Part shown: one piece after another, positions 1 through 64,000 of the stretch
How positions within the stretch are numbered: position 1 is the first letter of the stretch
Layout of the letters: every line of letters starts with the position of its first letter
Virus record (IMG/VR): IMGVR_UViG_3300042261_002385
Location: 310,001 to 374,000 of that record
Direction: 5' to 3' (one strand)
DNA: 64,000 nt
Program-made: the position numbers and the translations under genes
Notes under the pieces: model-generated
Seen by the model: only the letters and a program-made list of their open reading frames with translations
Database searches by the model: none
What the model was told of the DNA's origin: nothing

Positions 1-815
1 CTTCTTATTAGCTTTTCTTCCCAATCTACAACATTGTCCATAAAGTCTTCATACTGTTCTTCACTACAATATCCCATAGCTGGTTCTACTACTGCTCTAT
101 TATACCAACTTCTATCAAAGAAAACAATTTCGCCAGATTTCGGTAAATGTTTTTCATATCTTTTGAACCAATTATTTTTTTCTTCTTCAGTTGGAACCCC
201 AAGAGCGACAACTCTAAAACCATTTGGATTGAGATACTCAACAAACCTTTTTATTGTCGAACCTTTACCAGCAGCATCTCTACCCTCAAAAACTATCGCT
301 ACCTTTTGACCGGTTTTTTTAACCCATTCTTGTAGTTTTAGTAATTCAACTTGTAGCTGATATTTCTCTGACTCATATTGTCTTCTACCAATTATTGATC
401 CTTCACCTTCAAATTCATCAAAGTGGTCTTCTTTCTTACCCTGTTTGTGTATCTGGTCAATTCTCACACCAATAGAAACGTAGTAATCATCAAAAGCTTC
501 TCTAACTTTTCTTTTAGTATTTCTTTTCTTTAGTTCTAAAAGTTGATTAATTTTACGAAGAAAAGCTTCAATATTCAATTCAGAGACAACTTCTTCAGTA
601 AATTCATTAGTAAGTTCTCTAATAACAACTTTGACATCAATTGAGTCGAAATTCCTATACTCAACTTTGTTTGTTTCAAAATTATATATGATATTGGCTA
701 AGATGTATGTTCTATATTCACCGAGTCTAAATATCAGATTTTGTTTCAAAGTCTCTAATGACTTCTCATCCATATCTTCAATCCAAATCTCCTCTAAAAT
801 CTTTTTATAATTCAT
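1..815 (-). CDS. ppk2: Polyphosphate kinase 2 family protein with ~140-aa N-terminal extension (runs off the left edge; absent from ORF track)
   Basis: Manual translation from ATG at 815 is open to the window edge: MNYKKILEE...LQVELLKLQEWVKKTGQKVAIVFEGRDAAGKGSTIKRF...FDRSWYNRAVVEPAMGYC. The EGRDAAGKG Walker A and DRSWY motifs are PPK2 hallmarks. Confidence 0.93.
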   Translation of the reverse strand, partial: MNYKKILEEIWIEDMDEKSLETLKQNLIFRLGEYRTYILANIIYNFETNKVEYRNFDSIDVKVVIRELTNEFTEEVVSELNIEAFLRKINQLLELKKRNTKRKVREAFDDYYVSIGVRIDQIHKQGKKEDHFDEFEGEGSIIGRRQYESEKYQLQVELLKLQEWVKKTGQKVAIVFEGRDAAGKGSTIKRFVEYLNPNGFRVVALGVPTEEEKNNWFKRYEKHLPKSGEIVFFDRSWYNRAVVEPAMGYCSEEQYEDFMDNVVDWEEKLIR

Positions 816-954
816 AAATAGATAAAAATGTTTATTTATATATTATTTTCAACAGTTGAAAAATGATAATAAAGACATTGACTTATTAATTTTCTGCTAA
901 TTAAAAATTGACCTAAACAAATTATGTCATATCCGATAAAATATAAATGAAACT

Positions 955-1407
955 TTGCGTTTCAATACTAAATTAAACAACGTAATGAACAAAGTAGATA
1001 AATTTCTAGAATTCTTCTTAGAACACATAGATGACCCAAGAATCTCAGTTTTCAAGAAAATGAAATATGGTCACAGATACTACTATATCAATTTTTATGT
1101 TGACGAAGACCCAACTTCTCAGAATAAACAAGCAGGAATTTTTCAATATAGAGACAATATGGAAATTGTCTTTGACAATAGAAATAATTGCATTGAGGTA
1201 TTCGGTGGTGAAGACAGTAACTCACTAATTATTGAGGATTTAGAATTACTTAAAAAGTGGTCTAATATATTAGAAGAAATAGTTTCTAAAAACCTGGAAG
1301 ATAGAGTAATAAATGTTTTTGAAAAAACTTTGAGCGAATGTTTTAATAAAAATCTACATAGAGAATTACAAATGAAAAAAATATTCAAACAAGATGAACG
1401 CTTATAA
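955..1407 (+). CDS. Hypothetical protein
   Basis: 150-aa ORF preceded by an AAC-N16-GATA promoter-like element; overlaps the next gene. The true start may be the ATG near 984. Confidence 0.7.
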   Translation: MRFNTKLNNVMNKVDKFLEFFLEHIDDPRISVFKKMKYGHRYYYINFYVDEDPTSQNKQAGIFQYRDNMEIVFDNRNNCIEVFGGEDSNSLIIEDLELLKKWSNILEEIVSKNLEDRVINVFEKTLSECFNKNLHRELQMKKIFKQDERL

Positions 1408-1888
1408 TCAGGAAGAAATTGATAGAATCAATAAAGTTAAAGATACTAATGATAAATTAGAAGAGTTTTTCAACGATAAAAGAGCAGAGTGGAATAAAAA
1501 TGTTGAGCCACTTTTCAAAATTATTCGTGTAGACTTGACAAATCCAACTTCTGCTAAAGACATTATGGAAGCTCAATCTTTAGCACTTTCCTATAGACAA
1601 GGTATTAACGAACAAATTAATTTCTTCTTAAATAAAAGAAGTAAAGAAACTACTAAAATTAAAAAACTAAGACAAGATAAGTTTATTTTTTACGCAACAG
1701 GATTCGGAGTCAAAACTAATTTAGGGGAAAAAGGAATTCTAATTGACGGACATTTGGCCGAAAATGACAGAAGTTTAGAACTCATCGAATCTTATATTGA
1801 ATTTCTAAGAGACACCGTTAAGAATTTAGAAAGCTTAAGTTACTCAATCAAAAATATGATTGAACTAATGAACTACTTAGGTCGTTAA
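1394..1888 (+). CDS. uvsY: UvsY-like recombination mediator protein
   Basis: Helical 164-aa protein with C-terminus IEFLRDTVKNLESLSYSIKNMIELMNYL resembling T4-like UvsY ends; T4-like replication context. Confidence 0.6.
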   Translation: MNAYNQEEIDRINKVKDTNDKLEEFFNDKRAEWNKNVEPLFKIIRVDLTNPTSAKDIMEAQSLALSYRQGINEQINFFLNKRSKETTKIKKLRQDKFIFYATGFGVKTNLGEKGILIDGHLAENDRSLELIESYIEFLRDTVKNLESLSYSIKNMIELMNYLGR

Positions 1889-3003
1889 TCAATCTTTTTA
1901 TTCCATTTAGTTTCGATTCCCATGTTTCTGAGAACTTGGTGACCACGAGAACAATCCATACATAACTGTTTATCACCATCGTAATCTTTAATAAGAATAT
2001 CACCATCACAGTCTTCACATCTTTCTCTATCACCATAAACACTATGTAAGTAGTAGCAATTTTTGTCAGATAAATTTGACAAACTATCTTTATCTTTACT
2101 TAAAAAACACATCGTATCTACATAAGGATAGTTTCTAAAATCGGCATCTAGTTTTAATTTTACTTCACCAGCGACCTCAGAACCTTTGTAAATAAAAATA
2201 ACATTTTCACCATCATGTGACGATGTTTTCTTTTTATAAAACCAACCTTCGTTATTAGCAAATTCCTTAAATCGATTTACATCTGAGTCACGATTGGTAT
2301 ATACTCTATCCATAAAATACTTAGACTCACAAGGAGACTTCTTTACTTTCCAAACCAAAGCCCTTCCGTGAATCTTATCATCACCATCTACATAAATAAG
2401 TAATTTAACTTTAGTTGGATTTTCTGTGTATATCTTAAATATTTTATTACTTTCTTCTCTCATACAAGAGCTTCCTAAAGTTCCAGTTTTACTGTAGTAT
2501 TTACCCTCATCATAATATTTTGCAATATCTTCTCCAGAAACTAGTTTAAATTGTATTGTAGAAATTTCTGAACTTGCTTTCCATGCATTTACAAAAGATT
2601 CTCTATCTGAATCAGAAATTGAAATATTTTTTAATTGACAAATGTAGTTTACAATTTTTCCGATTTTAACTTCTCCTCTTCCAGGCATAGTAAAAGGATA
2701 GTCTGGATTATCATAAACTTGATCTATTACAGTTTTGACCTTTGATTGATTAATAAAACTTACCATGTCTTCTGAATCAACTAAATCAAAGTAGTTTTGT
2801 TTTACTTTGCTATCTGAAAACCAATGTTGATTTTCAATGACATCTAAAATATGCTCAGCAATTTCAGAAACTTTACCAGATTGTTTAGTCAAAGATTTCA
2901 TCTTCATAATAAAATCAGTGGTAGCATAGATATGACCCTCTAAAAGAGAGAAGATTTCAAATTTTAATCTTTCAAGTAGAAAACCATCGTATCGAGTTAT
3001 CAT
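1885..3003 (-). CDS. Hypothetical protein, paralog of 60212..61669, with CTS-like N-terminus and two CxxC motifs
   Basis: Shares GxLGSSCM, GRALxW, DRxY and YPYxDT motifs with 60212..61669; starts MITRYDGFLLE; TAATATATA upstream. Confidence 0.8.
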   Translation of the reverse strand: MITRYDGFLLERLKFEIFSLLEGHIYATTDFIMKMKSLTKQSGKVSEIAEHILDVIENQHWFSDSKVKQNYFDLVDSEDMVSFINQSKVKTVIDQVYDNPDYPFTMPGRGEVKIGKIVNYICQLKNISISDSDRESFVNAWKASSEISTIQFKLVSGEDIAKYYDEGKYYSKTGTLGSSCMREESNKIFKIYTENPTKVKLLIYVDGDDKIHGRALVWKVKKSPCESKYFMDRVYTNRDSDVNRFKEFANNEGWFYKKKTSSHDGENVIFIYKGSEVAGEVKLKLDADFRNYPYVDTMCFLSKDKDSLSNLSDKNCYYLHSVYGDRERCEDCDGDILIKDYDGDKQLCMDCSRGHQVLRNMGIETKWNKKID

Positions 3004-3031
3004 ATAACCCTATATATTATTTTCAACAAAT

Positions 3032-3391
3032 ATGAAATTCAAATTAAAAGAGGACTGGATACACGAATCAACTTTTTTAGGTAAAACCGTAACAAAAAAG
3101 TTATATGACAAGGGACACATCTTTGAGCCAGAAAATGGAATTTATAAAATCATAGACCATACTGGAGGGATAATAGAATTAGATGAAAATCAAATGAGAA
3201 CTTTACCATCTGATAATTTTGAAGAAGTCATCGAAAAACAAGATGATTTTGAAATTATTATAGAAGAAATCCCAGATGACGATGATATTTTAGTAAGAAA
3301 CTGGAGAATTCAACTAGATGTAAAAACAACTAGAAAGAAACTAAAAGAAGTGCAAAGAATAATAGAAGAATACGTAAAACCAATTTTATAA
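3032..3391 (+). CDS. Hypothetical protein
   Basis: 119-aa ORF, 2 nt from the downstream aminotransferase (operon-like). Confidence 0.7.
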   Translation: MKFKLKEDWIHESTFLGKTVTKKLYDKGHIFEPENGIYKIIDHTGGIIELDENQMRTLPSDNFEEVIEKQDDFEIIIEEIPDDDDILVRNWRIQLDVKTTRKKLKEVQRIIEEYVKPIL

Positions 3392-3393
3392 CA

Positions 3394-4473
3394 ATGAACA
3401 TAAATTTTTCAGAAGTGACATTTTCGTCAATAGTAGAAATCGGAGAACTAGCTCAAAAACTTGAAAAAGAATCAGGTGACAAATACTTGAAACTACATAG
3501 AGGGGTCATGGACGTCACTACAATCGACTTAAATTCTTTTACCAAAGATATAGACTTTAATAGTAAATCTATTCAACAATACGGAGGCAATGACGGGGAT
3601 AACTCATTAATTGAAACGATTAAAGAAAAATTCAACCTAAATGATCACTATGTTATGACTGTTCCAGGTGGAATGGCAACTTTAGATTTAGTAATTAATT
3701 CACTGAGTGATGATACTTTTTGGGTTCCGAAATATCATTGGGGATCTTGGAATAAAATTCTTCAAACTCACAGAAAACAGATTAAAACTTTTGATGACTT
3801 CAATATCAGACAAGCAGAATGTGATGGTGGGGTAGTTATGTTGTGTTACCCTTCAAATCCAACCGGATTCAGTCCTAATTTTGAAGATTTAAAATATTTT
3901 GCTGATAAATGTAAAGAAAAAGAACAAACTTTAATCTTAGATTTACCATACTATTATCTTTTCAATGAAATGTCTGATAAAATCTATCAACTCTATTCCG
4001 ATAATGTAATCATATTATCATCTTTTTCTAAATCAGTTGGTTTGTCTGGATTAAGAATCGGATATATTGCCACTAAAAATCAAGAACTTTATAAAACCAT
4101 GAGAGTTAGGTCACTTTACAAATATAACTCTATATCCACTGTTCCTCAACAAATAATTAGTCAATTGTTTACTTCAAATAAAGGAAGAACGGCTTTTGAA
4201 AACTACAGAAGAAAAACACAAGCTCATATTAGAAAAAACATTGACTACTTAGCAAAAAGAGGTTTCCTATTTAGTGAATACACTTCAATTCCAACGGGAC
4301 CTTTTGCTATTATCAACAAAAACTTTGACGAACTTCTAAAAAACAGAATTACTAGCGTTCCACTTAATAAATTCACTTATAAAGATAGTGATGAAAATCT
4401 TAAAAACTATTCTAGAATTTCAGTATCAGTTGATAGTGATTTATTTCAAGAATATTTCGATAAACTTAAGTGA
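3394..4473 (+). CDS. PLP-dependent aminotransferase, class I/II fold
   Basis: PSNPTG, D-x-x-Y and SFSKSVGLSGLRIGY (PLP-binding lysine) motifs; C-terminal RIS. Confidence 0.88.
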   Translation: MNINFSEVTFSSIVEIGELAQKLEKESGDKYLKLHRGVMDVTTIDLNSFTKDIDFNSKSIQQYGGNDGDNSLIETIKEKFNLNDHYVMTVPGGMATLDLVINSLSDDTFWVPKYHWGSWNKILQTHRKQIKTFDDFNIRQAECDGGVVMLCYPSNPTGFSPNFEDLKYFADKCKEKEQTLILDLPYYYLFNEMSDKIYQLYSDNVIILSSFSKSVGLSGLRIGYIATKNQELYKTMRVRSLYKYNSISTVPQQIISQLFTSNKGRTAFENYRRKTQAHIRKNIDYLAKRGFLFSEYTSIPTGPFAIINKNFDELLKNRITSVPLNKFTYKDSDENLKNYSRISVSVDSDLFQEYFDKLK

Positions 4474-5178
4474 TTACTTTTTTCTCTTTTTCTTTCTAGC
4501 TTTAGCTTCTTTAGCTTTTGCCCATAGAGCAGCATCTGCTTTTCTAGCACCACCAGCACCAGTGATAAATGAATTTACTCGACCCATACCCCATTGGTGT
4601 TGAGCAACACCAGGTCTATGTCCCGCGTTCCAAGCCTGCATACCTTTAGCAAAAACTTTTCTTAGAATACCCATTGGAATTCCAGATGCTTTCGACTTTT
4701 TCTTTAATGACTTAGTTACTCCTGATTTTTTAGACTCCTCTAAAGAGTCAAGCTCAGTTGATGTAAACTGTTGATTCTTTCTAAGGCTATCTATAATTTG
4801 TCTTACCACAAAGATATCTAAATCCAACTCAATTGAAATTTGTTCTTCAGTTAGTCCCATTTCTAAAAGTTCAGATACATCTTCCATATCAGCATGTGTG
4901 AAGTCCTCAAAACTATAGTTTTCATAGTATTCATCACCTTCCTCTTCCTCTCTTGGATTATATGGACCACCTATAAAGTGCTCACCGGTTGATGATTCCC
5001 TATCTAATTCACCTTGCCATTCTTCAGTTTCTAAAGAATGATATAGTTCTTCTAACTCATCATCAGTCATTACTTCTAACTCATCTAATTCAAAAGTAGA
5101 AGTATTATAAAGAGTCTCAATCATCTCTTGTCTGTTTGATGGCTCTCTGAAGCTTTCGTATGTTCTAAGGTATTTCAT
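4474..5178 (-). CDS. Conserved viral protein (DUF5824-like C-terminal domain) with CTS-like N-terminus
   Basis: LKKKSKASGIPMGILRKVFAKGMQAWNAGHRPGVAQHQWGMGRVNSFITG matches a domain I recognise from T4-like phages and large DNA viruses; starts MKYLRTYESF. Confidence 0.65.
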   Translation of the reverse strand: MKYLRTYESFREPSNRQEMIETLYNTSTFELDELEVMTDDELEELYHSLETEEWQGELDRESSTGEHFIGGPYNPREEEEGDEYYENYSFEDFTHADMEDVSELLEMGLTEEQISIELDLDIFVVRQIIDSLRKNQQFTSTELDSLEESKKSGVTKSLKKKSKASGIPMGILRKVFAKGMQAWNAGHRPGVAQHQWGMGRVNSFITGAGGARKADAALWAKAKEAKARKKKRKK

Positions 5179-5186
5179 GTTTTAAT

Positions 5187-5738
5187 TTATTTTTCTTTGT
5201 CTCCAAACATTCTTTGGTAGGCTTTAGTAGCGGCTGATTTTTTTGTTTTTACTCTTTTACCTTGACCACCTTTACCAGATGAGTAATCAGCATCCCAATC
5301 TTTTTTATATTCCTTTTTACCTCTAAAGGTATCAATCTCTTTTTTCATCTTACCAGGATTTTTAGTTAAGTATTTTCCAGGAATTTTACGACCCTTATAT
5401 CTTTGAGCTTTGACTCTTTCAGAAATTCCTAAAATTCCTAAAATATCCTTTTCAATCATATCTAAACCTTCATCTATAGATTCAACGTTAGCTTGAAAAT
5501 CAGGGGAGTCACCGGCAAACTTGGCAATTGACATATTATCGATATCAAATTCATATCGAATTGCTAAATCACCTCTTGTAAAATTTATTACAATCTCATG
5601 GTCTGATTTATTCTCCCACTCGTAAATTAAACTGTTATCAGACATTCCATCTATTAGGTCTTTCAATTCTTGCATCTTAGCATCAATCACATTATCGTGA
5701 TTTTCTATGAACTCTCTAAATAATTTGATAATTCTCAT
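5187..5738 (-). CDS. Hypothetical protein with CTS-like N-terminus and basic C-terminal KTKKSAATKAYQRMFG motif (start reassigned to 5738)
   Basis: ATG 5738 (MRIIKLFREFIE) lies 5 nt from a TAATATATA element; the track start at 5774 is upstream of the promoter. Confidence 0.72.
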   Translation of the reverse strand: MRIIKLFREFIENHDNVIDAKMQELKDLIDGMSDNSLIYEWENKSDHEIVINFTRGDLAIRYEFDIDNMSIAKFAGDSPDFQANVESIDEGLDMIEKDILGILGISERVKAQRYKGRKIPGKYLTKNPGKMKKEIDTFRGKKEYKKDWDADYSSGKGGQGKRVKTKKSAATKAYQRMFGDKEK

Positions 5739-5802
5739 ATGGCTATATATTAAATCTAAATTGTGATAAAACAAAATTCTAATTTTGTAATATCATGAAA
5801 GT

Positions 5803-6576
5803 ATGGCTAATAAAATCAAATTTCAAATAAAACCTGATAAAATATCTCAATTTATTGAGACTTTAGAAGAATTGACCAGAATCGAAGATACAATTAAATT
5901 AAAAATTGACTCTGATAATATTCTTATGTATTCAATTTTAGGAGGAAACGTAATGTTAGCTTTCAAAAACTATCTAATCAACACCTCTGATTATTTTGTA
6001 GGCAATGAGTTCGACTTTACTCTTGATGTAATTATTGCAAATGCTAAAAAATTCGTAAAGAATTTAAACTTTTTAATGTCATCTGACAAAGTCACCATCG
6101 AATTCTCTTACAAAGAATCACCAGATGATGATGAAATTATGCATGCTCGTTCTATACAGGTTGTTGGTGGTAAACTTAAAGTCAATTGGTTAGCAGGTGA
6201 ACACTATCAACTTAGAGATATTAATAAAGTAGCACTAAAGAACAATTTGAATATTAAAAATAGAAAGTGGTCATTTAAAATTTCTCAATCAGATTTCTCA
6301 GATGTAAAAAAACTTTCAAATATTAATTCAGATAGAATTATAAATATCACTATAGATTCAGGAAAAGTCTTATTTTCTGAAAAGGCAGCTTGGGAATTGG
6401 AAATAGATTCCATAGAAGATGATAGAAATTCTAATCTAATGTTAAATAAGAAATTTTTAAGTTGTATAAGAGATGATAAAGATGTTGAATTTAGTATTTT
6501 TGACAATTTTATGTTAATTCAAGAAACTAACTCAAATTTAATGTTATCTTTTGAGCAAGATTTCTCCGATGATTAA
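5803..6576 (+). CDS. DNA polymerase sliding clamp (gp45/PCNA-like)
   Basis: 257 aa with a two-domain alternating beta/alpha pattern (F..I..L..I.DTIKLKID; F.ISQSDF..VKKL...I.ITID); located near the polymerase gene. Confidence 0.6.
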   Translation: MANKIKFQIKPDKISQFIETLEELTRIEDTIKLKIDSDNILMYSILGGNVMLAFKNYLINTSDYFVGNEFDFTLDVIIANAKKFVKNLNFLMSSDKVTIEFSYKESPDDDEIMHARSIQVVGGKLKVNWLAGEHYQLRDINKVALKNNLNIKNRKWSFKISQSDFSDVKKLSNINSDRIINITIDSGKVLFSEKAAWELEIDSIEDDRNSNLMLNKKFLSCIRDDKDVEFSIFDNFMLIQETNSNLMLSFEQDFSDD

Positions 6577-6599
6577 ATTTAAATCCATAAATTTGATGT

Positions 6600-6959
6600 A
6601 TGATAAAAAATAAAGAACGTATTCGTATTGCTAGACTTAGAAAAATGTTAGCATTTTCATTAGTGTGTTTGTTTTTTTCCCTTTATTGGGTTAGAATGAA
6701 ATATATGGATGAAGAATTTGCCGATTTTCAAGTAGAGAGTTATCATCAAGAAATAATTAATCTTGAAACAGAGAATAAGAGATTGCAATTTTTAGTAGAT
6801 TCAATCTCAAAATCAAAAGTCACAAATATTGAAAAAACAAAATCTAAAATTTTAATAAATACTAAACAAGTAGTAAAAACAACAGACACTACTTTGCCAA
6901 AAATAATTGAAGAACCTACAGATAATACTGAAGAGCCTACAGATACTCTAAATCGATAA
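6600..6959 (+). CDS. Single-pass membrane protein with coiled coil
   Basis: Hydrophobic MLAFSLVCLFFSLYWV followed by heptad EIINLETENKRLQFLVDSI; TAAATTTG 4 nt upstream. Confidence 0.65.
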   Translation: MIKNKERIRIARLRKMLAFSLVCLFFSLYWVRMKYMDEEFADFQVESYHQEIINLETENKRLQFLVDSISKSKVTNIEKTKSKILINTKQVVKTTDTTLPKIIEEPTDNTEEPTDTLNR

Positions 6960-6966
6960 CCATATA

Positions 6967-7506
6967 ATGAAGCAAAACAACTTTAGAAAAAGACCAGAAA
7001 TTAAAAGAAAACACAAAATTAATTCAGAACTTATTTTTCCAGAGGTAAGGTTAATCGGAAGAGGAGAGCCAATTGTTTTATCAATCAGAGAAGCTCAAAA
7101 AATTGCTAACGACGAAGAAAAGGATTTGATTCTTATAAACGAAAATCAAACACCACCTATTGTAAAAATAGAAAACTACAATAAGTTTTTATACGAATTA
7201 GAAAAGGCTGAAAAAGAAAAAAAGAGAAACTCTACTAAATCACAACTTAAAGAGATACAACTAAGTGTCAACATTTCTGACCATGATTTAGAAACTAAAT
7301 CAAAAAAAGGTAGAGAGTTTCTTAAAGATGGAGATAAAGTTAAAGTTGTAATATCACTCAAAGGTAGACAAAAAGCTAGTCCTGAAAGAGGAGAGCTTGT
7401 TATGTTAAAATTTGCACAATCAGTTGAAGAATTCGGAATACCAGAATCTTTACCAAAGTTAGAAAGTGGCAAATGGTTAATGATGATAAAGACTAAAAAG
7501 AAATAA
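6967..7506 (+). CDS. infC: Translation initiation factor IF-3
   Basis: INSELIFPEVRLI...PPIVKI..Y.KFLYE..K..K, KEIQL...I..HD...K.K....FL..GDKVKV...KGR: full-length IF3 N and C domains. Confidence 0.95.
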   Translation: MKQNNFRKRPEIKRKHKINSELIFPEVRLIGRGEPIVLSIREAQKIANDEEKDLILINENQTPPIVKIENYNKFLYELEKAEKEKKRNSTKSQLKEIQLSVNISDHDLETKSKKGREFLKDGDKVKVVISLKGRQKASPERGELVMLKFAQSVEEFGIPESLPKLESGKWLMMIKTKKK

Positions 7507-7508
7507 CA

Positions 7509-7536
7509 TAAACTTTTGTCATTAAAAGTCATAAAA
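7509..7536 (+). promoter_or_regulatory. Bipartite promoter (T/G/A)AAAC-N16-nATA (exemplar of 10 copies)
   Basis: TAAAC-ttttgtcattaaaagt-CATAAAA, 5 nt before the polB ATG; identical 16-nt spacing at nine other replication or metabolic loci. Confidence 0.72.
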
Positions 7537-7541
7537 TCTTT

Positions 7542-8975
7542 ATGACTAAAGAAGAAAAAATCAAAAAAGTAGAACTTCTTAAAAGAAAGGCTTCTGATTT
7601 AAAAAAAGAAGTTGATTATTACAACGCTCTTCAATTAGCGCTCAAATTAGTTCTAAATGGATCTTATGGAGCATTCGCTACCTCTTACTTTATTCTATAT
7701 AACAATCACGTTGCTGGAACCATTACCGCACAGGGTAGAGACTTAACCAGAACAATGGATAAAGTAAATGAAGACTACTGGTATAATCAATGGCACTTAG
7801 ACCACGAATTACATTTCAAACTTGGTATAAAAGATGTAACGAAAATAGGTAAAGAAGAGCCTGTATCAATATATGCAGATACCGATTCACTCTTCGTTTC
7901 ATTCAAACCCGCTATTGATCATTGTGTTTGGAAAAATCTTATTTTTGAAAAAAGTTATCTAAATTCATTAGATAAAAAATTTATTATACTTTCATCAGAA
8001 GACATTATCTGTAAAAACGATAATTGTATTGGAATAGCAAACGATATACACACATTAAAAAATCTAATCACACAAGACTACGAACTACTACTGTTTGATG
8101 GAAATTTTGTAAAAGATAGGTCACTAAATAAACTAATTGATGAAGGATTTTTTTCATCCGAGATTAGATGGAACTGGTCTAATGAACAAGACTTTATTCA
8201 CGGAGCAGACCACTTTAGATATGGACAATATTTTAAAGATTGTTTAGAAGAATATGCTAATTCTTTTGGTGTAGAAAATAAAGAAGACTTCGAGTTAGAA
8301 AGGATTTCAGAATCCATTATTAACATTGCTAAAAAGAAGTATATCTGTCATATCACATATGAAGATGGAATTCCTTTTGAAAGACTAAGTTATCTTTATC
8401 CTAAAGGAGTGGAATTGGTAAGGTCATCAACTCCAGCCTTTGCTAGAGAAAAAATTGTAAATATTGTAAAATATCTTTTTACAAATCCAGATACTTTTAA
8501 CATCAAAGATTTACTTAAACTAGTAAAACAACTTAGAAAAGAGTTTGAATTAGCAGACATTGATGATATCGCAATGCAATCATCCTGTTCAAACTATGAC
8601 GTAAAAGTCTTAAATGATAAAACACTTCCACTTCAATTTGTTTCCGGAGCACATTTTGCTGTAAAATCAGCTGCTCATTATAACTACTTACTTTCTAAAG
8701 ACAGAGAGATGCAACAAAAGTATGAGTTCATTAAATCAGGAACAAAAATAAAATACTATGTTTGTAAAGACAAATCAATAACTGATATGTTTGCCTACAT
8801 TAGAGGTTCATTTCCACACGAATTTGCACCACAGATCGATTATGATACTCAATTCGAAAAGTCTATCTTGTCTCCGATAAATTCAATTATTGAACCACTT
8901 GGTATGCCTGAGATTACAAAGAGACTATCAGTGGTTATGGATATCTTTTCTGGATTTGGAAAAGGTGGATTTTAA
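7542..8975 (+). CDS. Family-B DNA polymerase, C-terminal subunit of a split enzyme (fingers/palm/thumb)
   Basis: Motif B LALKLVLNGSYGAF, motif C YADTDS, KKKY, KGVELVRSS; no exonuclease domain or motif A; own promoter and start. Confidence 0.9.
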   Translation: MTKEEKIKKVELLKRKASDLKKEVDYYNALQLALKLVLNGSYGAFATSYFILYNNHVAGTITAQGRDLTRTMDKVNEDYWYNQWHLDHELHFKLGIKDVTKIGKEEPVSIYADTDSLFVSFKPAIDHCVWKNLIFEKSYLNSLDKKFIILSSEDIICKNDNCIGIANDIHTLKNLITQDYELLLFDGNFVKDRSLNKLIDEGFFSSEIRWNWSNEQDFIHGADHFRYGQYFKDCLEEYANSFGVENKEDFELERISESIINIAKKKYICHITYEDGIPFERLSYLYPKGVELVRSSTPAFAREKIVNIVKYLFTNPDTFNIKDLLKLVKQLRKEFELADIDDIAMQSSCSNYDVKVLNDKTLPLQFVSGAHFAVKSAAHYNYLLSKDREMQQKYEFIKSGTKIKYYVCKDKSITDMFAYIRGSFPHEFAPQIDYDTQFEKSILSPINSIIEPLGMPEITKRLSVVMDIFSGFGKGGF

Positions 8976-9758
8976 TTACTCTGAATAAAGTAAGTTAGAA
9001 CTTGGAACTATGTAGTAAGATCTACCATCTTCGTCAAATCCTGTTTTGATACCAGAACCTTTAAACACATATGACTTATCAAACAAAGTTTTTTTACCCG
9101 TATCAGTAACTAAAACTAAATAATGAGTTTTAATTTTAGTAAAGTCACCACTTATAAACACATGATAAAAATTATCAACTAAATCTATTGAATCTAAAGT
9201 TTTAATTTGAATAGTGTATGGGGTTTCTCCGACTTTAAAGTAAGCATCTACTCCAGCTATATCTTGCTCAGAGCTATCCGGTGGTAAAATTTCAACATCA
9301 AATCCTTTACTTAAAGCATATCTTTTGAATAAATCAGAACCTTCTTGTTCTCTAAGTGCACCAGATTCAGTCACTCCTCTAAGTGCATTATAAATCATAT
9401 CAAAGTAGGTTCCATCAACATCGAATAAATCATAACTATTATTTCTAATAAAATTGATTATATCATCTGGGTGATTTACTGTCATATTTAAGTCTAACAT
9501 AATATCAGCTATAACATACAGGATTTTAATGTTCTTTTGAGACTTGTTAAGTAATTCACTTGATAGAGGTCTTCCGTTTCTATTAATTGTATCACCTTTT
9601 TTAATTTCCGGATAATATTCATTAATAATAGATCTCACTAGCTTCTCTTTTTCTTCGGTTTTATCAGGATCAAAATTTATTAAGTAATTATCTGTTTTGA
9701 ACAATCTGATTGGTCTATATTCTGGTTTGAATTTGTCAAATTCTAATATTAATCTCAT
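8976..9758 (-). CDS. Putative PD-(D/E)xK nuclease with CTS-like N-terminus
   Basis: E...QDIAGVDAYF...TIQIK resembles the restriction-like catalytic signature; starts MRLILEFDKF; TAATATATA 4 nt upstream. Confidence 0.55.
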   Translation of the reverse strand: MRLILEFDKFKPEYRPIRLFKTDNYLINFDPDKTEEKEKLVRSIINEYYPEIKKGDTINRNGRPLSSELLNKSQKNIKILYVIADIMLDLNMTVNHPDDIINFIRNNSYDLFDVDGTYFDMIYNALRGVTESGALREQEGSDLFKRYALSKGFDVEILPPDSSEQDIAGVDAYFKVGETPYTIQIKTLDSIDLVDNFYHVFISGDFTKIKTHYLVLVTDTGKKTLFDKSYVFKGSGIKTGFDEDGRSYYIVPSSNLLYSE

Positions 9759-9790
9759 GGTGGTATATATTAAAAGGTGATATATAATTT

Positions 9791-10021
9791 ATGAAATTAG
9801 ATGAACTATATCCATTTTATCTCATTTTTTTGGAAATGAGATTGGAAAAGAATATAATTAATAAAGGTAAGTATTCTCTTCTTAAAATTTCCGAATCATA
9901 CTTTGAGAATTTTAAAAAGAGATGGGACTTAGAAGAAACTTTAAGAAGTGAAGTTATAGAATACAATAAATCTGAAATAAGAGATAAAAAGATAGACGAT
10001 ATATTCGATGACATTGATTGA
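9791..10021 (+). CDS. Small hypothetical protein ending IRDKKIDDIF
   Basis: 76-aa ORF, TGATATATA upstream; carries the recurrent C-terminal motif. Confidence 0.7.
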   Translation: MKLDELYPFYLIFLEMRLEKNIINKGKYSLLKISESYFENFKKRWDLEETLRSEVIEYNKSEIRDKKIDDIFDDID

Positions 10022-10400
10022 AAAAATACAAGTTGATGGAACTAATGTAAGTTTTTACAATGGTATCGATATTGATAGAGTCATAAGTCACCCTAAAGAT
10101 GGTTCATCTGGCTTTATTTTTTGTTTTATAGACAACTGGATTAAAGAAGTTAAAAAATGGGAAAGAGAGTCTAAAATAGACTCAGTATTAGTAGGAAAAA
10201 AATTCAGAAAGTTTGAAAGTAAAAATCTTGAAAACAATTACGTCGCTATTTATCAATTAGAAGGAACAGAACCAGGTAAGTTATTTGAAATTATTAAAGA
10301 CAAAGTTTTAAATAAAAATTTTCCCGAACACCCCTGGATACCGATATCAGGAATTGATAAAGGAGCTTGGAAAATAGTAAATTCAAAGGTTTCAAACTGA
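10008..10400 (+). CDS. Hypothetical protein (internal RESKIDSVL motif)
   Basis: 130-aa ORF overlapping the previous gene by 14 nt. Confidence 0.7.
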   Translation: MTLIEKIQVDGTNVSFYNGIDIDRVISHPKDGSSGFIFCFIDNWIKEVKKWERESKIDSVLVGKKFRKFESKNLENNYVAIYQLEGTEPGKLFEIIKDKVLNKNFPEHPWIPISGIDKGAWKIVNSKVSN

Positions 10401-10412
10401 ATATATAATTTA

Positions 10413-10916
10413 ATGAAAGTTATGAAACATCTAATGAGATATGAAGGCTACACATCCAAAGAAAGAGTGGATGACATCTTAGACAAAATATCTAAGTATG
10501 GAATGCAATCGCTTACTACATTAGAAAAAGACTTTCTCGACGCACACAAATCCGGTCAAGAAGAAGAATATCACGACAAACTAGCTAAATCTGAAACAGA
10601 AAACACATTCGAAGATGATAATGGATATTTTAAGTTTGAATTTGATTCTTGTGAAGATTACGGTGATGAAGTTCACTATTTAGGAACACTTTATGTTCCT
10701 GACTTAGTTTGGCCAAACGGTAAAACAATAGAGGGTAGATTAGAAGGCAGAATTGTTGTCTATTCAAACGGACAAGTGTCTCCAGATTTTTATTCAATTG
10801 AGACTGATAAAACAACGGGAGACCACTATGATGTATTTGAATTTTGTAACGGATTGGAATATGAATTAGACTCATTCATTGATTATGTAGTCTCTGAGTT
10901 GGATCAAAAAGATTAA
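10413..10916 (+). CDS. Hypothetical protein with DUF6576-like helical motif
   Basis: VDDILDKISKYGMQSLTTLEKDFLD resembles the DxILDKISxxGxxSLTxxEKxFL tail of Bacteroidota rhomboid proteins; CTS-like start MKHLMRYEGY. Confidence 0.6.
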   Translation: MKVMKHLMRYEGYTSKERVDDILDKISKYGMQSLTTLEKDFLDAHKSGQEEEYHDKLAKSETENTFEDDNGYFKFEFDSCEDYGDEVHYLGTLYVPDLVWPNGKTIEGRLEGRIVVYSNGQVSPDFYSIETDKTTGDHYDVFEFCNGLEYELDSFIDYVVSELDQKD

Positions 10917-10954
10917 TTTCAAATTTAATATATAACAAAAAATAATATTTAAAA

Positions 10955-11452
10955 ATGATTAAAAGATATAATCAATTTGTTAAAGAAAATAAAACAAATG
11001 AAGAGTATGAATACTATACAGAAGTAGATACTCCAAGTTTACCAGCTTTAGGACAAAGAGCAGAGGCGACTCCAAGTGAAGCTCCTATAATGGATGAAAT
11101 GCCAGAAGAAATGACTGGAGAAGTTGAAGAAGTAGGTGTTGATAAATATACAGATGCGCTTCAAAAGTTAGCGGACGCCGCTGGTGTTGAATATGATTCA
11201 GTAGAAAAGTCTGTAGTTATTGATGGTAAAAAAATAACATTCCCGACTGAGACTGAAAAGTATCATGTAGAAGGTGTTAAAAAACCTTTTGCTACTTTAG
11301 AAGAAGTTTTAGCATATTTTGAAAATGGAGTTTCACCACAAGCTAGACAGGAAGTTAGAGATGAAATGTCATCAATTGCTGACGAGGAAGTTTTAGATAG
11401 ACAAGAACAATTTGAATCTAAAAGTTATAAATCTAAAAGATTTAAAAAATGA
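10955..11452 (+). CDS. Acidic hypothetical protein with CTS-like N-terminus
   Basis: Starts MIKRYNQFVKE; TAATATATA upstream. Confidence 0.75.
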   Translation: MIKRYNQFVKENKTNEEYEYYTEVDTPSLPALGQRAEATPSEAPIMDEMPEEMTGEVEEVGVDKYTDALQKLADAAGVEYDSVEKSVVIDGKKITFPTETEKYHVEGVKKPFATLEEVLAYFENGVSPQARQEVRDEMSSIADEEVLDRQEQFESKSYKSKRFKK

Positions 11453-11562
11453 GACTAATTTTAATTATTATTTTAGTAGCAATTATAAGCTCTTGTAAAA
11501 CAAGTAAAGAACACTGTGATGCTTATTCACAAAACGAAATAAAAAAAGACCATCAAATTTGA
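11449..11562 (+). CDS. Small lipoprotein, 37 aa (not in ORF track)
   Basis: MRLILIIILVAIISSCKTSKEHCDAYSQNEIKKDHQI: signal peptide with ISS-C lipobox; ATGA overlap with the upstream stop. Confidence 0.65.
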   Translation: MRLILIIILVAIISSCKTSKEHCDAYSQNEIKKDHQI

Positions 11563-11574
11563 TGGTCTTTTTTG
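11541..11574. terminator. Bidirectional intrinsic terminator
   Basis: AAAAAAAGACCATC-AAATTT-GATGGTCTTTTTT between convergent genes. Confidence 0.8.
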
Positions 11575-11901
11575 TTATTCAGTTTCGTCTGTTGGAGCTT
11601 TCTCTTTTTGTATTTTATTGATGATATACCCTGACACTGCAAATTCAGCAGCTGCCCAAAGTATAAACTCACCCATTGATAAAGTCTCATACTTTTGAAG
11701 TAAGAAGAAAATCATACCCCATTGTGCGATAAGAAATGCAACTCCTGATTCAATTCTTTTCTTAGAAAAGTAAGAGGGTTTAGGAGAGTAAATTTTAATT
11801 AATTCTTTGATACCCCATTTGATATTTTCCCAACCAAAGAACCACTTTTTCTTAGTTTCTGCTTGAGTAGGAGCAGAACTTTTATTTTCTGTTTTTGACA
11901 T
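11575..11901 (-). CDS. Two-TM membrane protein, holin-like (start reassigned to 11901)
   Basis: Two hydrophobic segments (GVAFLIAQWGMIFFLL; FILWAAAEFAVSGYII) and a charged C-terminus; AAATATATA late-type element upstream. Confidence 0.5.
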   Translation of the reverse strand: MSKTENKSSAPTQAETKKKWFFGWENIKWGIKELIKIYSPKPSYFSKKRIESGVAFLIAQWGMIFFLLQKYETLSMGEFILWAAAEFAVSGYIINKIQKEKAPTDETE

Positions 11902-11961
11902 AGTGATTATTTTTCTTTTATATATTTTATTTAGGAAAACATATTTTACCAATATATAACA

Positions 11962-12429
11962 TTGATGAATATTTTCAAAGTTTTAAAATTTTTAATAACT
12001 TCTAAACATTCACATTTTATTTCAGTAGATAAACCAACTTATAAACGGTGGAAATTTTTAGTAATTTTAGCTGTTAAATTAAATAAAAACTACAAGTCAG
12101 TAGAGATTTTTAGAAAGAAATTTAAAATTTTAGAAGATTTCGTAGTTGTTGGTCTCAAATACAGTGGGAAAAATGTGAGAAGAAGAACCTCAGGTTTCGC
12201 AAAGGAATTTATTGAACAAAACAAAAATGCAAAGTGCATTTACTGTGATAGAAAACTCACTCTAGATAACGCGACTGCGGATCACATAATACCAATATCA
12301 GATGGTGGAAATAACTGCCAAGTAAATCTCGTAGTTTGTTGTAAGGATTGTAATAACGAGAGAGGAAATCTTGATTTCAGATACTATATGTCGAAAAAAA
12401 ATAGTAAAAAGTTAAAGTATTTTATTTAA
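11962..12429 (+). CDS. HNH endonuclease
   Basis: CIYC...ATADHIIPISDGGNN...NLVVCCKDCNNERG. Confidence 0.88.
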   Translation: MMNIFKVLKFLITSKHSHFISVDKPTYKRWKFLVILAVKLNKNYKSVEIFRKKFKILEDFVVVGLKYSGKNVRRRTSGFAKEFIEQNKNAKCIYCDRKLTLDNATADHIIPISDGGNNCQVNLVVCCKDCNNERGNLDFRYYMSKKNSKKLKYFI

Positions 12430-13619
12430 AGATATTTAAGACCGTCAAACTTTTTGTTATAATCAACCTCTTCAATTTTTTTCTTTTTTCTTTTAAATTT
12501 AGGTATCCATTTTATATCTAAAACGTCTTTACTAAAGAACATCGGTAATTCTAATTTTTTATACGGGTTCTCAACAAGAGTTGCTAATTTATTTATATCT
12601 TTTACTTTTGATACTCTATGTAAAAGCGCGTATGGATCACTAGAGTTTTTCTTATCCACAATAGACTCAAATAGTTTTTTCCATAGAAAAACCGACCAAC
12701 CATTTTTTAATTTCTCTTCAGATTTTTTATAACCCGCCTCATCATTATCAAAGAAATATTGTATTTGTAAATCATTGGCTTCTAAAAACCGATAGTCTGT
12801 ATTAACACCAACAAGACCAATTGAGTTGGGAAAAAATAGAGAATCTAAATAACCTTCAAATACAGTTATTGTATCTCCGAAGTCAACATTTAAAATATTA
12901 AAATAGTAAGACAATTTATTATAAATTACTAATTGATTTATATCTAACTCTTCTTCAACATCTTTACCAATACTTGTCCACTCAAGTAAGTTTTCATAAT
13001 TATAGATTTTAAACATCCGCCTTTTTCCTTCTTTTAGATTTCTAATTTGAAGACCGAGAACTTTTGTATCTCTTCTATTAAGCATAACTATAATCCATTC
13101 AGACTCATCTTCATTTTTCCAATACTTAGCTTGATAGATGTTTTTGTGAAATTCAGCAGGAATACCCCGACCAATAAGATATTTATATACACCTCCATTT
13201 ACTTGTATTGGTTTGAAATCAGATATCGGGGTTAAGTCTTGAGAAAAAACTCTTTCTAATTCAGAAAGGTCTATTAAGTCTTCAAATTTAGCATCTACAA
13301 AGTCTCCTTCATAATCAGAATAAGTCATAACACTATTTAAGTGTTCAATCATTTCTAACTTTTTATCAGGATCTATTTGTTCATTAAAGTCTTTACAGAA
13401 CTTGTCTAAAGTAGTTTTTTTATCACAGTTGAAACAAATGAAAATTAGACGATTCAAATAAAGATTACCTCTTTTTTTAAACTCTGATTTTCCATCACCA
13501 CAATATGGACAGCAAACGTTTAATCTATCAGTATATTCAATTAACTTTCTTCTTCCTTTGGAAGAAAATTCTTTATTTAACACTGATTGAATTATATTTT
13601 TTATATAGTTCTTGTCCAT
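12426..13619 (-). CDS. DNA primase, T4 gp61-like
   Basis: N-terminal zinc ribbon CPYCGD...CFNC; TOPRIM VFEGYLDSLF, FFDND, KDIN. Confidence 0.88.
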   Translation of the reverse strand: MDKNYIKNIIQSVLNKEFSSKGRRKLIEYTDRLNVCCPYCGDGKSEFKKRGNLYLNRLIFICFNCDKKTTLDKFCKDFNEQIDPDKKLEMIEHLNSVMTYSDYEGDFVDAKFEDLIDLSELERVFSQDLTPISDFKPIQVNGGVYKYLIGRGIPAEFHKNIYQAKYWKNEDESEWIIVMLNRRDTKVLGLQIRNLKEGKRRMFKIYNYENLLEWTSIGKDVEEELDINQLVIYNKLSYYFNILNVDFGDTITVFEGYLDSLFFPNSIGLVGVNTDYRFLEANDLQIQYFFDNDEAGYKKSEEKLKNGWSVFLWKKLFESIVDKKNSSDPYALLHRVSKVKDINKLATLVENPYKKLELPMFFSKDVLDIKWIPKFKRKKKKIEEVDYNKKFDGLKYL

Positions 13620-13679
13620 CTTTTATTACGCAATAAGGGCATTCAATTTTAATATATATTATAAATTCTGATTTTGTTT

Positions 13680-14585
13680 ATGAATTACTTATCATTTGAG
13701 GAAGCTAGAGAATTTGTAAGAAATCTGAAACTGAAAAATCAGAGAGAATGGTCAAATTGGATAAAAGGTAAATCCATTGGTATACCTTCAAATCCACATG
13801 TTTACTACAAAGATAAGTGGGTATCACTTTCTGATTGGATAAATTCGAAAACAGAAAGTTTTAATAACCGAGAATATCATGATTATGATTACTGTAAAAA
13901 ATTGATTAAAGAGATGAAATTCAAAAATAGAAACGAGTTTTATCTTTTCGTAAAAAATGAAAATATAGATAAAAAAATACCAAATAGACCAGATCATGTA
14001 TACAAGAGATTGAATAAGTGGGAAAATTGGCAAATATTCTTATCTATTGAAAAAACACCACCACGACAAAAATCAAAACTATTTCTTAATTATGAGGAAG
14101 CTAAAGACTTTTTAAAAGAACTTAGACTTACACATGAATCAGATTATGTAGATTACATTGAATATAATAATGTCGAGTTTTTACCAAAAAGACCAGATTA
14201 TGTTTATAAAAAAAATTGGAATGGATATTTAGATTTTTTAGGATGTGAGACAAATAGAACCTCTTTTGGTGAAAGAAAAATAAAAGAATTATTAGACCTA
14301 AATAAAATAAACTATATTAAGGAAAAAAAATTTGAAGATTGTAGAAATATAAAAGAATTACCTTTTGATTTTTATTTACCTGATCATAATATCTGTATAG
14401 AATACGACGGTGAATTACATTATAGACAATCGCAAATTTTCGGAGGAGAAAAATCATTAGAGCGAATAAAAAAACACGATAAAATTAAAGACGATTGGTG
14501 CTTAAAAAATAACATAAAACTTATAAGAATTTCTTATAGGCAAAAAAGAAAAATCACAAAAATATTAAACGAATTGATTAATTAA
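13680..14585 (+). mobile_element. Putative free-standing homing endonuclease (repeated YLSFEEA.EF units plus DUF559/Vsr-like nuclease)
   Basis: Three repeats of the Y..(F/Y)EEA.EFV..L.L...EW...P.. type, then SFGERKI...LPFDFYLPDHNICIEYDGELHY; adjacent and divergent to the primase. Confidence 0.72.
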
Positions 14586-14610
14586 TATAAAATAAGTATA
14601 TTTGTTTATT

Positions 14611-14847
14611 ATGACACTAAAAGAAATTTACGAAGCCAATATTGACATAAAAGAGTCTCAGATTCCAGAAGAGTGGAAGGAGAGTTTCTCTAAATTTATT
14701 ATGGGTTCAACTTGTTTAGCTGAGACCAATGAAGATGGAACTGTAAAAGAATTTATTTACTATGCTTGTGACTTTAGGGCTTGGTATTTTCAAAATCAAA
14801 AAGCTATTGAAAGAGATATAAAAATCAATCAAATATCTAATAAATAA
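14611..14847 (+). CDS. Small hypothetical protein ending ERDIKINQI
   Basis: ATG 14611 follows TATATTTG; recurrent C-terminal motif. Confidence 0.72.
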   Translation: MTLKEIYEANIDIKESQIPEEWKESFSKFIMGSTCLAETNEDGTVKEFIYYACDFRAWYFQNQKAIERDIKINQISNK

Positions 14848-14876
14848 AAAAGTCCTCTTATTTAGAGGACTTTTTT
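14846..14876. terminator. Bidirectional intrinsic terminator
   Basis: AAAAAAGTCCTCT-TATTT-AGAGGACTTTTTT between convergent genes. Confidence 0.8.
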
Positions 14877-15967
14877 CTTTTTTTCATATCTTTACTGATT
14901 TCTTTAGAAGTCTTTGATAGATAATCAACTTGTCTTCTAAATTGGTTATAGAAATCATCTTGTCTATTCATAGCACTTGATGGATTCAATCTACCAGTCA
15001 TGTTACCAAATTGAGTAAAAGGTAACACTGAATTTTCCAAACCTGGTGTTTGATGTGAGGTCTCACTTAATATCTCAGGAAATTCTCTTTCAGTTGTGGT
15101 TATATTTTCCGCATCTTTCGTGCCTTTAACTACAATTTTAATTATATTTTGAAAAGTTTCATGACTTAAATTTTTAATTAAGTCTACTATGTGTTTTTCA
15201 TTTTTAACATCGTCATCTGAAAAACCAATCATAGCAACCCATTTCTCACCACTTAGATCTATCAATTCGCTAATATGCGAATCAACATCGTGAATGAATT
15301 CCATCAAAGCGTCTTCTTTTGCTTTTTCGGGATTTGAAGGAGAACCTCCGCGAGATGGTGCAGAAACTCCAACAAAATGACAACTATCTAAATATTTTTC
15401 AATTAATTTATTTTGACTAGGTGTCTCTTTTAAAAGTCTTGGAAAATCCTCTCCTAAGGTTCCATATAAGTAGCTAAATTTAGCTATGTGATTATACATA
15501 CTAAACAATTGTTGTTCTGTTAGAACGTTATCAATAATCCACTCGACACCTTTTCTCATTGTCTCAGACTCGTGGCCTCTAGCTGTAATAATTGCGAATA
15601 TTGCACCGTTTGAAAGACATTCAATAAAATCATTCCATGAAGGAGCAAAACTATTGTTGGCTATCGCTTTCTTTGTATCTTCTAAAAAAATTCCGGGACC
15701 AGACGGACCATTATCTCTAAAATCAGAGTAAGCAGCACCTGGGTCACCATTTAGTAGTCTATAATTTTCTTTATCATCTCTAATTAATGCAAATTCAGCA
15801 GTTGAGACATCAACTGGAATCCAACTATCACCATCTTTTTTTTCTAAATGAATCACAGTTGGCATACTAAGAATATTATCATCCCAGTCAAAAGCATAAT
15901 ATAGCAATACGTTAGTATCTTCAGATACAGAAGATTCTTTAATGAATCGACTAAATTTTTTAATCAT
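14858..15967 (-). CDS. HAD-superfamily phosphatase-like protein with CTS-like N-terminus
   Basis: Motif I YAFDWDDN, motif II ITARG, Lys in KAKE, motif IV GFSDDD; starts MIKKFSRFIKES. Confidence 0.65.
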   Translation of the reverse strand: MIKKFSRFIKESSVSEDTNVLLYYAFDWDDNILSMPTVIHLEKKDGDSWIPVDVSTAEFALIRDDKENYRLLNGDPGAAYSDFRDNGPSGPGIFLEDTKKAIANNSFAPSWNDFIECLSNGAIFAIITARGHESETMRKGVEWIIDNVLTEQQLFSMYNHIAKFSYLYGTLGEDFPRLLKETPSQNKLIEKYLDSCHFVGVSAPSRGGSPSNPEKAKEDALMEFIHDVDSHISELIDLSGEKWVAMIGFSDDDVKNEKHIVDLIKNLSHETFQNIIKIVVKGTKDAENITTTEREFPEILSETSHQTPGLENSVLPFTQFGNMTGRLNPSSAMNRQDDFYNQFRRQVDYLSKTSKEISKDMKKRKKSSK

Positions 15968-15971
15968 TAAT

Positions 15972-16373
15972 TTATTTTCTTTTTGAAGCCGGCTTCTTAT
16001 TAATAAATGCTTGAAAAGACTCTAATGAAAGTTCATCATCGTTGTCATTATCGTCATCATCATCGTCATCGTCATCGTCATCATCGTCATCACCTTGAAT
16101 TTCATCATTCTCTGGTTCTTCATCGATTTGGTCTTGAATATCATCTTCTTCATCTCCGAAATCTTCTTCTTCATCGTAGTCACCAAAAGGTTTTACATCA
16201 CCCATTTCACCAACTTCTTCACCACCTTCTTCTGCAAATTCATCATCAGACTCTTGAACACTGATTGTAAATTCCTCAACAACCTCGTCATCTTTTGCAG
16301 CGTTAACAGAAATTACCCCATCAACTTCTTCGATAGTGATTAAATATCCACTTATTTCAACACTAGTTTTCAT
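15972..16373 (-). CDS. Highly acidic protein with poly-Asp tract
   Basis: GDDDDDDDDDDDDDNDNDDE tract and basic tail; TAATATATA upstream. Confidence 0.75.
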   Translation of the reverse strand: MKTSVEISGYLITIEEVDGVISVNAAKDDEVVEEFTISVQESDDEFAEEGGEEVGEMGDVKPFGDYDEEEDFGDEEDDIQDQIDEEPENDEIQGDDDDDDDDDDDDDDNDNDDELSLESFQAFINKKPASKRK

Positions 16374-16475
16374 ATTTTATAATATTTTTTTAGTTATATA
16401 TTAAAATCTAAAATTGCTTTTAGTTGAAACTTTTACCACATTATCACATAAAAATTGAAATTAAAAATTTTTTTT

Positions 16476-17138
16476 ATGAATAAAGACCTCAGCAAATTCT
16501 TACTAAGTCAATCAATATCCAGTACTTTTCAGTATGACTACTTCAAAAAAACACAAAGAAAAAATACTACTTCACACCTTTTGGAATCAAACGGTCTACC
16601 TGTTGATATTTTTTCAAAATTATTAGACGAAAGAATAATTTTTTTATCAGATGAAATTGATTCAGATGTTTGTAACATCATCAAAGCACAACTTCTTTAC
16701 TTAGACAGTGAGTCAAACGATGACATTTCCATCTATATTGATAGCCCGGGTGGGTCAGTTTATTCAGGAATGGGATTGTTAGATGTGATTGACTTTGTTA
16801 ATTGTGATATATCAACAGTAAATACTGGATTAGCAGCATCTATGGCAGCAGTAATTCTTTGTTCAGGTGAAAAAGGAAAAAGAAAAGCTTTAAAAAGAAG
16901 TAGAACTATGATACATCAACCTCTTACCTATGGTGGTTGGATGCAACAAGCATCTGATGTAGAAATAGAAGCTAAAGAAATGAATCATCTAAAAAGAGAA
17001 TTATACGAAATTATTTCAGACAGAACTGGACAGTTGTATGATAAAGTTTATAAAGATGGTGATAGAGACTACTGGATGTCATCTAATGATGCGAAAAAGT
17101 ATGGTATGATTGATGAGATTATTGCCAAAAGAAAATAA
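16476..17138 (+). CDS. clpP: ATP-dependent Clp protease proteolytic subunit
   Basis: DIFSKLLDERIIFL, YIDSPGGSV, AASMAA (Ser), MIHQP (His), RD.WMS (Asp); ATG 16476 preferred over the TTG start. Confidence 0.95.
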   Translation: MNKDLSKFLLSQSISSTFQYDYFKKTQRKNTTSHLLESNGLPVDIFSKLLDERIIFLSDEIDSDVCNIIKAQLLYLDSESNDDISIYIDSPGGSVYSGMGLLDVIDFVNCDISTVNTGLAASMAAVILCSGEKGKRKALKRSRTMIHQPLTYGGWMQQASDVEIEAKEMNHLKRELYEIISDRTGQLYDKVYKDGDRDYWMSSNDAKKYGMIDEIIAKRK

Positions 17139-17166
17139 AAAAACCCACTCATTGAGTGGGTTTTTC
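17138..17166. terminator. Bidirectional intrinsic terminator
   Basis: AAAAAACCCACTCA-T-TGAGTGGGTTTTT inverted repeat between convergent genes. Confidence 0.75.
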
Positions 17167-17169
17167 TTT

Positions 17170-17475
17170 TTAGTTCGTTTTTGATTTTGGCTTACGAGGC
17201 TTAGATGCCTTTTCAACCTTAGGCTCTTCTTTCTTAACTTTAGCTTTAATATCCTTCGCTGTAACCTTAGCTTCAGATTTTTCAACTTGTTTAGTTTTTG
17301 GAGCTTTTGGTTTTTTTGGAGACTGAACCTTAGGAGCTTCAGTTTTTACCGGAGCTTCTACCTTAGTCTCAGCTTTAACTTCAGCTTTTACTGGTGCCTC
17401 AGTCTTTACTTCAACCACTTCTACAGTCTCTTCTTTTTTACCAAAACCAAAAAATTTCTTAATTGATTCCCACAT
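17170..17475 (-). CDS. Lys/Ala/Pro-rich protein with amphipathic N-terminus
   Basis: MWESIKKFFGFGKK followed by EAPVK/KPKAPK low-complexity repeats. Confidence 0.7.
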   Translation of the reverse strand: MWESIKKFFGFGKKEETVEVVEVKTEAPVKAEVKAETKVEAPVKTEAPKVQSPKKPKAPKTKQVEKSEAKVTAKDIKAKVKKEEPKVEKASKPRKPKSKTN

Positions 17476-17585
17476 AATTTGAGTTTATTTTTTTTTATAT
17501 ATCAATAAGTTTTATGTCCCTTATAAAAAACCTCAAAAAAATCAAGATATTAAACCAGAACATTGATTTTATATATAAATATGAG

Positions 17586-19202
17586 ATGAAATTCCGTTAT
17601 GATAAATCAACTGAGGAAATTGTTGTCACATCTGCGACAAGAATCGAATACCACCAATTAAATTTGTGGTTGACTCGTCATGTGAAAGGTTACAGATATA
17701 TGCCAGCTTTTAAGATGGGTGTTTGGAATGGACAACAATCTTATTTTAAAAATGGCAGAATTAGTTTAGGTCTTTGGAGAGAAGCCATGAAAGGTTGTAA
17801 AGAGATAGACGCATCTTTCATTTTAGAAAATAAAGAAGATTTTCCACTCAACAGAGAAGTTACTTTAGAAAGTGTTCAAGATTTTTGCAAAGAATATTTC
17901 AAATTTCACAAGGTAAAAACTAAATCAGGAGAATGGATACCATTTATGCCTTATGACCATCAAATTGAATCAGCCTATAGAATTTTAAAAAACAGATACT
18001 GTATGGCAGAGGTTGCTACGTCAGGTGGTAAATCACTTATCATCTCAATAGTAATGTTTTATACACTCAAGCATATTCAACCCGAAGCTAAATTTCTAAT
18101 AATAGTTCCATCAATAACTCTTGTGACTCAATTCTATGATAATATAATGGAGTATAACTGGGGAATAAACAGCTTAGCCGAAATGAGGGAAAAGAAGTTA
18201 GATTCTATTCTTAATCCAGAAGCAAAATACACACCTTGTGATGTTAGGGTTGAAGAAGTTATGTCAGAAAGACCTCGTAAATATTCTGGAACACAGGACG
18301 CAAATGTCTTTATTGGAACTTATCAGTCTTTAGAAAAGTGGCCTAAGGAGTTCTTTCAACAGTTTCATACTGTAATTACAGATGAGGCTCACGGAGCTAA
18401 AGCAAAAACCATCACTACAATATTACACAAAACATTCAAACATGCTTATTCTAGATTTGGAGTATCAGGAACTTTTCCAGAAGATGATACTTGTGAAATT
18501 TTGACAATACAGGCGGTATTAGGTCCAAAGATTACGGAAGTATCAGCTAATGAATTAAAGGAAAAAGGCATTATTACACCTATGGAAATAAAAGCTGTAA
18601 TAATGAATCACAATGATAAAGAATTCGACGAAAGGATACAAATAATTAAAAAAGGTGGAAATGGGAAAGATGCTTTTGAATTAGAAAAAGCCTACATTCA
18701 TATTTCAGAGAAGAGATTGGATTTTATAAAAAAGATAGTTGAAAAGTGCAATTCGAACACACTTTTACTTTTTCACACAATTGACTATGGACAACAAATA
18801 TTTAGTAAATTACAAAAAGATTTACCAGGTAGAGACTACTATTACATAGATGGTGAAATTTCTGGAAAAAAACGAGAAGAAATAAAAAAACAAATGGAAG
18901 TGACCGATGGTAACATAAAAGTCTTAGTAGCATCATATGGAACACTTTCAACTGGAGTTTCTATTAATGCCATCTTTAATGTGATTTTTGCTGACTCTTT
19001 TAAATCAGAACAAATTATTATACAATCTATAGGTAGAGCACTTCGACTACACTCTGAAAAAGACAAGGCCACAATATTTGATTTAGTTGATGTTTTTGAT
19101 ATTGGCAACATGTCAAACATTCTATTTAGACATTTTAGAGAAAGAGAAAAGTTCTATCAAAAAAGACAATACCCATACAAAGTTATTAAGATTAATCTTT
19201 GA
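17586..19202 (+). CDS. uvsW: UvsW-like SF2 DNA helicase
   Basis: PYDHQ, ATSGGKS, TDEAH, SGT, GTLSTGVSI, QSIGRALR; start at 17586 follows a TATATA element. Confidence 0.92.
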   Translation: MKFRYDKSTEEIVVTSATRIEYHQLNLWLTRHVKGYRYMPAFKMGVWNGQQSYFKNGRISLGLWREAMKGCKEIDASFILENKEDFPLNREVTLESVQDFCKEYFKFHKVKTKSGEWIPFMPYDHQIESAYRILKNRYCMAEVATSGGKSLIISIVMFYTLKHIQPEAKFLIIVPSITLVTQFYDNIMEYNWGINSLAEMREKKLDSILNPEAKYTPCDVRVEEVMSERPRKYSGTQDANVFIGTYQSLEKWPKEFFQQFHTVITDEAHGAKAKTITTILHKTFKHAYSRFGVSGTFPEDDTCEILTIQAVLGPKITEVSANELKEKGIITPMEIKAVIMNHNDKEFDERIQIIKKGGNGKDAFELEKAYIHISEKRLDFIKKIVEKCNSNTLLLFHTIDYGQQIFSKLQKDLPGRDYYYIDGEISGKKREEIKKQMEVTDGNIKVLVASYGTLSTGVSINAIFNVIFADSFKSEQIIIQSIGRALRLHSEKDKATIFDLVDVFDIGNMSNILFRHFREREKFYQKRQYPYKVIKINL

Positions 19203-19218
19203 TGTAAAAGACACCCAT

Positions 19219-19227
19219 TAATATATA
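19219..19227 (+). promoter_or_regulatory. Late-type promoter TAATATATA (exemplar of more than 20 copies)
   Basis: Same 9-mer at 22507, 25742, 37079, 38467, 60198 and elsewhere, usually 4-6 nt before ATG of structural or CTS genes; reminiscent of T4 TATAAATA. Confidence 0.8.
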
Positions 19228-19231
19228 AATT

Positions 19232-21862
19232 ATGGGCAAATTAGAGGCTAAAGGAACTTACATCAGTAAAATGAACTCCACTCAGAAAAAAAACATGGAT
19301 ATCATTATTCAAGTTTTTAAGGATGGAGGCGTAACTAATCCAATTTTTATTGCAGCTGTGCTTGGTATTGTAAGTAAAGAAAGTGCTTTTACAATTCAAA
19401 GAGAAAACATGAACTATACTACTGTAGCTCGATTACAGGAGGTCTTTGGATTAGACAAAACAAAAGCTTCTGAAATTGTCGGTAATGAAAAAGCTATCGC
19501 CAACTGGGTTTATGGGGCCAAACCACATGGTCGAAACAAATCACCACACATAGGTAATACAGGTGCGAATGATGGTTATAATTATAGAGGAGGTGGATTT
19601 AATGGAATTACTTTTAAGGCAGGTTATGAAAAATACTCGGATATAGCTGGATTTGATATGGTGAAAGATCCAGACAAAATTAATAACGCGGTAGTCTCCG
19701 CCAAAATTCTTTTAAAATATTATAGAAATACAGTTCCTCAAGTTGGAAAATCATATGGTAGTGCAACTATGAATGACTTTAAAAATTTAGAAGATGCAGT
19801 TTTGTGTGCATACCACTGCACTGCTGGAACAGGTAAAAAAGTTTCTAAAATTAAAGCCCTTCTTCTCAATGATTCATTAGGTGGAATGACAAAAGCACAA
19901 CATCGAAAAGAGGAATTCTATGAATATGTAAAAAAATTCGCAGGTCTTAAAGAACCATTGGGTGCTGTTTTATCCTCTGGCTCAAGTGGAAATGCTACTC
20001 CTGAAGTTCAAGGGGTCACAGCTTCGGAACAAACTCAACAACCAGCTTCTTTACCAGCACCTCCACCACCACCACCTGATCCACGAGCAGATGGTTATGT
20101 CAAACTTGAGAAAGTTTCAGGTCCAGGTGAGATGATGGGTGAGGTTGAAGCAGAAGTTATTTTTGGTGAAACCATTTTTAAAGGACTTCAATTTGATAAA
20201 GAAGGTGATTACGTTGTAAAGGCATATCACACATTTGAAGGAGTTGAACCATTAGAATTTTTAGTGAAAGTCCAACTTAATGAAAATCCACCCTCAACTG
20301 AAAAACCAACTCAAGAAGAAGAAACTGGAAAAAGACCAATTATTACGCAAATAGACCCACCAACAATTGCTTTAGCTCCAATTCAGATGCCTGTGCCCCA
20401 AGATTCAAACAAACAAGCAAACGCTGAAACACTAAAACAGATAGGTTTGACACCATTTATCTGGTACAATGGTTATCAAATAAAAGAGAATGATATTTAC
20501 TATTTAGTTTTATATTATAAAGGAATAGTTCCGGCAGTAGAAGTGAATTTTATAGACTCAGCAGCCATTCTTAAAAAGGTAGGTTTTCCAGGTTCTGATT
20601 CAACTTTTGATGTATTCATGAATTCTGGAAGTGCAGTTCTTAAGTCTATACACTTAAGAATGAAGATAGATAACTTTCAAGAAAACCCAAACAAAACATA
20701 TACGATGACAGGAACTCTTGATTTGAGAGACTTTTATAAAGTTAACTATAGATCTTGGACCGGAACGTCTTTTGAAGTTTTAAGACAAATGTGTAGTGAA
20801 CTTAAAATTGGATACAACTCTAACATTGATAAAACCGATGATAGTATGAAATGGACCAATACAGGTATGACCTGGAGAGAATTTATGGGTGATGTGATAA
20901 GACATTCTTATATCGCAGATGACTCTTTTACTCTAGCATACATCGATTTTTATTACTGTTTAAACTATGTAGATTTAGAGAAAGAGTGGAGAAGAGATGT
21001 TAGTGCTGACGTTGGTATATCATCAACAGGAACTTCACAAATTGATACTAAAACACCGGATGCTGATAAACTACTACCACTTGTTTTAATGAATGAGAAG
21101 TCTCAGAATAGTGCGAACACTTATTTCTTGAACTACTCTGTTCAAAATAACGCTACTAATAAAGCTATTTCAAATGGTCAATTTACTATAAGTAAATATT
21201 ATGATACTGCGACTAAACAGTTTTTGATTTTCAATGTAGACTCTCTTACGACTCAGGATGATTCCAAAATAATTCTTAAAGGAAAACCAGCAGATTCGAC
21301 GGAATTAGAAACAAACTATACGACTGTATTTGGAGGTAGAGTAGATTTATCTAATGTTCATAAAAACTATCTTTATGCGGATGTTTTAAACAGTAGAAAC
21401 TTGACCGATTTGAGTAAAATTGTAGTCACTTTAGAACTACCTCAATTAAATTTCAACTTGTACAAATTTCAAAAAATTAGAATTCAATTTATCAATGAAG
21501 CTCCAACAATCGCTGAAGAAGATTTAAACCAAAAGAGAATCAGTGGGGAGTGGATGATAGTTGATATAAAATTTTCATGGCAGGCATCCGGAACAAAAGG
21601 AGAAACAGTTCAAACCGTAACCGCAGTTAGAAAAGAATTAGAGAAAATTCCAGAAGACGGTGCCACAACCACTACACAAGAACAAGCAATTCTTAAAGAA
21701 GAAAATGTTAATGAGCTGGCTGTTGAGACACCACCAAATAGCAAATATAAAGTAGATGAAATCTACATTGTTCAAGACAAAGAAGGTAAAACATATGAAT
21801 TTACTGTGACTGAAATTTTAGAAAATGGAGTGGAAGTTAAAGGTTGGTTATATGAAGATTAA
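19232..21862 (+). CDS. Baseplate hub-like protein with N-terminal GH19-like lysozyme domain
   Basis: N-terminal SKESAF..RENMNY...ANWVYG...GNTGANDGYNYRGGG aligns with the GH19 endolysin at 62442; Pro-rich linker; C-terminal region resembles gp27/late-control-D hubs (SGEWMIVDIKF). Confidence 0.65.
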   Translation: MGKLEAKGTYISKMNSTQKKNMDIIIQVFKDGGVTNPIFIAAVLGIVSKESAFTIQRENMNYTTVARLQEVFGLDKTKASEIVGNEKAIANWVYGAKPHGRNKSPHIGNTGANDGYNYRGGGFNGITFKAGYEKYSDIAGFDMVKDPDKINNAVVSAKILLKYYRNTVPQVGKSYGSATMNDFKNLEDAVLCAYHCTAGTGKKVSKIKALLLNDSLGGMTKAQHRKEEFYEYVKKFAGLKEPLGAVLSSGSSGNATPEVQGVTASEQTQQPASLPAPPPPPPDPRADGYVKLEKVSGPGEMMGEVEAEVIFGETIFKGLQFDKEGDYVVKAYHTFEGVEPLEFLVKVQLNENPPSTEKPTQEEETGKRPIITQIDPPTIALAPIQMPVPQDSNKQANAETLKQIGLTPFIWYNGYQIKENDIYYLVLYYKGIVPAVEVNFIDSAAILKKVGFPGSDSTFDVFMNSGSAVLKSIHLRMKIDNFQENPNKTYTMTGTLDLRDFYKVNYRSWTGTSFEVLRQMCSELKIGYNSNIDKTDDSMKWTNTGMTWREFMGDVIRHSYIADDSFTLAYIDFYYCLNYVDLEKEWRRDVSADVGISSTGTSQIDTKTPDADKLLPLVLMNEKSQNSANTYFLNYSVQNNATNKAISNGQFTISKYYDTATKQFLIFNVDSLTTQDDSKIILKGKPADSTELETNYTTVFGGRVDLSNVHKNYLYADVLNSRNLTDLSKIVVTLELPQLNFNLYKFQKIRIQFINEAPTIAEEDLNQKRISGEWMIVDIKFSWQASGTKGETVQTVTAVRKELEKIPEDGATTTTQEQAILKEENVNELAVETPPNSKYKVDEIYIVQDKEGKTYEFTVTEILENGVEVKGWLYED

Positions 21863-21876
21863 AAATAAAATGTAGT

Positions 21877-22509
21877 ATGAAAAAGATAATTTCAAATTCG
21901 TTTAAGTGTGAAATAGGTGACTATAACTGTTTGCAAAATTTAGACCAAACAAATATAGATTCAAATGCTAATATGATTTCAAAAATAAACTCAGAATTGA
22001 AAAATTATTACAAAGAGTTGAAAAAAAATCCATACGTTTCTTCACTCAGAATAACAATAGATGATTTAAATTTTATTGTTAATTGGGAAGCTACAATTGA
22101 CGAAAGTCCAGACGGAAGGGCGTATATAGGATTGGCCTGTAGAGGAGCATCTGGTAAATCAGATGGAGTGGATGGATCCATACATAGAGCATTTATTAAA
22201 ACTGATTCTAAGAAAAAAAAATTACTTAGAGAAGTTTCAAAGAAAACAGAAATTGCAGACATAGCTGATTTCAATTTTCAAACCAAAACATCAGGTTTTA
22301 GTATACGACAAATATTTGTTATTTACACTAATCCAGAAATGTATCCTTACTTACCTAAATCACAAAATAAAAATTTTGTCGTTGGTAAAGTAATTGAAGC
22401 AGATCCAGATAAAATTGACAACAACGGTGAACTAATCTCTTCTCTTCATTCAGGAGAAGCTTATTCTCAGATAATGAATTCATTATTTAGAAGAAACAAA
22501 ACACAATAA
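21877..22509 (+). CDS. Hypothetical protein, homologous to the N-terminal domain of 22521..25712
   Basis: NPYVSSLRITID..FIVNWEATIDESPDGRAYIGL versus NPCITAIKLNVI..WTVEWEVTIEESPDGNAYVGL. Confidence 0.75.
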   Translation: MKKIISNSFKCEIGDYNCLQNLDQTNIDSNANMISKINSELKNYYKELKKNPYVSSLRITIDDLNFIVNWEATIDESPDGRAYIGLACRGASGKSDGVDGSIHRAFIKTDSKKKKLLREVSKKTEIADIADFNFQTKTSGFSIRQIFVIYTNPEMYPYLPKSQNKNFVVGKVIEADPDKIDNNGELISSLHSGEAYSQIMNSLFRRNKTQ

Positions 22510-22520
22510 TATATAATTCG

Positions 22521-25500
22521 ATGTCAGTTAAAGTAATTAGTGATAAATTTGGTGGTTTAGGAACAGCTTGTCAGGGTAGTTGGGATGCAATGCACACCTT
22601 TTCTACAAGAAAAATTGGTGGAAATTTTGGTAAAGATAAGTCAGGTGCAAGTCTTGACAAAGGAGGCCGAATGCACTCAAAAGTATCAGAAGCTCTTAAA
22701 GCCTTTTATAAAGACTATGGTCTCAATCCTTGTATAACCGCCATAAAACTTAATGTTATTGCTTCAACTTGGACAGTAGAGTGGGAGGTGACGATAGAGG
22801 AATCCCCTGACGGAAATGCATATGTTGGTTTAAATTCTTGGGGAGGAGCCAGTGGTGGTTACCCGTCAAAAAAACCACCGTCAGGACACGCTTATAGTAA
22901 TTATAAAACAAAAAGAAAAGAAATAGGAGCAACACCAGGTGTTGTTATTGCAGATGTTTTAGACTTTCATTTTCCAGGAGGTTTCCGTCAAATATTCTTT
23001 CAACATACGGATCCGAAATATCCAAATAAACCAAAATCTGCTAATGCTAAGATAGGAACTGTAGGTGTTCAAGTTGGACCAAGTGGTTCACCTAAAAACT
23101 TACCAGAATATAATAATACTGTAGTATACACAACTTCAATAACACCAGGAGCTGCTACATCTACAACGGCTACGACAACAGAAACTCAGGGTTCTACACA
23201 AAGTGCTGGTGCTACAGCAAAAGTAGGAACAGTAGATGGAACGTCTGTGAACACTGGTGGTAGTTTTGACTTTGTCACTTTAAAAGAGTGTTTTATAAGT
23301 GTTCCACCGAGACGAGGAGGAAGTGTTCCTATTTTTATCTATTATCCTAAAAATGAAATTTTTGAAACAGATTTTGAAAAAACAGAAAACATTTTTAAAT
23401 TTAGTATAGGTGAGGATAATGTAAAAGGAACACACTCCGGTATTAAGATGGCAAACCGAGTAATCGGTTTTGATAATAAATTTTTTAAATTAAACGATAA
23501 TAAAGTTGATGAACAGATTCTGGCTCAAACAGAGTCTCCAGTTAAAGACTGGTTTAATAAATATGTTAATGTTTTTGCAAATAATCCATACTCTGATTTT
23601 AATAAACTTGTTCAAGAGGTAGTTCAAGAGATTGAATCAAGAGCTCTTTTGCCATCATCTCTTAACTTATTTCTTTATGGTGAGTCAACTAACTCCGATA
23701 CTCCTGTAATGCAGGAGATTCCTAATCTTACAGCTAATATTAAAACAATAACTTTAATGGAGGCGGTTCCAACAGTAGAGTTAGTTGATATTGCGACAAA
23801 AATTAAAGCAGCTGGTGGTAAAGTTTATTACACCTATAATCCAAAGTTATTCAATATTGATTTAACCGACATCACATTAGTGACTTCAAATCCAACAGCG
23901 GCCACATACTCATTTAAAAATGGAACAATTGGTCAAAGTTCGGCTATGTTTCCTAACTCATCTCTTATTGGTTTCACACCGTCAGTTGTGTCTAATCCAG
24001 TCGCGTCAAACTCTGGGTTAACAACAAGTTTCTGGGATTTGACACTTCCAATCTCAGTAAATAAAAATGGAGCAAACTGGGAACTAAACTTTGGAGGAAC
24101 AATTGAATCAAAAGCAGTTTTAGCCACTGGACCGACTGGATCAGAAAATTATTTGGTTCCATTTCTACCTGGTGGACTTTATAATGGATTTTCACCACGA
24201 GGATTAGTATGGTTAGATGGCAAAGTAATTCACAAAGGGCCTAAAGTGACAAATGACTTGTCGGTTTATAGAAATTTCTTCAGTAGTATATCATATGAAG
24301 ATAAAGAATGGATTTTCACAACAACAGCGACAGCTTCAGGAACTGGTTCAACAGCAACACCTGCCATTGAAGAGCTTGGAGTAACTTTTTCATTTAGACA
24401 TAGAGGTCTAAAAGATACCTTAGTTCCATTTACTTACACAAAATTATCTGACGATTTAATAAAAGCAGGTGCTTACGTTTACGATTTATCTAAAGATGCT
24501 GCGTATAATAGAACAAGAGCGGGTGGAACAGGATCTGGCTGGCCAGAATTAATTCAACAACCACCTACACTACAAAGTGCAACTGGATCCAGTCAATCAG
24601 GATCTACTGCGTCAGGTGCTACAGTCTCTGCTACTGCAAGTTTTTCAATAAGATATTTAAATTTACAAAGCACCGAAGCTGAACTTAATATAGAAATAAC
24701 TCCACAATTAGCTTTACAAATATTTTCTTACGATATTGAAAGCATTGTTGGAAAAAGTGCCAATCCAAGCCAAACACCTGCTCAAATACCAAAAATAAGG
24801 GGACAATTCGTGTTTGATGTGAGGTATAAAGATAAACTAATAAACGATCAACTAGGTGAGTTTACGATAATAGAAAAAGTCGAAATAGATCCGTTCATAG
24901 TCACCACATCAGATGATATATCTGGACTAGATCCATCATTTTTAGAAGAAGCGTTCTCTGGAGAAGAGGAGTCACTAGATGATGATGTTCCATCAGATGA
25001 CCTTAAAACTTTTTTAGGTGAGTTATACAATGAAGAAGAAGCACAATTAGAACAAGAGGCTACTCAACAAGTATCTGCATCAACAAGTGGTTCTTCAACC
25101 CTGAGTGCAAGCGGACCTGAACAAGACATAAATTTACCTGGTAAAATCAAAGTGAATAGAAGTGATGCTGAAATTTTCTGGAGTCAATTAGCTGGATATA
25201 ATGGTAAAACTGAAATACCATCTGGTAGTAACGCAGGTGATCCGGTAGCAAGATTCTTAAAGGATGTTGGTTTAGGTGTTGGAAATCCGTGGTGTATGGC
25301 ATTTGTTTACTCACAGTTTAAAGAATTCTGTAATAAAAAAGGTCTTAAAAATCCATTACCTAAAACAGGTGGTTGTAAATATTTCTGGTCACAAGCACCG
25401 AAAGACTTTAAAATTTTAGCATCAGCTGCAGCCGCTAATCCAAAACTAATAAAAGGAGGGCAAATTTTTATTAAGTCGAGAGACGGTGGAGGACACACTG

Positions 25501-25712
25501 GTATAGTTCTTAAAGCTGATGGACCAAGCCACTTCTTATCAATAGACGGTAACTCATCAGATAAAGTTAGACTTAATAGATATCAAACATCTAGTATGAT
25601 GGGATTCATAGACTTTTTCTCAAATCCATACTTTCAAGATGCTGTAGAAGAATTAGCCACACCTCTTTTGAAATCAAGTAAAATTGAAAAAGGTGGAGGT
25701 AAAGAAACTTAA
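22521..25712 (+). CDS. Large tail-associated protein with C-terminal CHAP/NlpC-P60-type peptidoglycan hydrolase
   Basis: GNPWCMAFV...GQIFI...GGGHTGIV...SIDGNS (Cys/His catalytic pair); Thr/Ser/Ala-rich linkers. Confidence 0.75.
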   Translation: MSVKVISDKFGGLGTACQGSWDAMHTFSTRKIGGNFGKDKSGASLDKGGRMHSKVSEALKAFYKDYGLNPCITAIKLNVIASTWTVEWEVTIEESPDGNAYVGLNSWGGASGGYPSKKPPSGHAYSNYKTKRKEIGATPGVVIADVLDFHFPGGFRQIFFQHTDPKYPNKPKSANAKIGTVGVQVGPSGSPKNLPEYNNTVVYTTSITPGAATSTTATTTETQGSTQSAGATAKVGTVDGTSVNTGGSFDFVTLKECFISVPPRRGGSVPIFIYYPKNEIFETDFEKTENIFKFSIGEDNVKGTHSGIKMANRVIGFDNKFFKLNDNKVDEQILAQTESPVKDWFNKYVNVFANNPYSDFNKLVQEVVQEIESRALLPSSLNLFLYGESTNSDTPVMQEIPNLTANIKTITLMEAVPTVELVDIATKIKAAGGKVYYTYNPKLFNIDLTDITLVTSNPTAATYSFKNGTIGQSSAMFPNSSLIGFTPSVVSNPVASNSGLTTSFWDLTLPISVNKNGANWELNFGGTIESKAVLATGPTGSENYLVPFLPGGLYNGFSPRGLVWLDGKVIHKGPKVTNDLSVYRNFFSSISYEDKEWIFTTTATASGTGSTATPAIEELGVTFSFRHRGLKDTLVPFTYTKLSDDLIKAGAYVYDLSKDAAYNRTRAGGTGSGWPELIQQPPTLQSATGSSQSGSTASGATVSATASFSIRYLNLQSTEAELNIEITPQLALQIFSYDIESIVGKSANPSQTPAQIPKIRGQFVFDVRYKDKLINDQLGEFTIIEKVEIDPFIVTTSDDISGLDPSFLEEAFSGEEESLDDDVPSDDLKTFLGELYNEEEAQLEQEATQQVSASTSGSSTLSASGPEQDINLPGKIKVNRSDAEIFWSQLAGYNGKTEIPSGSNAGDPVARFLKDVGLGVGNPWCMAFVYSQFKEFCNKKGLKNPLPKTGGCKYFWSQAPKDFKILASAAAANPKLIKGGQIFIKSRDGGGHTGIVLKADGPSHFLSIDGNSSDKVRLNRYQTSSMMGFIDFFSNPYFQDAVEELATPLLKSSKIEKGGGKET

Positions 25713-25754
25713 TAAAAGTTGAATCACAAGCAAGTTTTATTTAATATATAAATC

Positions 25755-28700
25755 ATGGCAAATGGACTTTCGGCTGAAGATATAGAAAACTTACGTAAAG
25801 AGGGAATTTCAATCACGGATGTTAATGTTAATACAAACGGATTATCATTAACAGGAACTGCATTTAGTTCTCCTTTGGAGAAACAAAAATATGCAATATA
25901 CTCTGCCAGGTTAACACAACAGCAACTACAAAAGATTATTTCTTTGAATTCCGGTTCACCTTGGCCACAAACTCAATTGAACCCGGAGTTTAGTAGCACA
26001 ACTGGATTTCTACCATCTGTACTACTTCAACCAACTTTACAATCTAACCCAGTAAGCTCGCAATTTTCAGCTGGTAGAGATGCAACAGGTGATGTTAAAG
26101 TTACACAAACATATGCTAATTATAAATTTGTAGATTGGAGAGGTCAGCAACTAAGTTTTCCACCAAAATCTTTGACAACAGAAGATAGATTTTATGCAGG
26201 TAAAGATCTACCAAGAAATAGTCCAATTCTAGTAGACAAACCATACTCTATGAGAGATGTTCCTTTGATATTTGGAGATGGTAGAATGGATTACTTTAGA
26301 CATGGCTTACAAGTAATAGGTGACGGAAAGGCTGTAAGTAATTTGACTCCGATTGACAACAACGCTCTTGGAGCATCGAACCAAAGGTTAGCAAACTTTA
26401 AAGAAACTCCATGGGAAAATGAAGATCCACCGATGTTTGGATTTGATATAATCTTTGATTCTTTTTCTTCTCCATTATTAAATGGATCTTTGACCGACTT
26501 CATAGCAAACTATTCAAATGTAAGTGAGATTGCATCAAAAAGACAAGTCTATGAGGAATTTAAAAATCAGTTTCAGAAATTCTTTAGAATAAATGGTGAA
26601 ATGAAAGTTGACTCTACTCAGATTGCTATGACTTCTTTATATAGTACAGTAGCTGGTGCTGATTCAGCATCATCTATACATAATCCACATAAAAAAAATT
26701 ATTTAGGTCATTATGTGAAAAAAATCTCTGGTCTGGATTTTTTAATTGAACAGAATAAAGGAGATACAATCAAATACACACCAGACTACAAAAAAGACTT
26801 TATAACACTTCAATTACGAGAGGATGTCTCTATGAATATGGGTGTTTTAGCACATCTTTATAAAACACTATATTGGTCAAAGCCAAATGGAAAGATGTTA
26901 ATACCTGAAAATCTACTTAGATTTAACTGTATAATTATCATTTCAGAATGTAGAAACTTTCAAAGAGTAAAGAAAGGTATCAAAAACCCAGAAAATATAA
27001 ACATCATAAAAGACAATCTCTCAAGATATGTTTACACACTCAGAGAGTGTCAATTTTATTTTGACAAATTGCCTCTAAACAATGAGGTCGATTTAGGAGA
27101 CCAAGGACCTACTATGTATGAAAGTTATGATGTAAATTTTGACTTTAAGTATTCGAGTGTAAAACTCGAAAGATTTGTTCCAAATGGGGATTGGGGAAAT
27201 TATGTCGGTATAGATGGTGGTTCAATTTGGAAAGTTGGTAATAAAGGAACAAGAAATTCTAGAGGAACAACAGGATCTCAAGAATTATCAACTCCGAGAT
27301 TTTTCACCGTAGGTCCTGATAACGAAACTTACACATATTATCCAAACTTAAAAATAAATGGTGAAGAAAAACCATACATAATGGCTGTTTATGGACCTAA
27401 AGCCGACCAACAAGATGAATTTAATTTTGCACAAAAGAAAAGCTCTGAGGGAACTATTGGTGGTAATAACGAAGGATCAGGAGGTCAAAACGTGGGACAA
27501 TTAGGAGCTGGAAATGATGGAACTAATAATCAGACTTCTTCATCAACAACTGGAACTGAAGCTTCGGGTGGAGGAACACCAGGTAGTGGATTAACAAGTC
27601 CAAATGGATCTAAGGCAAGCACTAATGAGGGTTCCGCAGCCGGTGGTTCTTTAGACGCACTTAAAAGTCAATCTCAACAAGCATCCGAAAGCTCTAAACA
27701 ACAAGCTGAAATTACAGCGGTCCAAGATGCTACAAATTCACAGAAAAAAATGGCTTTTGGTTCGGTTAATGCCGCACTAGGTGATGTATCATTAAGTAAA
27801 ATCACAAAAACTGTTGCTACACCTTTAAATCAAGTAGTTGCCAATAAAAGCATATCTTCTGATATTGTTTCAGGTAAGTTTTTTGACAAAATGGGTAGTC
27901 TAAAATTAGAGGATAGTCTTAAAGGAATAAAAACTGGAGGACTTGCCAATTTAAGTAGTTTAGGTGAAAGTCTTAGCGGTTCTCTAAGTGGTTCTCTAAG
28001 TGGTGGTCTATCCGGACTTAAAAGCGCTATTCCTTCATTAGATTCAGTAAAAACTAAATTTTCAGAGGCTAAAAGTAAGGCTACTAGTGGATTTTTTGAT
28101 ATAAGAGGAAATCTTAAATCTAGCTTAACTGATGGTGTAAACAAAGCCGGTTCACTATTTAAGGGACTAAGCTCACAAGCTGACGGTTTATTAGGTGGTC
28201 TCGGAGGCCAAGCTAGTGGTTTACTAGGTGGCTTGTCAACACAATTAAAAGGAGGGCTTCCGTCTTTAGACTCCGTCAAAACTAAGTTTTCTTTAGCTAA
28301 AACTCAAGCTACTAGTGGTTTCTTTGATATCAGGGGAAATCTCAAATCTAGTCTTACTGAAGGAGCAGCCGGTTTAAAAACAAAAGCTGGTGGATTATTT
28401 GGAAATTTAGGCGGTCAAGCAGAGGGTCTGCTTGGTGGTCTGACCGACAAGGTAAAATCCGCTGTTCCATCTTTAGATTCAGTTAAAACTAAATTCTCAG
28501 CAGCTAAATCACAAGCTACTAGTGGATTCTTTGATATCAGGGGAAATCTCAAATCAAGTCTTACTGAAGGATCTGAAAAGTTGACAGGTGGTGGATTATT
28601 CTCAGGACTTAGTAAACAAACAGACGGTCTGTTATCTGGATTGACTGACAAAGTAAAATCATCCGTTCCATCCTTAGATTCAGTTAAGACTAAATTCTCT

Positions 28701-29213
28701 GCTGCAATTTCACAACCGACATCTAGTTTCTTTGATATAAGAGGAAATCTTAAGTCAACATTAACAGAAGGGGCCAATAAAATAATGACATCATTTGATC
28801 AGGCAGTCGATGATGCAAATTCTTTAACTGATCAAGTGAGTAAAAAGAAAAATGATACAATTAATTTAGTCAAAGGTTTACTAAACCAGGAAGTAGAGGA
28901 ATCAAAGTCAAATATTGGTAAATTCATAAGTGTTGATAGTCTAAAGGAAAAGTTCACAAATGCATCTGAAATTCCAAACAGTTCATTTTTTGATATCAGA
29001 AGTCAAATATCTGGAGAAAAAGGTAATGACACAAGTTCTTTGAACTTAAGAAAGAACCTTTTAAACAACACAATAGATAAAATATATAATACTAAAAATT
29101 CTTCAACCTCACCTATAAAATCAAATACACCACCAGCGACATCATTTTTTGACTTAAAAAATCAACTTAAAGATTTCCTCGGAGGAACCTTAGGTGACAA
29201 ACTAACTGAGTAA
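25755..29213 (+). CDS. Large structural protein (tail/baseplate-like N-terminal half, repetitive Gly/Ser/Leu-rich C-terminal half)
   Basis: 1152-aa ORF in the baseplate cluster, late promoter, overlaps the gp5-like gene. Confidence 0.65.
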   Translation: MANGLSAEDIENLRKEGISITDVNVNTNGLSLTGTAFSSPLEKQKYAIYSARLTQQQLQKIISLNSGSPWPQTQLNPEFSSTTGFLPSVLLQPTLQSNPVSSQFSAGRDATGDVKVTQTYANYKFVDWRGQQLSFPPKSLTTEDRFYAGKDLPRNSPILVDKPYSMRDVPLIFGDGRMDYFRHGLQVIGDGKAVSNLTPIDNNALGASNQRLANFKETPWENEDPPMFGFDIIFDSFSSPLLNGSLTDFIANYSNVSEIASKRQVYEEFKNQFQKFFRINGEMKVDSTQIAMTSLYSTVAGADSASSIHNPHKKNYLGHYVKKISGLDFLIEQNKGDTIKYTPDYKKDFITLQLREDVSMNMGVLAHLYKTLYWSKPNGKMLIPENLLRFNCIIIISECRNFQRVKKGIKNPENINIIKDNLSRYVYTLRECQFYFDKLPLNNEVDLGDQGPTMYESYDVNFDFKYSSVKLERFVPNGDWGNYVGIDGGSIWKVGNKGTRNSRGTTGSQELSTPRFFTVGPDNETYTYYPNLKINGEEKPYIMAVYGPKADQQDEFNFAQKKSSEGTIGGNNEGSGGQNVGQLGAGNDGTNNQTSSSTTGTEASGGGTPGSGLTSPNGSKASTNEGSAAGGSLDALKSQSQQASESSKQQAEITAVQDATNSQKKMAFGSVNAALGDVSLSKITKTVATPLNQVVANKSISSDIVSGKFFDKMGSLKLEDSLKGIKTGGLANLSSLGESLSGSLSGSLSGGLSGLKSAIPSLDSVKTKFSEAKSKATSGFFDIRGNLKSSLTDGVNKAGSLFKGLSSQADGLLGGLGGQASGLLGGLSTQLKGGLPSLDSVKTKFSLAKTQATSGFFDIRGNLKSSLTEGAAGLKTKAGGLFGNLGGQAEGLLGGLTDKVKSAVPSLDSVKTKFSAAKSQATSGFFDIRGNLKSSLTEGSEKLTGGGLFSGLSKQTDGLLSGLTDKVKSSVPSLDSVKTKFSAAISQPTSSFFDIRGNLKSTLTEGANKIMTSFDQAVDDANSLTDQVSKKKNDTINLVKGLLNQEVEESKSNIGKFISVDSLKEKFTNASEIPNSSFFDIRSQISGEKGNDTSSLNLRKNLLNNTIDKIYNTKNSSTSPIKSNTPPATSFFDLKNQLKDFLGGTLGDKLTE
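28026..28770 (+). repeat. Four ~70-75-aa coding repeats with core PSLDSVKTKFSxAxxxxTSxFFDIRGNLKSxLTEG
   Basis: Units start near 28026, 28257, 28461 and 28665; degenerate FFD(I/L/K) copies near 27880, 28985 and 29145. Confidence 0.92.
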
Positions 29214-31486
29214 TGAAAGATAGGAAAGTTGAACAGGGTAAAACCTATGTAGGAGTAGTTGAGGACAATCTAGACCCTGATAAGTTAGGTAGACTCAAAA
29301 TAAGAGTAGTGGATGTTTTTGATGAAGCAAAAGTTGAAGACTTACCATGGGCTTCACCTTGGAAAGATTTAGCTGGTGGTCAAATTGGTATACCAGAAAA
29401 AGGTAAAGTCGTTATATGTGTGTTTGAACAGGGTGATGCTTACAAACCAGAATACATATCAACAGAACACTGGAATATAAATCTTGAAAACAAACTAAAA
29501 GGTCTTTCAGATACAGATTACATTTCCATGAAGTCAGTTATATTTGACCACAAAACTCAAATATATTCTAATGATAGTGAAGGTCTAAAACTAGACTACA
29601 AGTTTAATAATGTAAATATCAAAAATAACGGCATAAATTTAAACTTAAAAGATAACTCAGGTTTAGTAAACATAGGAGATTCAACAGCTAATCAACAAGC
29701 TATTTTAGGAAATCACTTTCTAAATTGGTTTGATTCTTTTGTTGATGCTCTTATGAATAATACAGCATTTTTAGGAAACGCCGGAGCTCCAGTGTTGTCA
29801 AATCCAGCATTAGTAAGAATACTCAGCCAGTATAAATCACAAAAAGATTCTACATTTTTATCACATCATGTAAATTTTGTAGACAATAACAAAGTATCAA
29901 CCGTTAAATTAGAATCCAGAGAAGAAACACCCCAATCAGGTGACACTTGGCAATCTACAAAATCTGAAAACACACTCACTACAACTTCCACTGAAACGAA
30001 TAAACCAACTGACGGAGAAAAACCACCATACGATGAAAAGCATGTCGAGCCAGCAACCGATAAACCCGGTGTGCTACCAACTGAAGTTCCACCTGCTAAA
30101 GTTGTTGAACCACTTCCAGATAAAAGCCTACCAGAATCAAATAAAAAAGTCGAAAAACTCATCTGGTTTCTGAAAAGTAAAAATTATCAGATTTATGAAG
30201 TCAATTCACAAATCAATATGGTAGCCTTTAGATCGAAGAACAAAGTCAAAGATGATGAAAATACAAATATAACTAACTTATTCGATGAAGAACTTTGTGT
30301 TTTTTTCAAAAATGAAAATAATATTTGGGAACTATTTGAATATGCGATTACTACAGTTCCTGGTTATGTCCCGGCTAAAACAGAATTACCAGATAAAGTT
30401 GGAATACTAGCTCTGGGTCAGTATATAGAAAGGTTAAAAATGATTAATTATTTAGGAAATGCCTCATATCCCGCATTATCATTTGATGAGTGCTCGTTAC
30501 ATAGAAATGATAAATTAGATAGATACAATTTTGATGCACCAATCGAAACAGGAAACTTTGCAATGACAATTCATAGGTCCTCAGATGTAAATAGTAGTGA
30601 GTTTGTGTTCAATTATTCCGAAGGAGCTCAAGTTTTCAAAAACTTGAATCAATATGAACAATTCATTAAGATATGTCAAAAACAAATCGACAAAGGTGCA
30701 AAATCTACTTTTACATACACACTCTGCTCTAAAAAAGAATTTGAAGAATATGCTAGTCCGGATGAACAAAGAGAACTAGCTAAAACTTTACCCGCTACAC
30801 TGGAAACAACAACGGTTGCACCAACTGCTTCAACAGCCGTAGCAGCCACTCAAAGTCCACCAGCGAACGAATATAAAAAAGAAATGGAGTCTTTAATAAA
30901 GAGAAGGTTTGCTTCAGAGTCAGGTAAACCTGGAATAAAAAGTTTTATAGATAGATTTACCAAAGATGGTTCTAACTCGTTTGAGGTTAGTAAGTCAATC
31001 TCTTTTGCAGAGGGCATAGGTCGCAAAAATATTGAAGAATTAAATAAAAGTATGTTAGGTTTATCTAAATCAGAAATAGGAGATAATACTATTAAATATT
31101 TGGTTTTAAAAAGAATCTATCCAAAACTGAAAAAAGAACTTCAAAATCACATCAATTATTTAATCAAAAAAGGTAAACTCGATGAAAAAGATTATTACTA
31201 TGTTACTGATGGAAAAAGGTCTATTGAGAAAGGATTATATGTCTGGAGAGTTTCATTCAAAAAAAATCCGGATCCTAAAGCTCCACCAACAACCAATCCG
31301 TTTATCTTACCAAATCTATTATCTGAAACGACTTTTATAGGATTGACTAAGACTTATACTAATTTAAGACTACCAAGTGGTCAATTGCAACCTGATAAAC
31401 CGTCAAAGAATAATAGTTGGGTTCTAGAAGACACAGATCCACCGTTATATTTTGTTGAAATAAAATTTGTTCCATTTACAAAATAA
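29213..31486 (+). CDS. gp5/Vgr-like baseplate spike (OB-fold) fused to a YkuD-like domain and an unknown C-terminal domain
   Basis: YVGVVEDNLDPDKLGRLKIRV...DLPWASP...IPEKG..V...FEQGD..KP.Y OB-fold; middle ITTVPG...GQY...TIHR...YSEGAQVF. Confidence 0.78.
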   Translation: MKDRKVEQGKTYVGVVEDNLDPDKLGRLKIRVVDVFDEAKVEDLPWASPWKDLAGGQIGIPEKGKVVICVFEQGDAYKPEYISTEHWNINLENKLKGLSDTDYISMKSVIFDHKTQIYSNDSEGLKLDYKFNNVNIKNNGINLNLKDNSGLVNIGDSTANQQAILGNHFLNWFDSFVDALMNNTAFLGNAGAPVLSNPALVRILSQYKSQKDSTFLSHHVNFVDNNKVSTVKLESREETPQSGDTWQSTKSENTLTTTSTETNKPTDGEKPPYDEKHVEPATDKPGVLPTEVPPAKVVEPLPDKSLPESNKKVEKLIWFLKSKNYQIYEVNSQINMVAFRSKNKVKDDENTNITNLFDEELCVFFKNENNIWELFEYAITTVPGYVPAKTELPDKVGILALGQYIERLKMINYLGNASYPALSFDECSLHRNDKLDRYNFDAPIETGNFAMTIHRSSDVNSSEFVFNYSEGAQVFKNLNQYEQFIKICQKQIDKGAKSTFTYTLCSKKEFEEYASPDEQRELAKTLPATLETTTVAPTASTAVAATQSPPANEYKKEMESLIKRRFASESGKPGIKSFIDRFTKDGSNSFEVSKSISFAEGIGRKNIEELNKSMLGLSKSEIGDNTIKYLVLKRIYPKLKKELQNHINYLIKKGKLDEKDYYYVTDGKRSIEKGLYVWRVSFKKNPDPKAPPTTNPFILPNLLSETTFIGLTKTYTNLRLPSGQLQPDKPSKNNSWVLEDTDPPLYFVEIKFVPFTK

Positions 31487-31528
31487 TCATTTTCACCATT
31501 TAATATATAAAAATAAAAACTAATAAAA

Positions 31529-31783
31529 ATGGATAATCCTAGATATTTAGTAAATATAGTTTATGTTCCTGCTAGACATACTGGTCAGCAGAAAATCACA
31601 GTTAATGGAGTAACTCAATCGATGCCTACCTACTCTACAGAGATGTTTGTGGCTTCTATGCCAGAGATTAGAATTGCTGCTTCTGGTTCAACTTATCAAA
31701 CAGCGTTGAGTAATTTATTATTGATAGCTACTTCTTCCACCACACCATCTAATGGTTATGGGCCTCTTGGTGGTTATAGATAA
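31529..31783 (+). CDS. Small hypothetical late protein
   Basis: 84-aa ORF with TAATATATA upstream. Confidence 0.65.
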   Translation: MDNPRYLVNIVYVPARHTGQQKITVNGVTQSMPTYSTEMFVASMPEIRIAASGSTYQTALSNLLLIATSSTTPSNGYGPLGGYR

Positions 31784-31785
31784 TT

Positions 31786-34008
31786 TTATGGCTTAAATAA
31801 ATCAGTTCCATTGTATTCCCAATGCCAAGGTTCATATCCAGCACCGGCTTTTTTAGCCCAGTTTGGATTAATCCAGCCATATTTTTTTGCATTAGCTTCC
31901 ATCCAGTCGAAATATTGATTGCCTGGACCATTTCCAAAACCACCAATATCTACTGCTTGACCCCAACCATGTTTTGATGTTCCTGGAGGAGCAGCCGCTA
32001 CACCTGTTGGTTTTTTAGCATTAAACGATCCGACTTTTCTACCTTTATTTTTAGGATCGACTTTTTTGGTATATGGATTTAATCCAGTATCATAATAGTC
32101 CCAATCAAAAATTTTGTTCTGAACGTTAAATGTTCTGTATCCATCAGTTATTTTCATGTCTTTACCAAACTGGGCTTTATAAGCTTTGTTTAGTTCATTA
32201 AGTTTCTTTACAGCATTTTTTTCTATCTTGTGACCACAGAAGTCTAATTTTGTTAACAAATTACTTGGTAAATCACCATTAAAAACTGTTCTACCTTGGA
32301 CAGTAAGTTTTTGTTGAAACCTCTTTTGTCCAGAACCACCTCCCTTAGAGGCACTGTCCGTAGCTGTTTTTGCCGACACCTCAACTTCTGGAGTTCCCGT
32401 AGACGCAGTTTCTGCTGCGACAGTAGAAGTTCCTTCAGTTGTTGTAGAACCTTCAGTCTCTTCTTCTAATCCACCAGATTCTCCGAAGGCACTTTGCTCA
32501 GCGTCATTTAAATTAAAGTCAATCTGTTCATCCTCACCGACGAAAGCTTCCTCTAAAAACTCAGGAGATAATCCAGATAAGTCATCAGCTTCATCACTGA
32601 ATATAAATCCTTCTACCGGAACGTCGGCTTCTATATCACCAACCCATATTTGAAATTGAGGAGCAGGCTCATCAGTTTTTACGATCCAATTCTCAGGAAA
32701 CACTGGATTCATTTTTATCAAAACTACCGGTTCACTTTGTGTAGCTGCAATTGCCGCTGATCCACTTCCACCAGTAGCAGGATTTGGAGTAAGAACGTTC
32801 GGATTATCTCCAACTGTTTCCCACTTGAAAGCCTTCCCAGAATCTGTAAAGGACTTTTTAGGTGAATAATCATTTATCAAATCGGTCTCTGGATATGTGT
32901 AACTAGGAACTGCTAACCTTAAGTTATAACTTTTAGCTGAAGGATATGAGGTCGCTAATGACTTAACCCAATTTTCTATTACATTATTTACTATAAATTC
33001 ATCTTTCACTTCATAGCTAAATGTGATAGACAATGGTATTGTAGAATTTGTTATACCACCGGCAAACTCTAAAACATATCTCGGATTGTATTTATCATCA
33101 AATGACCAAAATCTTTCAAACTCCTCATCACCTTCATCATCAGCAGATGGTTGCACCACTGGATTAGGAACAACATAAAAACTTTTGAAAATATAATTTG
33201 GAGTATTCACTTCTTTTAAAGATTCATCTGAATATTCGTAACCTGAAATATTTCTGGTAAAACTCGACGGCCCAGTTTTCGGTAGAGTTAAATCTACAGA
33301 CACACCGGAAACAGAAATCACATAGTCTCCTGTGCCTTGTTCAAAGCCATCATTTAGTGCACTATTTTGAGCGTGCGCTAATGCACTACTAAGTGTATAG
33401 GTATTTGAAAGTGTTACTCCATAAAACTCATCGATACTACCTGTTCCGGTAGATGTTTTATAGTTTAATTCAAAAAAATTAGGAAGTTCTACATCTATAT
33501 CAGCTGGTGATAATCCATCAAGTAAAATCGCTGTGTCAACCAGAATCTTAGTCGGATCAGAAGCTGTTCCATTTCCATAAACTTCATATGCTTCAAATTG
33601 ATAAGTTATTTCTAGATTTTTTCTCCAAGAAATATTAATATAAGCTCCATTATTTAAGTAATATGGATCCTCTCCGAATTTTCTCAACTGAGGAACGTCA
33701 TCAGCCCAAGGATTCTGAACTATTTTAAATAAGTTCGGTCCTAATTTTGAACCTATTTTATTAGCCTCGAATTCCGAATTACTACTAATATACTCTTGTA
33801 TAATTTCGTCATTAGTTTTGGTTTGATATCTCTCACCGTCGTAAATTACTTCTTGCCAATACAACTGACCACTCAGTGAAACTTTACCAACAGCTATTCT
33901 TTGTGAGTTTGACGCTGTTCCTTGTAATAGCATTACTCTTAAATCCAGAGCACCGGTGTTTGCACCTTCTACTATTTTTCTAACTCTTACTTGTTTTAAT
34001 GTATCCAT
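31786..34008 (-). CDS. Large tail-associated protein with C-terminal M15 (VanY-like) Zn D-Ala-D-Ala peptidase
   Basis: ITDGYRTF..Q...AAPPGTSKHGWGQAVDI...YGW...EPWHWEY. Confidence 0.85.
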   Translation of the reverse strand: MDTLKQVRVRKIVEGANTGALDLRVMLLQGTASNSQRIAVGKVSLSGQLYWQEVIYDGERYQTKTNDEIIQEYISSNSEFEANKIGSKLGPNLFKIVQNPWADDVPQLRKFGEDPYYLNNGAYINISWRKNLEITYQFEAYEVYGNGTASDPTKILVDTAILLDGLSPADIDVELPNFFELNYKTSTGTGSIDEFYGVTLSNTYTLSSALAHAQNSALNDGFEQGTGDYVISVSGVSVDLTLPKTGPSSFTRNISGYEYSDESLKEVNTPNYIFKSFYVVPNPVVQPSADDEGDEEFERFWSFDDKYNPRYVLEFAGGITNSTIPLSITFSYEVKDEFIVNNVIENWVKSLATSYPSAKSYNLRLAVPSYTYPETDLINDYSPKKSFTDSGKAFKWETVGDNPNVLTPNPATGGSGSAAIAATQSEPVVLIKMNPVFPENWIVKTDEPAPQFQIWVGDIEADVPVEGFIFSDEADDLSGLSPEFLEEAFVGEDEQIDFNLNDAEQSAFGESGGLEEETEGSTTTEGTSTVAAETASTGTPEVEVSAKTATDSASKGGGSGQKRFQQKLTVQGRTVFNGDLPSNLLTKLDFCGHKIEKNAVKKLNELNKAYKAQFGKDMKITDGYRTFNVQNKIFDWDYYDTGLNPYTKKVDPKNKGRKVGSFNAKKPTGVAAAPPGTSKHGWGQAVDIGGFGNGPGNQYFDWMEANAKKYGWINPNWAKKAGAGYEPWHWEYNGTDLFKP

Positions 34009-34010
34009 TT

Positions 34011-34541
34011 TTAAACTCCACCTATATTGAAATTATCATTATTTATTCTTACAGAATCTTTAGGATTACCTTTAGCCACTGGTGGTAATGCCAAACCAGT
34101 TTTGTTGTATTTAGATCTTGAACCATCGACTCTTGTCTTTTTAGATGGAACTGAGATTGCAGTAAGTGCCTTGTTTGCCTGAGATGATAAATCAGCTTCC
34201 TCTGTTATTCTATGAGCTGATAAGTCTATTATTGATGGATATTTAATAACTTGTCCTCTTTTGATATTCAACGGATTATCAATATTATTTATTGTAAGCA
34301 ACACATCAATCTCTCCATAATAGTCTTCAATACTGACATAATCAAGTTCATAAATACTTTTCAGAATTAAATCAATTCTCATTTCTTCCTCAATAGGGAC
34401 TATGTACTCGGCTAATTTTATTGTAGGAACAGAATTTAGTATGGTTGATTTAAACAAATCAACTAAAGACTCTGAATTTCCATTACGAGATAGTTGTTCA
34501 TATAACGATTTTATGTTGAAACCTTCACCTAATGACGACAT
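34011..34541 (-). CDS. Baseplate wedge protein, gp53/tail-X LysM-like
   Basis: EEMRIDLILKSIY...LLTINNIDNPLNIKRGQVIKYP. Confidence 0.65.
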   Translation of the reverse strand: MSSLGEGFNIKSLYEQLSRNGNSESLVDLFKSTILNSVPTIKLAEYIVPIEEEMRIDLILKSIYELDYVSIEDYYGEIDVLLTINNIDNPLNIKRGQVIKYPSIIDLSAHRITEEADLSSQANKALTAISVPSKKTRVDGSRSKYNKTGLALPPVAKGNPKDSVRINNDNFNIGGV

Positions 34542-34543
34542 TT

Positions 34544-36577
34544 TTATTTGTAATTTTTGATAGCATTTTGCTTAGATAACTCAGCAGCAGCTTGTTTCTG
34601 AACCTCTTTTGTAGTTCCGTTAGCAGCTGCTTCACCAACTCCAGATATTTCTTTTTTACCATTTACTAGATATGTAGCTGTTGCTCTAACTCCACCACCT
34701 TGTAAGTCTAAATAAGTTATAGAACCAACCAGCTGAGCAGTTACATTATTAGTATTTGTTTCTTCAACTACAGGGTCCGCCGAATTTGGATTAGAATTCA
34801 CACTTTGGTCACTTAGTCCTTCTTTTGATACCGCGTCATTTGTAGCACCACTTGGATTTGTTGCTGGTGTGCCACCACCTGGAGGAGTTGTGACTCCATC
34901 TGATGTTGCACCAGACTGTGTAGCATAATGATAAGCGTTTTCTGATAGAACTTCTTGAGGATTTAACATAGGACTATCTTTGACTAAATTCACTGTTCTA
35001 ATATTTCCGGTATTGAACTTTGCCATAATTTCCTGTAGACCCCAAGGTCTCGCATTTTCTAAAGTAAAGTCAATTTTTATATTAGCTGGTAAATCATTGA
35101 AAGCCAAAGTCGAACCCATCGTCAACTGAACTGATGTCGTATACATGTCACCTGAACAAAAAATTGGTCGAAGTGGATTTCCAATAGTTACGTGCCAAGG
35201 AGTTGATGGCATACCTGTAAGTGCATATACAATACCTTTTACAGCCTCTTCATATTTATTAACTGTTTTTGATAGTGCGGTGCCAATCGTTTCAAAGAAT
35301 TTTGTAAATGCATTTTGTCCCTCTGTGGCATCCTTTAAAGCTTTATCTTTTTCTTTTGCCTCTTTTTCTAACTCTGCTTTATCTGGTTCTCCTGCTTCTT
35401 CTGGATCTTCCTCACCTCCTGCAGCGAGAGCTGCGTCTGCTTCAGCTTTTGCTTTTGTGGCTTCGTCTACAAATTCCTTGAAGAAATTTATAACAGTATC
35501 TTTTACTGTTTTTATAGCCTCTTCAAGTATACTAACTACTTTTGATATGATGAGTTTAGGATTCTTAACAGCAGCAATAATTGTGGCTCCAAATCCACCG
35601 GATAAACCATAATTGTCACTCGGTGAAGTTCCAAATCTTAAAGCATTTTGTAAAATGTCCATATAAACAATTGTAGGGTCAATACCTGAAATAAACTTTT
35701 GTTCATATTCTACAGTAACTTTTATTGAAACTTTACAATCTAAACCAGAACCAGGTTCACCTTGGGCCACTGTTTTTCTTCTCTTAGCTTCTTTAATCAA
35801 GTTAGGATTTCCAGCTGGTAATCTATCACCACCAGCTGTTTGCTCATACACTCCAATTTTAGCTAAGACAATTCTAGTCAGAGTTTCTGACCAACCAGGT
35901 AAAGGAATTGCGTTAAACAATTCTCCACCAGCACCTCCTAGAGGTGACATTTTAAGAATATCTTGTCCAATACCATTAATTACATCTGTAAAGTCAGCCG
36001 CTGCTGCTTCCCATTGTTCACCAAAAGTAATATCTAAGAAGTCTTCTCCTGGTGGTCTCCAAGTTATTAAAACAACTCTTGGAGATGATTTTATACCAAA
36101 AATATTATCTATCTGTGGTCCACTAAATCTTCTACATATAATTAGCCTGTTATTTGGATAAACCCCCAAGTTTTTAAGGTAAGCAAAATCAGACGGTCTT
36201 AAAGCAGCCGCGCTGTTTGCCGTTTTTTCAACAATGTTCAAAATTGATGTGTCGTAAACGTCATTATTGTGTAGTGTTTTTCTTGTGATACCATTGTAGT
36301 TGTTATCAGTTCCTAAACCAGCGTTTTCTTCTTTACCGGTGGTTGAAATATTACCCCAAGCTTTTACAGCAGCTCCTCCTGAAAAAACAGAAAAAGCACC
36401 ATCTTTTCTACTTAGACCAGCTTTCTTCAATTTAGCTTTATCCGCTTCACGTCCAGAGTTGTAAAGGTTAACATTCAAGTTTCTGCTTTTACCACCATTA
36501 AACGTCGACATACCATCTCTTGTAGGTCCACTAGTAACACCAATTAGACCTAACGGGGAACCACCTAATATAGGCAT
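34544..36577 (-). CDS. Baseplate/tail structural protein (tube-initiator-like)
   Basis: First gene of a late operon; PWHVTIGNP..PIFCSGDM....V.L......FND.P......FTLE resembles tube/baseplate folds. Confidence 0.5.
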   Translation of the reverse strand: MPILGGSPLGLIGVTSGPTRDGMSTFNGGKSRNLNVNLYNSGREADKAKLKKAGLSRKDGAFSVFSGGAAVKAWGNISTTGKEENAGLGTDNNYNGITRKTLHNNDVYDTSILNIVEKTANSAAALRPSDFAYLKNLGVYPNNRLIICRRFSGPQIDNIFGIKSSPRVVLITWRPPGEDFLDITFGEQWEAAAADFTDVINGIGQDILKMSPLGGAGGELFNAIPLPGWSETLTRIVLAKIGVYEQTAGGDRLPAGNPNLIKEAKRRKTVAQGEPGSGLDCKVSIKVTVEYEQKFISGIDPTIVYMDILQNALRFGTSPSDNYGLSGGFGATIIAAVKNPKLIISKVVSILEEAIKTVKDTVINFFKEFVDEATKAKAEADAALAAGGEEDPEEAGEPDKAELEKEAKEKDKALKDATEGQNAFTKFFETIGTALSKTVNKYEEAVKGIVYALTGMPSTPWHVTIGNPLRPIFCSGDMYTTSVQLTMGSTLAFNDLPANIKIDFTLENARPWGLQEIMAKFNTGNIRTVNLVKDSPMLNPQEVLSENAYHYATQSGATSDGVTTPPGGGTPATNPSGATNDAVSKEGLSDQSVNSNPNSADPVVEETNTNNVTAQLVGSITYLDLQGGGVRATATYLVNGKKEISGVGEAAANGTTKEVQKQAAAELSKQNAIKNYK

Positions 36578-36611
36578 ATTTCAAATAAATTATTTTAGAT
36601 TATATATTAAA

Positions 36612-37001
36612 TTAATAGTCTCTTATGATTTGAGAATTTGAAAATTTTGACAAATTTCCTAAGACGTCGTCCATAACGTCTGGACTTTTTCTAAACTCAT
36701 TGTAGAATATCAGAACGTTAAAATTATTTTCACCAAGTATTTTTTTGAGATTTAATAGTTTTTCAATCGAAAACTCCTGGTCAAAGTCAGGAATGTAATA
36801 AATATCTTTCTTTTTGTCTATTGCTTGTTGTATTTTGTTAAAGATAATTATTTTGAGATAAGTTTTATCATTTCTAAAATCGACCTCTTCTTCGTCTATA
36901 ATCTTTTTAATATCAATTATATACTTATTCTTTATTCGATTAACTTTGATGAATTTATCAAATTTCTTCCTCGTTTTACAATAGACACAAAAGAATTCCA
37001 T
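36612..37001 (-). CDS. Hypothetical protein
   Basis: 129-aa ORF with TATATA upstream. Confidence 0.65.
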   Translation of the reverse strand: MEFFCVYCKTRKKFDKFIKVNRIKNKYIIDIKKIIDEEEVDFRNDKTYLKIIIFNKIQQAIDKKKDIYYIPDFDQEFSIEKLLNLKKILGENNFNVLIFYNEFRKSPDVMDDVLGNLSKFSNSQIIRDY

Positions 37002-37091
37002 TCATATTTTTTAATTTATGGAAATATATATAAACTAAAATATCTTTCCCTATCAAATAATAAATAGGTTTGACATTTTAATATATACCTT

Positions 37092-38465
37092 ATGAAGAAA
37101 TACTCTGATAAATTTCTAAACCAGTCTCAAAAACTTAAGAACGCAGTAGTTGGTTTTGAGTTCGAGTTCTATATGAGAGACCTTTCTTATTATAAGACTT
37201 TAGAGTTACTGAATCAAGAACTTAAACCAATAAAAGTATGGGGATTTAGACAATACCACTCAGACTTTATGCCTGATGCCGAAAACTTCAAAATAGAACC
37301 TGACCTTTCTGGTGGATCAAACATGGTAGAATTAGTTACTGGTCCGATGGATTTTTATGATGCCAAATATTTTCTAATCAAAATCATCAATTTCATACAA
37401 ACTCATGGATATACTAATGAAAAGTCATCTATTCACTTCAATATATCTTTCAAAGATAAAGATTTAAATGACCTAAATCCACTAAAACTAATCTTAAACA
37501 TTGATGAAGATGAAATTTATAGAACTTATCCATCAAGAAAGGGTAATATTTATGCAAAAACTGTAAAAAAAATAATACCTTTCAAAGAATATGATTTCTT
37601 CAATATACCAATTATGGTTGTAAAAAACAATATGAGACTACCAGCTGATAAATATTACGGTATAAACTTTCTACATGTTAACGATAATAAGGAGTCTCAA
37701 AGACTTGAGTTTAGATATATTGGAGGTAAAGACTATGAAAAAAACTCAGGTCAACTAATTTACTTCTTAGAAAGATTTATTATCGATTCTTATGATTCAA
37801 TTGACGCAGATTTTGATCACGAAGATGCTAATAAATTAGAAGAGTATCTTACCAACAACATTAAAAACTACAAAAACCTTTCAAAATATGACAATTTTAT
37901 TGTCGATTTTCCTACTATTCAAATACAAATCGACCAAAACTCACAATATGATGTAGTATCAACATACTATAGTAAAATTTACACAAGAATATTCAATTTA
38001 ATTGACTCAACACAATATTTAAAAGAGTGTATTATAAACTATGTAACTTCGACTCAGACTTTAGAAGTTGTGGATGGTTATGTAAAAACAACAACAACGA
38101 TAAAAAACTTAGACTTTGTAAATTCTAAAATCGAAGGAATATTCGAAGATTGTTTGTTCTTAGGTTGTGAAATAATCAGATCACAGTGTATTAAATCTAA
38201 ACTATTACAGTCAGATGCCGATGACTCAAAAATTCTTAATTGTAGAGTAGACCAGTCAACTTTGAGTAATTGTTACTTTATGGATGGTTATCTAAACGGT
38301 GATATGTATGGTGGTGTATTCCGTTCAGGAAAACTTGGACCATACGCAACTATGGACTCAGAAGTTAAAATTGTCACTGATAACAATAACTTCTTTGATA
38401 CTAAATACGAAGATGAAACTAAAGGAGATAAGAAAGGAGTTATCACTGGTTTTGGTAAGAAATAA
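37092..38465 (+). CDS. Putative amidoligase (COOH-NH2 ligase / glutamate-cysteine-ligase fold)
   Basis: GFEFEF, IEPDLSGG...ELVTGP, SIHFNIS, KYYGINF, RLEFRYIGG. Confidence 0.78.
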   Translation: MKKYSDKFLNQSQKLKNAVVGFEFEFYMRDLSYYKTLELLNQELKPIKVWGFRQYHSDFMPDAENFKIEPDLSGGSNMVELVTGPMDFYDAKYFLIKIINFIQTHGYTNEKSSIHFNISFKDKDLNDLNPLKLILNIDEDEIYRTYPSRKGNIYAKTVKKIIPFKEYDFFNIPIMVVKNNMRLPADKYYGINFLHVNDNKESQRLEFRYIGGKDYEKNSGQLIYFLERFIIDSYDSIDADFDHEDANKLEEYLTNNIKNYKNLSKYDNFIVDFPTIQIQIDQNSQYDVVSTYYSKIYTRIFNLIDSTQYLKECIINYVTSTQTLEVVDGYVKTTTTIKNLDFVNSKIEGIFEDCLFLGCEIIRSQCIKSKLLQSDADDSKILNCRVDQSTLSNCYFMDGYLNGDMYGGVFRSGKLGPYATMDSEVKIVTDNNNFFDTKYEDETKGDKKGVITGFGKK

Positions 38466-38479
38466 ATAATATATAAATT

Positions 38480-40705
38480 ATGAATATAATAGATTATAAA
38501 CTGTTTTCAGAACTCCAAAGAGATGAACCAATTAATGAAGAAGTTGGTTTAAGAAACCTTAAGAAGATTGCCAAAAGTTTAGATACAATCGACCAAGCAC
38601 TTGTCGGAACTAAAAGATTAGAGATAAATCCATCTTCAAAAGCGAGTATGAATGATATATCAAATGTTGTAAGTGGAAATAGAAAGTGCGAAATTTATTT
38701 TCACAAAGACTTAGACGGAGTTACATCAGCTCTTGCTATGAAGCAAGTTCTTATGAGTCAATATCAAATTGAATGTGTTGATTGTCATATAATTCAGTAT
38801 GGTGGCTTAGAATTTGCAGTTCAAAAACCTAAACCAGGAAACTTGGCAGTGTTAGTAGATTTTGCCCATTCAAAACCAATGTTTACAATTGCCACAGATC
38901 ATCACCAAGAACAAGTTGGCGCAGAAGACACATCATCAACATACTATAAACACTCAAGATCAAACGTTGAAACTATTTCTGGAGAAATTGCTAAACAAGA
39001 AATTTTTCCACAAAGAGACATTGAATTTATCCAAACAATAGATTCAGCTAACTTTTTTAAATACGGTGTTACACCAGATGAAGTTCAAAACTCAATTTTT
39101 AAATTAGATAAATCGATGCCTATCGATAAATTGAAGTTTATGATGGGATTCGTTACTAATAGATTATTATTAGCATATAAGAACAAACCAATTACTGTAA
39201 AGTCTAAAGATGGAAAAAGAAATCACATTAATAAAAATATTTTAGAATGTTTAGTTTTAGATAGTAATCCAAATCTTTACTCAATGTATAATAACCTACT
39301 TCATTATATGAATACGGCAGTGACCAGTGATAAATTAGGTAGATTAGCTACACCTGAAGAAGTCGCTCAAAACTTAGCCGATTATATTCAAACAATGAAG
39401 TCATATGATAAAAAAGAGTGGGATGATGACTATAAAATATTGAGACAATATGGTGGTGGATCGATGTTTAAACCAGGTTCATATGACAGATATGTTGTAT
39501 TCAAGAATAATCCAGAGACTGAATTTTTCGCCATCACCTGGCCTATGGGTCTAATACAAGTATCGTGTAATCCATTTGAACAGAAAAGACTACCTGATGT
39601 CAATTTAGGAGAAATAGCTAAAGAAGTTTTATCTAAATTTGAGCCAAAATTCAATAAATACTTTATCTCATTAAAGGCTATAAAAGAAGTATATGAAACT
39701 TCACAAGATTGGAAAAATCAACAAAAGATAAAAGGTGAAGAATTTTCAGGAATCGGATTCAAATTTTCAGATTTAGCGGCCTTTTACATTGATTGTATTT
39801 ATCAAAAAGATAATGTTAAGGTATCAAATATTTTGACAAAAGTGCTTGAAATAGATTTCAGAGCGAATTCTGACAATTATGAAGATATTGACGTAATTAT
39901 CGATTTTAATGGAACTAAATATCAATTTAAAACTACTGATATTGATTTAATTAAAGAATTTATTAGTATTTGTGGAGAATTCGGTTTAAATGCTGAAAAT
40001 AAACTTTTGGATTTTAAACAAAACAATCAATTTGAAGAAACTGAACCATTTATAAGTGACATTTCAAAAAAACAAATCGAAGGAGCAAAAAATAACATTA
40101 CAAACTTACTCAAATCAGATGGATTCTTAGGAAATGGAATTGTATCAAAAAGAGATAAAATTACAGTATTTGAAGGTCTACCTGATAGTAGATTAAAAGA
40201 AGCAATGGACGCAAACTATGAAGATTTAGATGAGGAACAACTTAAATATCTAAGCGGACTTAAAATTCCAGTTTGGGAACTTATTATAAGAAACTCAGGC
40301 GGTCACCCTTCTATAACAAATATATCTGGTCTTAACTTTTTAGCTTATAATAGAGCTGCTATGGAAGTTGGATACAAAACCACTAAATATACAGACATTA
40401 TGAAAATGATTGTTGATGAGTTTATTGTATCACTAAAACAAAAAATTGATTTAGCTAGAGAAGGAAAGTCAGTTACCTATGACACAAAAGGAGTTGAATT
40501 ATTAGGTCAAGATATTAATGAAAATTTTACTTACCAATTAGTTGATAAAGCTACTGGTCAAGCTAAACAAGTCACAAAAGACGAGTTTTTAAAAGCCGGT
40601 TCTGAAACAGGAATGAGAAGATCTAAAAAGAGTTCAATAGTTTATGATAATAAAAATAAAAAAGTTATTGCAAAATTTGAATCTTTTAATAATTCAAAAC
40701 TGTAA
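38480..40705 (+). CDS. DHH-family phosphoesterase, large
   Basis: YFHKDLDGVTSA, LVDFAH, ATDHH motifs; C-terminal GGH (NSGGHP) as in DHHA1. Confidence 0.78.
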   Translation: MNIIDYKLFSELQRDEPINEEVGLRNLKKIAKSLDTIDQALVGTKRLEINPSSKASMNDISNVVSGNRKCEIYFHKDLDGVTSALAMKQVLMSQYQIECVDCHIIQYGGLEFAVQKPKPGNLAVLVDFAHSKPMFTIATDHHQEQVGAEDTSSTYYKHSRSNVETISGEIAKQEIFPQRDIEFIQTIDSANFFKYGVTPDEVQNSIFKLDKSMPIDKLKFMMGFVTNRLLLAYKNKPITVKSKDGKRNHINKNILECLVLDSNPNLYSMYNNLLHYMNTAVTSDKLGRLATPEEVAQNLADYIQTMKSYDKKEWDDDYKILRQYGGGSMFKPGSYDRYVVFKNNPETEFFAITWPMGLIQVSCNPFEQKRLPDVNLGEIAKEVLSKFEPKFNKYFISLKAIKEVYETSQDWKNQQKIKGEEFSGIGFKFSDLAAFYIDCIYQKDNVKVSNILTKVLEIDFRANSDNYEDIDVIIDFNGTKYQFKTTDIDLIKEFISICGEFGLNAENKLLDFKQNNQFEETEPFISDISKKQIEGAKNNITNLLKSDGFLGNGIVSKRDKITVFEGLPDSRLKEAMDANYEDLDEEQLKYLSGLKIPVWELIIRNSGGHPSITNISGLNFLAYNRAAMEVGYKTTKYTDIMKMIVDEFIVSLKQKIDLAREGKSVTYDTKGVELLGQDINENFTYQLVDKATGQAKQVTKDEFLKAGSETGMRRSKKSSIVYDNKNKKVIAKFESFNNSKL

Positions 40706-41078
40706 TTTCGATTTCTTGTTTTAATTCATCACCATTTAAAACAGCTTCTATTCTATTATCTCTTGTAATAGACTTGTCATACTTAAGAATTATGGTATCA
40801 GACGGTGCAAATAAATCAAGATAAACTTCAATGTCATTTATTGAGCCCATATGTCTTAAAAGATTTTCTTTCATTAAATTTTCAATTTTAGAAAACTTAA
40901 AAGAATCATTTGATTCTAACAAATTATAAATAGACATAGGAACAATCATAAAGTTCTGACCTGTCTTAATTCTTTGCAAATTAATTTCTTTCATCAACTT
41001 GTTTGATTTTATTTTCAACATCTCGTAAGTAGTCTCAACAAAACCTAATCTCTCATCTTTATGTAAATCAATTATCAT
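40686..41078 (-). CDS. Hypothetical protein resembling a fragment of the gp23 major capsid protein; RDNRIEAVL motif
   Basis: GQNFMIVPMSIYNLLES...HMGSINDIEVYLDLFAPSDTIILKY parallels the gp23 GNFIxxS...GxL.GxxxVYxDxYAxxDYxxxGYK segment. Confidence 0.5.
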   Translation of the reverse strand: MIIDLHKDERLGFVETTYEMLKIKSNKLMKEINLQRIKTGQNFMIVPMSIYNLLESNDSFKFSKIENLMKENLLRHMGSINDIEVYLDLFAPSDTIILKYDKSITRDNRIEAVLNGDELKQEIEITVLNY

Positions 41079-41745
41079 TTAGTATAGAATTTATTTTGTC
41101 TTCTCTTAGCTTCTGGGTATTTACCACTCTCACTTTATAAACGTTATAGTCACAATCGTATACAGGAATTTTGATTTGATGTTCATTCATTGAAAAAGAT
41201 TTATTGATGCTATAATCAATATTCTGTAGTGACCAGACCATACTTTGAATTGGTTTATCAACAATATAAAAATGGCAATCATCTACGGTATCCTCAATAA
41301 CTGGACAGAAAAAACATGACACGTCAACTCCGAATGACATCATTTTGAATTGTCTTGTGAAGTATGTAGGTAAAAATGTGTGACCGTCTTCCGGTTCTTT
41401 GAAAATATTATTACCACCAAGATTTAAATTACTATTTGAATTATTTGAAAAGAAAAGTATTTTAGGATTAAATCCATTCACATATAATTTGTCTATAACT
41501 TGATAAGCATCTACAAAGTTATTTCTATGTATTATAATATCTTTTGATTTTTCAAACATTTTTTTTATTGACAAATTGTAAATCTCTATCATCAATTTAC
41601 TAAACAAATCAGCTGAAAAAGATGAGTGTTGTTTTTTTTCAGATAATCTTAAATTTGTTGAACTAATAATATCACCAGAGTAGATAAACTCTACCGACTG
41701 TAGATAATCTTCTAAAGATTTCTTATAATTTTCAAACTGATTCAT
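41068..41745 (-). CDS. Hypothetical protein ending LREDKINSILN
   Basis: 225-aa ORF with an AAC-N16-GATA promoter upstream. Confidence 0.72.
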   Translation of the reverse strand: MNQFENYKKSLEDYLQSVEFIYSGDIISSTNLRLSEKKQHSSFSADLFSKLMIEIYNLSIKKMFEKSKDIIIHRNNFVDAYQVIDKLYVNGFNPKILFFSNNSNSNLNLGGNNIFKEPEDGHTFLPTYFTRQFKMMSFGVDVSCFFCPVIEDTVDDCHFYIVDKPIQSMVWSLQNIDYSINKSFSMNEHQIKIPVYDCDYNVYKVRVVNTQKLREDKINSILNDN

Positions 41746-41791
41746 TTGTGTTTTTTATCTTTTTATTTTAGAGAAGTTTATATATAGAACT

Positions 41792-42370
41792 ATGAAATGG
41801 ATTAAATTATATGAAGAATTTGACCAGGAGTTAACAGATTTAATAAATCTTTTAAAGAATCATGATATACCTTGTGATTTGTGGGGAACCGGAAAATCAA
41901 AAACCATAAACCACTTACTAGATGAGATAAAAAATAATGAATGTGAGCTTACAGAAATACATGGAACTCTCACAAGATTAATTGAATTTGTAGGTATAAA
42001 AATATTTTATACAGATAAAAAAGGAGAAAAGTGGTTTCTAAAGGAAGATAGACAAGAATTCAAAGACGGTAGAATTCGTAGAAGAAATATGCCTAACTCA
42101 GTATCTGAAAAAATGGTATCAGGAGAAGATCCACTTATCGCAGCGATTAGAGGTATTAGAGAAGAACTTGGTGTAAAAGTTTACGGACATCAACTAAGAA
42201 AAAGAAGAGATTTACACTACGATGGAGGTTCTTTATCTTATCCAGGTTTAGATACAAAATACAAAGGTCATAAGTTTATATGTGAAATTGACGACACTCA
42301 ATTTGAACCAAACGGATATGTTGAAGTTCAACCAGATAAAAAAACCTTTTTTATTTGGAATAAGATATAA
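41792..42370 (+). CDS. Nudix-like hydrolase with CTS-like N-terminus
   Basis: Variant Nudix box EKMVSGEDPLIAAIRGIREELGV; starts MKWIKLYEEF. Confidence 0.65.
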   Translation: MKWIKLYEEFDQELTDLINLLKNHDIPCDLWGTGKSKTINHLLDEIKNNECELTEIHGTLTRLIEFVGIKIFYTDKKGEKWFLKEDRQEFKDGRIRRRNMPNSVSEKMVSGEDPLIAAIRGIREELGVKVYGHQLRKRRDLHYDGGSLSYPGLDTKYKGHKFICEIDDTQFEPNGYVEVQPDKKTFFIWNKI

Positions 42371-42423
42371 AAAATCAAAACAAAATTTAATCATATCACT
42401 ATAATAAAAAAATATTTATTATT

Positions 42424-42840
42424 ATGATTGAAAATGGCACAATAGTCAATGTGCATTACACTGGTAAACTGACCGACGGTAGTGTTTTTGACTCATCAGA
42501 AGGTAGAGGAACTCTACGTTTTGAAATCGGATCTGGTCAAATTATCCCAGGATTTGAAAACGCTCTTATGGGTAAAAAAGTAGGAGATAAAGTTACTGTA
42601 AATATTCAACCAGAACAAGCATACGGTCCTATTATTGAAGAACTTGTCGTTAATGTTCCTCTTGATAGACTACCTGAAAATCTTGAAATGGGTCAGGTCT
42701 TAGAAGCAACTTTAGAGAACGGACAATCTACCAATGTGACCGTAGTTAATATTTCTGAAGAACACGCAACTATCGACGGTAATCATCCACTAGCTGGTCA
42801 AGAGTTAGTGTTTGATATCGAAGTAGTTTCTTTAGGATAA
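42424..42840 (+). CDS. FKBP-type peptidyl-prolyl isomerase (SlyD-like, no His-rich tail)
   Basis: VNVHYTGKLTDGSVFDSSEGR..L.F..G.GQIIPGFE...PEQAYG...DGNHPLAGQELVFDIEVV. Confidence 0.95.
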   Translation: MIENGTIVNVHYTGKLTDGSVFDSSEGRGTLRFEIGSGQIIPGFENALMGKKVGDKVTVNIQPEQAYGPIIEELVVNVPLDRLPENLEMGQVLEATLENGQSTNVTVVNISEEHATIDGNHPLAGQELVFDIEVVSLG

Positions 42841-42987
42841 TTATCTACCCTGTCCTCTGTAAGCTTTTTTATAATTTTTAGAAAACTTACTTTTGGAGTT
42901 TTTCTTTTTAGAGTGAACACCTGGTCTTTTTTTATGAGGCCTTGCAATGTGAACTCTGACGCTTGAAGTAGTGGATTTTTTAGCCAT
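42841..42987 (-). CDS. Small basic protein, 48 aa, ending YRGQGR (not in ORF track)
   Basis: MAKKSTTSSVRVHIARPHKKRPGVHSKKKNSKSKFSKNYKKAYRGQGR; fills the gap exactly; TATATA upstream. Confidence 0.75.
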   Translation of the reverse strand: MAKKSTTSSVRVHIARPHKKRPGVHSKKKNSKSKFSKNYKKAYRGQGR

Positions 42988-43034
42988 ATTTTATTTTAAT
43001 TTTTGTTTATATATAAAATAAAAATTGAAAAAAT

Positions 43035-43742
43035 ATGATTAAGAATTCACTACTTTTTTTTGTGCTTATAAGTAATGTAGTGTTTTCTCAACAAATAAAA
43101 ACCGATAATAGTCTGACTGGATTAATCTCAAATTCTACTTCATCACAATTAGGTTTAACATTTGTAGGTGAAAACTCATTTATAAGAAAAAATTGGGATA
43201 TAGCTTCAGTTACTAATTATACTTTGACTTTCTCACCTAACATTTCTGAAAATGAATTATTACAAAGGTTTAGTTACGATTTAAAAAAGGAAAATTGGGC
43301 AAATTTTACAAACTACCAATTTAATTACTCATATGTGAGAAAAATACAAGATAACTTAATTGGAATAGGAACAGGTTATAAAAAAGAGTTTAAATACATA
43401 AAGACCTCACTATCTTATGCTTTGATATTTCACCAGTCTAATTATTTCAATGGTGAATCAGATTATCTGTTTAGACACTCAATTAGATTAAAGTTTAGAT
43501 TAGAAAAAAAGAATTGGGAAATGATTTCGGAATATTATTTTCAACCAGATGTAGTAAACATAAGTGATAATATTATCTACGGAACAACTAAAATAAGTTT
43601 TTTCCCACAAAATAAATTAAATTTTACAGTTGGTGATATTTTTAACTGGAGAAGTCAAAGTAATGTTAAGATAATTCATAATTTGACGATAGGAGTTGGT
43701 TATAAGTTTCAAACTAATTTAAACAAAAAAAGAGAGAAATAA
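43035..43742 (+). CDS. Outer-membrane beta-barrel protein (DUF481-like)
   Basis: Signal peptide MIKNSLLFFVLISNVVFSQ; alternating amphipathic strands; last strand NLTIGVGYKF. Confidence 0.65.
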   Translation: MIKNSLLFFVLISNVVFSQQIKTDNSLTGLISNSTSSQLGLTFVGENSFIRKNWDIASVTNYTLTFSPNISENELLQRFSYDLKKENWANFTNYQFNYSYVRKIQDNLIGIGTGYKKEFKYIKTSLSYALIFHQSNYFNGESDYLFRHSIRLKFRLEKKNWEMISEYYFQPDVVNISDNIIYGTTKISFFPQNKLNFTVGDIFNWRSQSNVKIIHNLTIGVGYKFQTNLNKKREK

Positions 43743-43752
43743 TTCTCTCTCT
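43729..43752. terminator. Bidirectional terminator-like hairpin
   Basis: AAAAGAGAGAA-ATAA-TTCTCTCTTT between convergent genes. Confidence 0.6.
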
Positions 43753-43755
43753 TTA

Positions 43756-44103
43756 TTAGTATCCTGTATCGGTAGTATGAGTAGCTTCAAACCCTCCATA
43801 TCTAGTCCAAGTCTCATCAACTCTTCCGGATTCATGCCAACTATCTTCAAACTTCCAAGCTGAATTTGAGAATTCTGTCCACTCTGGTGACCAAATTTTA
43901 TCTAATTCACTCTGAGTTTCTTCGTCGATTTCTTCATAAATTTCTTCTAATTCATATTGATTTTGAGAAATATAATTAAGAAAATCCTCTTCAGTTTCTC
44001 CTTCAAAAGGAACTGATAGTGTTCTAAATTTTTCTGGGTCTAAGTTAGCTACCTCTGATGCCATACAAGAAGTATACCTTTCACATTTTCTAATCTGATA
44101 CAT
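43756..44103 (-). CDS. Acidic hypothetical protein
   Basis: 115-aa ORF in an operon with 44114..44320. Confidence 0.7.
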   Translation of the reverse strand: MYQIRKCERYTSCMASEVANLDPEKFRTLSVPFEGETEEDFLNYISQNQYELEEIYEEIDEETQSELDKIWSPEWTEFSNSAWKFEDSWHESGRVDETWTRYGGFEATHTTDTGY

Positions 44104-44113
44104 AACTCTTTAT

Positions 44114-44320
44114 TTATTCTTCGGTTTCTTCAATATCAAAATCATACATATCTTCATCAGTGATTTTATCCCACTCAAGATCTTGATTTCCCTGATAGTC
44201 TACTTCTTCGAAGAATCTTTCTTCATCGTTTTCAAAAAGCTCTGCTTCTTCATCTGTCAATTCTGCTGAGTATTTACAAATCGTTGTGTAAGACTCAAAC
44301 CATACTAATTTTTTTGCCAT
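44114..44320 (-). CDS. Small acidic hypothetical protein
   Basis: 68-aa ORF. Confidence 0.65.
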   Translation of the reverse strand: MAKKLVWFESYTTICKYSAELTDEEAELFENDEERFFEEVDYQGNQDLEWDKITDEDMYDFDIEETEE

Positions 44321-44374
44321 TGTGTTTAAATTTTAAAGTTAATAACTATAATATAATAGAAAATAAAAAAGTTT

Positions 44375-44938
44375 TTATTTTCCAATAAATTTCATCGGAT
44401 AATCATGATATACATCACCTTTACTAATCTTTTCTAATTTTGATTGAAGTAGTTTTTTTCTTAGTGAAGATGCTCTATCTATCCACATTCGACCTTCTAA
44501 ATGGTCATATTCATGTTGTAGAATTCTAGCTTTTATTCCTGTGAATTCTTTTTCCTGTAAATTCCAATCTTTGTCAAAGTAAGACATAATTATTTTAGAT
44601 GGTCTTCTAATCTCCTCAGAAATTCTTGGAAGTGATAAACACGCTTCGCGAAAAGACAGTTCTTCACCAAATTCTTCTTCGATTATAGGATTGATAAAAA
44701 CCTCTCTAAATTCTTCGAGATTTTGTTCTGGAAAATCCTCAGACATTAATTTAGTATCGACAACTATAATTCTTATATTTTTTCCTATTTGCGGAGCAGC
44801 TAATCCTACTCCTTTGGCTTTATCCATAGTCTCAAACATATCAGCAATAAGTTGTTCAAGACCGGAATAGTCTTTATCTATTTCTTCAGATTCTTTTCTA
44901 AGAACCGGTGTTCCGTAAGCATAAATTGGTAAAATCAT
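44375..44938 (-). CDS. def: Peptide deformylase
   Basis: GVGLAAPQIG, EACLS, QHEYDHLEG; Bacteroidota-like start MILPIYAYGTPVLRK. Confidence 0.95.
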   Translation of the reverse strand: MILPIYAYGTPVLRKESEEIDKDYSGLEQLIADMFETMDKAKGVGLAAPQIGKNIRIIVVDTKLMSEDFPEQNLEEFREVFINPIIEEEFGEELSFREACLSLPRISEEIRRPSKIIMSYFDKDWNLQEKEFTGIKARILQHEYDHLEGRMWIDRASSLRKKLLQSKLEKISKGDVYHDYPMKFIGK

Positions 44939-44976
44939 ACAATTATATGTATGATGTATCTAAAAGTTAGAAAATA

Positions 44977-45306
44977 TTACTTATTTCTTTCTTTTTTTAT
45001 ATCATTTAAGACTTGAATCGTCAATTCAAGTTCATACTTCTCTTTAGAAGTAAGCTTTTGTGAATATTCTTTAAGGTAAAATTCCCAAGAACAAAGATGA
45101 AATAATAAAGTAATCAAATAAGCGATTAAGGTATTATTAATAAAGAAAGGAACAATCAAGAATGCTCCCATACTGAAAGACCAAAAAAAGGCATTTGATG
45201 TAAAAAAAAGTAGAAACTTATGCAATGAAATATAAACAGACAGTTTAAAATCAGAGTAGTTCTGAGTAGTCTTTGATTCTAATTCTTTAATCTTGTGATA
45301 ATTCAT
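44977..45306 (-). CDS. Small two-TM membrane protein
   Basis: Two hydrophobic segments; TATATTTG promoter upstream. Confidence 0.65.
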   Translation of the reverse strand: MNYHKIKELESKTTQNYSDFKLSVYISLHKFLLFFTSNAFFWSFSMGAFLIVPFFINNTLIAYLITLLFHLCSWEFYLKEYSQKLTSKEKYELELTIQVLNDIKKERNK

Positions 45307-45414
45307 AGTGCTTGTTTTAAAGATTTTTATATTTACAAATATAATAAACTTTTTTAAAATATCAAAAAAGGAATTTTTTATTTAATATATAAGTTATAAA
45401 AAATAAAACAATTT

Positions 45415-46005
45415 ATGAAGTATATTGCTACTTATGAAAATTTTAATTATCAGCCAACTAACGAAGAGTTTATTGGTCTATTCAGCGCAAAAACTAGAAA
45501 TCAATACATCAAACAAGGTTTTGATAACGCAACTAAACTAATTGAGAGTGATAAAAATCTTCAAGATAAAATCATGAAAGCCTATGAATCACAATCTGCA
45601 AAACCTTCAGTTGAAGAAATGAAAGATGCGGTAGACATCGTAAGTGGAAGTGACGAAGCTCAAGTTCAAAGTTTAGAAAAAGAATTAAAAGCTGATCCTG
45701 TTACAAGTGGAGAAGCCCAGAATGAATCAACTGCCGAACCAAAGACTTTCATTCAGAAAGCTTTAGGAATTGTAAGTAAAATCTGGAAATTCGGAGTTAA
45801 TGTGGTTCATTTCATGGGAGCTTTAGCAATGATTCTTTTACCATTCACTTCGAAATTAGGAGCAACTGTAATTACATCAGGTGAAGCATCTGGAAATACA
45901 TCACTTTCTTGGTATGGTGGATTATTATTAGTTGGTGGTATTCTTTCAATGATGTATTTCATCTATAGAAGAGTAGCAGCTGCAGAAGATAAAAGAAATG
46001 CGTAA
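45415..46005 (+). CDS. Membrane protein with CTS-like N-terminus
   Basis: Starts MKYIATYENF; two C-terminal TM helices. Confidence 0.72.
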   Translation: MKYIATYENFNYQPTNEEFIGLFSAKTRNQYIKQGFDNATKLIESDKNLQDKIMKAYESQSAKPSVEEMKDAVDIVSGSDEAQVQSLEKELKADPVTSGEAQNESTAEPKTFIQKALGIVSKIWKFGVNVVHFMGALAMILLPFTSKLGATVITSGEASGNTSLSWYGGLLLVGGILSMMYFIYRRVAAAEDKRNA

Positions 46006-46026
46006 AAAGTAAAAAAATTATATTCT

Positions 46027-46058
46027 TAAGGAGAGACTTTTGTTTCTCCTTTTTTTTT
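46027..46058 (+). terminator. Intrinsic terminator
   Basis: AAGGAGA-GACTTTTGTT-TCTCCTT followed by a T-run. Confidence 0.65.
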
Positions 46059-46167
46059 GAAAAAAAATTCAAAAAAAGACAAAACAAAGTTATTTTTTCC
46101 GATATATACATACAGTGTGAAATTATTTTTGAACAGATTCATTTCTGTATCAAAAAAAAAATTTCTA

Positions 46168-47004
46168 ATGAGAAACACAAAAACTTACAATGAGCTCGTT
46201 CAAAAGATGCGAGCATTTTTTTTGCAAAAAGGATTTATTGAAGTCCCAACACAATCAAGATTATCAATCTTAGCAGCATGTGAAAATCCACATTCAATTA
46301 CAACATTTAACTATTCGGGTGAAGTTTGGCCACTTCCACAAACCGGTCAAATGTGGTTAGAACACGAACTATTAAAAAATCCAGAATGGCCTGGTTGTTT
46401 CTGTATATCAACTTCTTACAGACAAGAGAAAACTCCAATTCCAGGACGACATGAGTTAATTTTTCCTATGTTTGAGTTTGAATCAAAAGGTGGTATGAAA
46501 GAACTACTTAAGTTAGAATCTGAACTATTAGAACATTTAGGATTTGACCAACCAGTTGAAGTCAACTATAATGATGTTTGTGAAGAATACGGTGGTGTAT
46601 CTATTTTAGAAGATGAACACGAAAGTAGAATGTGGAAAGAAAAAGGTTCTGTAGTGTCACTTCAAAATTTTCCAAGAAGAACAAATCCTTTCTGGAATAT
46701 GCAACACAATAATGGTGAAATCTTTAACAAAGTAGATGTTATTCTTTATGGTCAAGAAACAATCGGTTCGGCTGAAAGAAGCTGTGATGTTGATAAAATG
46801 AAAGAAATGTTTTATACAATTGAAGAAGGCAGATATTCACAAAAACTTTTTGAATTATTCGGAAAAGAAAGAGTTGAATCTGAACTAGAAGTGTTTTTAC
46901 AATATGAATTCTTTCCACGTTTTGGAGGAGGAATTGGTATGACAAGATTAGCAAGAGCTTATGAAATGATGTTACAAGAAAAGAAAGTAGAGGAGTTAGT
47001 ATAA
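46168..47004 (+). CDS. Class II aaRS (Asp/Asn/Lys) catalytic-domain protein lacking the anticodon domain; AsnRS2/asparagine-synthetase-like
   Basis: Motif 1 RAFFLQKGFIEV, motif 2 SYRQE...RH...FPMFEFE, motif 3 GGGIGMTRL; no N-terminal OB domain; start 46168. Confidence 0.75.
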   Translation: MRNTKTYNELVQKMRAFFLQKGFIEVPTQSRLSILAACENPHSITTFNYSGEVWPLPQTGQMWLEHELLKNPEWPGCFCISTSYRQEKTPIPGRHELIFPMFEFESKGGMKELLKLESELLEHLGFDQPVEVNYNDVCEEYGGVSILEDEHESRMWKEKGSVVSLQNFPRRTNPFWNMQHNNGEIFNKVDVILYGQETIGSAERSCDVDKMKEMFYTIEEGRYSQKLFELFGKERVESELEVFLQYEFFPRFGGGIGMTRLARAYEMMLQEKKVEELV

Positions 47005-47027
47005 TTGTAGATAATATAATTGTAGTT

Positions 47028-47055
47028 AAGGGAAGTTAAAAGCTTCCCTTTTTTT
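47028..47055 (+). terminator. Intrinsic terminator
   Basis: AAGGGAAG-TTAAAAG-CTTCCCTT followed by a T-run. Confidence 0.75.
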
Positions 47056-47103
47056 ATTAAACATTTTTTTTATTTTAACATAAAATAATTAAATTAATTT
47101 AAA

Positions 47104-47706
47104 GTGGTGATTATAGTCGATGGTGTAGTTGGTGCTGGAAAAAGCACTCTTTCTGAAAAAATAAGTAAAACTCTTAACATTCCTGTTTTTTATGAGTTAC
47201 AAAATCAAACTACGATGAATCTTTTAGAAGATTTCTATAGAGATAAAAGTAGATGGTCATTTGCACTTCAGATACATTTTCTAAACGAAAGATTTAGAAT
47301 GATAAAAGAAATACATAAAAACGGTAGTGGTATATTAGACCGTTCTATTTTCGGAGACAGAATTTTTGCACAAATGCTAAATGAAGATGGTTGGATGACA
47401 GACGATGAATTTGACACTTATTCAACTCTACTTAACAATATGTTGGAACACGCTAAAAAACCAGATTTACTTGTTTATATAGACTGTGATTTAGAGACCG
47501 CAATGTCCAGAATAAATAAAAGAGGTCGAGAAATGGAACAAAGAGTCGATGAAATTTACTGGAAAAGACTCAACGATAAATATACAAGTTGGTATAATTC
47601 ATATGATATATCAGACAAAATTTCTATTGATGCCACATCATACCATCCTGATGATGAATCTGAAATACAAAAAATCTGTAACAAAATTCTAGAATTCACT
47701 ACTTAA
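47104..47706 (+). CDS. Deoxynucleoside kinase (dAK/dGK family)
   Basis: DGVVGAGKST P-loop, LQIHFLNERF, DRSIFGD, RINKRGREME. Confidence 0.92.
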   Translation: MVIIVDGVVGAGKSTLSEKISKTLNIPVFYELQNQTTMNLLEDFYRDKSRWSFALQIHFLNERFRMIKEIHKNGSGILDRSIFGDRIFAQMLNEDGWMTDDEFDTYSTLLNNMLEHAKKPDLLVYIDCDLETAMSRINKRGREMEQRVDEIYWKRLNDKYTSWYNSYDISDKISIDATSYHPDDESEIQKICNKILEFTT

Positions 47707-47716
47707 TATATAATAA

Positions 47717-48370
47717 GTGAAACATCTTAGAAAATTTTTTGAATCAATAGACTACACTAAAGAAGAGATTTTAGAAAATTTTCTGTTTATATCTGATAAA
47801 TTTGGAGAACCAGAAATCCACTCCTCTAAATACGGACAATCTCAAAAATGGATAATCAATTGGGACATAAGATTAGACCTTTCTGTTTTACAAGAAGCTG
47901 AAAATTTAATAAACAAATTAAAAGATTTAGTTGAAGATATTGATGATGTTTTAGCAGCTACATCGAGATTGGAGGACTTTAATATCAATATGAGTCTAAC
48001 CAATAAACTTAGACTCGAGCTAGTTCCTAAAGACACAGGAGATACTAATTACAAATTTATTGATAGATTTGAATCAAGAGCTCTTTATGTGAGAATAAAT
48101 GAGATTGAGAGATTCTTCAACGCTAAAGGATTAAGAATAGAAAAGTGGGATAATGAAAGCTCCTATAATGAATATAATCAAACTAATGAGTTAGAGATTG
48201 TATTGAATAAAAGAGACAACGAGGTCACGCATGAATTCTATAGATTAATTATGGCAGAACTAAATGAGTTTAGAGACGACAGAGATTATCAAGTAAGGTC
48301 TCAAGGTCATAGCACCATAGTGATATATCCTGATGAAGAAAAATCTTGGATCGAAGTAACAAGTAATTAA
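47717..48370 (+). CDS. Hypothetical protein with CTS-like N-terminus
   Basis: GTG start, MKHLRKFFES; TAATATATA upstream. Confidence 0.75.
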   Translation: MKHLRKFFESIDYTKEEILENFLFISDKFGEPEIHSSKYGQSQKWIINWDIRLDLSVLQEAENLINKLKDLVEDIDDVLAATSRLEDFNINMSLTNKLRLELVPKDTGDTNYKFIDRFESRALYVRINEIERFFNAKGLRIEKWDNESSYNEYNQTNELEIVLNKRDNEVTHEFYRLIMAELNEFRDDRDYQVRSQGHSTIVIYPDEEKSWIEVTSN

Positions 48371-48565
48371 TTATCTTACTTGACTTTTTATTATTTCAAC
48401 CGTCTCATTCTGAAATCCCTCAAATAAATTTTTACGGTCTAAAGTAAATCTTGAAACACCTAAAGTATTTGCGTTGTGAAAAGAATATAACTTTCCTAAA
48501 TTGACAAAGTGTTCAATTCTTCCAGTTAATTTCCATCTTACACAAATAACAGTTTGACTTCTCAT
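48371..48565 (-). CDS. Small hypothetical protein
   Basis: 64-aa ORF filling the gap downstream of the phosphoesterase. Confidence 0.5.
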   Translation of the reverse strand: MRSQTVICVRWKLTGRIEHFVNLGKLYSFHNANTLGVSRFTLDRKNLFEGFQNETVEIIKSQVR

Positions 48566-48592
48566 TTCTTATTTTTTAAAAAGAAGAGAGAG

Positions 48593-49354
48593 TTAATCTC
48601 TCTCTTCCCATAACTCATTTACGTTCAGTAACCGATGTTTGATACCATCATAATTCATTTCATAACTTTTATGAAAATGTCCATAATAATTATGAGTGAT
48701 ATTATTGTTCATTTTTAGAATAGTAAAAGCATCAGTAACTTGCTGTCTCTCTACAAGTAAATCTGTTTTAAGTTTGGTATCACCACTTTCTCTAACAATT
48801 TTTTCAACGAAAGGACCAAAACCAAAAGTGTTATCGGGTTCGCAGTAGTGAGGAGCAGTATGAGTGACAACTATATCAATATTTCTCATTTCACCTAACT
48901 TGTCTCTATCTAAAATAAATGCTTCGTCTGGCCACCAACTTTCACGACCCAAAGTTTGATTTTCAAAAATTCCTAATTTTTGTTCTTTAGTATAACGCCA
49001 AGTTCTATCAACACTGACAGCACCTCCGATACATAGAATTCTTTTATCACAGAGTTCTAAAACTGTGTAATCAGGTATTAGGTGAATGTTACTAAAACCA
49101 AAAGGATCGTTGTCAAAGTGAGGCTTATAATCATGATTTCCACGAATAGCCCAAATATGAACATTGTTCTTTACTAATTGAGTATGATACATTTCAAGAA
49201 GTCTCTTTTCTTTTTCTAAAGTTTGAAATCCAACTCCGAAGTCACCAACTTGAATTATATGAGCATTTTCAATACCATACAACTTAAGATATTGATGTAT
49301 GATAGCAAAATGACCGTGAATATCACCGAGAAACATTAATCTCATATTTTTCAT
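48593..49354 (-). CDS. Calcineurin-like metallophosphoesterase
   Basis: GDIHG, GDFG, RGNHD, THTAP, GHFH. Confidence 0.92.
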   Translation of the reverse strand: MKNMRLMFLGDIHGHFAIIHQYLKLYGIENAHIIQVGDFGVGFQTLEKEKRLLEMYHTQLVKNNVHIWAIRGNHDYKPHFDNDPFGFSNIHLIPDYTVLELCDKRILCIGGAVSVDRTWRYTKEQKLGIFENQTLGRESWWPDEAFILDRDKLGEMRNIDIVVTHTAPHYCEPDNTFGFGPFVEKIVRESGDTKLKTDLLVERQQVTDAFTILKMNNNITHNYYGHFHKSYEMNYDGIKHRLLNVNELWEERD

Positions 49355-49482
49355 AATTACAAATTTAGTAAAAAAAATTCAGATTCGCAAAATTATTATA
49401 GTTATATCATGATGTTACATGAATTTTTGTGTTATTTCAACAATTTTGGTAAATATTATATAATTTTTTATATATAAGTTAT

Positions 49483-50049
49483 ATGAAAACCATGAAAAAC
49501 TTCCAATCCTTCAATGAAGGATTTGGCAAAATCACCAATTACCTTAAGGGATTAATTAAACGAGGAGGAGACTTTGCATCAGAAGTTTGGTTAGTTACTA
49601 AAAGAGAAAGTCAGGAAACAAAAATTGCTGTTGAAATACTCGGAAGAATGCTAAAAGGAGAAGAAGTTTCAGATTCTGAAAAAAAATTTGTAAAAAAACA
49701 ATCAGGTGACATTGTTAGAATTCTTCCATTAGTTGCTATATCTGGTCTTCCGATACCTCTTCCGATTACACCATTATTAATAATACTGGGTAAAAAATAT
49801 GGTTTTGATTTCTTACCGAGAGACCATAGAGGTATGCTAAAAAATTATGTAGAATTACCTGAAGACTTAAAATCTCAATTATTGAACTCACCAGAATCTG
49901 GCATGGGATTTCATATTGTAGATATACTTTTAAAAAACGGAAGATTTTTAAAAGAAAGGACTGTAATAAATTCAAGTCAGTTATTATTAAACGTTGATGA
50001 AGAAATCACAACTGAAGATATAGATGAAATTTTTACATCTGAGTTTTAG
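49483..50049 (+). CDS. Hypothetical two-domain protein (LETM1-like N-terminal region) with CTS-like start
   Basis: EVSDSEKKFVKKQSGDIVRILPLVAISGLPIPLPITPLL; starts MKTMKNFQSFNEG. Confidence 0.55.
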   Translation: MKTMKNFQSFNEGFGKITNYLKGLIKRGGDFASEVWLVTKRESQETKIAVEILGRMLKGEEVSDSEKKFVKKQSGDIVRILPLVAISGLPIPLPITPLLIILGKKYGFDFLPRDHRGMLKNYVELPEDLKSQLLNSPESGMGFHIVDILLKNGRFLKERTVINSSQLLLNVDEEITTEDIDEIFTSEF

Positions 50050-50057
50050 AATAGAAA

Positions 50058-50597
50058 TCAGATGTTAAGTATTTTTTGAATAACTTTCGGAAAGTATTCT
50101 TTTTCCAGTTCTTTAATTTTAATTTGAAGGCTCTCCGGTGTGTCTGAGTCACTAACATCACATTTAAACTGACTAATTATTTCACCTTTGTCGTATTCGG
50201 AATTAACCCAATGTATCGTTATACCACTTTCTGATTCTCTGGATTCAATCACCGATTTGTGAACATTTAATCCCCACATACCTTTACCACCAAATTTTGG
50301 AAGTAGTGATGGGTGTATGTTTATAGTTTTAAATTCAAGTAAGAATTCATTTGGAACTTGCTTAAGAAATCCGGCAAGAACTACTAAATCTGGTTTATAC
50401 TCTTTTACAATATTGATTAGACTTTTCCAACTAACAAAAATTGTATGGTCTATTTCATTTTCAAAAGCGACTTGACAAGCGCCACACTCTTTATCAGTAA
50501 CAATAAAACTTACTTTTACATCAGTGTCTTTAAAATAATTGATTATGTTTTGAGCATTAGTTCCTTGACCGGATGCCATTATACAGATACTAGCCAT
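50058..50597 (-). CDS. purN: Phosphoribosylglycinamide formyltransferase
   Basis: ASGQGTNAQ, LAGFLK, INIHPSLLPKFGG.G, GITIHWV...DKGEII; start 50597. Confidence 0.9.
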   Translation of the reverse strand: MASICIMASGQGTNAQNIINYFKDTDVKVSFIVTDKECGACQVAFENEIDHTIFVSWKSLINIVKEYKPDLVVLAGFLKQVPNEFLLEFKTINIHPSLLPKFGGKGMWGLNVHKSVIESRESESGITIHWVNSEYDKGEIISQFKCDVSDSDTPESLQIKIKELEKEYFPKVIQKILNI

Positions 50598-50808
50598 TAT
50601 AGACTTCAAATCGTTTTTTACCATCTACTTCTTCATTCCAAGATGTAAGTGGTCTTGCATAATAAGAACCAAAAAGAACAGACTTATAAATCACAAGAAG
50701 TTCACCACTCTCGCTATGAGGTGCCATAAATAAAAATTCATAAATACCGCCTTTATAATGTTTATAAAGGCGACCAGGTGCTGGATAATTTATCATACTT
50801 GGTTCCAT
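50590..50808 (-). CDS. DUF1653-family protein
   Basis: YKHYKGGIYE...A.HSE.GE.LVIY...YARP...W......KRF. Confidence 0.85.
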   Translation of the reverse strand: MEPSMINYPAPGRLYKHYKGGIYEFLFMAPHSESGELLVIYKSVLFGSYYARPLTSWNEEVDGKKRFEVYNG

Positions 50809-50823
50809 ATTATTTTATTTTAA

Positions 50824-51255
50824 TTATTTACTCATTAAGTATTCAACGACTTGTGACCAAGTCATAAATTTTTCATCCTTACCAAAAAAGATATGCTCTC
50901 CTTCAAATTCAGTTTGACCGTGACGGTAGTCATCATCAATAAGATAATCACCTTTAACTAAAGACTTGTCTGGACAAAGTATAAGTTTAAATAACATATC
51001 TTCACCAAAATATTTTTTAATCCATTCAGCTTTTTCAGTATAACAATGTGTGTTTTTAATTGAAGGTCTTGTAAGAATCCAAACATCATATTTTGTCATA
51101 AGAGTATTCATTCCTTCAATAGCACCTTCTATTGGTTCTAAATCTAAGAAGAAACCTACTTTAGAATGCGGATATTTTAATTTATATTCACCGGTTTTGA
51201 ATGGAGTGATAAAATCACATAGTGTATCATCCATATCTACATATACTCTTTTCAT
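50824..51255 (-). CDS. 5'(3')-deoxyribonucleotidase (NT5C, HAD)
   Basis: VYVDMDDTLCDF, EK.EWI..YF, DKSLV.GDYLIDD; start 51255. Confidence 0.9.
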   Translation of the reverse strand: MKRVYVDMDDTLCDFITPFKTGEYKLKYPHSKVGFFLDLEPIEGAIEGMNTLMTKYDVWILTRPSIKNTHCYTEKAEWIKKYFGEDMLFKLILCPDKSLVKGDYLIDDDYRHGQTEFEGEHIFFGKDEKFMTWSQVVEYLMSK

Positions 51256-51272
51256 AGTATAAATATACAAAA

Positions 51273-51476
51273 TTATTTTAAAAGTTGAGATATTTTTTCT
51301 CGTCTTTTCCCATTTATCCAATTATGAAATCTATCAACACTTACAACTTCACCTTTACCACTATCGAATTGTAAATCTATCCAGTTACTAACAATTTTAT
51401 AAGATATAACTTTTATTGATGACTTATATCTTAAATCTTCTTGTGTGAATTCGGTGAGTTTTTCTAAAGTAATCAC
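51273..51476 (-). CDS. Small hypothetical protein ending RREKISQLLK
   Basis: 67-aa ORF with GTGA overlap; recurrent C-terminal motif. Confidence 0.6.
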   Translation of the reverse strand: MITLEKLTEFTQEDLRYKSSIKVISYKIVSNWIDLQFDSGKGEVVSVDRFHNWINGKRREKISQLLK

Positions 51477-51811
51477 TTGATTATATTTTGTATTTTTTCC
51501 TCTCTATTTCTTGAAATCAATTCAGCATTAAAAGGTATCAAATTTTCATCAAAATTATACTTATAAATTTTTCCATTGTCTTGCCAAACAACATAAGAAG
51601 AAAAAGATACCTTATTTCCGAGATAATCTACTCCGGTAAATGCTTCTTTGTGAAGACTTTTTCCAAGCCCATCTCTTTTAAGTTCGATTTCCGATATTAT
51701 ACCTAAAAGTTGATCAAAATCAACATTAATTTCTATAATCTCTTCCCCTGTGGTTGATATATAATCACCCGATTTTAGAAATTTAACCTTTAATATTTTT
51801 TCTATTTCCAT
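51473..51811 (-). CDS. Hypothetical protein ending REEKIQNIIK
   Basis: 112-aa ORF directly after purA. Confidence 0.7.
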   Translation of the reverse strand: MEIEKILKVKFLKSGDYISTTGEEIIEINVDFDQLLGIISEIELKRDGLGKSLHKEAFTGVDYLGNKVSFSSYVVWQDNGKIYKYNFDENLIPFNAELISRNREEKIQNIIK

Positions 51812-51812
51812 A

Positions 51813-53099
<1,287 letters not shown>

Positions 53100-53111
53100 T
53101 TATTTAAATTT

Positions 53112-53612
53112 TTATTGATTGAAAAGTTGTTCTAGATTGTTATCTCTAATAATTCCGGATTCTTGTAAGACAGTTGATAATATATCAGTAAAATTTTCTC
53201 TGTTTATTTCAATTAGTCTTTGTTTAATAGTGTCAATTAATTCATCGAACATCTGAGTGTCTTGGTAATAAGACCTTTTATGGTAAGCATAATTAAATGA
53301 AAAACCTTCTTTATTAACAGTAATCTCTAAGTAATTATCATCGTTATAAAGAGTATTTTTCTGTCGTTTTTTAATATTTGTTATATCTGGTATAGAAATA
53401 GAAAATTCATCGTCTGTAAAAGTAATTCTCAATCCTTCATTATAACAAATTAGACTCAAAATCAACTGTTTAGTTTTTTCTGAGACTTCAGAATCATAAA
53501 GTGAGTATTCTGGTTTTTCTCTCATAACTACTTCAGATTTCTGAAGCATACTCACCTCGTTATAAATTATTTGAGCTATTTTCTGAAGTTTTTTAGTTTT
53601 CTTCTTTTTCAT
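53112..53612 (-). CDS. Hypothetical protein ending IRDNNLEQLF
   Basis: First gene of the purA operon; AAC-N16-TATA promoter. Confidence 0.7.
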   Translation of the reverse strand: MKKKKTKKLQKIAQIIYNEVSMLQKSEVVMREKPEYSLYDSEVSEKTKQLILSLICYNEGLRITFTDDEFSISIPDITNIKKRQKNTLYNDDNYLEITVNKEGFSFNYAYHKRSYYQDTQMFDELIDTIKQRLIEINRENFTDILSTVLQESGIIRDNNLEQLFNQ

Positions 53613-53683
53613 ACAAATTATTGTATAGATTATAAATTAATTTGTTTAATTAATTTTGACAACAGATTTTTATATATACTATT

Positions 53684-54694
53684 ATGATTAGTAGATATAA
53701 TGAATTCCTTTTAGAAAAAGAGTTTAATCTTATAGTAGATGATATTTTTCGTTTAGTTGAATCTGAAGGTGTTTGGACAAGTCCAAATACTATTGAATGG
53801 GATATGACTAAAAAAGAAGAACCTCAAACAAGTAAGGATTGGGTTGATAGAACAATTGAAAGGCTTTCAAAATTTGTTAAGAGTTTGAGTAAAGAAAAAG
53901 CTAGAGAGTATTTTGTAAAATTACTCAACAAACTTAAACCACTTCCTGAATTAACCAGAAGATATTTAATTACACATTATACAAGTGTCTTCTTGACAGT
54001 GGCTTCTTTAGCTTTTCTATTCAGTTATCAAGATGACACTAGTGTGTCTCAAGATCCGACTCAAACGGTTAAAGTAGAAAAGGTTGAGAAAATAGATCCT
54101 CAAATTGAACAAGAAGTAGTTGAGTTAACTAAGAAATCATCTTTTGAAGAAGCCCAGAATTCTGTTAAAGAAGTAGAGGCTGGTTTTTCAGATGACAGAG
54201 GAGATAGCGGTAACTATATTGAAGTAACTGGTGGAAAAAGATTTTTAGGAACAAATCATGGAATTTCCGCTCCGGTTTTACAAAAATGGATGCAAGACCA
54301 AGGTATAAAGAGACTTCCAACAAAAGAAGATATGATGAATCTTTCTTATAAAACAGCACTTGAAATCTATAAAAAAGACTACTGGGATGCGCAAAAACTT
54401 ACCGATTTGTGTAATCAAAATGTAGCTAATATTGTTTATGATGGGTGTGTCAACCAAGGTATTGATGCTATGAATGAAATAATCACAAATGCTCTTTCTG
54501 AACAAGGTGTCAAAGTAAAAGGGTGGTGTTTTACTAATAAAGGAATTTCTAAAATGAATTCTTGTAATCAACAACAACTTTTTGATTCTATTAAAAAGGG
54601 AAGAGAATCAAGGTATAAACAAGCTCCTACCTGGTCAAGACATGGTGAAGGTTGGATGAATAGATTAAATTCAATAGAATTTGTTCAAGCATGA
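53684..54694 (+). CDS. GH108-family muramidase with CTS-like N-terminus and internal hydrophobic segment
   Basis: EAGFSDDRGDSGN...GTNHGIS, A.EIYKKDYWD, DG.VNQG, GWMNR; starts MISRYNEFLLE. Confidence 0.8.
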   Translation: MISRYNEFLLEKEFNLIVDDIFRLVESEGVWTSPNTIEWDMTKKEEPQTSKDWVDRTIERLSKFVKSLSKEKAREYFVKLLNKLKPLPELTRRYLITHYTSVFLTVASLAFLFSYQDDTSVSQDPTQTVKVEKVEKIDPQIEQEVVELTKKSSFEEAQNSVKEVEAGFSDDRGDSGNYIEVTGGKRFLGTNHGISAPVLQKWMQDQGIKRLPTKEDMMNLSYKTALEIYKKDYWDAQKLTDLCNQNVANIVYDGCVNQGIDAMNEIITNALSEQGVKVKGWCFTNKGISKMNSCNQQQLFDSIKKGRESRYKQAPTWSRHGEGWMNRLNSIEFVQA

Positions 54695-55662
54695 AACACT
54701 TAAACTCATATAAAGTATTTGAATCAGTTGAAGAAATCAGTTCGATAGTTGATGATTATATAAAAGACTGTAAATGGGATATACAAAACTCACTCGGTAA
54801 TTGTGCATTTTTTGCTAAAGATTTTTATGAATGGTGTCAATCAAAAGAGTATGATTGCAAACTTATCTATTTAAAACAAGATGAAGATTTTATAGTAGGC
54901 GATGAAATAGAAGACCACATTGCTCCTATGATTGATGAACAACTAATAGACTTTGTTTATACTCCAATTGGTGTTTCTAAGAGAGTGAGACAAAACTCAG
55001 CAAATGCTATCAAAAGACAGTTATATCCAGAAATAACTCAAAAAAACAATATTGTTGAAAAATATGGACACTGGGGATATAACACAATTGAAGAAGTTAG
55101 TTATGAAGAAGCGTACCAGGGAAACAATCCAAAATGCACAACAATTGATTATCCAAATAGGTTAAATGAAACTATAAAAGTCCCAATTGAAGTCGGTGAT
55201 ACCGTTTTAGGTGGGAGATTTAAAAATAAAAAGATGATTGTGAAGAAAATCGGAAAGAACAAAAAAGGAGATATTACCATAAATGATAAACCACTTCTTA
55301 AATTTAGATTAGTTAAAGAAAATTTACAAGAAGAGGTTGATTACTATTTCAGACATCTAGAGGATGATAATTTTTTATTTCAAGTAGAAGTTGATTATTT
55401 TAGAATATTTAAACCAATAAATGAATCGGTATATTCATATTCAAATTGTAAACCATTTCAATGGTCCGAAATTTCTGGTGAAATATCAAGATATGTGATT
55501 GAATTGGATGATAGTGAAACCAGCGAAAAGTCGATTGATTATTCTTATGTTGTAAGAAAAATAGGCGATGTAGCTAGTAGAACACAAATACCGACACAGA
55601 TGTTATTAGATGAAAATTTTGATTGTGGTGAAATTTTGAGTTTTACAATTGGTTTTAGATAA
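54691..55662 (+). CDS. Multi-module hypothetical protein with CTS-like start and a possible Cys-His-Asp domain
   Basis: MKHLNSYKVFES; GNCAFFA...DHIAP...IDF; basic middle module; acidic last module. Confidence 0.65.
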   Translation: MKHLNSYKVFESVEEISSIVDDYIKDCKWDIQNSLGNCAFFAKDFYEWCQSKEYDCKLIYLKQDEDFIVGDEIEDHIAPMIDEQLIDFVYTPIGVSKRVRQNSANAIKRQLYPEITQKNNIVEKYGHWGYNTIEEVSYEEAYQGNNPKCTTIDYPNRLNETIKVPIEVGDTVLGGRFKNKKMIVKKIGKNKKGDITINDKPLLKFRLVKENLQEEVDYYFRHLEDDNFLFQVEVDYFRIFKPINESVYSYSNCKPFQWSEISGEISRYVIELDDSETSEKSIDYSYVVRKIGDVASRTQIPTQMLLDENFDCGEILSFTIGFR

Positions 55663-55706
55663 ACTTTTTTTTTATAAGTAAATATAATATCCAAATAAAT
55701 CAGAAT

Positions 55707-55934
55707 ATGGAAAATAGTAAACCAGTAAAAAAATCAAACAGAAGAAAAAAAAAGAAAACTGTTAAAAGAGATTGGAAGACACTTCGTTTTATGTGTTTAA
55801 ATCAAGAAGGTAAATTTGAAATTATTGAATTTCCATCAATACTTGGACAAAATTATATTGACACTTTTGGCCTTCTTAAAGTTAGAACAAAAGAAGAAGT
55901 AAAAACCTGGTTGGCTTATAACAATGTATTTTAG
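55707..55934 (+). CDS. Small basic hypothetical protein
   Basis: 75-aa ORF overlapping rpiB; AAC-N16-AATA promoter. Confidence 0.62.
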   Translation: MENSKPVKKSNRRKKKKTVKRDWKTLRFMCLNQEGKFEIIEFPSILGQNYIDTFGLLKVRTKEEVKTWLAYNNVF

Positions 55935-56373
55935 AATTTCCATAGGATCCGACCACGCAGGTTTTGAGATTAAAGAAATCATCAAATCCTATTTACAAAA
56001 TCAAACTGAACATAAAATCGATTTAAATGATTTTGGTTGCTACTCTGAAGACAGAGTTGATTATCCAGACTTCGCACATTTAGTCGCGGGTCAAATTTCT
56101 GAAAATAAAGCTGATTTAGGAATATTAGTATGTGGTTCAGGAAACGGAATCTCAATGGCTGCTAATAAATGGTCTGGTATCAGATGTGCACTTTGTTGGA
56201 ATCCGGAAATTTCTAAAATGGCACGTTTACACAACGATGCTAATATACTTTCTCTTCCTGGTAGATATATATCTGAAGAAGATGCAATTGAATGTGTCAA
56301 AGAATTCTTAAACACAAGTTTTGAAGGTGGTAGACACTCGGATAGAATACAAAAAATTTCAAAAAATTTTTAA
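55924..56373 (+). CDS. rpiB: Ribose-5-phosphate isomerase B
   Basis: IGSDHAGF, VDYPDFA, CGSGNG.SM.ANK..GIRCALCW, ARLHNDANIL, FEGGRH..RI. Confidence 0.95.
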   Translation: MYFRISIGSDHAGFEIKEIIKSYLQNQTEHKIDLNDFGCYSEDRVDYPDFAHLVAGQISENKADLGILVCGSGNGISMAANKWSGIRCALCWNPEISKMARLHNDANILSLPGRYISEEDAIECVKEFLNTSFEGGRHSDRIQKISKNF

Positions 56374-56490
56374 ATTTTTTTTTCTCTGAAACGCCTTTAT
56401 TTAAAAGAATTTATTAATTTTGTATAATAATTTGATAACTTTAACATAATTTTTACTTAATAAATAATCTACAAAAAAGAATCCGTGACT

Positions 56491-56715
56491 ATGAAAACTT
56501 GCCCTACTCTGATTAGAGAAAACGCTATTAAAAAGCTTAGAGGAAATGAACCTTGTGAAAAATCAAAACCAGTAGTAGATAAGTTTTTTTGGTATTTAGA
56601 TTGCTATTGCGCTGAGTTAAAACACACAGAAGATGATGTCCTTCTCAATGATGATCACTATGCATCAGTTTGGAGTCTTTTCTCAAATATTGTTCTTAAA
56701 GAAAAAGTTGATTAA
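56491..56715 (+). CDS. Small hypothetical protein
   Basis: About 74 aa; ATG 56491 or GTG 56485. Confidence 0.55.
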   Translation: MKTCPTLIRENAIKKLRGNEPCEKSKPVVDKFFWYLDCYCAELKHTEDDVLLNDDHYASVWSLFSNIVLKEKVD

Positions 56716-56738
56716 TTACTCTTCTTAAATTTGTATTT

Positions 56739-57365
56739 ATGTCTTACTTAAAAATGGGGTTCAACTTTCTGAAATACCTCTTAATTTCTAATCCGATTAA
56801 GTTATTGATGTTGATTACTGCTATTATTCTATTTAGTAACGCAGGAACAATACCCAGTGAATACGTTTACTATGATTTAGTATCACAATCAAAAGACGGA
56901 AATACTAATGTTTATGTTATCAGGTCTCATGAATCAAATGACGACAGCTCTTATGATATTTACTCTTCAAATAAACCTCAGAAAGTTATCAACAATCAGC
57001 TAGTACTTTGGGATTATCATGATGGAAATGTAGTGCTTTATGTGTTTTCAGCTATTCTATCTTTAGTTTTACTAATTTTGACAATTTTTGGTATTGTAAA
57101 TGATGATGATGAGATCGGATGGGACATAAAGAGTTGTTATACAAAGGCAATAACGACTCTTATTTATTGTGAATTAGAAGGAGAAATTTATTATTATATG
57201 ATTATGGGTAGATTAATTGAGAAAAGAAAAGACCAAATAAGATTTACTTCAAATTTAGCAAGAGAAATGAGAATATTTAATATGTCTGATGTATATAGAC
57301 TTCCAAAATTTTCAACAAAAACTCAAAAAAGAAACAACATTTTAAATAAATTAGGTATAAATTAA
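56739..57365 (+). CDS. Membrane protein ending KRNNILNKLGI
   Basis: Two TM segments; TAAATTTG 5 nt upstream. Confidence 0.7.
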   Translation: MSYLKMGFNFLKYLLISNPIKLLMLITAIILFSNAGTIPSEYVYYDLVSQSKDGNTNVYVIRSHESNDDSSYDIYSSNKPQKVINNQLVLWDYHDGNVVLYVFSAILSLVLLILTIFGIVNDDDEIGWDIKSCYTKAITTLIYCELEGEIYYYMIMGRLIEKRKDQIRFTSNLAREMRIFNMSDVYRLPKFSTKTQKRNNILNKLGIN

Positions 57366-57366
57366 T

Positions 57367-57612
57367 ATGTCAAGTTCAAAAAATTCAAGTTCAGGTCTAA
57401 GTTTAGCAGGTGTGTTATTCATAGTATTTTTAGTTCTTAAACTAACTGGAAACATTGATTGGTCGTGGTGGTGGGTTACTTCACCTCTTTGGATACCACT
57501 TGGACTAGCAGTTTGTTTTTTCTTTATAATTCTTTTTGTAGTAATGTTACTTCTGATATTTGGCTTTAGTCCAGATGATTTAAAGAATAAGTTTGAAAGA
57601 TATAGAAAATAA
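57367..57612 (+). CDS. Small Trp-rich phage membrane protein
   Basis: LFIVFLVLKLTGNIDWSWWWVTSPLWIP, a motif common in phage small membrane proteins. Confidence 0.8.
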   Translation: MSSSKNSSSGLSLAGVLFIVFLVLKLTGNIDWSWWWVTSPLWIPLGLAVCFFFIILFVVMLLLIFGFSPDDLKNKFERYRK

Positions 57613-57640
57613 AAAAACCAGTCTTAATGACTGGTTTTTT
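57611..57640. terminator. Bidirectional intrinsic terminator
   Basis: AAAAAAACCAGTC-TTAAT-GACTGGTTTTTTT. Confidence 0.8.
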
Positions 57641-58080
57641 TATATTTTTTCAAACTTTATAGTATTAAATATACATTTCACATTGCCTATCATTGATAGT
57701 CCTTTACCACCAACTTGAATTACCTCACCAACATTTATATCAGTAACTAAATCCATTGAATTGTCAGTACTTACAACTAACCAATTGTTTGTATTATCGT
57801 TTAATACTTTTACAGCACTTGGTGTATTTCTATGAGATTGACTTAAATCAATTTCCTTATCTTTGATTAACTTAAATGAACTAGAACTCTGGAATATTTT
57901 AACCTTTGCTAAGGGTTTTAACATCAATTCATTGTTTTCATTTCTTGCTAATAAACATTCAACTTCTAATACATCTGGTGTTCCTGGATTTATAGTAACT
58001 AAAAATCTATCTATGATTTGAACACCGTCTTGTTTATGTTGTTCGTAATTGAATTCCTCAAATATTTTTATATATCTCAT
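57640..58080 (-). CDS. Hypothetical protein with CTS-like N-terminus
   Basis: Starts MRYIKIFEEFNYE. Confidence 0.72.
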   Translation of the reverse strand: MRYIKIFEEFNYEQHKQDGVQIIDRFLVTINPGTPDVLEVECLLARNENNELMLKPLAKVKIFQSSSSFKLIKDKEIDLSQSHRNTPSAVKVLNDNTNNWLVVSTDNSMDLVTDINVGEVIQVGGKGLSMIGNVKCIFNTIKFEKI

Positions 58081-58168
58081 AATCTATTATTATTTATATT
58101 TCATTATATATTTATTCAGAAAATTGAATTTTTAATTCTTTTTTTCCAACACCACTTTAAAAAATTTT

Positions 58169-58546
58169 CTAATCTCTTGGAAAATCCTTACCTCTTTCAA
58201 CAACTTTCACTTCCCAATCTTTAGGTTGAAAAATCTCTTTAGTAAGTCTAACAGCTTTATCATAATCAAAAGGCTTACAAGAAAAAATATCTATAAAACA
58301 ATATCCTTTTTCTTCAAAAGAATGAACAGAAATATGAGATTCCGCAATTATAACAATTCCAGTAATTCCCCTATCTTCAGGAACTAAACCTTCATAAGGA
58401 AAAACATATGGTTGTGTGATTGGAGTCATTTGGATTAACTCAGGTATATTTTTTAAATAATCAAAGTGTAATTGATAATTAGATAATATATCTTTAGGAC
58501 ACCCTTTTAAGTCAAGGGTGATGTGAGGTCCAAATGCGTCTTCCAT
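58169..58546 (-). CDS. speD: S-adenosylmethionine decarboxylase proenzyme (class I, pyruvoyl)
   Basis: GPHITLDL.GC, GITGIVIIAESHISVHSF.E.GY.FIDIFSC (E/S autocleavage site). Confidence 0.88.
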   Translation of the reverse strand: MEDAFGPHITLDLKGCPKDILSNYQLHFDYLKNIPELIQMTPITQPYVFPYEGLVPEDRGITGIVIIAESHISVHSFEEKGYCFIDIFSCKPFDYDKAVRLTKEIFQPKDWEVKVVERGKDFPRD

Positions 58547-58618
58547 CGTTCATAAATTTTATTTTTTTAATTGAAGATTTATATAGTAAAAAAATTTGTT
58601 TCTTTTCTCGGAAATCCT

Positions 58619-58626
58619 TAAATTTG
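58619..58626 (+). promoter_or_regulatory. Bacteroidota-type -7 promoter element TAnnTTTG (also at 6588, 14597, 56726 on +; 45336 and 49360 on -)
   Basis: Exact TAAATTTG or TATATTTG in intergenic positions just upstream of genes; matches the established Bacteroidota primary-sigma -7 consensus. Confidence 0.65.
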
Positions 58627-58630
58627 TTAC

Positions 58631-58890
58631 AAGGTATTTAAGTTATACCGAAACCTAAATTAACAAATATCCTGTAATAAGCCAAGACGGCAATCTATGG
58701 TAAATAACAGGCTAACTTTTGCCGAGGTTAGGGGATAATAAATCTGTTGGTCCCGCAGTAGATGTCAGTATCAGTCATACCGATACGGTCGAACTAAAAG
58801 GTGTATGACAGGTGGATGAAATGTGAATTCTGAAACCATTTTGAAACCGATTAGTGTTTGATTCACACAGACACAATCGGTTTTTTTATT
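58631..58890 (+). ncRNA. Candidate structured non-coding RNA of unknown class
   Basis: ORF-free, GC-enriched relative to flanks, promoter at 58619, terminator hairpin at 58844-58887, several helices and complementary loops CGGCAA/TTGCCG. Confidence 0.65.
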
Positions 58891-59640
58891 TTAGTGTTTT
58901 AAGTTATTTTCTAAGGTGAAATGAACATTAACACTTATATTTCTTGACCACGCATAAGGCATTGCTGAACCAGCAACTTCAAAAGAAATTCTAAAACTAC
59001 CTCTTTCGTAATCTAAATTACCTAATAATTTTTGAGAAATTTCTTCAACTAAATCAAATAAACTTTGTTCAAATTTATTTAGTGATTTACCACTTCCTCT
59101 TAGTGTGGAAATATCAGTCGATATAATACCATTATCATCAAATTTACTAGTAATAGTCATATTTCCATGCCAGATATCTTGAATATTTTTATTTAAAGAA
59201 ATCCTTAATTCTTCTTGACTAAAATATCCTACTTCTTCATCATCTAAATCAACAGAATGTTTTTGTATATCATAATCCATAAAATTTAATTCAAAGTCTT
59301 GGTCATACAACTCAACTAGACAATTGTTAATCATATTTAGCGTCTCAGGATTATAAGCTGGATCACGATGTCTTAGTTCTCCTGTCTCATCAGACTCTTT
59401 AACATGAGTTACTCCTTTAGCTGGCGCTAAATCTCTTAAATCAGTTACCTCAGATGGTTTTCCTTTTTTTCTCTTACTTTTAGTTCTTAAATAAAAAGAT
59501 GGATCTCCTGAACCATCCATAGCTCCGACACCTGGTAAACTTCCAACTGTTGCTGATACTACAGGTCCAGCTCCAGCAGTTGAGGAAGCAGTTGCTACCG
59601 CATTTTCTTGAAACTTTTTATATGATTTGATATATCTCAT
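58891..59640 (-). CDS. Two-module hypothetical protein with CTS-like N-terminus
   Basis: MRYIKSYKKFQEN; Ala/Gly-rich then basic segment ending HVKE/S, followed by an acidic globular domain. Confidence 0.72.
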   Translation of the reverse strand: MRYIKSYKKFQENAVATASSTAGAGPVVSATVGSLPGVGAMDGSGDPSFYLRTKSKRKKGKPSEVTDLRDLAPAKGVTHVKESDETGELRHRDPAYNPETLNMINNCLVELYDQDFELNFMDYDIQKHSVDLDDEEVGYFSQEELRISLNKNIQDIWHGNMTITSKFDDNGIISTDISTLRGSGKSLNKFEQSLFDLVEEISQKLLGNLDYERGSFRISFEVAGSAMPYAWSRNISVNVHFTLENNLKH

Positions 59641-59658
59641 TTAGATATATATTAAATT

Positions 59659-59883
59659 ATGAAAAATAGAATTGACCTACATGGTATAAAACATGAAAAT
59701 GTCCAAAGAGAGTTAGACCAATTTTATTGGGAAATGATGCAAAAAGGTCACTCTGAAGTTGAAGTTGTAACTGGTATATCTAATAGAATGAAAGAGATAG
59801 TCAAACAGGTTTCTGAAGATTATAACTTTACGGTTTTAGAAACTACAATAAATCCTGGAGCTTTAATAGTAAGAATAAAATAA
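59659..59883 (+). CDS. Smr-domain protein
   Basis: RIDLHG...V...L..F......VEVVTG......N.GAL.V.I. Confidence 0.7.
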   Translation: MKNRIDLHGIKHENVQRELDQFYWEMMQKGHSEVEVVTGISNRMKEIVKQVSEDYNFTVLETTINPGALIVRIK

Positions 59884-60165
59884 TTAAAGATATTTTATTT
59901 CAGAATAAAGAGGTCTATTTACTCTATGTGACATATAACCTTCTATACCTCTTGAGTCTAAACCTAATTCCTTAATCAACTCTTGAGAGTATTGAACAGG
60001 ATTTTTACCCATTTCTATTTCTGACTCAATGTCTAAACGATTTATTAACTCTCTTACTTCAACCGCGCTCATATTTAACTTACCTAATTGTCTTCTTAAT
60101 TCATCAACAAATTCTTCCGGTGTGTAGTTTGATTCAAATAATTTAAAAGACTTTAAGTGCTTCAT
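59884..60165 (-). CDS. Small hypothetical protein with CTS-like N-terminus
   Basis: MKHLKSFKLFES; TAATATATA 4 nt upstream. Confidence 0.75.
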   Translation of the reverse strand: MKHLKSFKLFESNYTPEEFVDELRRQLGKLNMSAVEVRELINRLDIESEIEMGKNPVQYSQELIKELGLDSRGIEGYMSHRVNRPLYSEIKYL

Positions 60166-60211
60166 AGTTTATATATTAAATATATAATTTGTAAGATTAA
60201 TATATACTTTT

Positions 60212-61669
60212 ATGATAAGCAAATATTTAGAATTTATTAACGAGTCAAAAGAACTCATTTTAGAATCTGACGTTGTCTATTCTAAAATGTTTAGAACAGC
60301 ATTAACAAAGATTGATAGCCCAATATCAAAAATACTTTTGGATGTAGAAAATAAAGACCTACCAGTAGCTTCAAACTATTTTGATTTAGCTAGAGGAAAA
60401 AACGACACACTTTCTGTTATTCCAGATAGAAAAGCTAAAGAGATTTTAGAAGATACAAAAGAAATGGTTAGATTTACTGGCTCAGGTGGTGGTTGGTTAA
60501 AACACTCAGATGCTAACACATCTATATTCCAACAATTAGGATATGAACCAGAAGGTGAAGTTTATCAACCTAATTCAACTGCAATAGGTGAGGTAGTTTC
60601 AAAAGTAACATCACAAACATCAGGAAAAGTTTGGTGTTATGTGAAATTTCCAGACGGTAAAGGTGTTTATAATCAAGAGAAACTTAGAGTAGTTGATGAG
60701 AGACTAAAAGAAGTTTGGTCAAAAAATAGACAAGAAGTTAGAATAGGAAGAGCTATAAGAGCACTATTAACAGTAGCAGGTGAGAATGTTTTGGATAAAG
60801 ATTTAGAGGTTTTTGTAAATCTTTGGAAAGCAACAATTGATAAAATGAATGATAGATTCCAATATTTTGATGTAGTTGAAGGCCAAGATATCGGTCACTG
60901 GTATCACTACTCTAACTACAAAGAAAGAAGTGGAAGTCTTGGTTCTAGTTGTATGTCAAATGTAAATTCTAATTATTTCGATATCTATATGACAAATACA
61001 GATGTTTGTAAATTAATAATACTTAGATCTGTTGAAGATGATTCTCTAATTGTTGGAAGAGCTTTACTTTGGACACTTACCGATGGTAAAAAATTTGTTG
61101 ATAGAATTTACACAATTCAAGATTCAGATGTTCAACTTTTTAGAGACTATGCAAGAGAGAATGGTTGGTATACAAAACAATATAATTCATCTTCAGATTC
61201 TGGTAGAGCAAATGCTCCTGATGGAACACAAGTTGATTTAGGAAAAATTACCGTAGATATTAAAGCAGGAATGTATGAAGCTTATCCTTATTTAGATACT
61301 CTTAAATATTTTAAACCAAGAGAAGGAACACTTTCTAATGTGAGAACTGGTCGAGGTGATGAATATACATTAGAGGACACTTCTGGTGAACTTTGGAGAT
61401 GTGAATACTGTGGTGGATCAGGAATGCAAACTTGTGGTAACTGTGATGGGGACGGTTATTGGGATTGTCACAGATGTAGTGGATCTGGAGAAAGAGAGTG
61501 TGGTGAATGCGATGGTTCTGGAAAGGTAGAGGGAGACGAAGGTGAAGAGGAGTGTCCAGAATGTGGTGGGTCAGGAAACAATGAATGTTCATATTGTGAT
61601 GGTTCAGGAAGAGAAGATTGTGATGATTGCAACGGAAGAGGAGAACACTCTTGTTATGAATGTCAATAA
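60212..61669 (+). CDS. Hypothetical protein with C-terminal DnaJ-type CxxCxGxG zinc-finger repeats; paralog of 1885..3003
   Basis: Seven CxxCxGxG units (CEYCGGSG to CDDCNGRG) plus CYEC; GSLGSSCM, GRALLW, DRIY core; starts MISKYLEFINES. Confidence 0.82.
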   Translation: MISKYLEFINESKELILESDVVYSKMFRTALTKIDSPISKILLDVENKDLPVASNYFDLARGKNDTLSVIPDRKAKEILEDTKEMVRFTGSGGGWLKHSDANTSIFQQLGYEPEGEVYQPNSTAIGEVVSKVTSQTSGKVWCYVKFPDGKGVYNQEKLRVVDERLKEVWSKNRQEVRIGRAIRALLTVAGENVLDKDLEVFVNLWKATIDKMNDRFQYFDVVEGQDIGHWYHYSNYKERSGSLGSSCMSNVNSNYFDIYMTNTDVCKLIILRSVEDDSLIVGRALLWTLTDGKKFVDRIYTIQDSDVQLFRDYARENGWYTKQYNSSSDSGRANAPDGTQVDLGKITVDIKAGMYEAYPYLDTLKYFKPREGTLSNVRTGRGDEYTLEDTSGELWRCEYCGGSGMQTCGNCDGDGYWDCHRCSGSGERECGECDGSGKVEGDEGEEECPECGGSGNNECSYCDGSGREDCDDCNGRGEHSCYECQ

Positions 61670-61672
61670 TTT

Positions 61673-62386
61673 ATGAAGAATATAATAACCAATTTTAGGA
61701 TTTTTGAAAAAAAAGAAATTGAAAAAGAGCAAAAATTTCAGCCTTCTAGTGAAGTGCAAAAAGAAGTTGACCGATTCGAAACAAGGTGGGAAATTAAGTT
61801 AGATCCACGTTTCACTATGAAAGAGATAGAAATCATTTCAGAAGGATTAGAATATTATAATACTAAATTTATTAAAAGTAGAATTGATAGAATAATTAGA
61901 AAAGATTTAGGTGGAGTTCATGGTCGTTGGAAAAATACCGAGACAAAAAAATGGATGACACTAAATCCTAGAATCTTTAATTTTAAACGTAGATGGAAAG
62001 ATGAAGACACTGATATACCATATGCACTTTTCACAGTAGTTCATGAGATAGCACATTGTGTTGACTACTTAGAAAAAATATCGTTCTCAAAAAAGTGGCA
62101 AGCAATCTCTGGTTGGAAAAAATGTGATATCAATGATAGAATACCAGAAGGATACAAAAGATATATTGAAAAAAGACCAGGTAGAAAATTAACCGGTCAT
62201 AAAAAATCAGGATGGATTTATAAAGAAGGTTCTGACTTTTGTAGAAAATATACGTCTCGAAATCCAAGAGAAGATTTCGCTGACTGTTTGGCATTTGTAA
62301 TTTTAGGATTTGAAGAAAAACTAAAAGGAGAAGGAGGCTTGAAAAAGCTTGAAATCATTAAGCAATTACTCAAAAAGATAGATTAA
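61673..62386 (+). CDS. Zincin-like metallopeptidase
   Basis: HEIAH followed by Y..RNPREDFAD (downstream Glu ligand). Confidence 0.68.
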   Translation: MKNIITNFRIFEKKEIEKEQKFQPSSEVQKEVDRFETRWEIKLDPRFTMKEIEIISEGLEYYNTKFIKSRIDRIIRKDLGGVHGRWKNTETKKWMTLNPRIFNFKRRWKDEDTDIPYALFTVVHEIAHCVDYLEKISFSKKWQAISGWKKCDINDRIPEGYKRYIEKRPGRKLTGHKKSGWIYKEGSDFCRKYTSRNPREDFADCLAFVILGFEEKLKGEGGLKKLEIIKQLLKKID

Positions 62387-62441
62387 TTTGAAATTTTAAG
62401 TGTTTTTTACTTTATATATAACTTAAAAATAAATTTAAGAT

Positions 62442-63272
62442 ATGTTATTAAAAGTAGGAAGTAAGGGAGATGATGTAAAAAAACTCCAAACAAAATTAGG
62501 ATTGACATCAGATGGTTCTTTCGGACCTGGAACTGAAAAAGCAGTTAAGGCTTGGCAAACAGCAAATGGACTAAAAGCGGATGGTATAGTAGGTGATGGA
62601 ACCTGGTCTAAACTATTCGGAGAATCAGCTCCAGTAGCTGCAGCAAAACCAGCAGTTGTAATACCACCATCCGATTTCAAATTGGAAGCACTAAAAGGAC
62701 ATATTCCAGATGCGGTTATAGCTCAAATACCGGATACAGCAGCAAAATTTAATATCACAAATCCATTGAGATTGGCTCATTTTTTAGCACAATGTGGTCA
62801 CGAAAGTGGTGGATTTAAAGCAGTTTCAGAAAATCTAAACTATTCAGCCAAAGGATTACTTGGAACTTTTCCAAAATACTTTAACGCTACAACAGCTGCT
62901 CAATATGAAAGAAAACCAGAAATGATTGCTTCAAGAGTTTATGGTGGAAGAATGGGCAACGGAGATGAATCTACAAAAGAAGGATTTAAGTTTAGAGGAA
63001 GAGGATATATTCAATTAACTGGAAAATCAAACTACACTAATTTTACGAAATTTATTGGAGAAGATTGTATTGCAAATCCAGATTTAATTGCTACAAAATA
63101 TCCTTTAGCTTCAGCAGCTTTCTTCTTTGATTCAAATAAACTTTGGTCAATATGTGATTTAGGTTCATCTGATGATGTTGTAACTAAAGTTACTAAGAGA
63201 GTTAATGGGGGAACTATTGGATTAGCTGATAGAATTAAACACTTTAAAGAATATTATGCTCTATTAAAATAA
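62442..63272 (+). CDS. Endolysin: peptidoglycan-binding domain plus GH19
   Basis: LKVGSKGDDVKKLQ..L....DG.FG..T..AV..WQ...GL.ADGIVG; FLAQCGHESGGF, FRGRGYIQLTG, VTKRVNGG.IGL.DR. Confidence 0.95.
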   Translation: MLLKVGSKGDDVKKLQTKLGLTSDGSFGPGTEKAVKAWQTANGLKADGIVGDGTWSKLFGESAPVAAAKPAVVIPPSDFKLEALKGHIPDAVIAQIPDTAAKFNITNPLRLAHFLAQCGHESGGFKAVSENLNYSAKGLLGTFPKYFNATTAAQYERKPEMIASRVYGGRMGNGDESTKEGFKFRGRGYIQLTGKSNYTNFTKFIGEDCIANPDLIATKYPLASAAFFFDSNKLWSICDLGSSDDVVTKVTKRVNGGTIGLADRIKHFKEYYALLK

Positions 63273-63326
63273 AAATCAAAAAAATGATTTTAGAAAATAA
63301 TATATAAAAAAAATAATTTTACTAAA

Positions 63327-63665
63327 ATGAAACATGTTAAAACTTTTGAAGGTTTCTTTTCAAGATTATTCGGAGGAGACAAAATCGGAGACTGTGACAA
63401 AATGACTACTAATAGAGATGGTGATGGTATTGAAGGTATGGGTACTGATTATGTAATATTTGGTGGTAGAAAATTCGAAGAAGATGATATCGTTTATGCT
63501 GATGCAAAAGACCCAAAAAACAACGGATTTGAGAATAAATCAGGTATCTTACCAAGAATTGGTTACAGAGAGAAAGATTCAAAAAACGACGGAAAACTTA
63601 TTATCCCAGGTGGTGATATGTTGAAAAAATGGTTGAAATCTAGAGGACTCGGAAGTAGAATATAA
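63327..63665 (+). CDS. Hypothetical protein with CTS-like N-terminus
   Basis: MKHVKTFEGFFS; TAATATATA upstream. Confidence 0.72.
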   Translation: MKHVKTFEGFFSRLFGGDKIGDCDKMTTNRDGDGIEGMGTDYVIFGGRKFEEDDIVYADAKDPKNNGFENKSGILPRIGYREKDSKNDGKLIIPGGDMLKKWLKSRGLGSRI

Positions 63666-63669
63666 CTAT

Positions 63670-63700
63670 TAAAAACCACTCAATATTGAGTGGTTTTTTT
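63670..63700. terminator. Bidirectional intrinsic terminator
   Basis: AAAAACCACTCAA-TA-TTGAGTGGTTTTTTT. Confidence 0.8.
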
Positions 63701-64000
63701 AATTTAATACTTCTTCTAATTTTATTTCTCTAATTACAGATTTATAAATATCAGGACTAGTTGAATTTAATATTTCTAAAACTTTTTTTCTATTAAAAAA
63801 ACCTTTATAATATGTTTTTTTATTTTCAATGAAATCACCATACTCAGCAGTTAAGTTTATGAAAAGATTAGGTTTGATTCTTAGTATACATTTATAAAGT
63901 ATACCACCAGTCTCATCATCATAAACACTTAATGTAAATGATTGCTCAAATTCAGAACCAACGTTAGAAAGCCCTGGTTTAAATCCTAATTTTTGAAACC
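63699..64000 (-). CDS. Partial hypothetical protein (5' end beyond the window) ending IREIKLEEVLN
   Basis: Manual translation is open from the right edge to TAA at 63699-63701. Confidence 0.7.
   Translation of the reverse strand, partial: FQKLGFKPGLSNVGSEFEQSFTLSVYDDETGGILYKCILRIKPNLFINLTAEYGDFIENKKTYYKGFFNRKKVLEILNSTSPDIYKSVIREIKLEEVLN

Follow-up and report, generated by a model that had tools for sequence, protein, structure and literature searches.

Promoter systems related to the locus

The middle promoters of phage T4 combine a MotA box at -30 with a sigma70 -10 box and are used with AsiA. Sigma factors of the gp55 type, also known from T4, are without region 4 and do not depend on a -35 box. 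In the Bacillus phage SPO1, the cascade passes from host sigmaA to gp28 and then to gp33/34, and the late sigma gene(s) are among the middle genes. The Bacillus subtilis sigmaW promoter reads TGAAAC-N16-CGTA. Its two boxes, TGAAAC and CGTA, are documented for SigW (PMC5758882), and the hallmarks of ECF promoters are an AAC -35 element with a T-tract, a spacer of 16-18 nt and self-regulation (PMC5758882, PMC7776599). According to the literature, ECF -10 boxes are group-specific. The gp55-type sigmas have been described as minimal sigmas (PMC7824862), and in the SPO1 cascade the middle promoters are served by an early sigma of the phage (PMC13401047). The Bacteroidota sigmaA promoter has the elements -33 TTTG and -7 TAnnTTTG, with TAnnTTTG at -12 to -5 and the TTTG needed (PMC9723704).

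The second promoter class (class 2) of the 436-kb phage genome described here shares with sigmaW and other ECF systems an AAC -35 core that in many cases has an A in front and a T-tract behind (tgaAACnTTTt), a spacer of 16-17 nt, and a promoter before the sigma gene itself (PMC5758882, PMC7776599). Unlike the CGTA or CGTC of sigmaW and ECF promoters, its -10 box is nATA(T)AA; the proposed sigma is phage-encoded, and the regulon would comprise phage replication and metabolism and the late sigma gene, not envelope stress. As in phiEco32 and phage 7-11, where middle and late genes are driven in this way, a phage sigma would redirect host RNA polymerase, and its gene is served by both host-type and phage-specific promoters (PMC4331800). 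Those two phages are, in contrast, ~77-kb enterobacterial podoviruses with single-element promoters (TAATGTATA), no spaced -35 box and no separate gp55-type late sigma. The three-step cascade proposed below resembles that of SPO1, with late sigma gene(s) among the middle genes, but the sigma families and motifs differ, the late factor here being T4 gp55-like and the middle one ECF-type. As in the T4 middle class, replication genes, nucleotide-metabolism genes and gene 55 are included, and the upstream element is centred near -30. In contrast to T4, a complete extra sigma is proposed in place of sigma appropriation. The phage also has a T4-like core (gp32, UvsW/UvsY, gp44, gp55).

Sites and sequence of the second promoter class

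The original prediction listed ten sites in the window, the whole 64,000-nucleotide stretch that was analysed. All ten exist, two nucleotides from where they had been placed, and each consists of AAC, 16 nt and nATA (AAC-N17-ATA). The AAC starts are at 916, 5770, 7511, 16428, 47060 and 55662 on the plus strand and at 41778, 44968, 51286 and 53646 on the minus strand. The exact spacing of 16 nt holds for these ten but is too strict for the whole class, because a second population (N16 to ATA) has a spacer shorter by one nucleotide. In refined form the motif reads (t)AAAC(tttt)-N16/17-ATA(T)AA. Its AAC is fixed and preceded by A in at least 60% of sites (four genomes), and the T fraction at +1 to +4 after AAC is 0.37-0.57 against a background of 0.35. 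The base before ATA is not conserved and may be G, T, C or A. The -10 consensus, nATA(T)AA, lacks CG; it is similar to the core of the -10 box in the TTTAATATATA promoters (class 1), differing from it by an A, not T, after ATATA and by the absence of the upstream TTTA. Eight of the ten sites score 11.4-18.4 bits with the class-2 matrix, while the site at 53646 is marginal (9.4) and that at 5770 weak (5.5). The sites, three extra candidates and the genes behind them are as follows.

916..941, plus: class-2 promoter AAC-N17-ATAAAA, 15.6 bits; ATA ends 46 nt 5' of ATG 985
985 onward, plus: 140-aa ORF from ATG 985, then UvsY-like gene 1394-1888, downstream of site 916
2982..3007, plus: extra class-2 candidate absent from the earlier list, AACCATCGTATCGAGTTATCATATAA, spacer 17
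3032-3391, plus: ORF after site 2982, then aminotransferase gene 3394-4473 (Aminotran_1_2 E 1.5e-25)
5770..5792, plus: doubtful site, AAC-N17-ATA with -10 region AATATC, 5.5 bits; before ORF 5803-6576
7511..7536, plus: class-2 promoter AAACTTTT-N-CATAAAA, 17.3 bits; ATA ends 8 nt 5' of the polB ATG
7542-8975, plus: polB (DNA_pol_B E 3.5e-20)
16428..16453, plus: class-2 promoter before clpP, 18.4 bits
16476-17138, plus: clpP (CLP_protease E 1e-64)
41753..41778, minus: class-2 promoter, 11.4 bits; before 225-aa ORF 41068-41745, which gave no significant match in family profile searches
44943..44968, minus: class-2 promoter, 12.0 bits; ATA ends 7 nt 5' of the def ATG
44375-44938, minus: peptide deformylase gene, def (Pep_deformylase E 1.3e-47)
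47060..47085, plus: class-2 promoter before the deoxynucleoside kinase gene, 15.4 bits
47104-47706, plus: dNK, from GTG 47104 (dNK E 3.5e-54, match from residue 3 of the GTG-started ORF)
49439..49463, plus: extra class-2 candidate with the shorter spacer (N16), AACAATTTTGGTAAATATTATATAA; before ORF 49483-50049
51261..51286, minus: class-2 promoter, 15.6 bits; ATA ends 8 nt 5' of ATG 51255
50824-51255, minus: NT5C-type 5'-nucleotidase gene (NT5C E 8.4e-14)
53621..53646, minus: marginal class-2 site, 9.4 bits; before 166-aa ORF 53112-53612, then purA
51813-53099, minus: purA (Adenylsucc_synt E 7e-172)
55662..55687, plus: class-2 promoter, 16.7 bits; before 75-aa ORF 55707-55934 and rpiB
55924-56373, plus: rpiB (RpiB NF004051: 180 bits, cut-off 135)
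59612..59634, plus: extra class-2 candidate, AACTTTTTATATGATTTGATATA, 13.6 bits (matrix list); before ORF 59659-59883

The class had been said to precede replication and metabolic genes, and the downstream set is indeed made up of replication, nucleotide-metabolism and auxiliary genes: polB, clpP, dNK, def, the nucleotidase gene, purA, rpiB and genes for a gp32-like SSB, helicases, the clamp loader and thyA. Profile matches bear out the names polB, clpP, dNK, def, NT5C nucleotidase, purA and rpiB. For the supposed uvsY operon, the UvsY-like identity is weak (Pfam E 0.0015; phrog_231 E 5e-5), and the "clamp" at 5803-6576 was not confirmed, having no match in Pfam, PHROGs or NCBIfam. Class-1 genes include those for terminase, portal and prohead protease. 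Because the gene for the RNR large subunit has a class-1 motif, function does not divide the two classes cleanly. Additionally, ~20 genes carry both motifs, among them the gp55-like gene.

Enrichment upstream of genes

Over the whole window, matches to the degenerate pattern occur at chance frequency (74 against 65.8±8.1 in shuffles). Seventeen of the 74 lie within the sense-strand 80 nt 5' of a start codon, a zone that covers 4.9% of the sequence and in which 3.6 were expected. Enrichment over shuffled AT-rich upstream sequence, proposed earlier as a check, is present genome-wide. The regions searched were positions -60 to -1 of the 518 ORFs of the 436-kb genome, with dinucleotide-shuffled versions of these AT-rich stretches as the control. 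AAC-N17-ATA was counted 54 times (shuffles 20.6±4.6, z 7.3), with 18 occurrences on the antisense strand, and AAC-N17-ATAnAA 30 times (shuffles 4.2±2.0, z 12.8). Sorted by spacer, AAC-N-ATAnAA gives 23 matches at N16, 35 at N17 and ~8 at other spacers. A blind scan of all combinations of two 3-mers and a gap placed AAC-18-TAT and AAC-17-ATA among its top signals. With a scoring matrix trained on the class-2 sites themselves, 36 of the 41 genome matches of at least 13 bits fall in upstream sense zones (4.7% of the sequence).

It is highly improbable that the pattern is a functionless chance product of AT-rich intergenic sequence. The chance-level count over the window and the weakness of one or two of the ten sites would fit such an origin, but it is contradicted by an enrichment specific to upstream position, strand and spacing and by conservation in relatives. 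These results confirm AAC-N16-nATA as a real second promoter class of this freshwater Bacteroidota phage.

Conservation in related phages

The relatives compared with the 436-kb genome (G000) include the genomes G001, G002 and G003, the contigs G004 and G005 (both ~245 kb) and, for the ECF sigma gene, 11 further contigs. Four related huge phages have the spacing peak in common (30/26 against ~7 in G001, 29/25 against ~10 in G002 and 20/17 against ~4 in G003), and from G000 to G003 the distance from AAC to ATAnAA peaks at N16 and N17 only. Upstream of polB, both boxes are kept in the same register in 11 distinct relatives in which the spacers have diverged. Assignment of orthologues to class 2 is conserved at the operon level, with odds ratios of 5.7 (p 2e-5), 3.6 (p 0.017) and 8.2 (p 0.0015). 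Gene by gene, conservation is modest in G001 (7 of 23, p 0.011) and non-significant in G003 and G004.

Sigma factors encoded by the phage

A search of the genome for sigma factors, also suggested at the outset, found three sigma-type proteins: an ECF-type sigma, an RpoD/RpoS-like sigma and a gp55-like late sigma. The ECF-type protein has 199 aa, with Sigma70_r2 (55 bits) and Sigma70_r4_2 (37 bits) and neither r3 nor r1, and scores 74 bits against TIGR02937 (cut-off 42.9). It thus has what marks an ECF protein, namely sigma2 and sigma4 domains only, a length of ~200 aa and a score over the family cut-off. Its nearest solved or characterised homologue is SigW (full-length alignment, E 6e-15). 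Its scores stay under all equivalog cut-offs, that of SigW included, and it therefore falls outside the named ECF groups. An anti-sigma partner for it was not found. The RpoD/RpoS-like protein has 274 aa with regions 1.2, 2, 3 and 4 and is the sole sigma of the genome with region 3. No RNA polymerase beta subunit was found in the genome, and a search for a T7-type polymerase gave no match either in it or in control genomes and is uninformative for that reason.

Class 2 had been likened to sigK promoters. A Bacillus sigmaK/sigmaE promoter (AC-N16/17-CATAnnnTA) is rejected: there is no conserved C before ATA, the genome has no sigE/K-type sigma, and its one region-3 sigma is RpoD/RpoS-like and absent in G003. 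A Firmicute host is excluded by the Bacteroidota-type promoters of the genome and by genes that have no Shine-Dalgarno sequences. Class 2 is not a Bacteroidota sigmaA promoter, its -10 boxes having no TTTG; a separate host-type set, TTG-N19/20-TAnnTTTG, accounts for 24 sites. Nor is it a T4-type late promoter read by gp55, given its AAC at fixed spacing and its replication and metabolism genes. The abundant TTTAATATATA promoters do fit that type, with a single AT-rich -10 element and a position before structural genes.

Proposed assignment of the class to a sigma factor

The gene for the ECF sigma has AAC-N17/18-TATAA 73-124 nt 5' of it in 14 of 15 genomes or contigs (G000-G003 and 10 of the 11 further contigs), against a base rate of 8% of genes for the stricter AAAC form. 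ECF orthologues occur in all four genomes with a strong class-2 peak. The gp55-like gene is likewise preceded by a class-2 motif in six of six genomes (p 3e-7). A host-type promoter heads the ECF-containing operon in G000 and stands directly 5' of the ECF gene in G001.

The ECF-type layout first proposed for class 2 is supported. The AAC with its T-tract, the fixed spacer and the presence of the motif 5' of the cognate sigma gene are those of ECF promoters; the -10 box, nATA(T)AA, is not of the CGT type. As ECF -10 boxes are group-specific, the absence of CGT is compatible with an ECF reader, but it is a departure from the SigW-like groups. The most likely reader of class 2 is the ECF-type sigma of the phage itself. 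The class-2 promoter at the ECF gene would also be expected if that gene simply belonged to a regulon read by another factor.

One such factor would be the RpoD/RpoS-like sigma, with TATAA as an ordinary sigma70-type -10 and nnAACn as a variant -35. The -10 does resemble TATAAT, the spacing of xxAACx-N16/17-TATAA is sigma70-type, and this phage-encoded sigma has a host-type promoter from which it would be made early. The protein is poorly conserved, however, with 29% identity between G000 and G001, and it was not found in G003 despite the strong class-2 peak there. As a copy of a Bacteroidota-type primary sigma it would be expected on the TTG/TAnnTTTG class, which is also present, and it would not account for the class-2 promoters at the ECF gene (14 of 15 genomes or contigs). 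This assignment is unlikely.

Rather improbable is a scheme in which host polymerase with a host sigma, either primary or alternative (e.g., a host ECF), is helped by a phage activator at the AAAC box near -30, in the manner of T4 sigma appropriation by MotA and AsiA. In tight-register sites this box is centred ~-30 from the ATG, like the T4 MotA box. Some class-2 sites occur in the contigs G004 and G005, that before gp55 among them, and no ECF orthologue was detectable in either contig. This is weak evidence either way: both are ~245 kb, and the near identity of its polB and gp55 upstream regions with those of G002 suggests that G005 is only part of a G002-like genome. Against an activator of this kind, searches with PF09114 and PF09010, taken to an E of 1, turned up neither MotA nor AsiA, which also removes a T4 middle promoter with sigma appropriation from consideration. 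Furthermore, the -10 box lacks the TTTG needed by Bacteroidota sigmaA (PMC9723704), and the phage encodes an ECF sigma whose type of promoter has this architecture and whose gene is itself preceded by a class-2 promoter.

The remaining sigma, the gp55-like one, might serve both phage-specific classes, with AAC either as a facultative upstream element or as the place where an accessory protein binds. In tight-register genes the distance between ATATA and the ATG is equal in the two classes, and the genes with both motifs would be in accord with a common reader. In contrast, gp55-type sigmas without region 4 would have no use for a -35 box, and the AAC box is strictly spaced. The -10 boxes of the two classes differ as noted above, and so do the gene sets, replication and metabolism as opposed to terminase, portal and protease. 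Sharing of this kind is quite improbable.

The proposed cascade and possible leaderless starts

Taken together, the results support a middle regulon read by an alternative sigma factor of the phage from promoters of ECF-like layout; the reading sigma, the timing and the start sites are predictions from the DNA. The class-2 sites are probably delayed-early or middle promoters of a huge Bacteroidota phage within an ECF-sigma cascade. The reader would be host RNA polymerase core with the 199-aa ECF-type sigma of the phage, recognizing a -35-like (t)AAAC with a T-rich stretch and a -10-like ATA(T)AA with 16-17 nt between them. The ECF sigma gene would first be expressed from host-type promoters (TTG-N19/20-TAnnTTTG), and its product may then reinforce itself through its own class-2 promoter. 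It would turn on replication, nucleotide-metabolism and auxiliary genes, as well as the gene for the gp55-like late sigma; this late factor would then read the TTTAATATATA promoters before structural genes.

In ~40% of class-2 sites, the end of ATA and the ATG are exactly 8 nt apart, a spacing that would put ATA at -11 to -9 of a predicted leaderless mRNA. Across all three promoter classes, ~89 of 518 genes are in this tight register, a far larger share than the 5.5% of mRNAs that are reportedly leaderless in a flavobacterial host. A search for 5' ends in metatranscriptome RNA contigs of public runs yielded none. All three promoter classes may often be set for an mRNA whose first base is the A of the ATG.

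As a tentative picture of the whole, these phages may form a family of huge freshwater Bacteroidota phages with T4-like core genes, a three-step sigma cascade, a self-activating ECF sigma in place of MotA/AsiA, and promoter-coupled, largely leaderless translation. If the cascade is real, a self-activating phage ECF sigma fills the place that MotA and AsiA hold in T4. If the leaderless starts are real as well, the tight register and the phage's own IF3 would point to a phage-specific, largely leaderless translation initiation that is coupled to its promoters.

Enrichment and spacing of the AAC-N17-ATA motif

The ten sites listed in the original prediction as AAC-N16-nATA (equivalent to AAC-N17-ATA and termed class 2 here) are all present, each 2 nt to the right of the position first assigned. 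Over the whole window the degenerate pattern is not enriched (74 matches versus 65.8±8.1). This total is not informative, since the signal is one of position: on the sense strand, the 80 nt preceding start codons hold 17 of the 74 matches, versus an expectation of 3.6. Genome-wide counts were made on the source record (436,265 bp, 31% G+C, of which the window is bases 310,001-374,000) with a simple ORF call of our own covering the whole genome (518 ORFs, 93% coverage). These gene calls are crude; the GTG start of dNK, for example, was corrected by hand. Comparison with dinucleotide shuffles of the same AT-rich upstream regions, a check proposed with the original prediction, found AAC-N17-ATA enriched in positions -60 to -1 of the 518 ORFs (54 versus 20.6±4.6 in the shuffles, and 18 on the antisense strand). 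The longer form AAC-N17-ATAnAA occurred 30 times in the same regions versus 4.2±2.0. The signal depends on spacing, with 23 sites at N16, 35 at N17 and about 8 at other spacers, and AAC-18-TAT and AAC-17-ATA ranked among the top signals when every trimer pair was scanned at every gap.

An iterated weight matrix converged on the consensus (t)AAAC(t/c/a)T...ATA(t/a)AA. At 13 bits or more, 36 of its 41 genome hits lie in upstream sense zones, which account for 4.7% of the sequence; this proportion is circular in part, upstream sites having served to train the matrix. Eight of the ten predicted sites score 11.4-18.4 bits, and site 53646 is marginal at 9.4 bits. Site 5770 is weak (5.5 bits) and was rejected as a good class-2 site. 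By eye it was also rejected as a good host-type site, since TAATTTTG is present there but the nearest TTG lies 16 nt back, versus the usual 19-20.

Further class-2 candidates in the window
start 2982: class-2 candidate
start 49439: class-2 candidate, short spacer
start 59612: class-2 candidate

Conservation in related huge phages

The polB fragment shares 76% protein identity with two uncultured huge phages (642 kb and 635 kb), and its more distant relatives belong to Lak phages and to phages of Flavobacterium, Chryseobacterium and Tenacibaculum. Megablast of 20 kb against phage GenBank records gave no match. DNA of the phage was detected in many lake, reservoir and drinking-water metagenomes, and the gp32-like gene and relatives are present in freshwater RNA libraries. 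Public RNA runs yielded sparse metatranscriptome contigs only, all of them gene-internal, with none over a promoter or gene 5' end.

Five related records were taken whole: G001 (465 kb), G002 (483 kb), G003 (271 kb), G004 (249 kb) and G005 (242 kb). The N16/N17 peak recurs in G001 (30/26 versus a background of about 7), G002 (29/25 versus about 10) and G003 (20/17 versus about 4), and is weak in G004 and G005. Gene by gene, conservation of the motif between orthologues is weak. A test at the operon level is more appropriate: each gene takes the class of the closest promoter that precedes it within its run of same-strand genes, and by this measure the class-2 status of orthologues is conserved in G001 (odds ratio 5.7, p 2e-5), G003 (3.6, p 0.017) and G004 (8.2, p 0.0015). 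Upstream of polB, both boxes persist around a diverged spacer in 11 distinct relatives (proteins 55-85% identical): AAAC(T)TT sits in most cases at -31 relative to the ATG, and ATAwAA in most cases 8 nt ahead of it. Overall, the enrichment, spacing and conservation of these sequences make it very probable that class 2 is a real, conserved promoter class.

Eight further loci of relatives (L038, L047, L058, L060, L063, L074, L077 and L078) have no class-2 site before polB and carry instead a conserved hairpin-like element, ATAAGTCCCnnTTAGGAC, which sits downstream of an inverted TATATATTAAA.

Genes behind each promoter class

The original prediction placed the motif in front of replication and metabolic genes, and the downstream genes agree with this both in the window and in the rest of the genome. 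In the window, class-2 sites precede polB, clpP, dNK, def and the NT5C nucleotidase, as well as purA, rpiB and a weak UvsY-like gene, each of these three after one intervening ORF. Elsewhere they precede genes for a gp32-like SSB, a DnaB-like helicase, a DEAD_2 helicase, a gp44-like clamp loader, thymidylate synthase and Fpg, in addition to a ClpB/C-like ATPase, an epimerase, a glycosyltransferase, a QueC-like protein and an S1-domain protein. The identification of 5803-6576 as a clamp was not confirmed, as family searches gave no hit; 41068-41745, 53112-53612 and 55707-55934 likewise had no family hits.

The dominant promoter-like motif of the genome is TTTAATATATA(A), termed class 1, which lies upstream of 133 of the 518 genes. 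Genes with only TTTAATATATA include those for the large terminase, portal and prohead protease and, in the window, large tail and baseplate-region ORFs, but also the RNR large subunit. This class is probably a late one, with the gp55-like sigma as its reader. Class-1 and class-2 motifs occur together in about 20 genes, and the -10 cores of the two classes are similar. A third, host-type class, TTG-N19/20-TAnnTTTG(TA), precedes small genes, and a looser version precedes the RpoD-like sigma gene.

Class-1 and host-type sites in the window
19215-19227: TTTAATATATA(A)
25737-25750: TTTAATATATA(A)
31500-31512: TTTAATATATA(A)
37074-37087: TTTAATATATA(A)
14572-14604: host-type
45336-45367: host-type
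49360-49391: host-type

Several features of the gene content were observed alongside. The polB ORF, 7542-8975 (+), encodes no more than 477 aa, and the best Pfam match in it is confined to positions 137-237 of the DNA_pol_B profile (453 positions). The polymerase appears to be split or truncated, and the exonuclease part must be encoded separately; in the relatives' loci L068-L070 the polB match region is about 500 nt longer. The structural module at 22000-36000 has a G+C content of 0.34-0.36, versus 0.28-0.31 in the rest of the window, and 41000-56400 is densely packed with host-like auxiliary genes.

Structural module and auxiliary block
22521-25712: structural ORF, CHAP domain
29213-31486: structural ORF, gp5/VgrG-like OB domain
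31786-34008: structural ORF, VanY peptidase domain
42424-42840: auxiliary, FKBP-type PPIase
46057-47004: auxiliary, class II aaRS-like protein
50058-50624: auxiliary, PurN-like formyltransferase
53684-54694: auxiliary, GH108 lysozyme-like protein
within 41000-56400: auxiliary, deformylase, dNK, metallophosphoesterase, NT5C, purA, rpiB

Host and sigma factors

A blind search for spacing-specific two-block motifs recovered TTG-N24-TTGTA, which corresponds to the Bacteroidota sigmaA promoter TTG-N19/20-TAnnTTTG, found in 24 copies upstream of genes across the genome. Shine-Dalgarno sequences are absent from the genes. Because of this absence and the sigmaA-type promoters, the host is almost certainly a member of the Bacteroidota, and the host-type sites further suggest an early gene class. 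A Bacteroidota host has also been predicted for the largest phages of the clade (PMC7162821).

The original prediction ascribed class 2 to a phage-encoded alternative sigma factor, and a search of the genome did find three sigma-type proteins, all encoded outside the window. The first is RpoD/RpoS-like (274 aa; regions 1.2, 2, 3 and 4); its counterpart in G001 is 29% identical, and none was found in G003. The second is an ECF-type sigma of 199 aa with sigma2 and sigma4_2 domains, which passes TIGR02937, has Sig70_bacteroi1 and SigW as best family matches and SigW (5wuq, E 6e-15) as best solved structure. The third is a gp55-like late sigma of 121 aa (phrog_234). No homologues of a multisubunit RNA polymerase (beta subunit), MotA or AsiA were found in the genome; a search for a T7-type single-subunit polymerase gave no match in the genome and none in its controls either.

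Each of the four genomes with a strong class-2 peak has an orthologue of the ECF sigma. Some class-2 sites and no detected ECF sigma are found in G004, which may be partial, and G005, apparently a piece of a G002-like genome. The G003 orthologue (G003:68723-69583) has 286 aa, about 85 of which are inserted within the sigma4 region.

Proposed link between class 2 and the ECF sigma

Class 2 is tied most strongly to the ECF sigma by what precedes the ECF and gp55-like genes. At 73-124 nt before the ECF gene, AAC-N17/18-TATAA is present in the genome studied here (G000), in G001, G002 and G003, and in 10 of 11 further orthologue-bearing contigs (54-94% identity); the stricter AAAC form of the motif is found upstream of only 8% of genes. 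The class-2 motif also precedes the gp55-like gene in six of six genomes (p 3e-7, although G005 and G002 are not independent of each other), where it follows a terminator-like hairpin. Additionally, the ECF gene is within reach of host-type promoters, at the operon head in G000 and directly upstream in G001.

In ECF promoters as described, AAC is conserved within the -35 box and a T-tract often comes after it (tgaAACnTTTt), the -10 box is specific to the ECF group, 16-18 nt separate the two boxes, and autoregulation is frequent (PMC5758882, PMC7776599). Class 2 shares the AAC/T-tract, spacer and autoregulation features. In contrast, its -10 box, nATA(T)AA, lacks the CG of the CGTA of sigmaW. 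A sigK/sigE reading of class 2, sigK being the other layout likened to it in the original prediction, was rejected, as the base before ATA is not a conserved C and no SigE/K-type sigma is present. The upstream regions are also compatible with the ECF gene being a passive member of the regulon. We consider it likely that class 2 is a middle class and that the phage ECF sigma reads it.

In the most economical model, host-type promoters would act first and the phage ECF sigma would be made. This sigma would reinforce its own synthesis and turn on the class-2 genes together with the gp55-like gene, whose product would then drive the class-1 late genes.

The leader of the ECF gene (G000:82657-82720) contains several copies of a (T)TAACGGCAA(T/A) box, including one that directly adjoins the ATG on its upstream side; the copies are conserved in G002 and in the relatives' loci L183, L184, L188, L192 and L193. 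G003 has three AATAGCA(C) repeats instead, in the leaders of both the ECF and gp55-like genes. Translation of the sigma genes may be controlled through these repeats, acting as an operator.

Register to the start codon

All three classes tend to keep a fixed distance to the ATG, with the same hard limit. In class 2, exactly 8 nt separate the end of the ATA from the ATG in 16 of 59 matrix sites, and 7 or 9 nt in several others, and AAC therefore peaks at -31/-30 in G000, as well as in G001 and G004, and more weakly in G002 and G003. In class 1, the position of AATATATA is bimodal, at -25 to -33 or with its start at -12 or -13 (45 genes), the latter being a hard limit. In 14 genes the host-type TAnnTTTG has its G 3-5 nt in front of the ATG, 4 nt being the commonest distance. 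Tight registers are thus found in about 89 of the 518 genes (45 class 1, 30 class 2 and 14 host-type).

Examples of tight register in the window
7533-7544
44936-44946
51253-51264

Because the TAnnTTTG box of Flavobacterium psychrophilum lies at -12 to -5 from mapped start sites (PMC9723704), we infer, and only infer, that such transcripts would start at the A of the ATG. The predicted leaderless rate is far above the 5.5% reported for F. psychrophilum. A full-length translation initiation factor IF3 (IF3_N and IF3_C) is encoded at 6967-7506 (+), directly upstream of polB, which is notable in view of the predicted leaderless genes.

Comparison with known systems and implications

The proposed logic resembles the cascades of SPO1 and of phiEco32/7-11; in the latter the phage sigma gene is likewise served by a host as well as a phage promoter (PMC4331800). 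Minimal gp55-type and RpoD-like sigma factors are known from jumbo phages that have T4-like core genes (PMC7824862), huge phages are reported to carry sigma70 and AsiA-like proteins (PMC7162821), and phage ECF-like sigmas were explicitly excluded from the ECF classification (PMC7826278). The case put forward here is one of a phage sigma cascade with ECF-type promoters, phage sigma cascades being already known. The literature searched describes no promoter classes for the clade and no ECF-type sigma as middle-gene factor in gp55-bearing phages; work on huge phages records sigma factors, and no paper was found that links a motif to one.

For uncultured huge phages, including relatives of the 630-735 kb Mahaphage genomes with predicted Bacteroidetes hosts, hardly anything has been described of the transcription programme. 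Here promoter class would offer a readable early, middle and late regulatory map for hundreds of genes of unknown function, and temporal class would become predictable from sequence alone in metagenomic phages. From the tight register it can be predicted, in a form open to test, that leaderless mRNAs would be widespread in a phylum without Shine-Dalgarno sequences, and the ECF sigma and its promoters may supply an orthogonal pair for Bacteroidota genetics. Moreover, the system would represent an alternative to the MotA/AsiA solution of T4 in phages that keep gp55-type late transcription.

Follow-up and report, generated by a model that had tools for sequence, protein, structure and literature searches.

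What is the short peptide that ends 10 of the ORFs in this window, and what might read it? The window is a stretch of 64,000 nucleotides from a huge phage of 436 kb in the "Mahaphage" group, which infects Bacteroidetes. An earlier note on this DNA quoted 11 copies of the peptide and proposed that it is a portable helical docking signal on about 10 unrelated small proteins. All 11 quoted peptides are present in the sequence, and 10 of the 11 sit 9–25 residues from a stop codon; the positions given with them mark the lowest coordinate of each ORF rather than the place of the motif. We list the 10 tails below with motif coordinates, which span residues -4 to +9 around the conserved Arg.

1348 to 1389, + strand: tail KNLH-R-E-L-Q-M-KK-I-F-KQDERL of ORF 985-1407 (140 aa)
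9968 to 10009, + strand: tail KSEI-R-D-K-K-I-DD-I-F-DDID of ORF 9791-10021 (76 aa), matrix score 28.3
14800 to 14841, + strand: tail KAIE-R-D-I-K-I-NQ-I-S-NK of ORF 14611-14847 (78 aa)
40734 to 40775, - strand: tail KSIT-R-D-N-R-I-EA-V-L-N of ORF 40686-41078 (130 aa)
41077 to 41118, - strand: tail TQKL-R-E-D-K-I-NS-I-L-NDN of ORF 41068-41745 (225 aa)
51276 to 51317, - strand: tail INGK-R-R-E-K-I-SQ-L-L-K of ORF 51273-51476 (67 aa), matrix score 8.6
51476 to 51517, - strand: tail ISRN-R-E-E-K-I-QN-I-I-K of ORF 51473-51811 (112 aa)
53118 to 53159, - strand: tail SGII-R-D-N-N-L-EQ-L-F-NQ of ORF 53112-53612 (166 aa), matrix score 25.4
57318 to 57359, + strand: tail KTQK-R-N-N-I-L-NK-L-G-IN of ORF 56739-57365 (208 aa), matrix score 6.3
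63702 to 63743, - strand: tail KSVI-R-E-I-K-L-EE-V-L-N of ORF 63699-64394 (231 aa), matrix score 28.1

Several of these are variants. The tail of ORF 985-1407 has Q at +3 and M at +4, with its Arg 15 residues from the end; that of ORF 51273-51476 is a weak variant with R at +1; and that of ORF 56739-57365 is a weak member of "LGI" flavour, whose ortholog ends in KRENFLNKIGIK. In ORF 40686-41078, 15 further residues follow the motif, which places the Arg 25 residues from the end. (The body of this protein has a weak match to a gp23 fragment.) ORF 63699-64394 starts beyond the end of the window, and its protein contains the motif twice: the other copy is internal, at about residue 82, and also lies outside the window. 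Another internal copy that had been reported, RESKIDSVL (10164-10190; residue 52 of the 130-aa ORF 10008-10400), has a position-matrix score of only 8.4, as compared to 18–28 for good tails, so we treat it as a chance match.

The figure of about 10 proteins is right for the window, but the tail ends about 45 of the 539 ORFs in the whole genome and about 120–170 ORFs (roughly 160 of 941) in a relative, LR745206.1 (LR745206). Hundreds of further tails are found on IMG/VR contigs. The share of proteins with the tail is about 1/10 to 1/6 in the window phage and its relatives. For an enrichment test, we used the strict pattern R[DE].K[IL]..[ILV], with shuffles of each protein as the null. Among the 79 genes of the window, this pattern occurs seven times, five of them in the last 30 residues (shuffle mean 0.04, maximum 1). 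Among the 539 ORF-genes of the genome, it occurs 26 times, 20 of them in the last 30 residues (shuffle mean 0.17, maximum 2). Thus, C-terminal enrichment is far above the shuffled background in both the window and the genome.

The tail acts at the level of protein, because synonymous codons alternate in it and the motif depends on the reading frame. Tail positions use codons as the genome as a whole does: the tail Arg codons are 70% AGA, 18% AGG, and 12% CGN (76%, 12%, and 13% genome-wide), and six different Leu or Ile codons are used at position +4. The window phage has 26 strict matches in annotated frames and 6 in the remaining frames plus intergenic DNA; for LR745206 the numbers are 97 and 21. 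We consider it virtually certain that the tail is a real shared module of proteins, under selection on the peptide.

The conserved stretch is 14 residues at the C-terminus, with the consensus K-[SQ]-x-[IL]-R-[DE]-x-K-[LI]-[NKDE]-x-[IL]-[LGIF]-x-stop. Relative to the Arg, information content is high at -4 to +9 alone and close to zero upstream of -4. In about half of the tails, the Arg is exactly 10 residues from the C-terminus, and some tails end in non-polar residues (LL or LGI). The prediction for the tail is one short helix, from a Ser/Gln cap at its start to the C-terminus. In an AlphaFold2 model of one carrier, an SH3-like barrel has pLDDT of 85–93, while the tail helix (residues 60–70) is at about 58; from this one confident model, we infer that the helix would hang free of the folded body. 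No named protein family that we compared with the tail matches it, in line with the earlier note, whose author knew of no named function for it.

The proteins that carry the tail are small (under 250 aa), soluble, fast-evolving, and mutually unrelated ORFans. None of the 74 proteins of at least 400 aa in the window phage has the tail, and just 1 of 101 does in LR745206. That the carriers are unrelated was borne out at the level of sequence: the 45 carrier bodies of the genome have no mutual BLASTP match below 1e-3, 208 bodies from the two genomes fall into 187 clusters, and 344 bodies that include IMG/VR loci form 240 phmmer clusters. The types of body clearly differ as well (beta-barrel, Cys4 zinc-ribbon-like, and all-helical sequences). 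The largest carrier family is an SH3-like barrel plus tail, with 4,741 representatives at E <= 1e-3. The tail is on 99 of 108 small representatives of this barrel, which also occurs without the tail as a repeat in large proteins; in this family, conservation reaches a few residues upstream of the tail (F-x-T-L-E-E-W-R).

Orthologs with 30–66% identity in the body retain the tail, and a few pairs differ in its presence. For example, the LR745206 ortholog of ORF 985-1407 retains it (DLYRDYQMEKIFKKDERI), the ortholog of ORF 9791-10021 keeps it with a body that is 54% identical, and that of ORF 40686-41078 has ARDLKIESILDG followed by the same C-terminal extension. Among 120 metagenomic homologs of ORF 63699-64394 (75–88% identity), the motif positions are fixed and other tail positions vary. 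Judging from sequence, the tail is a short portable module on otherwise unrelated proteins, because information is confined to -4 to +9, the bodies do not cluster, the barrel exists elsewhere without the tail, orthologs retain the tail, and one protein has two copies. To this extent, the original interpretation (a portable, protein-level module, predicted to be helical, at the C-terminus of unrelated small proteins) stands; the sorting system parallel to the N-terminal CTS that it also proposed is speculative.

The tail comes in three lineage-specific versions. In LR756504 it reads R-K-x-K-I-E-D-L-L, and in LR756501, which has 17 tails, it reads K-R-T-K-L-I-D-K-M-L-N. If tagged genes duplicate within a lineage and their bodies diverge fast, then such a lineage consensus could partly reflect founder effects. 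Counting each unrelated body cluster once, position +1 is acidic in 106 clusters and basic in 11 in LR745206, versus acidic in 11 and basic in 47 in LR756504 (odds ratio 41, p = 1.7e-21). The tagged gene sets of these two genomes have only 2 of 172 reciprocal-best-hit orthologs in common. Because position +1 switches its charge in dozens of unrelated families, the tails point to one co-evolving partner, and such concerted, lineage-specific change is to be expected of a signal with a single shared reader. We think that the tail is probably read by one common partner. The free helix would dock into this conserved partner, with the invariant Arg and the hydrophobic residues at +4, +7, and +8 as the core contact, and with +1 (acidic, basic, or Thr), +3, and +5 tuned to the partner of each lineage. 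Dockerin-cohesin-type pairs are similar in that one module is found on many proteins, and the lineage versions of the tail imply a co-evolving receptor; but a dockerin is a folded domain, about 70 aa long, of a secreted enzyme, whereas the tail is a helix of 14 residues on phage proteins of the cytoplasm, and no receptor that repeats a docking site was found.

Our preferred partner, put forward tentatively, is the phage's own Clp machine: a ClpC-type unfoldase, with the VGF loop for binding ClpP, and two or three paralogs of ClpP itself. One of the three ClpP genes of the genome lies in the window.

16476 to 17138, + strand: ClpP-family protease gene (220 aa; PF00574, 218 bits), putative component of the candidate partner machine
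genome 32044 to 34176, - strand: ClpC-like unfoldase (710 aa), outside the window

The ClpC-like protein matches residues 146–798 of Bacillus subtilis ClpC (797 bits); it retains the VGF loop but lacks the N-terminal adaptor domain that such unfoldases usually have. All six tail-bearing genomes that were tested have a two-ring ClpC-like gene, and the tail-less LR756500, Lak-B5, PTm1, T4, and phage G lack it. Phylogeny confounds this association, since the six genomes are most closely related to one another, and 38 other genes have the same pattern of presence and absence. In both close relatives, a tagged gene is directly upstream of clpC. We also count in favor of the Clp machine the near-absence of the tail from proteins of at least 400 aa and the promoters of the carriers. 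Carriers are enriched in units with a bipartite host-type promoter (presumably the earliest) and depleted in units with the phage-specific ATATATA promoter, as used by capsid, baseplate-hub, and tape-measure-like genes. In LR745206, tagged genes have 34 host-type and 20 phage-type promoters, versus 97 and 218 for untagged small genes (odds ratio 3.8, p = 1e-5). The promoter class of the clp genes themselves, however, yields no timing argument. Furthermore, LR756501 bears tails and has a ClpC whose N-domain is normal, yet it lacks ClpP, and the differences between lineages in the N-terminal architecture of ClpC have no obvious link to the versions of the tail.

The tail resembles ssrA/SspB and other C-terminal Clp degrons (such as the C-terminus of MuA) in being short, exposed, and C-terminal on unrelated substrates, and some tails share their non-polar ends. 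Those degrons are read by a Clp unfoldase or an adaptor, and the phage encodes ClpC and ClpP. However, ssrA is added by tmRNA while the tail is encoded in each gene. Clp degrons known so far are usually unstructured and need no conserved Arg, Asp, or Lys, in contrast to the predicted helix with its invariant Arg and conserved Asp and Lys. Among the partners suggested in the earlier note, the Clp machine is the only one with any support, and this support is circumstantial.

A rather doubtful possibility is that the tail docks on some other hub: a host protein (such as RNA polymerase, the ribosome, a chaperone, or a host protease), one of 38 clade-specific phage proteins, or other tails (in mixed oligomers or a condensate). 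A free helix and concerted change within lineages would be expected for any common partner, the early-promoter bias would suit host-takeover proteins, and the tail is matched in its phyletic pattern by the 38 conserved genes, of which six lie in the window. In the LR756504 version, the first half is basic and the second acidic, which would suit antiparallel self-pairing. But nothing points to any particular one of these partners; a host partner would have to vary from host to host in parallel with the three lineage versions of the tail; and self-association gives no obvious need for the invariant Arg.

The main rival of the Clp machine is a capsid signal, in which the tail would bind inside the prohead, to its scaffolding core or to the inner side of the gp23-like capsid protein, so that a large and variable set of small proteins is packed into the huge head and injected with the DNA. 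The phage does have T4-type head genes (a gp23-like capsid protein, at 95 bits, and a gp21-like prohead protease domain), and the carriers are small, soluble, and hypervariable. The tail would then play, from the C-terminus, the part of the CTS of T4 internal proteins or of encapsulin cargo-loading peptides. In T4, the CTS of IPI, IPII, IPIII, and Alt is the only conserved part of hypervariable, otherwise unrelated small proteins (PMC3012670). The tail shares this logic of a variable body and a constant short peptide, also in a phage with gp23/gp21-type head genes. Nevertheless, the T4 CTS is N-terminal, is removed by the prohead protease, and is on a handful of proteins, while the tail is C-terminal, shows no cleavage-site pattern, has no sequence similarity to the CTS, and is on 45–170 carriers per genome. 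Encapsulin cargo peptides and the C-terminal helix of the P22 scaffolding protein dock inside HK97-fold shells via basic and hydrophobic key residues. The tail is likewise C-terminal with such residues, but the only sequence match is an L-G-I tripeptide, which a minority of tails have and which is superficially like encapsulin peptides. Also, no recognizable structural protein has the tail, and about 160 cargo species per virion would be required, which is to our knowledge without precedent. A role in capsid loading fits poorly because carriers are biased toward host-type promoter units and depleted from those of the capsid genes. We consider a capsid signal unlikely.

It is quite unlikely that there is no shared partner and that the tail is an intrinsic structural helix (for capping, oligomerization, or protection of the C-terminus) of an ancient superfamily of small proteins whose bodies have diverged beyond recognition. 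Small phage ORFans do diverge fast, and the very large barrel family with its slight upstream conservation fits this idea. The clearly different body types, the nil information upstream across the whole set, and the barrels without tails in multi-repeat proteins do not. Nor is there a reason for an intrinsic helix to reverse its charge in concert across about 50 unrelated families in one lineage, and the model has its lowest confidence in the helix.

Finally, a nucleotide signal (promoter, terminator, recombination joint, or translational coupling) is already contradicted by the codon data and, like a T4-type clamp-binding tail, is extremely improbable, even though the motif lies about 30 nt ahead of the stop in tightly packed genes and "LGI-stop" tails are often GGWATATGA, with the ATG of the next gene overlapping the TGA stop (LGI tails also end in TAA without overlap). 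The extreme C-terminal site and phi-x-x-phi-phi hydrophobic spacing are traits of clamp-binding motifs (T4 gp43, gp33, and gp55 tails, with L-x-x-L-F; the PIP box), but these have no counterpart of the invariant Arg or of the Lys, and the large replication enzymes and the transcription enzymes of the phage lack the tail. The sliding clamp is an unlikely partner, as our search found no gp45 or beta-clamp family and the tail is missing from all 74 large proteins.

Overall, the tail has the look of a hitherto undescribed label, for an address or for destruction, that would be read by a single partner. If this partner is the Clp machine, then the tail would be a tag for degradation or recognition, and the phage would use it to control the lifetime of its early accessory proteins.

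Ten or so small proteins of the window had been described in the earlier note as sharing a C-terminal motif, R[DE]xK[IL]xx[ILV], which was read as a docking signal parallel to the N-terminal capsid targeting sequence (CTS). All eleven of the quoted peptides are present in the sequence; the positions attached to them mark the ends of ORFs, not the motifs themselves. One of the eleven, an internal copy (RESKIDSVL, 10164-10190), is weak and probably due to chance. To cover the whole 436-kb phage genome ("this genome"), we used a set of simple greedy ORFs (539 genes, 94% coverage). These proteins contain 26 matches to the strict pattern R[DE].K[IL]..[ILV], 20 of which are in the last 30 residues; per-protein shuffles gave 2.0 matches in total and 0.17 near the end. 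Within the window alone there were seven matches, five of them near the C-terminus (the mean for per-protein shuffles was 0.04). A position matrix trained on the first matches identified about 45 proteins ending in the motif ("carriers") in this genome. In most carriers the arginine, which we number as position 0, is 9-11 residues from the C-terminus, and usually exactly 10.

In the aligned C-termini, positions -30 to -5 have an information content of about zero, and the information lies in positions -4 to +9. We call this 14-residue motif, K-[SQ]-x-[IL]-R-[DE]-x-K-[LI]-x-x-[IL]-[LGF]-x-stop, the tail. It comes in two flavours, one ending in K-L-x-x-[IL]-[LFI]-x-stop and the other in K-L-x-x-L-G-I-stop ("LGI"). 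Among 120 metagenomic homologs of the carrier at the end of the window, the motif positions are fixed and the adjoining tail positions are variable; this family is represented in many JGI, ENA, and Logan data sets. The earlier note named no function for the motif, and we found no description of it in Pfam, PHROGs, or the searchable literature.

In the carrier at the window's end (231 aa; genome 373699-374394, minus strand; window 63699-64000 and beyond), the motif recurs internally near residue 82 (TRDIDIDEILL). This second copy is kept in homologs, and the protein resembles a fusion of two tagged modules. Since a contig of 522,324 bp encodes an identical protein, the actual genome may exceed the 436-kb record in size.

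The record is a single IMG/VR virus entry (436,265 bp, 31% G+C, CheckV completeness of 95%). It encodes a UvsW-like helicase, baseplate-hub and tape-measure-like proteins, a capsid protein that is gp23-like, and a prohead protease domain that is gp21-like. When the large genes of the window were compared with GenBank phages by Megablast, there were zero matches, and relatives surfaced only by protein-level search. The UvsW-like helicase is 81% identical to that of LR745206.1 (634,780 bp) and 80% identical to that of LR756502.1 (642,428 bp); more remote homologs are in LR756504.1 (52%), LR756501.1 (735 kb; 45%), LR756500.1 (38%), and the Lak phages (31%). The largest genomes of Al-Shayeb et al. 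2020 are assigned to the "Mahaphage" clade, and that paper predicts Bacteroidetes as their hosts (PMC7162821). ARAGORN finds 28 tRNA genes in this genome, of which 27 are clustered at 37-76 kb (genome 36956-75560, minus strand) and the other is at position 162091; one odd tRNA (genome 37118-37204) was called with a four-base anticodon loop reading (agta). An auxiliary purine-metabolism gene, a full-length adenylosuccinate synthetase (PF00709, 572 bits; window 51813-53099, minus strand), sits between tagged small genes.

The tail is a protein signal. Codons at its conserved positions vary freely (six Leu/Ile codons are used at +4), and the Arg codons (AGA, AGG, or CGN) and Lys codons (AAA or AAG) are in genome-like proportions. 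Also, the strict motif is found 26 times in the annotated frames of this genome versus 6 times in all other frames together, and 97 versus 21 times in LR745206. Because the codons vary and the motif is frame-specific, we reject a reading at the DNA or RNA level; this rules out a repeated DNA element such as a promoter/terminator cassette or a recombination joint. The LGI flavour is often found where the stop codon and the next start codon overlap as ATGA (GGWATATGA), but it is also seen before TAA stops, so any constraint from the overlap is secondary at most.

Such overlaps link tagged genes into uninterrupted runs of up to five to seven. Their last codons are GGW ATA TGA, in which the Gly-Ile end of the tail also contains the start codon of the next gene. 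Examples of these runs are:

Genome 398081-398395/398392-398616: LGI run in this genome
LR745206 375169-376409: LGI run in the relative LR745206

To compare genomes, we scanned DNA for a back-translation of the tail, stop codon included, and used the reversed pattern as a control. This gave 35 matches in LR745206, 43 in LR756502, and 30 in a 476-kb IMG/VR contig (control, 2 in each case), and just 1-2 each in T4, Tenacibaculum phage PTm1, Bacillus phage G, Lak-B5, LR756500, and LR756501. A looser DNA pattern for the variant in LR756504 was noisy (42 matches versus 22 for the control). In the whole of LR745206, 121-163 of 941 ORF-genes are tagged, depending on the matrix threshold, and 81 of the 97 strict matches fall within 30 residues of the C-terminus. 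Scanning IMG/VR once for LGI-flavour tails gave 52 loci, many of them on contigs of 150-480 kb, where 219 of 855 ORFs are tagged. We also counted tails under a lineage-neutral definition (R...[ILMV]..[ILVMF][ILVFMG], with the R 9-16 residues from the end), taking LR756504, LR756501, LR756500, and Lak-B5 as whole genomes for comparing lineages.

Lineage-neutral tails found and expected in each genome
This genome: 48 found, 4.5 expected
LR745206: 170 found, 13.3 expected
LR756504: 113 found, 10.6 expected
LR756501: 19 found, 6.5 expected
LR756500: 4 found, 3.2 expected
Lak-B5: 4 found, 2.9 expected

Carriers are small proteins: there are none of at least 250 aa in this genome and at most 3/213 in LR745206, where they make up 20-25% of all proteins of 80-160 aa. 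Membrane-like segments are rare, and the median pI is 5.7. Once the tail is removed, the remaining "bodies" are not detectably related to each other by sequence. BLASTP among 45 bodies from this genome gave zero matches, 208 bodies from two genomes fell into 187 clusters (with just one pair of within-genome paralogs), and 344 unique bodies, including those from the IMG/VR loci, fell into 240 phmmer clusters. The body families that emerge differ in kind (an SH3-like barrel, a Cys-rich zinc-ribbon-like family, and helical families). For 20 carriers and a 20-member barrel family, Pfam gave no family below E = 0.01 and PHROG gave weak, unnamed matches only; ESM-Atlas, for two carriers, returned unnamed viral clusters only. 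More than half of this genome's carriers have no homolog at all in LR745206. Across 17 ortholog pairs between the two genomes, the tail is kept at body identities of 30-66%, and a few pairs differ in having the tail.

A usable structural model was obtained for one carrier. For the largest family, an AlphaFold2-type model from a 20-sequence alignment predicts a six-stranded barrel (pLDDT 85-93) followed by a C-terminal helix at residues 60-70 (pLDDT about 58); a 225-aa protein with two tails (36 close homologs) reached only pLDDT 38. Foldseek with the barrel model gave generic SH3-like matches only. In a library of 1.84 billion proteins, a profile of the family matched 4741 representatives (E <= 1e-3). 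Among the matches listed, 99 of the 108 small ones end in the tail, whereas large multi-repeat proteins aligned to the barrel part only and lack the tail, so the barrel and the tail are separable. In these tail-less library proteins of 460-1941 aa (matches P0128-P0134 and P0204), the SH3-like barrel is present as 4-12 tandem repeats. In another tagged protein (130 aa; window 40686-41078, minus strand), the body weakly matches a central part of the major capsid protein gp23 (Pfam, E = 0.014; PHROG 138, E = 0.011), and the genome has two more short gp23-like fragments (128106-128258 and 179087-179164).

Each lineage has its own version of the tail, which we regard as the main result. In LR756504 it is E-[YH]-R-K-x-[KI]-I-[EK]-[DEN]-L-[LI]-stop, and in LR756501 it is E-[WF]-K-N-x-K-R-T-[KE]-L-[IM]-D-[KQ]-[MI]-L-N, on 17 proteins with diverse bodies. 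The R and the hydrophobic residues at +4, +7, and +8 are constant across versions; positions +1, +3, and +5 are lineage-specific. Only 2 of the 172 reciprocal best hits between LR745206 and LR756504 are tagged orthologs, so nearly all carriers have been exchanged while the tail itself was kept. Because there are so few tagged pairs, we counted the charge at +1 once per unrelated body cluster: acidic versus basic residues number 106 versus 11 in LR745206 and 11 versus 47 in LR756504 (odds ratio 41, p = 1.7e-21). A change at the same position across dozens of unrelated proteins is as predicted for a signal that is read by one co-evolving partner. It would go unexplained if the helix were purely structural. 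Founder effects in lineage-specific gene birth could contribute to the versions, but these would still require selection on the tail. We therefore consider it somewhat probable that the tail is a free C-terminal helix that docks into one partner, with the two co-evolving. In this respect the portable signal proposed in the earlier note fits the lineage-wide concerted change; a sliding clamp, also named there as a possible partner, does not hold up. The clamp families PF02916 and PF00712 were not found in this genome, and the tail is absent from large enzymes: 0 of 74 proteins of at least 400 aa are tagged here and 1 of 101 in LR745206, which rejects a clamp-binding tail of the kind on T4 gp45 partners (PIP-like).

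Upstream regions contain two classes of promoter-like motif. Class 1 is a phage-specific motif, T-rich...TAATATATAA, about 27 nt before the start codon, and is present in 120 of 225 upstream regions. It precedes the capsid, hub, tape-measure-like, and phage sigma factor genes and most large genes; for example:

Genome 267436-269208, minus strand: capsid gene, with a class-1 motif upstream

Class 2 is bipartite, TTG-(19 nt)-TAnnTTTG, with a sharp spacing peak, and it matches the known promoter type of Bacteroidetes sigma-A. In LR745206, class-2 versus class-1 units contain 34 versus 20 carriers and 97 versus 218 untagged small genes (odds ratio 3.8, p = 1e-5); in this genome, the odds ratio for carriers in class-2 units is 2.1 (p = 0.09). 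We infer that carriers tend to be among the earliest genes, which depend on the host polymerase. A sigma-70/ECF-like gene (genome 82057-82656, minus strand) has been conserved across all four relatives and is a possible factor for class 1.

As for the partner, the phage ClpC-ClpP machine is the most likely candidate, but a tentative one. The relevant genes are:

Window 16476-17138, plus strand: ClpP family
Genome 385810-386535, plus strand: ClpP family
Genome 81465-82031, minus strand: ClpP family
Genome 32044-34176, minus strand: ClpC ortholog, 710 aa

The phage ClpC aligns to residues 146-798 of Bacillus subtilis ClpC (797 bits), so it is without the N-terminal adaptor-binding (Clp_N) domain; it retains the UVR linker and the VGF loop that docks ClpP. 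Features of a Clp degron are present, in that unrelated carriers have an exposed peptide at the extreme C-terminus and genes for a candidate cognate unfoldase and peptidase are encoded. A two-ring ClpC-like gene is found in six of six tail-bearing genomes and in none of five comparison genomes (LR756500, Lak-B5, PTm1, T4, and phage G), two of which, Lak-B5 and phage G, have ClpX-sized proteins only. This 6-against-5 comparison is phylogenetically confounded, and the link to the tail is circumstantial. By phyletic profiling, four whole tail-bearing genomes (this genome, LR745206, LR756504, and LR756501) have 96 genes in common, of which 38 have no match in two tail-less relatives; with 38 other genes sharing ClpC's pattern of presence, this test is not discriminating. 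ClpP is widespread among huge phages and is missing from LR756501, whose ClpC has a normal N-domain. A tagged gene of 137 aa is directly upstream of clpC in both this genome and LR745206. The clp genes' own promoter class says nothing clear about timing.

A small tagged family has a UVR-like motif that resembles the linker (M-domain) of the phage ClpC (genome 381137-381388, minus strand; LR745206 296085-296384). The LR745206 member is 44% identical to ClpC over 55 aa (BLASTP, E = 4e-6). A GIY-YIG-domain protein of 291 aa, possibly a homing endonuclease, adjoins the second ClpP gene (genome 384854-385729, minus strand).

If the tail is read by ClpC-ClpP or by another single receptor, it would hand a fast-evolving arsenal of early accessory proteins to that receptor. 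That the partner is some other hub, or that the tails associate with each other, seems unlikely to us. We put slightly less weight on the idea that the tail loads carriers into the phage head. The T4 CTS is N-terminal, and the gp21 prohead protease cleaves it off after a Leu/Ile-x-Glu site. The tail, in contrast, is C-terminal (20 of 26 strict matches) and has no conserved L-x-E site, with Glu at +6 in only 23 of 156 tails. Encapsulin cargo-loading peptides are extended and C-terminal, with a Gly/Ser-rich core of the L-G-I-G-S-L type, and bind an encapsulin or HK97-fold shell. What agrees in the tail is only its C-terminal position and, in 28 of 156 tails, a tripeptide L-G-I; the remainder is a charged helix. 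The best precedent for head loading is still the CTS, which sits on a hypervariable set of internal proteins in T4 (PMC3012670); both signals are short conserved peptides on hypervariable and otherwise unrelated small proteins, and our phage carries T4-type head genes. However, carriers are depleted from units that have the same promoter class as the head genes, and the carriers are very numerous.

Conceptually, the tail belongs with short portable targeting or degradation peptides. It is set apart from every known example by its position, its sequence, its scale (8-17% of the proteome), and its lineage-specific co-variation. It is possible that tagging is clade-wide, such that one encoded C-terminal helix marks 8-17% of phage proteins and the phage, through a single interaction with ClpC-ClpP or another co-evolving receptor, sets how long more than 100 effectors last or where they go. 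The genes of huge phages are mostly small ORFans that offer no handle, and a tail of 14 residues on as much as a sixth of the proteome defines a functional class within this dark matter by sequence alone. More generally, C-terminal statistics can reveal short linear motifs in phage genomes. The tail also implies a receptor that could be retrieved with one peptide, for which the charge-swapped versions from sister lineages are a built-in control for specificity. If the receptor is the phage Clp protease, then these phages would encode their own programme for turning proteins over; if the head is the receptor, then no injected arsenal as large as these carriers would be known. In both cases, phage systems of Bacteroidetes could be engineered with the tail as a portable tag, to direct cargo or to set the lifetime of proteins.

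Follow-up and report, generated by a model that had tools for sequence, protein, structure and literature searches.

A T4-like, probably capsid-targeting N-terminal peptide on many late proteins of a giant uncultivated phage

Tagged genes of the window

The window, the whole 64,000-nucleotide stretch analysed here, is part of a 522-kb metagenomic contig from a giant uncultivated phage, and 78 genes were counted in it. Twenty of these, about a quarter, encode proteins that begin with a short peptide tag of 10–13 residues (Table 1). All 20 N-termini quoted in the original prediction proved to be the starts of the best open reading frames at their positions; in 10413 and 49483 the quoted peptide begins at the second Met, three codons in. 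Eight tagged genes (1885, 4474, 5187, 8976, 14858, 57640, 58891 and 59884) lie on the minus strand, so the coordinate by which each is named is the 3' end of the gene. LR745206, a 635-kb phage syntenic with the window, is the closest complete relative and has about 100 tagged genes among its 924. The host of the lineage is probably a member of the Bacteroidota, and the lineage itself is T4-like rather than phiKZ-like. Use of the tag was not found in the first 50 kb of PTm1, a cultured relative.

Table 1. Tagged genes of the window, named in the text by their first coordinate
Position	Strand	Length (aa)	Tag	Upstream element or unit	Other features	Orthologue
985..1407	+		MNKVDKFLEFFLE		possible 21st tagged protein	tag MSEINKFLNFIKD
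1885..3003	-	372	MITRYDGFLLE (class B)	AATATATA at -15		LR745206, 56% identity, tag MLTKYESFLLE
4474..5178	-	234	MKYLRTYESFRE	gene 2 of late unit beginning at 5738	DUF5824 at C-terminus (PF19141, 2.3e-13)	
5187..5738	-	183	MRIIKLFREFIE	AATATATA at -13		LR_139937, tag MIKKWNQFIREFIE
8976..9758	-	260	MRLILEFDKF	AATATATA at -13		LR_129820 (distant), other tag version, MKKFTEYIKES
10413..10916	+	167	(MKV)MKHLMRYEGY		acidic; DUF6576-like stretch	72% identity, tag MYNDMKHLMRYEGY
10955..11452	+	165	MIKRYNQFVKE	AATATATA at -28	very acidic; pI 4.4 downstream of tag	tag MIKKYNQFVND
14858..15967	-	369	MIKKFSRFIKES	gene 2 behind promoter-bearing 15972-16373		57% identity, tag MIKKFNQFLEN
38480..40705	+	741	MNIIDYKLFSE	AATATATA at -12	DHH-family phosphoesterase-like; Pfam DHH 1e-4 (sub-threshold); HKDLDG and DHH motifs visible	other tag version, MISKYNQF, joined to same INEEVGLRN
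41792..42370	+	192	MKWIKLYEEF	TATATATA upstream	weak Nudix match (E=0.0076, sub-cut-off)	
45415..46005	+	196	MKYIATYENF		one predicted membrane segment (126-148)	
47717..48370	+	217	MKHLRKFFES	AATATATA at -12	GTG start	LR745206; TAATATATA, GTG start and tag MKHLKNFLES all kept
49483..50049	+	188	(MKT)MKNFQSFNE		one membrane segment (77-103)	other tag class, MIEKFDEF
53684..54694	+	336	MISRYNEFLLE		membrane segment (95-113); GH108 muramidase domain (Pfam 8e-17)	same architecture
54691..55662	+	323	MKHLNSYKVFES			189 aa, without first domain; N-terminal tag still there
57640..58080	-	146	MRYIKIFEEF	AATATATA at -32		
58891..59640	-	249	MRYIKSYKKFQE		tag followed by copy of capsid protein's N-terminal arm	LR_93266
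59884..60165	-	93	MKHLKSFKLFES	AATATATA at -12		tag MKYIKSYKIFES
60212..61669	+	485	MISKYLEFINES		folded body; eight CxxCxGxG zinc-finger repeats	
61673..62386	+	237	MKNIITNFRIFE	3 nt behind 60212	HEIAH zincin-like motif; Pfam Peptidase_Mx1 E=0.0046 (sub-threshold)	
63327..63665	+	112	MKHVKTFEGF	AATATATA at -28		

The tagged proteins had been described as unrelated, which is correct for 19 of the 20; 1885 and 60212 form a paralogous pair (33% identity over 254 aa). They are mostly acidic (median pI 5.3) and up to 741 aa long, and three have a membrane segment. The functional labels originally given to them fared unevenly. We found no tagged protein to support "nuclease" or "HAD phosphatase", the only HAD-type gene (50824-51255) being untagged, and the Nudix, DHH and zincin labels correspond to Pfam matches below threshold, even if DHH and HExxH motifs can be seen in the proteins. 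Pfam and PHROG searches found no function for the 1885 protein. The start of 54691 overlaps the end of 53684, which places both in one unit; a GH19 endolysin candidate at 62442-63272 is separate from 53684 and untagged. The additional candidate at 985-1407, absent from the original prediction, passes the stricter of the rules described below, and its status is uncertain because no late promoter was found within 60 nt.

The family of 60212 has more than 630 metagenomic homologues, and the tag is kept in 112 of the 118 full-length ones. In the AlphaFold model residues 1–17 form a helix with a pLDDT below 50, detached from a confident body (about 80–95), although conservation within the family is highest in this tag. 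No significant match to the fold was found in the PDB, and no relatives among 185,579 cellular genomes. The tagged set of LR745206 contains enzymes, among them an Rnl1-like RNA ligase, a CCA-adding or poly(A) polymerase head domain, a nucleotide cyclase and an exonuclease. The first three could equally act in the cytoplasm; to our knowledge, T4 RNA ligase is not a head protein. About 100 tagged genes in one phage is also a very large number for capsid cargo.

Composition of the tag and the late promoter

The tag occurs in two versions, class A (MK[YH][IL]KxYxxFE[SN]) and class B (MIxKYxxF[IL]xE[SN], given at 1885 as MIxxYxxF[IL]xE), with the core [YF]xx[FY][ILV]xE[SN]. Orthologues retain a tag yet swap its class or the domains behind it. 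A comparison of N-terminal with internal positions, proposed as a check on the original prediction, gave a strong N-terminal excess: [FYW]xx[FYW] starting at residue 4–9 is found in 24 of the 78 genes, where the frequency at internal positions predicts 5.2 (p=1e-10), and under a stricter rule that adds K/R before and E/D after, in 18 against 1.5 (p=1e-14). The pattern [YFW]xx[YFW][ILVM]xE has 5 N-terminal matches in the window versus 0.14 expected. An I or L stands six residues ahead of the second aromatic in 100 of 116 tags, a column that lay outside every search rule. The tag forms a short amphipathic helix at the N-terminus, in which the I/L, Y/F and F share one face.

The element [AT]TATATA lies within 60 nt upstream of 16 of the 20 tagged genes and 20 of the 58 untagged genes (OR 7.6, p=6e-4), and the remaining four tagged genes are each the second gene of a unit led by it, which bears out their predicted position behind TAATATATA-type promoters or in late operons. 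In LR745206 the same element stands upstream of the genes for tube, sheath, portal, protease-scaffold and capsid, and in the window it stands upstream of those for the baseplate. Tagged genes of LR745206 are likewise enriched for it (OR 3.3, p=4e-8) and depleted for the host-type element TAnnTTTG (OR 0.39, p=0.04). A motif equally common on early or cytoplasmic genes had been named as one case against the prediction; clear cytoplasmic or metabolic enzymes carry no tag, the untagged genes including PurA, deformylase, RpiB, FKBP, formyltransferase, NT5C, an aaRS-like gene and IF3, together with the GH19 endolysin candidate and all baseplate genes.

Head genes of relatives and likeness to T4

The protease, scaffold and capsid genes are known here from the genomes of relatives and could not be recovered from the 522-kb contig to which the window belongs. 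In LR745206 and more than 80 relatives a T4 gp21-type protease gene adjoins the genes for a gp20-like portal and a gp23-like capsid protein. LR745206 gave Pfam matches to Portal_T4 (2.7e-57) and Gp23 (1.8e-26), and the gene directly upstream of its capsid gene matches T4 gp21 and retains the NRNxRxY, GExxHP and VSSR motifs; in a tblastn search this gp21-type domain hit 734 phage records whose annotation reads head maturation protease or prohead core. Fused to the protease is a scaffold of about ten tandem 14-aa repeats, nYSEY[LI]AEN[LV]DKNI, which are also present in LR756501 and LR756504. The YSEY[LI]AEN portion matches the tag core, and a pattern derived from the scaffold is found at 26 N-termini of LR745206 versus 2.35 expected (11-fold, p=8e-19) and is 35-fold enriched at those of the window. 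Class-A tags fit the repeat less well than class B, and the upstream I is at -5 in the repeat versus -6 in the tags. The propeptide of the capsid protein contains a tag-like site, EYAEFHSINE|NA, within WM[SA]E[YM]AE[FY]HSINENAY, which is kept in 54 capsid proteins. In 58891 and its orthologue the tag and the next 40 residues align to this propeptide region: residues 1–46 of 58891 match residues 30–83 of the gp23-like capsid protein of LR745206 (BLASTP E=7e-5), and LR_93266 matches the same protein with E=9e-10.

The T4 capsid-targeting sequence (CTS), as read from ipII and ipIII, is MKTYQEFIAE (bioRxiv 10.1101/2021.01.19.427310); targeting depends on its residues 4 and 7, and processing on residues 8 and 10 (PMC9026906). 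Class-B tags of the window have Y/F, F, [ILV] and E at the same spacing. Of the 177 genes in 119 kb of T4, our rules picked out IPII and IPIII along with one false positive, and the T4 gp23 maturation site, FGSFLTE(65)|A, fits the tag pattern. Like the CTS of the gp21-processed IPI, IPII, IPIII and Alt, the tag is an extreme N-terminal peptide of about 10–19 residues on otherwise unrelated proteins, with an aromatic pair at i and i+3 followed by [ILV]-x-E. The lineage, as known from genes, has a portal, a protease and a capsid protein of T4 type, the tag is similar to the cleavage site of the capsid protein itself, and co-expression with head genes late in infection is suggested by the shared promoter. 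In contrast to T4, with 3–4 such proteins (2 of 177 genes by the same rule), there are 20 among 78 genes in the window and about 100 among 924 in LR745206; there are two versions of the tag, with starts usually rich in K/R; the cargo is mostly acidic, reaches 741 aa and includes membrane proteins and enzymes, unlike the small basic internal proteins of T4; and the protease, as seen in relatives, is fused to tandem tag-like repeats.

A probable head-loading peptide, its alternatives and parallels

From these resemblances in sequence, we consider it probable that the N-terminal peptide is a T4-type capsid-targeting propeptide. Since about a quarter of the genes share this T4-like head-loading peptide, each infection probably delivers dozens of phage proteins to the new host, on a scale that we judge to be a greatly expanded form of the known T4 mechanism. 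The capsid-targeting reading of the original prediction retains its core, a Glu-site peptide on many unrelated late proteins, to which the T4-type head genes of relatives, the scaffold and capsid likeness, the untagged enzymes and the recovery of IPII and IPIII lend weight; its nuclease and HAD labels are unsupported. We infer that tag binding, cleavage, retention, ejection and later cargo action would proceed as follows. The tagged proteins would be made late, alongside head and tail proteins, and the tag helix would dock on the scaffolding core of the procapsid, because it imitates one scaffold repeat and the equivalent element of the capsid propeptide. The scaffold-fused gp21-type prohead protease would then cut after Glu ([ILV]-x-E|[SN]) and release the mature protein inside the head, where it would remain with the DNA, being expected to exit with it at the next infection. 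The cargo may have an anti-defence role.

It is unlikely that the tag addresses something other than the capsid, for example as a membrane or compartment localisation helix, a degron, a site recognised by a host or phage protease or chaperone, or a handle for another late structure. The amphipathic helix would suit such a role, as would the three tagged membrane proteins, one of them a membrane-anchored muramidase, the obvious cytoplasmic roles of the LR745206 RNA ligase, CCA-adding-like protein, cyclase and exonuclease, and the many genes involved (about 10% of all) for capsid cargo. However, a different address leaves unexplained why the tag reproduces both the scaffold repeat and the site in the capsid propeptide, including the [ILV]-x-E at which T4-type proteases cut, why it agrees at each position with the T4 CTS as defined by experiment, and why tagged genes share a promoter with head and tail genes; the tag also lacks the hydrophobic core of a Sec, Tat or lipoprotein signal and is therefore none of these. 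That the tagged proteins enter the procapsid core as assembly helpers or ballast, to be degraded or retained, without an injected arsenal, seems to us quite improbable. T4 core proteins are mostly degraded and expelled (bioRxiv 10.1101/2021.01.19.427310), ejection would be awkward for folded proteins of 40–85 kDa and for membrane proteins, the cargo is acidic rather than DNA-binding, in contrast to the T4 internal proteins, and the capsid-protein arm on 58891 suggests a structural role. Yet the recognisable domains are conflict-type enzymes (phosphoesterases, muramidase, zincin, RNA repair, cyclase) and not structural repeats, in T4 itself Alt (682 aa) passes through the tail, as do CTS fusions, beta-galactosidase among them (PMC9026906), and each tag has one site beside a conserved folded body, as in the T4 internal proteins, each of which undergoes a single cut (bioRxiv 10.1101/2021.01.19.427310).

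We give very little credence to a motif without a peptide role, as a nucleotide or translation-initiation feature of late mRNAs or an A+T-rich codon by-product. The genome has a G+C content of 30%, and the promoter-like element often ends 5 nt ahead of the ATG, so that many late mRNAs would be nearly leaderless. Against this, baseplate, capsid and portal genes share the promoter spacing of the tagged genes but are untagged, and the motif is far rarer inside tagged proteins than at their N-termini. The tag is conserved as a peptide and not as codons: substitutions are conservative in amino acids (F/Y, I/L, K/R), and where F, Y, E and K are conserved their synonymous codons are used as in the genome on average.

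As a capsid-targeting propeptide, the tag has partial parallels elsewhere. Short terminal cargo-loading peptides suffice to send unrelated enzymes inside the HK97-fold shell of encapsulins. They resemble the tag as short terminal addresses on unrelated enzymes, but are usually C-terminal, bind the shell protein directly, stay uncleaved and are unlinked to DNA packaging or delivery; an encapsulin-to-HK97 link is described in PMC13669383. The phiKZ-like giants (phiKZ gp175, 201phi2-1, SPN3US gp245), whose head, inner-body and ejection proteins undergo propeptide processing, are described as having tens of head-loaded proteins, a gp21-related protease and trimming after Glu, with about 50 head proteins reported for SPN3US (PMC9026906; PMC7411985). 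Their cleavage motif is S/A/G-x-E with few other determinants, and a short common N-terminal address is undefined, whereas the site here is [ILV]-x-E within a conserved, recognisable tag. Proteins of the P1 Dar system and the ejection proteins of P22 and T7, described as anti-defence or channel-forming, are likewise carried in the head and released on infection (PMC12810830, PMC9024508, PMC8402733), as is proposed here, but they are few and are loaded via specific protein-protein hierarchies rather than a common short peptide.

The N-terminal tag

The 20 peptides quoted in the original prediction are all true N-termini, as confirmed on the best ORFs. The minus strand holds 8 of the 20 tagged genes, and for these the coordinate first quoted is the low end of the gene (genes are named here by their lowest coordinate in the window). 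Two of the quoted peptides begin three codons downstream of the first Met, at a further Met, and gene 47717 has a GTG start that its orthologue in LR745206 retains, together with the tag and the promoter. The description of the carriers as unrelated holds for the 20 with the exception of one paralogous pair, 1885/60212. The window (G+C 30%) uses the standard genetic code, and stop-codon recoding was ruled out as a source of apparent N-termini, as read-through of TGA or TAG barely alters ORF coverage.

By an exact 30-mer match the window belongs to IMG/VR contig UViG_3300042261_002385 (436 kb), and by an exact protein match to JGI contig 3300042261|Ga0451520_0000008 (522,324 bp). A search of deposited phages gave no nucleotide-level relative of the window. 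The nearest by protein similarity are the huge metagenomic phages LR745206 (635 kb) and LR756500-4, and the window is syntenic, in inverted orientation, with a 41-kb stretch of LR745206. More remote protein-level relatives are the jumbo phages MA9V, PAU, PTm1 and pT24, whose hosts are Bacteroidota, and also the Lak phages. Two contigs from the window's own sample belong to the LR756501-like group.

The proposed enrichment of the motif at N-termini over internal positions was borne out, with aromatic-x-x-aromatic starting at residue 4-9 in 24 of 78 genes (5.2 expected, p = 1e-10). Under a stricter rule, [FYW]xx[FYW] at residues 4-9 with K/R before and E/D after, 18 of the 78 window genes qualify against 1.5 expected from internal positions. 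We also analyzed the complete sequence of LR745206, where 98 of the 924 genes called pass this rule (21.5 expected, p = 8e-35), an undercount of tagged genes given ATG-only gene calling, and are scattered across the entire genome. Stacking 116 tags from the window and LR745206 gave the consensus M-K-[YH]-[IL]-K-K-[YF]-x-x-F-[E/I]-x-E-[SN], with the first aromatic at residues 5-7 in 105 tags; a column that lies outside every rule is I/L in 100. The tags fall into two versions, MK[YH][IL]KxYxxFE[SN] (class A) and the shorter MIxKYxxF[IL]xE[SN] (class B). Sec, Tat and lipoprotein signal peptides were ruled out: the tags alternate K/E with single aromatics, and a hydrophobic window, sought as a 7-15-residue core after a basic N-region, was found at none of the tagged N-termini.

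Like the T4 capsid targeting sequence (CTS), the tag occupies the extreme N-terminus, over ~10-19 residues. The 10-residue T4 CTS has a single cut and suffices for loading (bioRxiv 10.1101/2021.01.19.427310); in that of IPIII, residues 4 and 7 serve targeting and residues 8 and 10 processing, with Glu at the cut (PMC9026906). T4 ipII and ipIII start with MKTYQEFIAE and ipI with MKTFKEFTST...ITE. Class-B tags fit [YFW]xx[YFW][ILVM]xE exactly, with Y/F, F, [ILV] and E in the same spacing, and class-A tags retain the aromatic pair and [ILV]-F-E, shifted by one residue. The T4 gp23 maturation site, FGSFLTE65|A, matches the same pattern. As a positive control, the rules were run on 119 kb of T4 with 177 genes, where they pick IPII, IPIII and a single false positive, a share of ~1% compared with 23% in the window. 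In contrast to the processed head and inner-body proteins of phiKZ-like phages (S/A/G-x-E), the tag has I/L/V/F at P3. Our literature search found no paper on this tag, nor on a CTS outside T4-like, phiKZ-like or P1 systems.

The tag behaves as a module. It is kept in orthologues at 27-72% identity, its version is swapped between orthologues of 49483, 8976 and 38480, and the orthologue of 54691 bears different domains behind it. In the 60212 family, MI[KR][KR]YxxF[IVL]NES is kept in 112 of 118 full-length metagenomic homologues, and an AlphaFold model of 60212 (71 sequences) predicts the tag as a helix (pLDDT <50) detached from the confident body. A fold search with this model gave no significant match, with weak domain-level hints of a BSD2/DnaJ zinc finger and of GNAT-like and SH3-like domains, and the family had no relatives in 185,579 cellular genomes. 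Tag-like N-termini were not found in the first 50 kb of the cultured relative PTm1. Faster evolution of tagged than of untagged genes was rejected, as the median identity to LR745206 is 54% in both groups.

Promoters, untagged genes and cargo

Of the 28 copies of the octamer AATATATA in the window, 24 lie no more than 60 nt upstream of a start codon. In LR745206 this element stands before the genes for tube, sheath, portal, protease-scaffold and capsid, and we therefore treat it as a putative late promoter. The original prediction placed nearly all tagged genes behind promoters or in late operons, and this is what we find: 16 of the 20 follow the element directly and the other 4 are second genes of such units, compared with 20 of the 58 untagged genes (odds ratio 7.6, p = 6e-4). 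The association recurs in LR745206 (odds ratio 3.3, p = 4e-8), where the Bacteroidota-type element TAnnTTTG is depleted before tagged genes (odds ratio 0.39, p = 0.04). The promoter association suggests that tagged genes are expressed together with the head proteins.

The tag might have been equally common on cytoplasmic genes, but the genes of clear cytoplasmic function are all untagged, namely PurA, peptide deformylase, RpiB, FKBP, formyltransferase, NT5C, a class-II synthetase-like gene and IF3. The GH19 endolysin candidate and every baseplate gene also lack the tag. Several of the metabolic genes lie behind the TAnnTTTG element. The baseplate/tail block occupies the middle of the window, flanked by small unknown genes mixed with host-like enzymes, and with its CHAP, gp5-like OB and VanY domains the tail already owns wall-degrading activities. 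The untagged PG_binding_1/GH19 protein is likely the true endolysin, and the tagged, membrane-anchored GH108 protein would thus be a second wall hydrolase with another role.

Coordinates of the features discussed, in the window and in related sequences
Sequence	Position (strand)	Feature	Tag
Window	6967-7506 (+), 44375-44938 (-), 42424-42840 (+), 46168-47004 (+)	translation-related host-like set: IF3 (precomputed Pfam IF3_N and IF3_C), peptide deformylase, FKBP-type isomerase, class-II aminoacyl-tRNA-synthetase-like protein	untagged
Window	50058-50624 (-), 50824-51255 (-), 51813-53099 (-), 55924-56373 (+), 48593-49354 (-), 3394-4473 (+)	metabolic set: formyltransferase, NT5C/HAD 5'-nucleotidase, adenylosuccinate synthetase, RpiB, metallophosphoesterase, aminotransferase	untagged
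Window	19.2-36.6 kb	baseplate/tail block	untagged
Window	22521-25712 (+), 29213-31486 (+), 31786-34008 (-)	among these: CHAP domain (weak), gp5-like OB fold, VanY peptidase domain	
Window	53684-54694	GH108, membrane-anchored	tagged
Window	62442-63272 (+)	PG_binding_1 and GH19 domains	untagged
Window	7542-8975 (+)	family-B DNA polymerase, C-terminal part only	
Window	42841-42987 (-)	48-aa extremely basic ORF	
Window's contig, ~8-30 kb left of window	L224 15000-23432, L225 1-11726	repeat-rich, fibre-like region	
LR745206	L006 6508-6897	129-aa NFACT-R (RNA-binding) domain protein	tagged
LR745206	291407-291880	free-standing copy of capsid N-terminal propeptide region (157 aa)	
LR745206	207176-207907	free-standing copy of capsid C-terminal part (243 aa)	
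Lak-A1 (L101)	15109-16494, 25273-25971, 19123-19824	Lak-type N-terminus	
Lak-B5 (L219)	8398-9636, 34867-35931	Lak-type N-terminus	

Most tagged proteins have no detectable family, and PHROGs and relaxed Pfam searches of the unknown ones gave nothing usable. The cargo is mostly acidic, with a median pI of 5.3. The enzyme list originally proposed for it stands in part. GH108 is a solid Pfam match (8e-17), 60212 ends in eight CxxCxGxG zinc-finger repeats, and three tagged proteins have one membrane segment each. The DHH, Nudix and zincin assignments are sub-threshold in Pfam, with DHH and HExxH motifs visible, and neither a nuclease nor a HAD phosphatase finds support in PHROGs or Pfam for any tagged window gene. 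Tagged proteins of LR745206 include a DHH and winged-helix protein, a combined 2H-phosphoesterase/DEDD exonuclease, an Rnl1-like RNA ligase, a CCA-adding or poly(A) polymerase head domain, GH108 and a nucleotide cyclase.

Head machinery in the related phages

Searching LR745206 with T4 proteins (phmmer) identified the portal, capsid protein, sheath and tube, and Pfam gave matches to Portal_T4 (2.7e-57) and Gp23 (1.8e-26). The gene next to the capsid gene on its upstream side encodes 707 aa, and its N-terminal domain aligns to T4 gp21 and conserves NRNxRxY, GExxHP and VSSR. In tblastn this domain matched 734 phage records whose annotation is head maturation protease or prohead core. A gp21-type protease is therefore present in the closest relative, as it is in >80 IMG/VR relatives, LR756500-4 and Lak. 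Matches to the protease query were confined to closer relatives of LR745206, and the window's own contig was among neither these nor the matches listed for the conserved-motif DNA scan. The clade enzyme groups with those of T4, cyanophages and PA5oct-type phages, unlike the phiKZ-type (gp175-like) protease.

In LR745206 the protease carries a fused scaffold-like region with ~10 tandem 14-residue units, nYSEY[LI]AEN[LV]DKNI. LR756501 and LR756504 have these repeats too, in LR756500 they are degenerate, and Lak-A1 lacks them. The core of the unit, Y-x-x-Y-[LI]-x-E-N, is that of the class-B tag. A pattern derived solely from the scaffold shows 11-fold enrichment at LR745206 N-termini (26 versus 2.35, p = 8e-19) and 35-fold at those of the window. 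The capsid propeptide includes the motif WM[SA]E[YM]AE[FY]HSINE|NAY, conserved in 54 relatives, and the tag of 58891 with the next 40 residues aligns to the capsid propeptide region (E = 7e-5), as does the orthologue LR_93266 in LR745206 (E = 9e-10). The tag, the scaffold unit and the capsid processing region therefore appear as variations of one element, as in T4. The LR745206 capsid gene is followed immediately by the tagged NFACT-R domain gene, and free-standing copies of two capsid regions lie elsewhere in that genome.

The Lak megaphages have a different recurring N-terminus, M(N/I)K.IK.L[LVM]E[SG]LFD[DE], possibly another dialect of the tag system and its peptide code. Their capsid protein reads LAWMSQLAHNTAKLNE|DAF where the LR745206 clade has WMSEYAEFHSINE|NAY, and their protease is without YSEYIAE repeats.

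Interpretation of the tag

We consider it probable that the tag is a T4-type capsid-targeting propeptide. By imitating one scaffold unit it would recruit its cargo to the procapsid, and the fused gp21-type protease would remove it. So read, a known mechanism is found here in greatly enlarged form, and the tag, scaffold repeat and capsid site together suggest a recruitment rule in which cargo imitates one scaffold unit. Such a rule could also serve to package proteins in phage-derived particles.

The tag could instead be an address for another destination, which we regard as unlikely; the tag shares its core with the scaffold unit. Loading of the cargo without delivery is, in our judgment, quite unlikely. 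The tagged proteins (93-741 aa, median pI 5.3 after the tag) differ from the small, highly basic, DNA-associated T4 IPI-III, and the cargo spectrum is compatible with counter-defence. An effect at the nucleotide level is highly improbable. Typically, the late promoter-like TAATATATA begins 12-13 nt, or else ~28 nt, ahead of the ATG (as at 19232, 22521, 25755, 37092 and 38480), and in LR745206 74 copies of AATATATA within 60 nt upstream of gene starts sit at -12 or -13; with a promoter start 12-13 nt before the ATG, many late mRNAs would be almost leaderless. At the F, Y, E and K conserved in the tags, the use of synonymous codons equals the genome average, and selection therefore acts on the peptide.

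Extending the propeptide reading to all of the clade (uncultivated phages of 0.4-0.7 Mb: LR745206, LR756501-4 and hundreds of contigs in IMG/VR) is a more tentative step. Here we think it possible that the clade has a readable peptide code, in which a scaffold-repeat-like tag sends about one-tenth of the proteome, 50-100 proteins, to the procapsid and the head serves as a pre-loaded delivery vehicle for RNA-repair enzymes, phosphoesterases, a nucleotide cyclase, a muramidase and membrane proteins. If so, virion cargo would be predictable from sequence alone and could be listed from genomes for this entire uncultivated group, which no other current method allows for phages without a cultured host. 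T4's three-protein trick would be enlarged by more than an order of magnitude, huge capsids would ship enzymes besides DNA, and the shipped RNA-repair and nucleotide-signal enzymes would make sense as counter-defence before any phage gene is expressed.

Several further features of the region were observed. No tRNA genes were found in the window. The repeat-rich region to its left contains a 2259-aa Gly/Ser/Thr-rich ORF and ~1.3-kb units with open frames on both strands and non-ATG starts. The family-B polymerase gene, in which residues 12-122 match Pfam positions 137-237 of 453, may be a split gene. The 48-aa ORF (MAKKSTTSSVRVHIARPHKKRPG...) has a late-type promoter, is conserved in LR745206 and has no match in Pfam; its product could be a DNA-condensing or ribosome-associated peptide.
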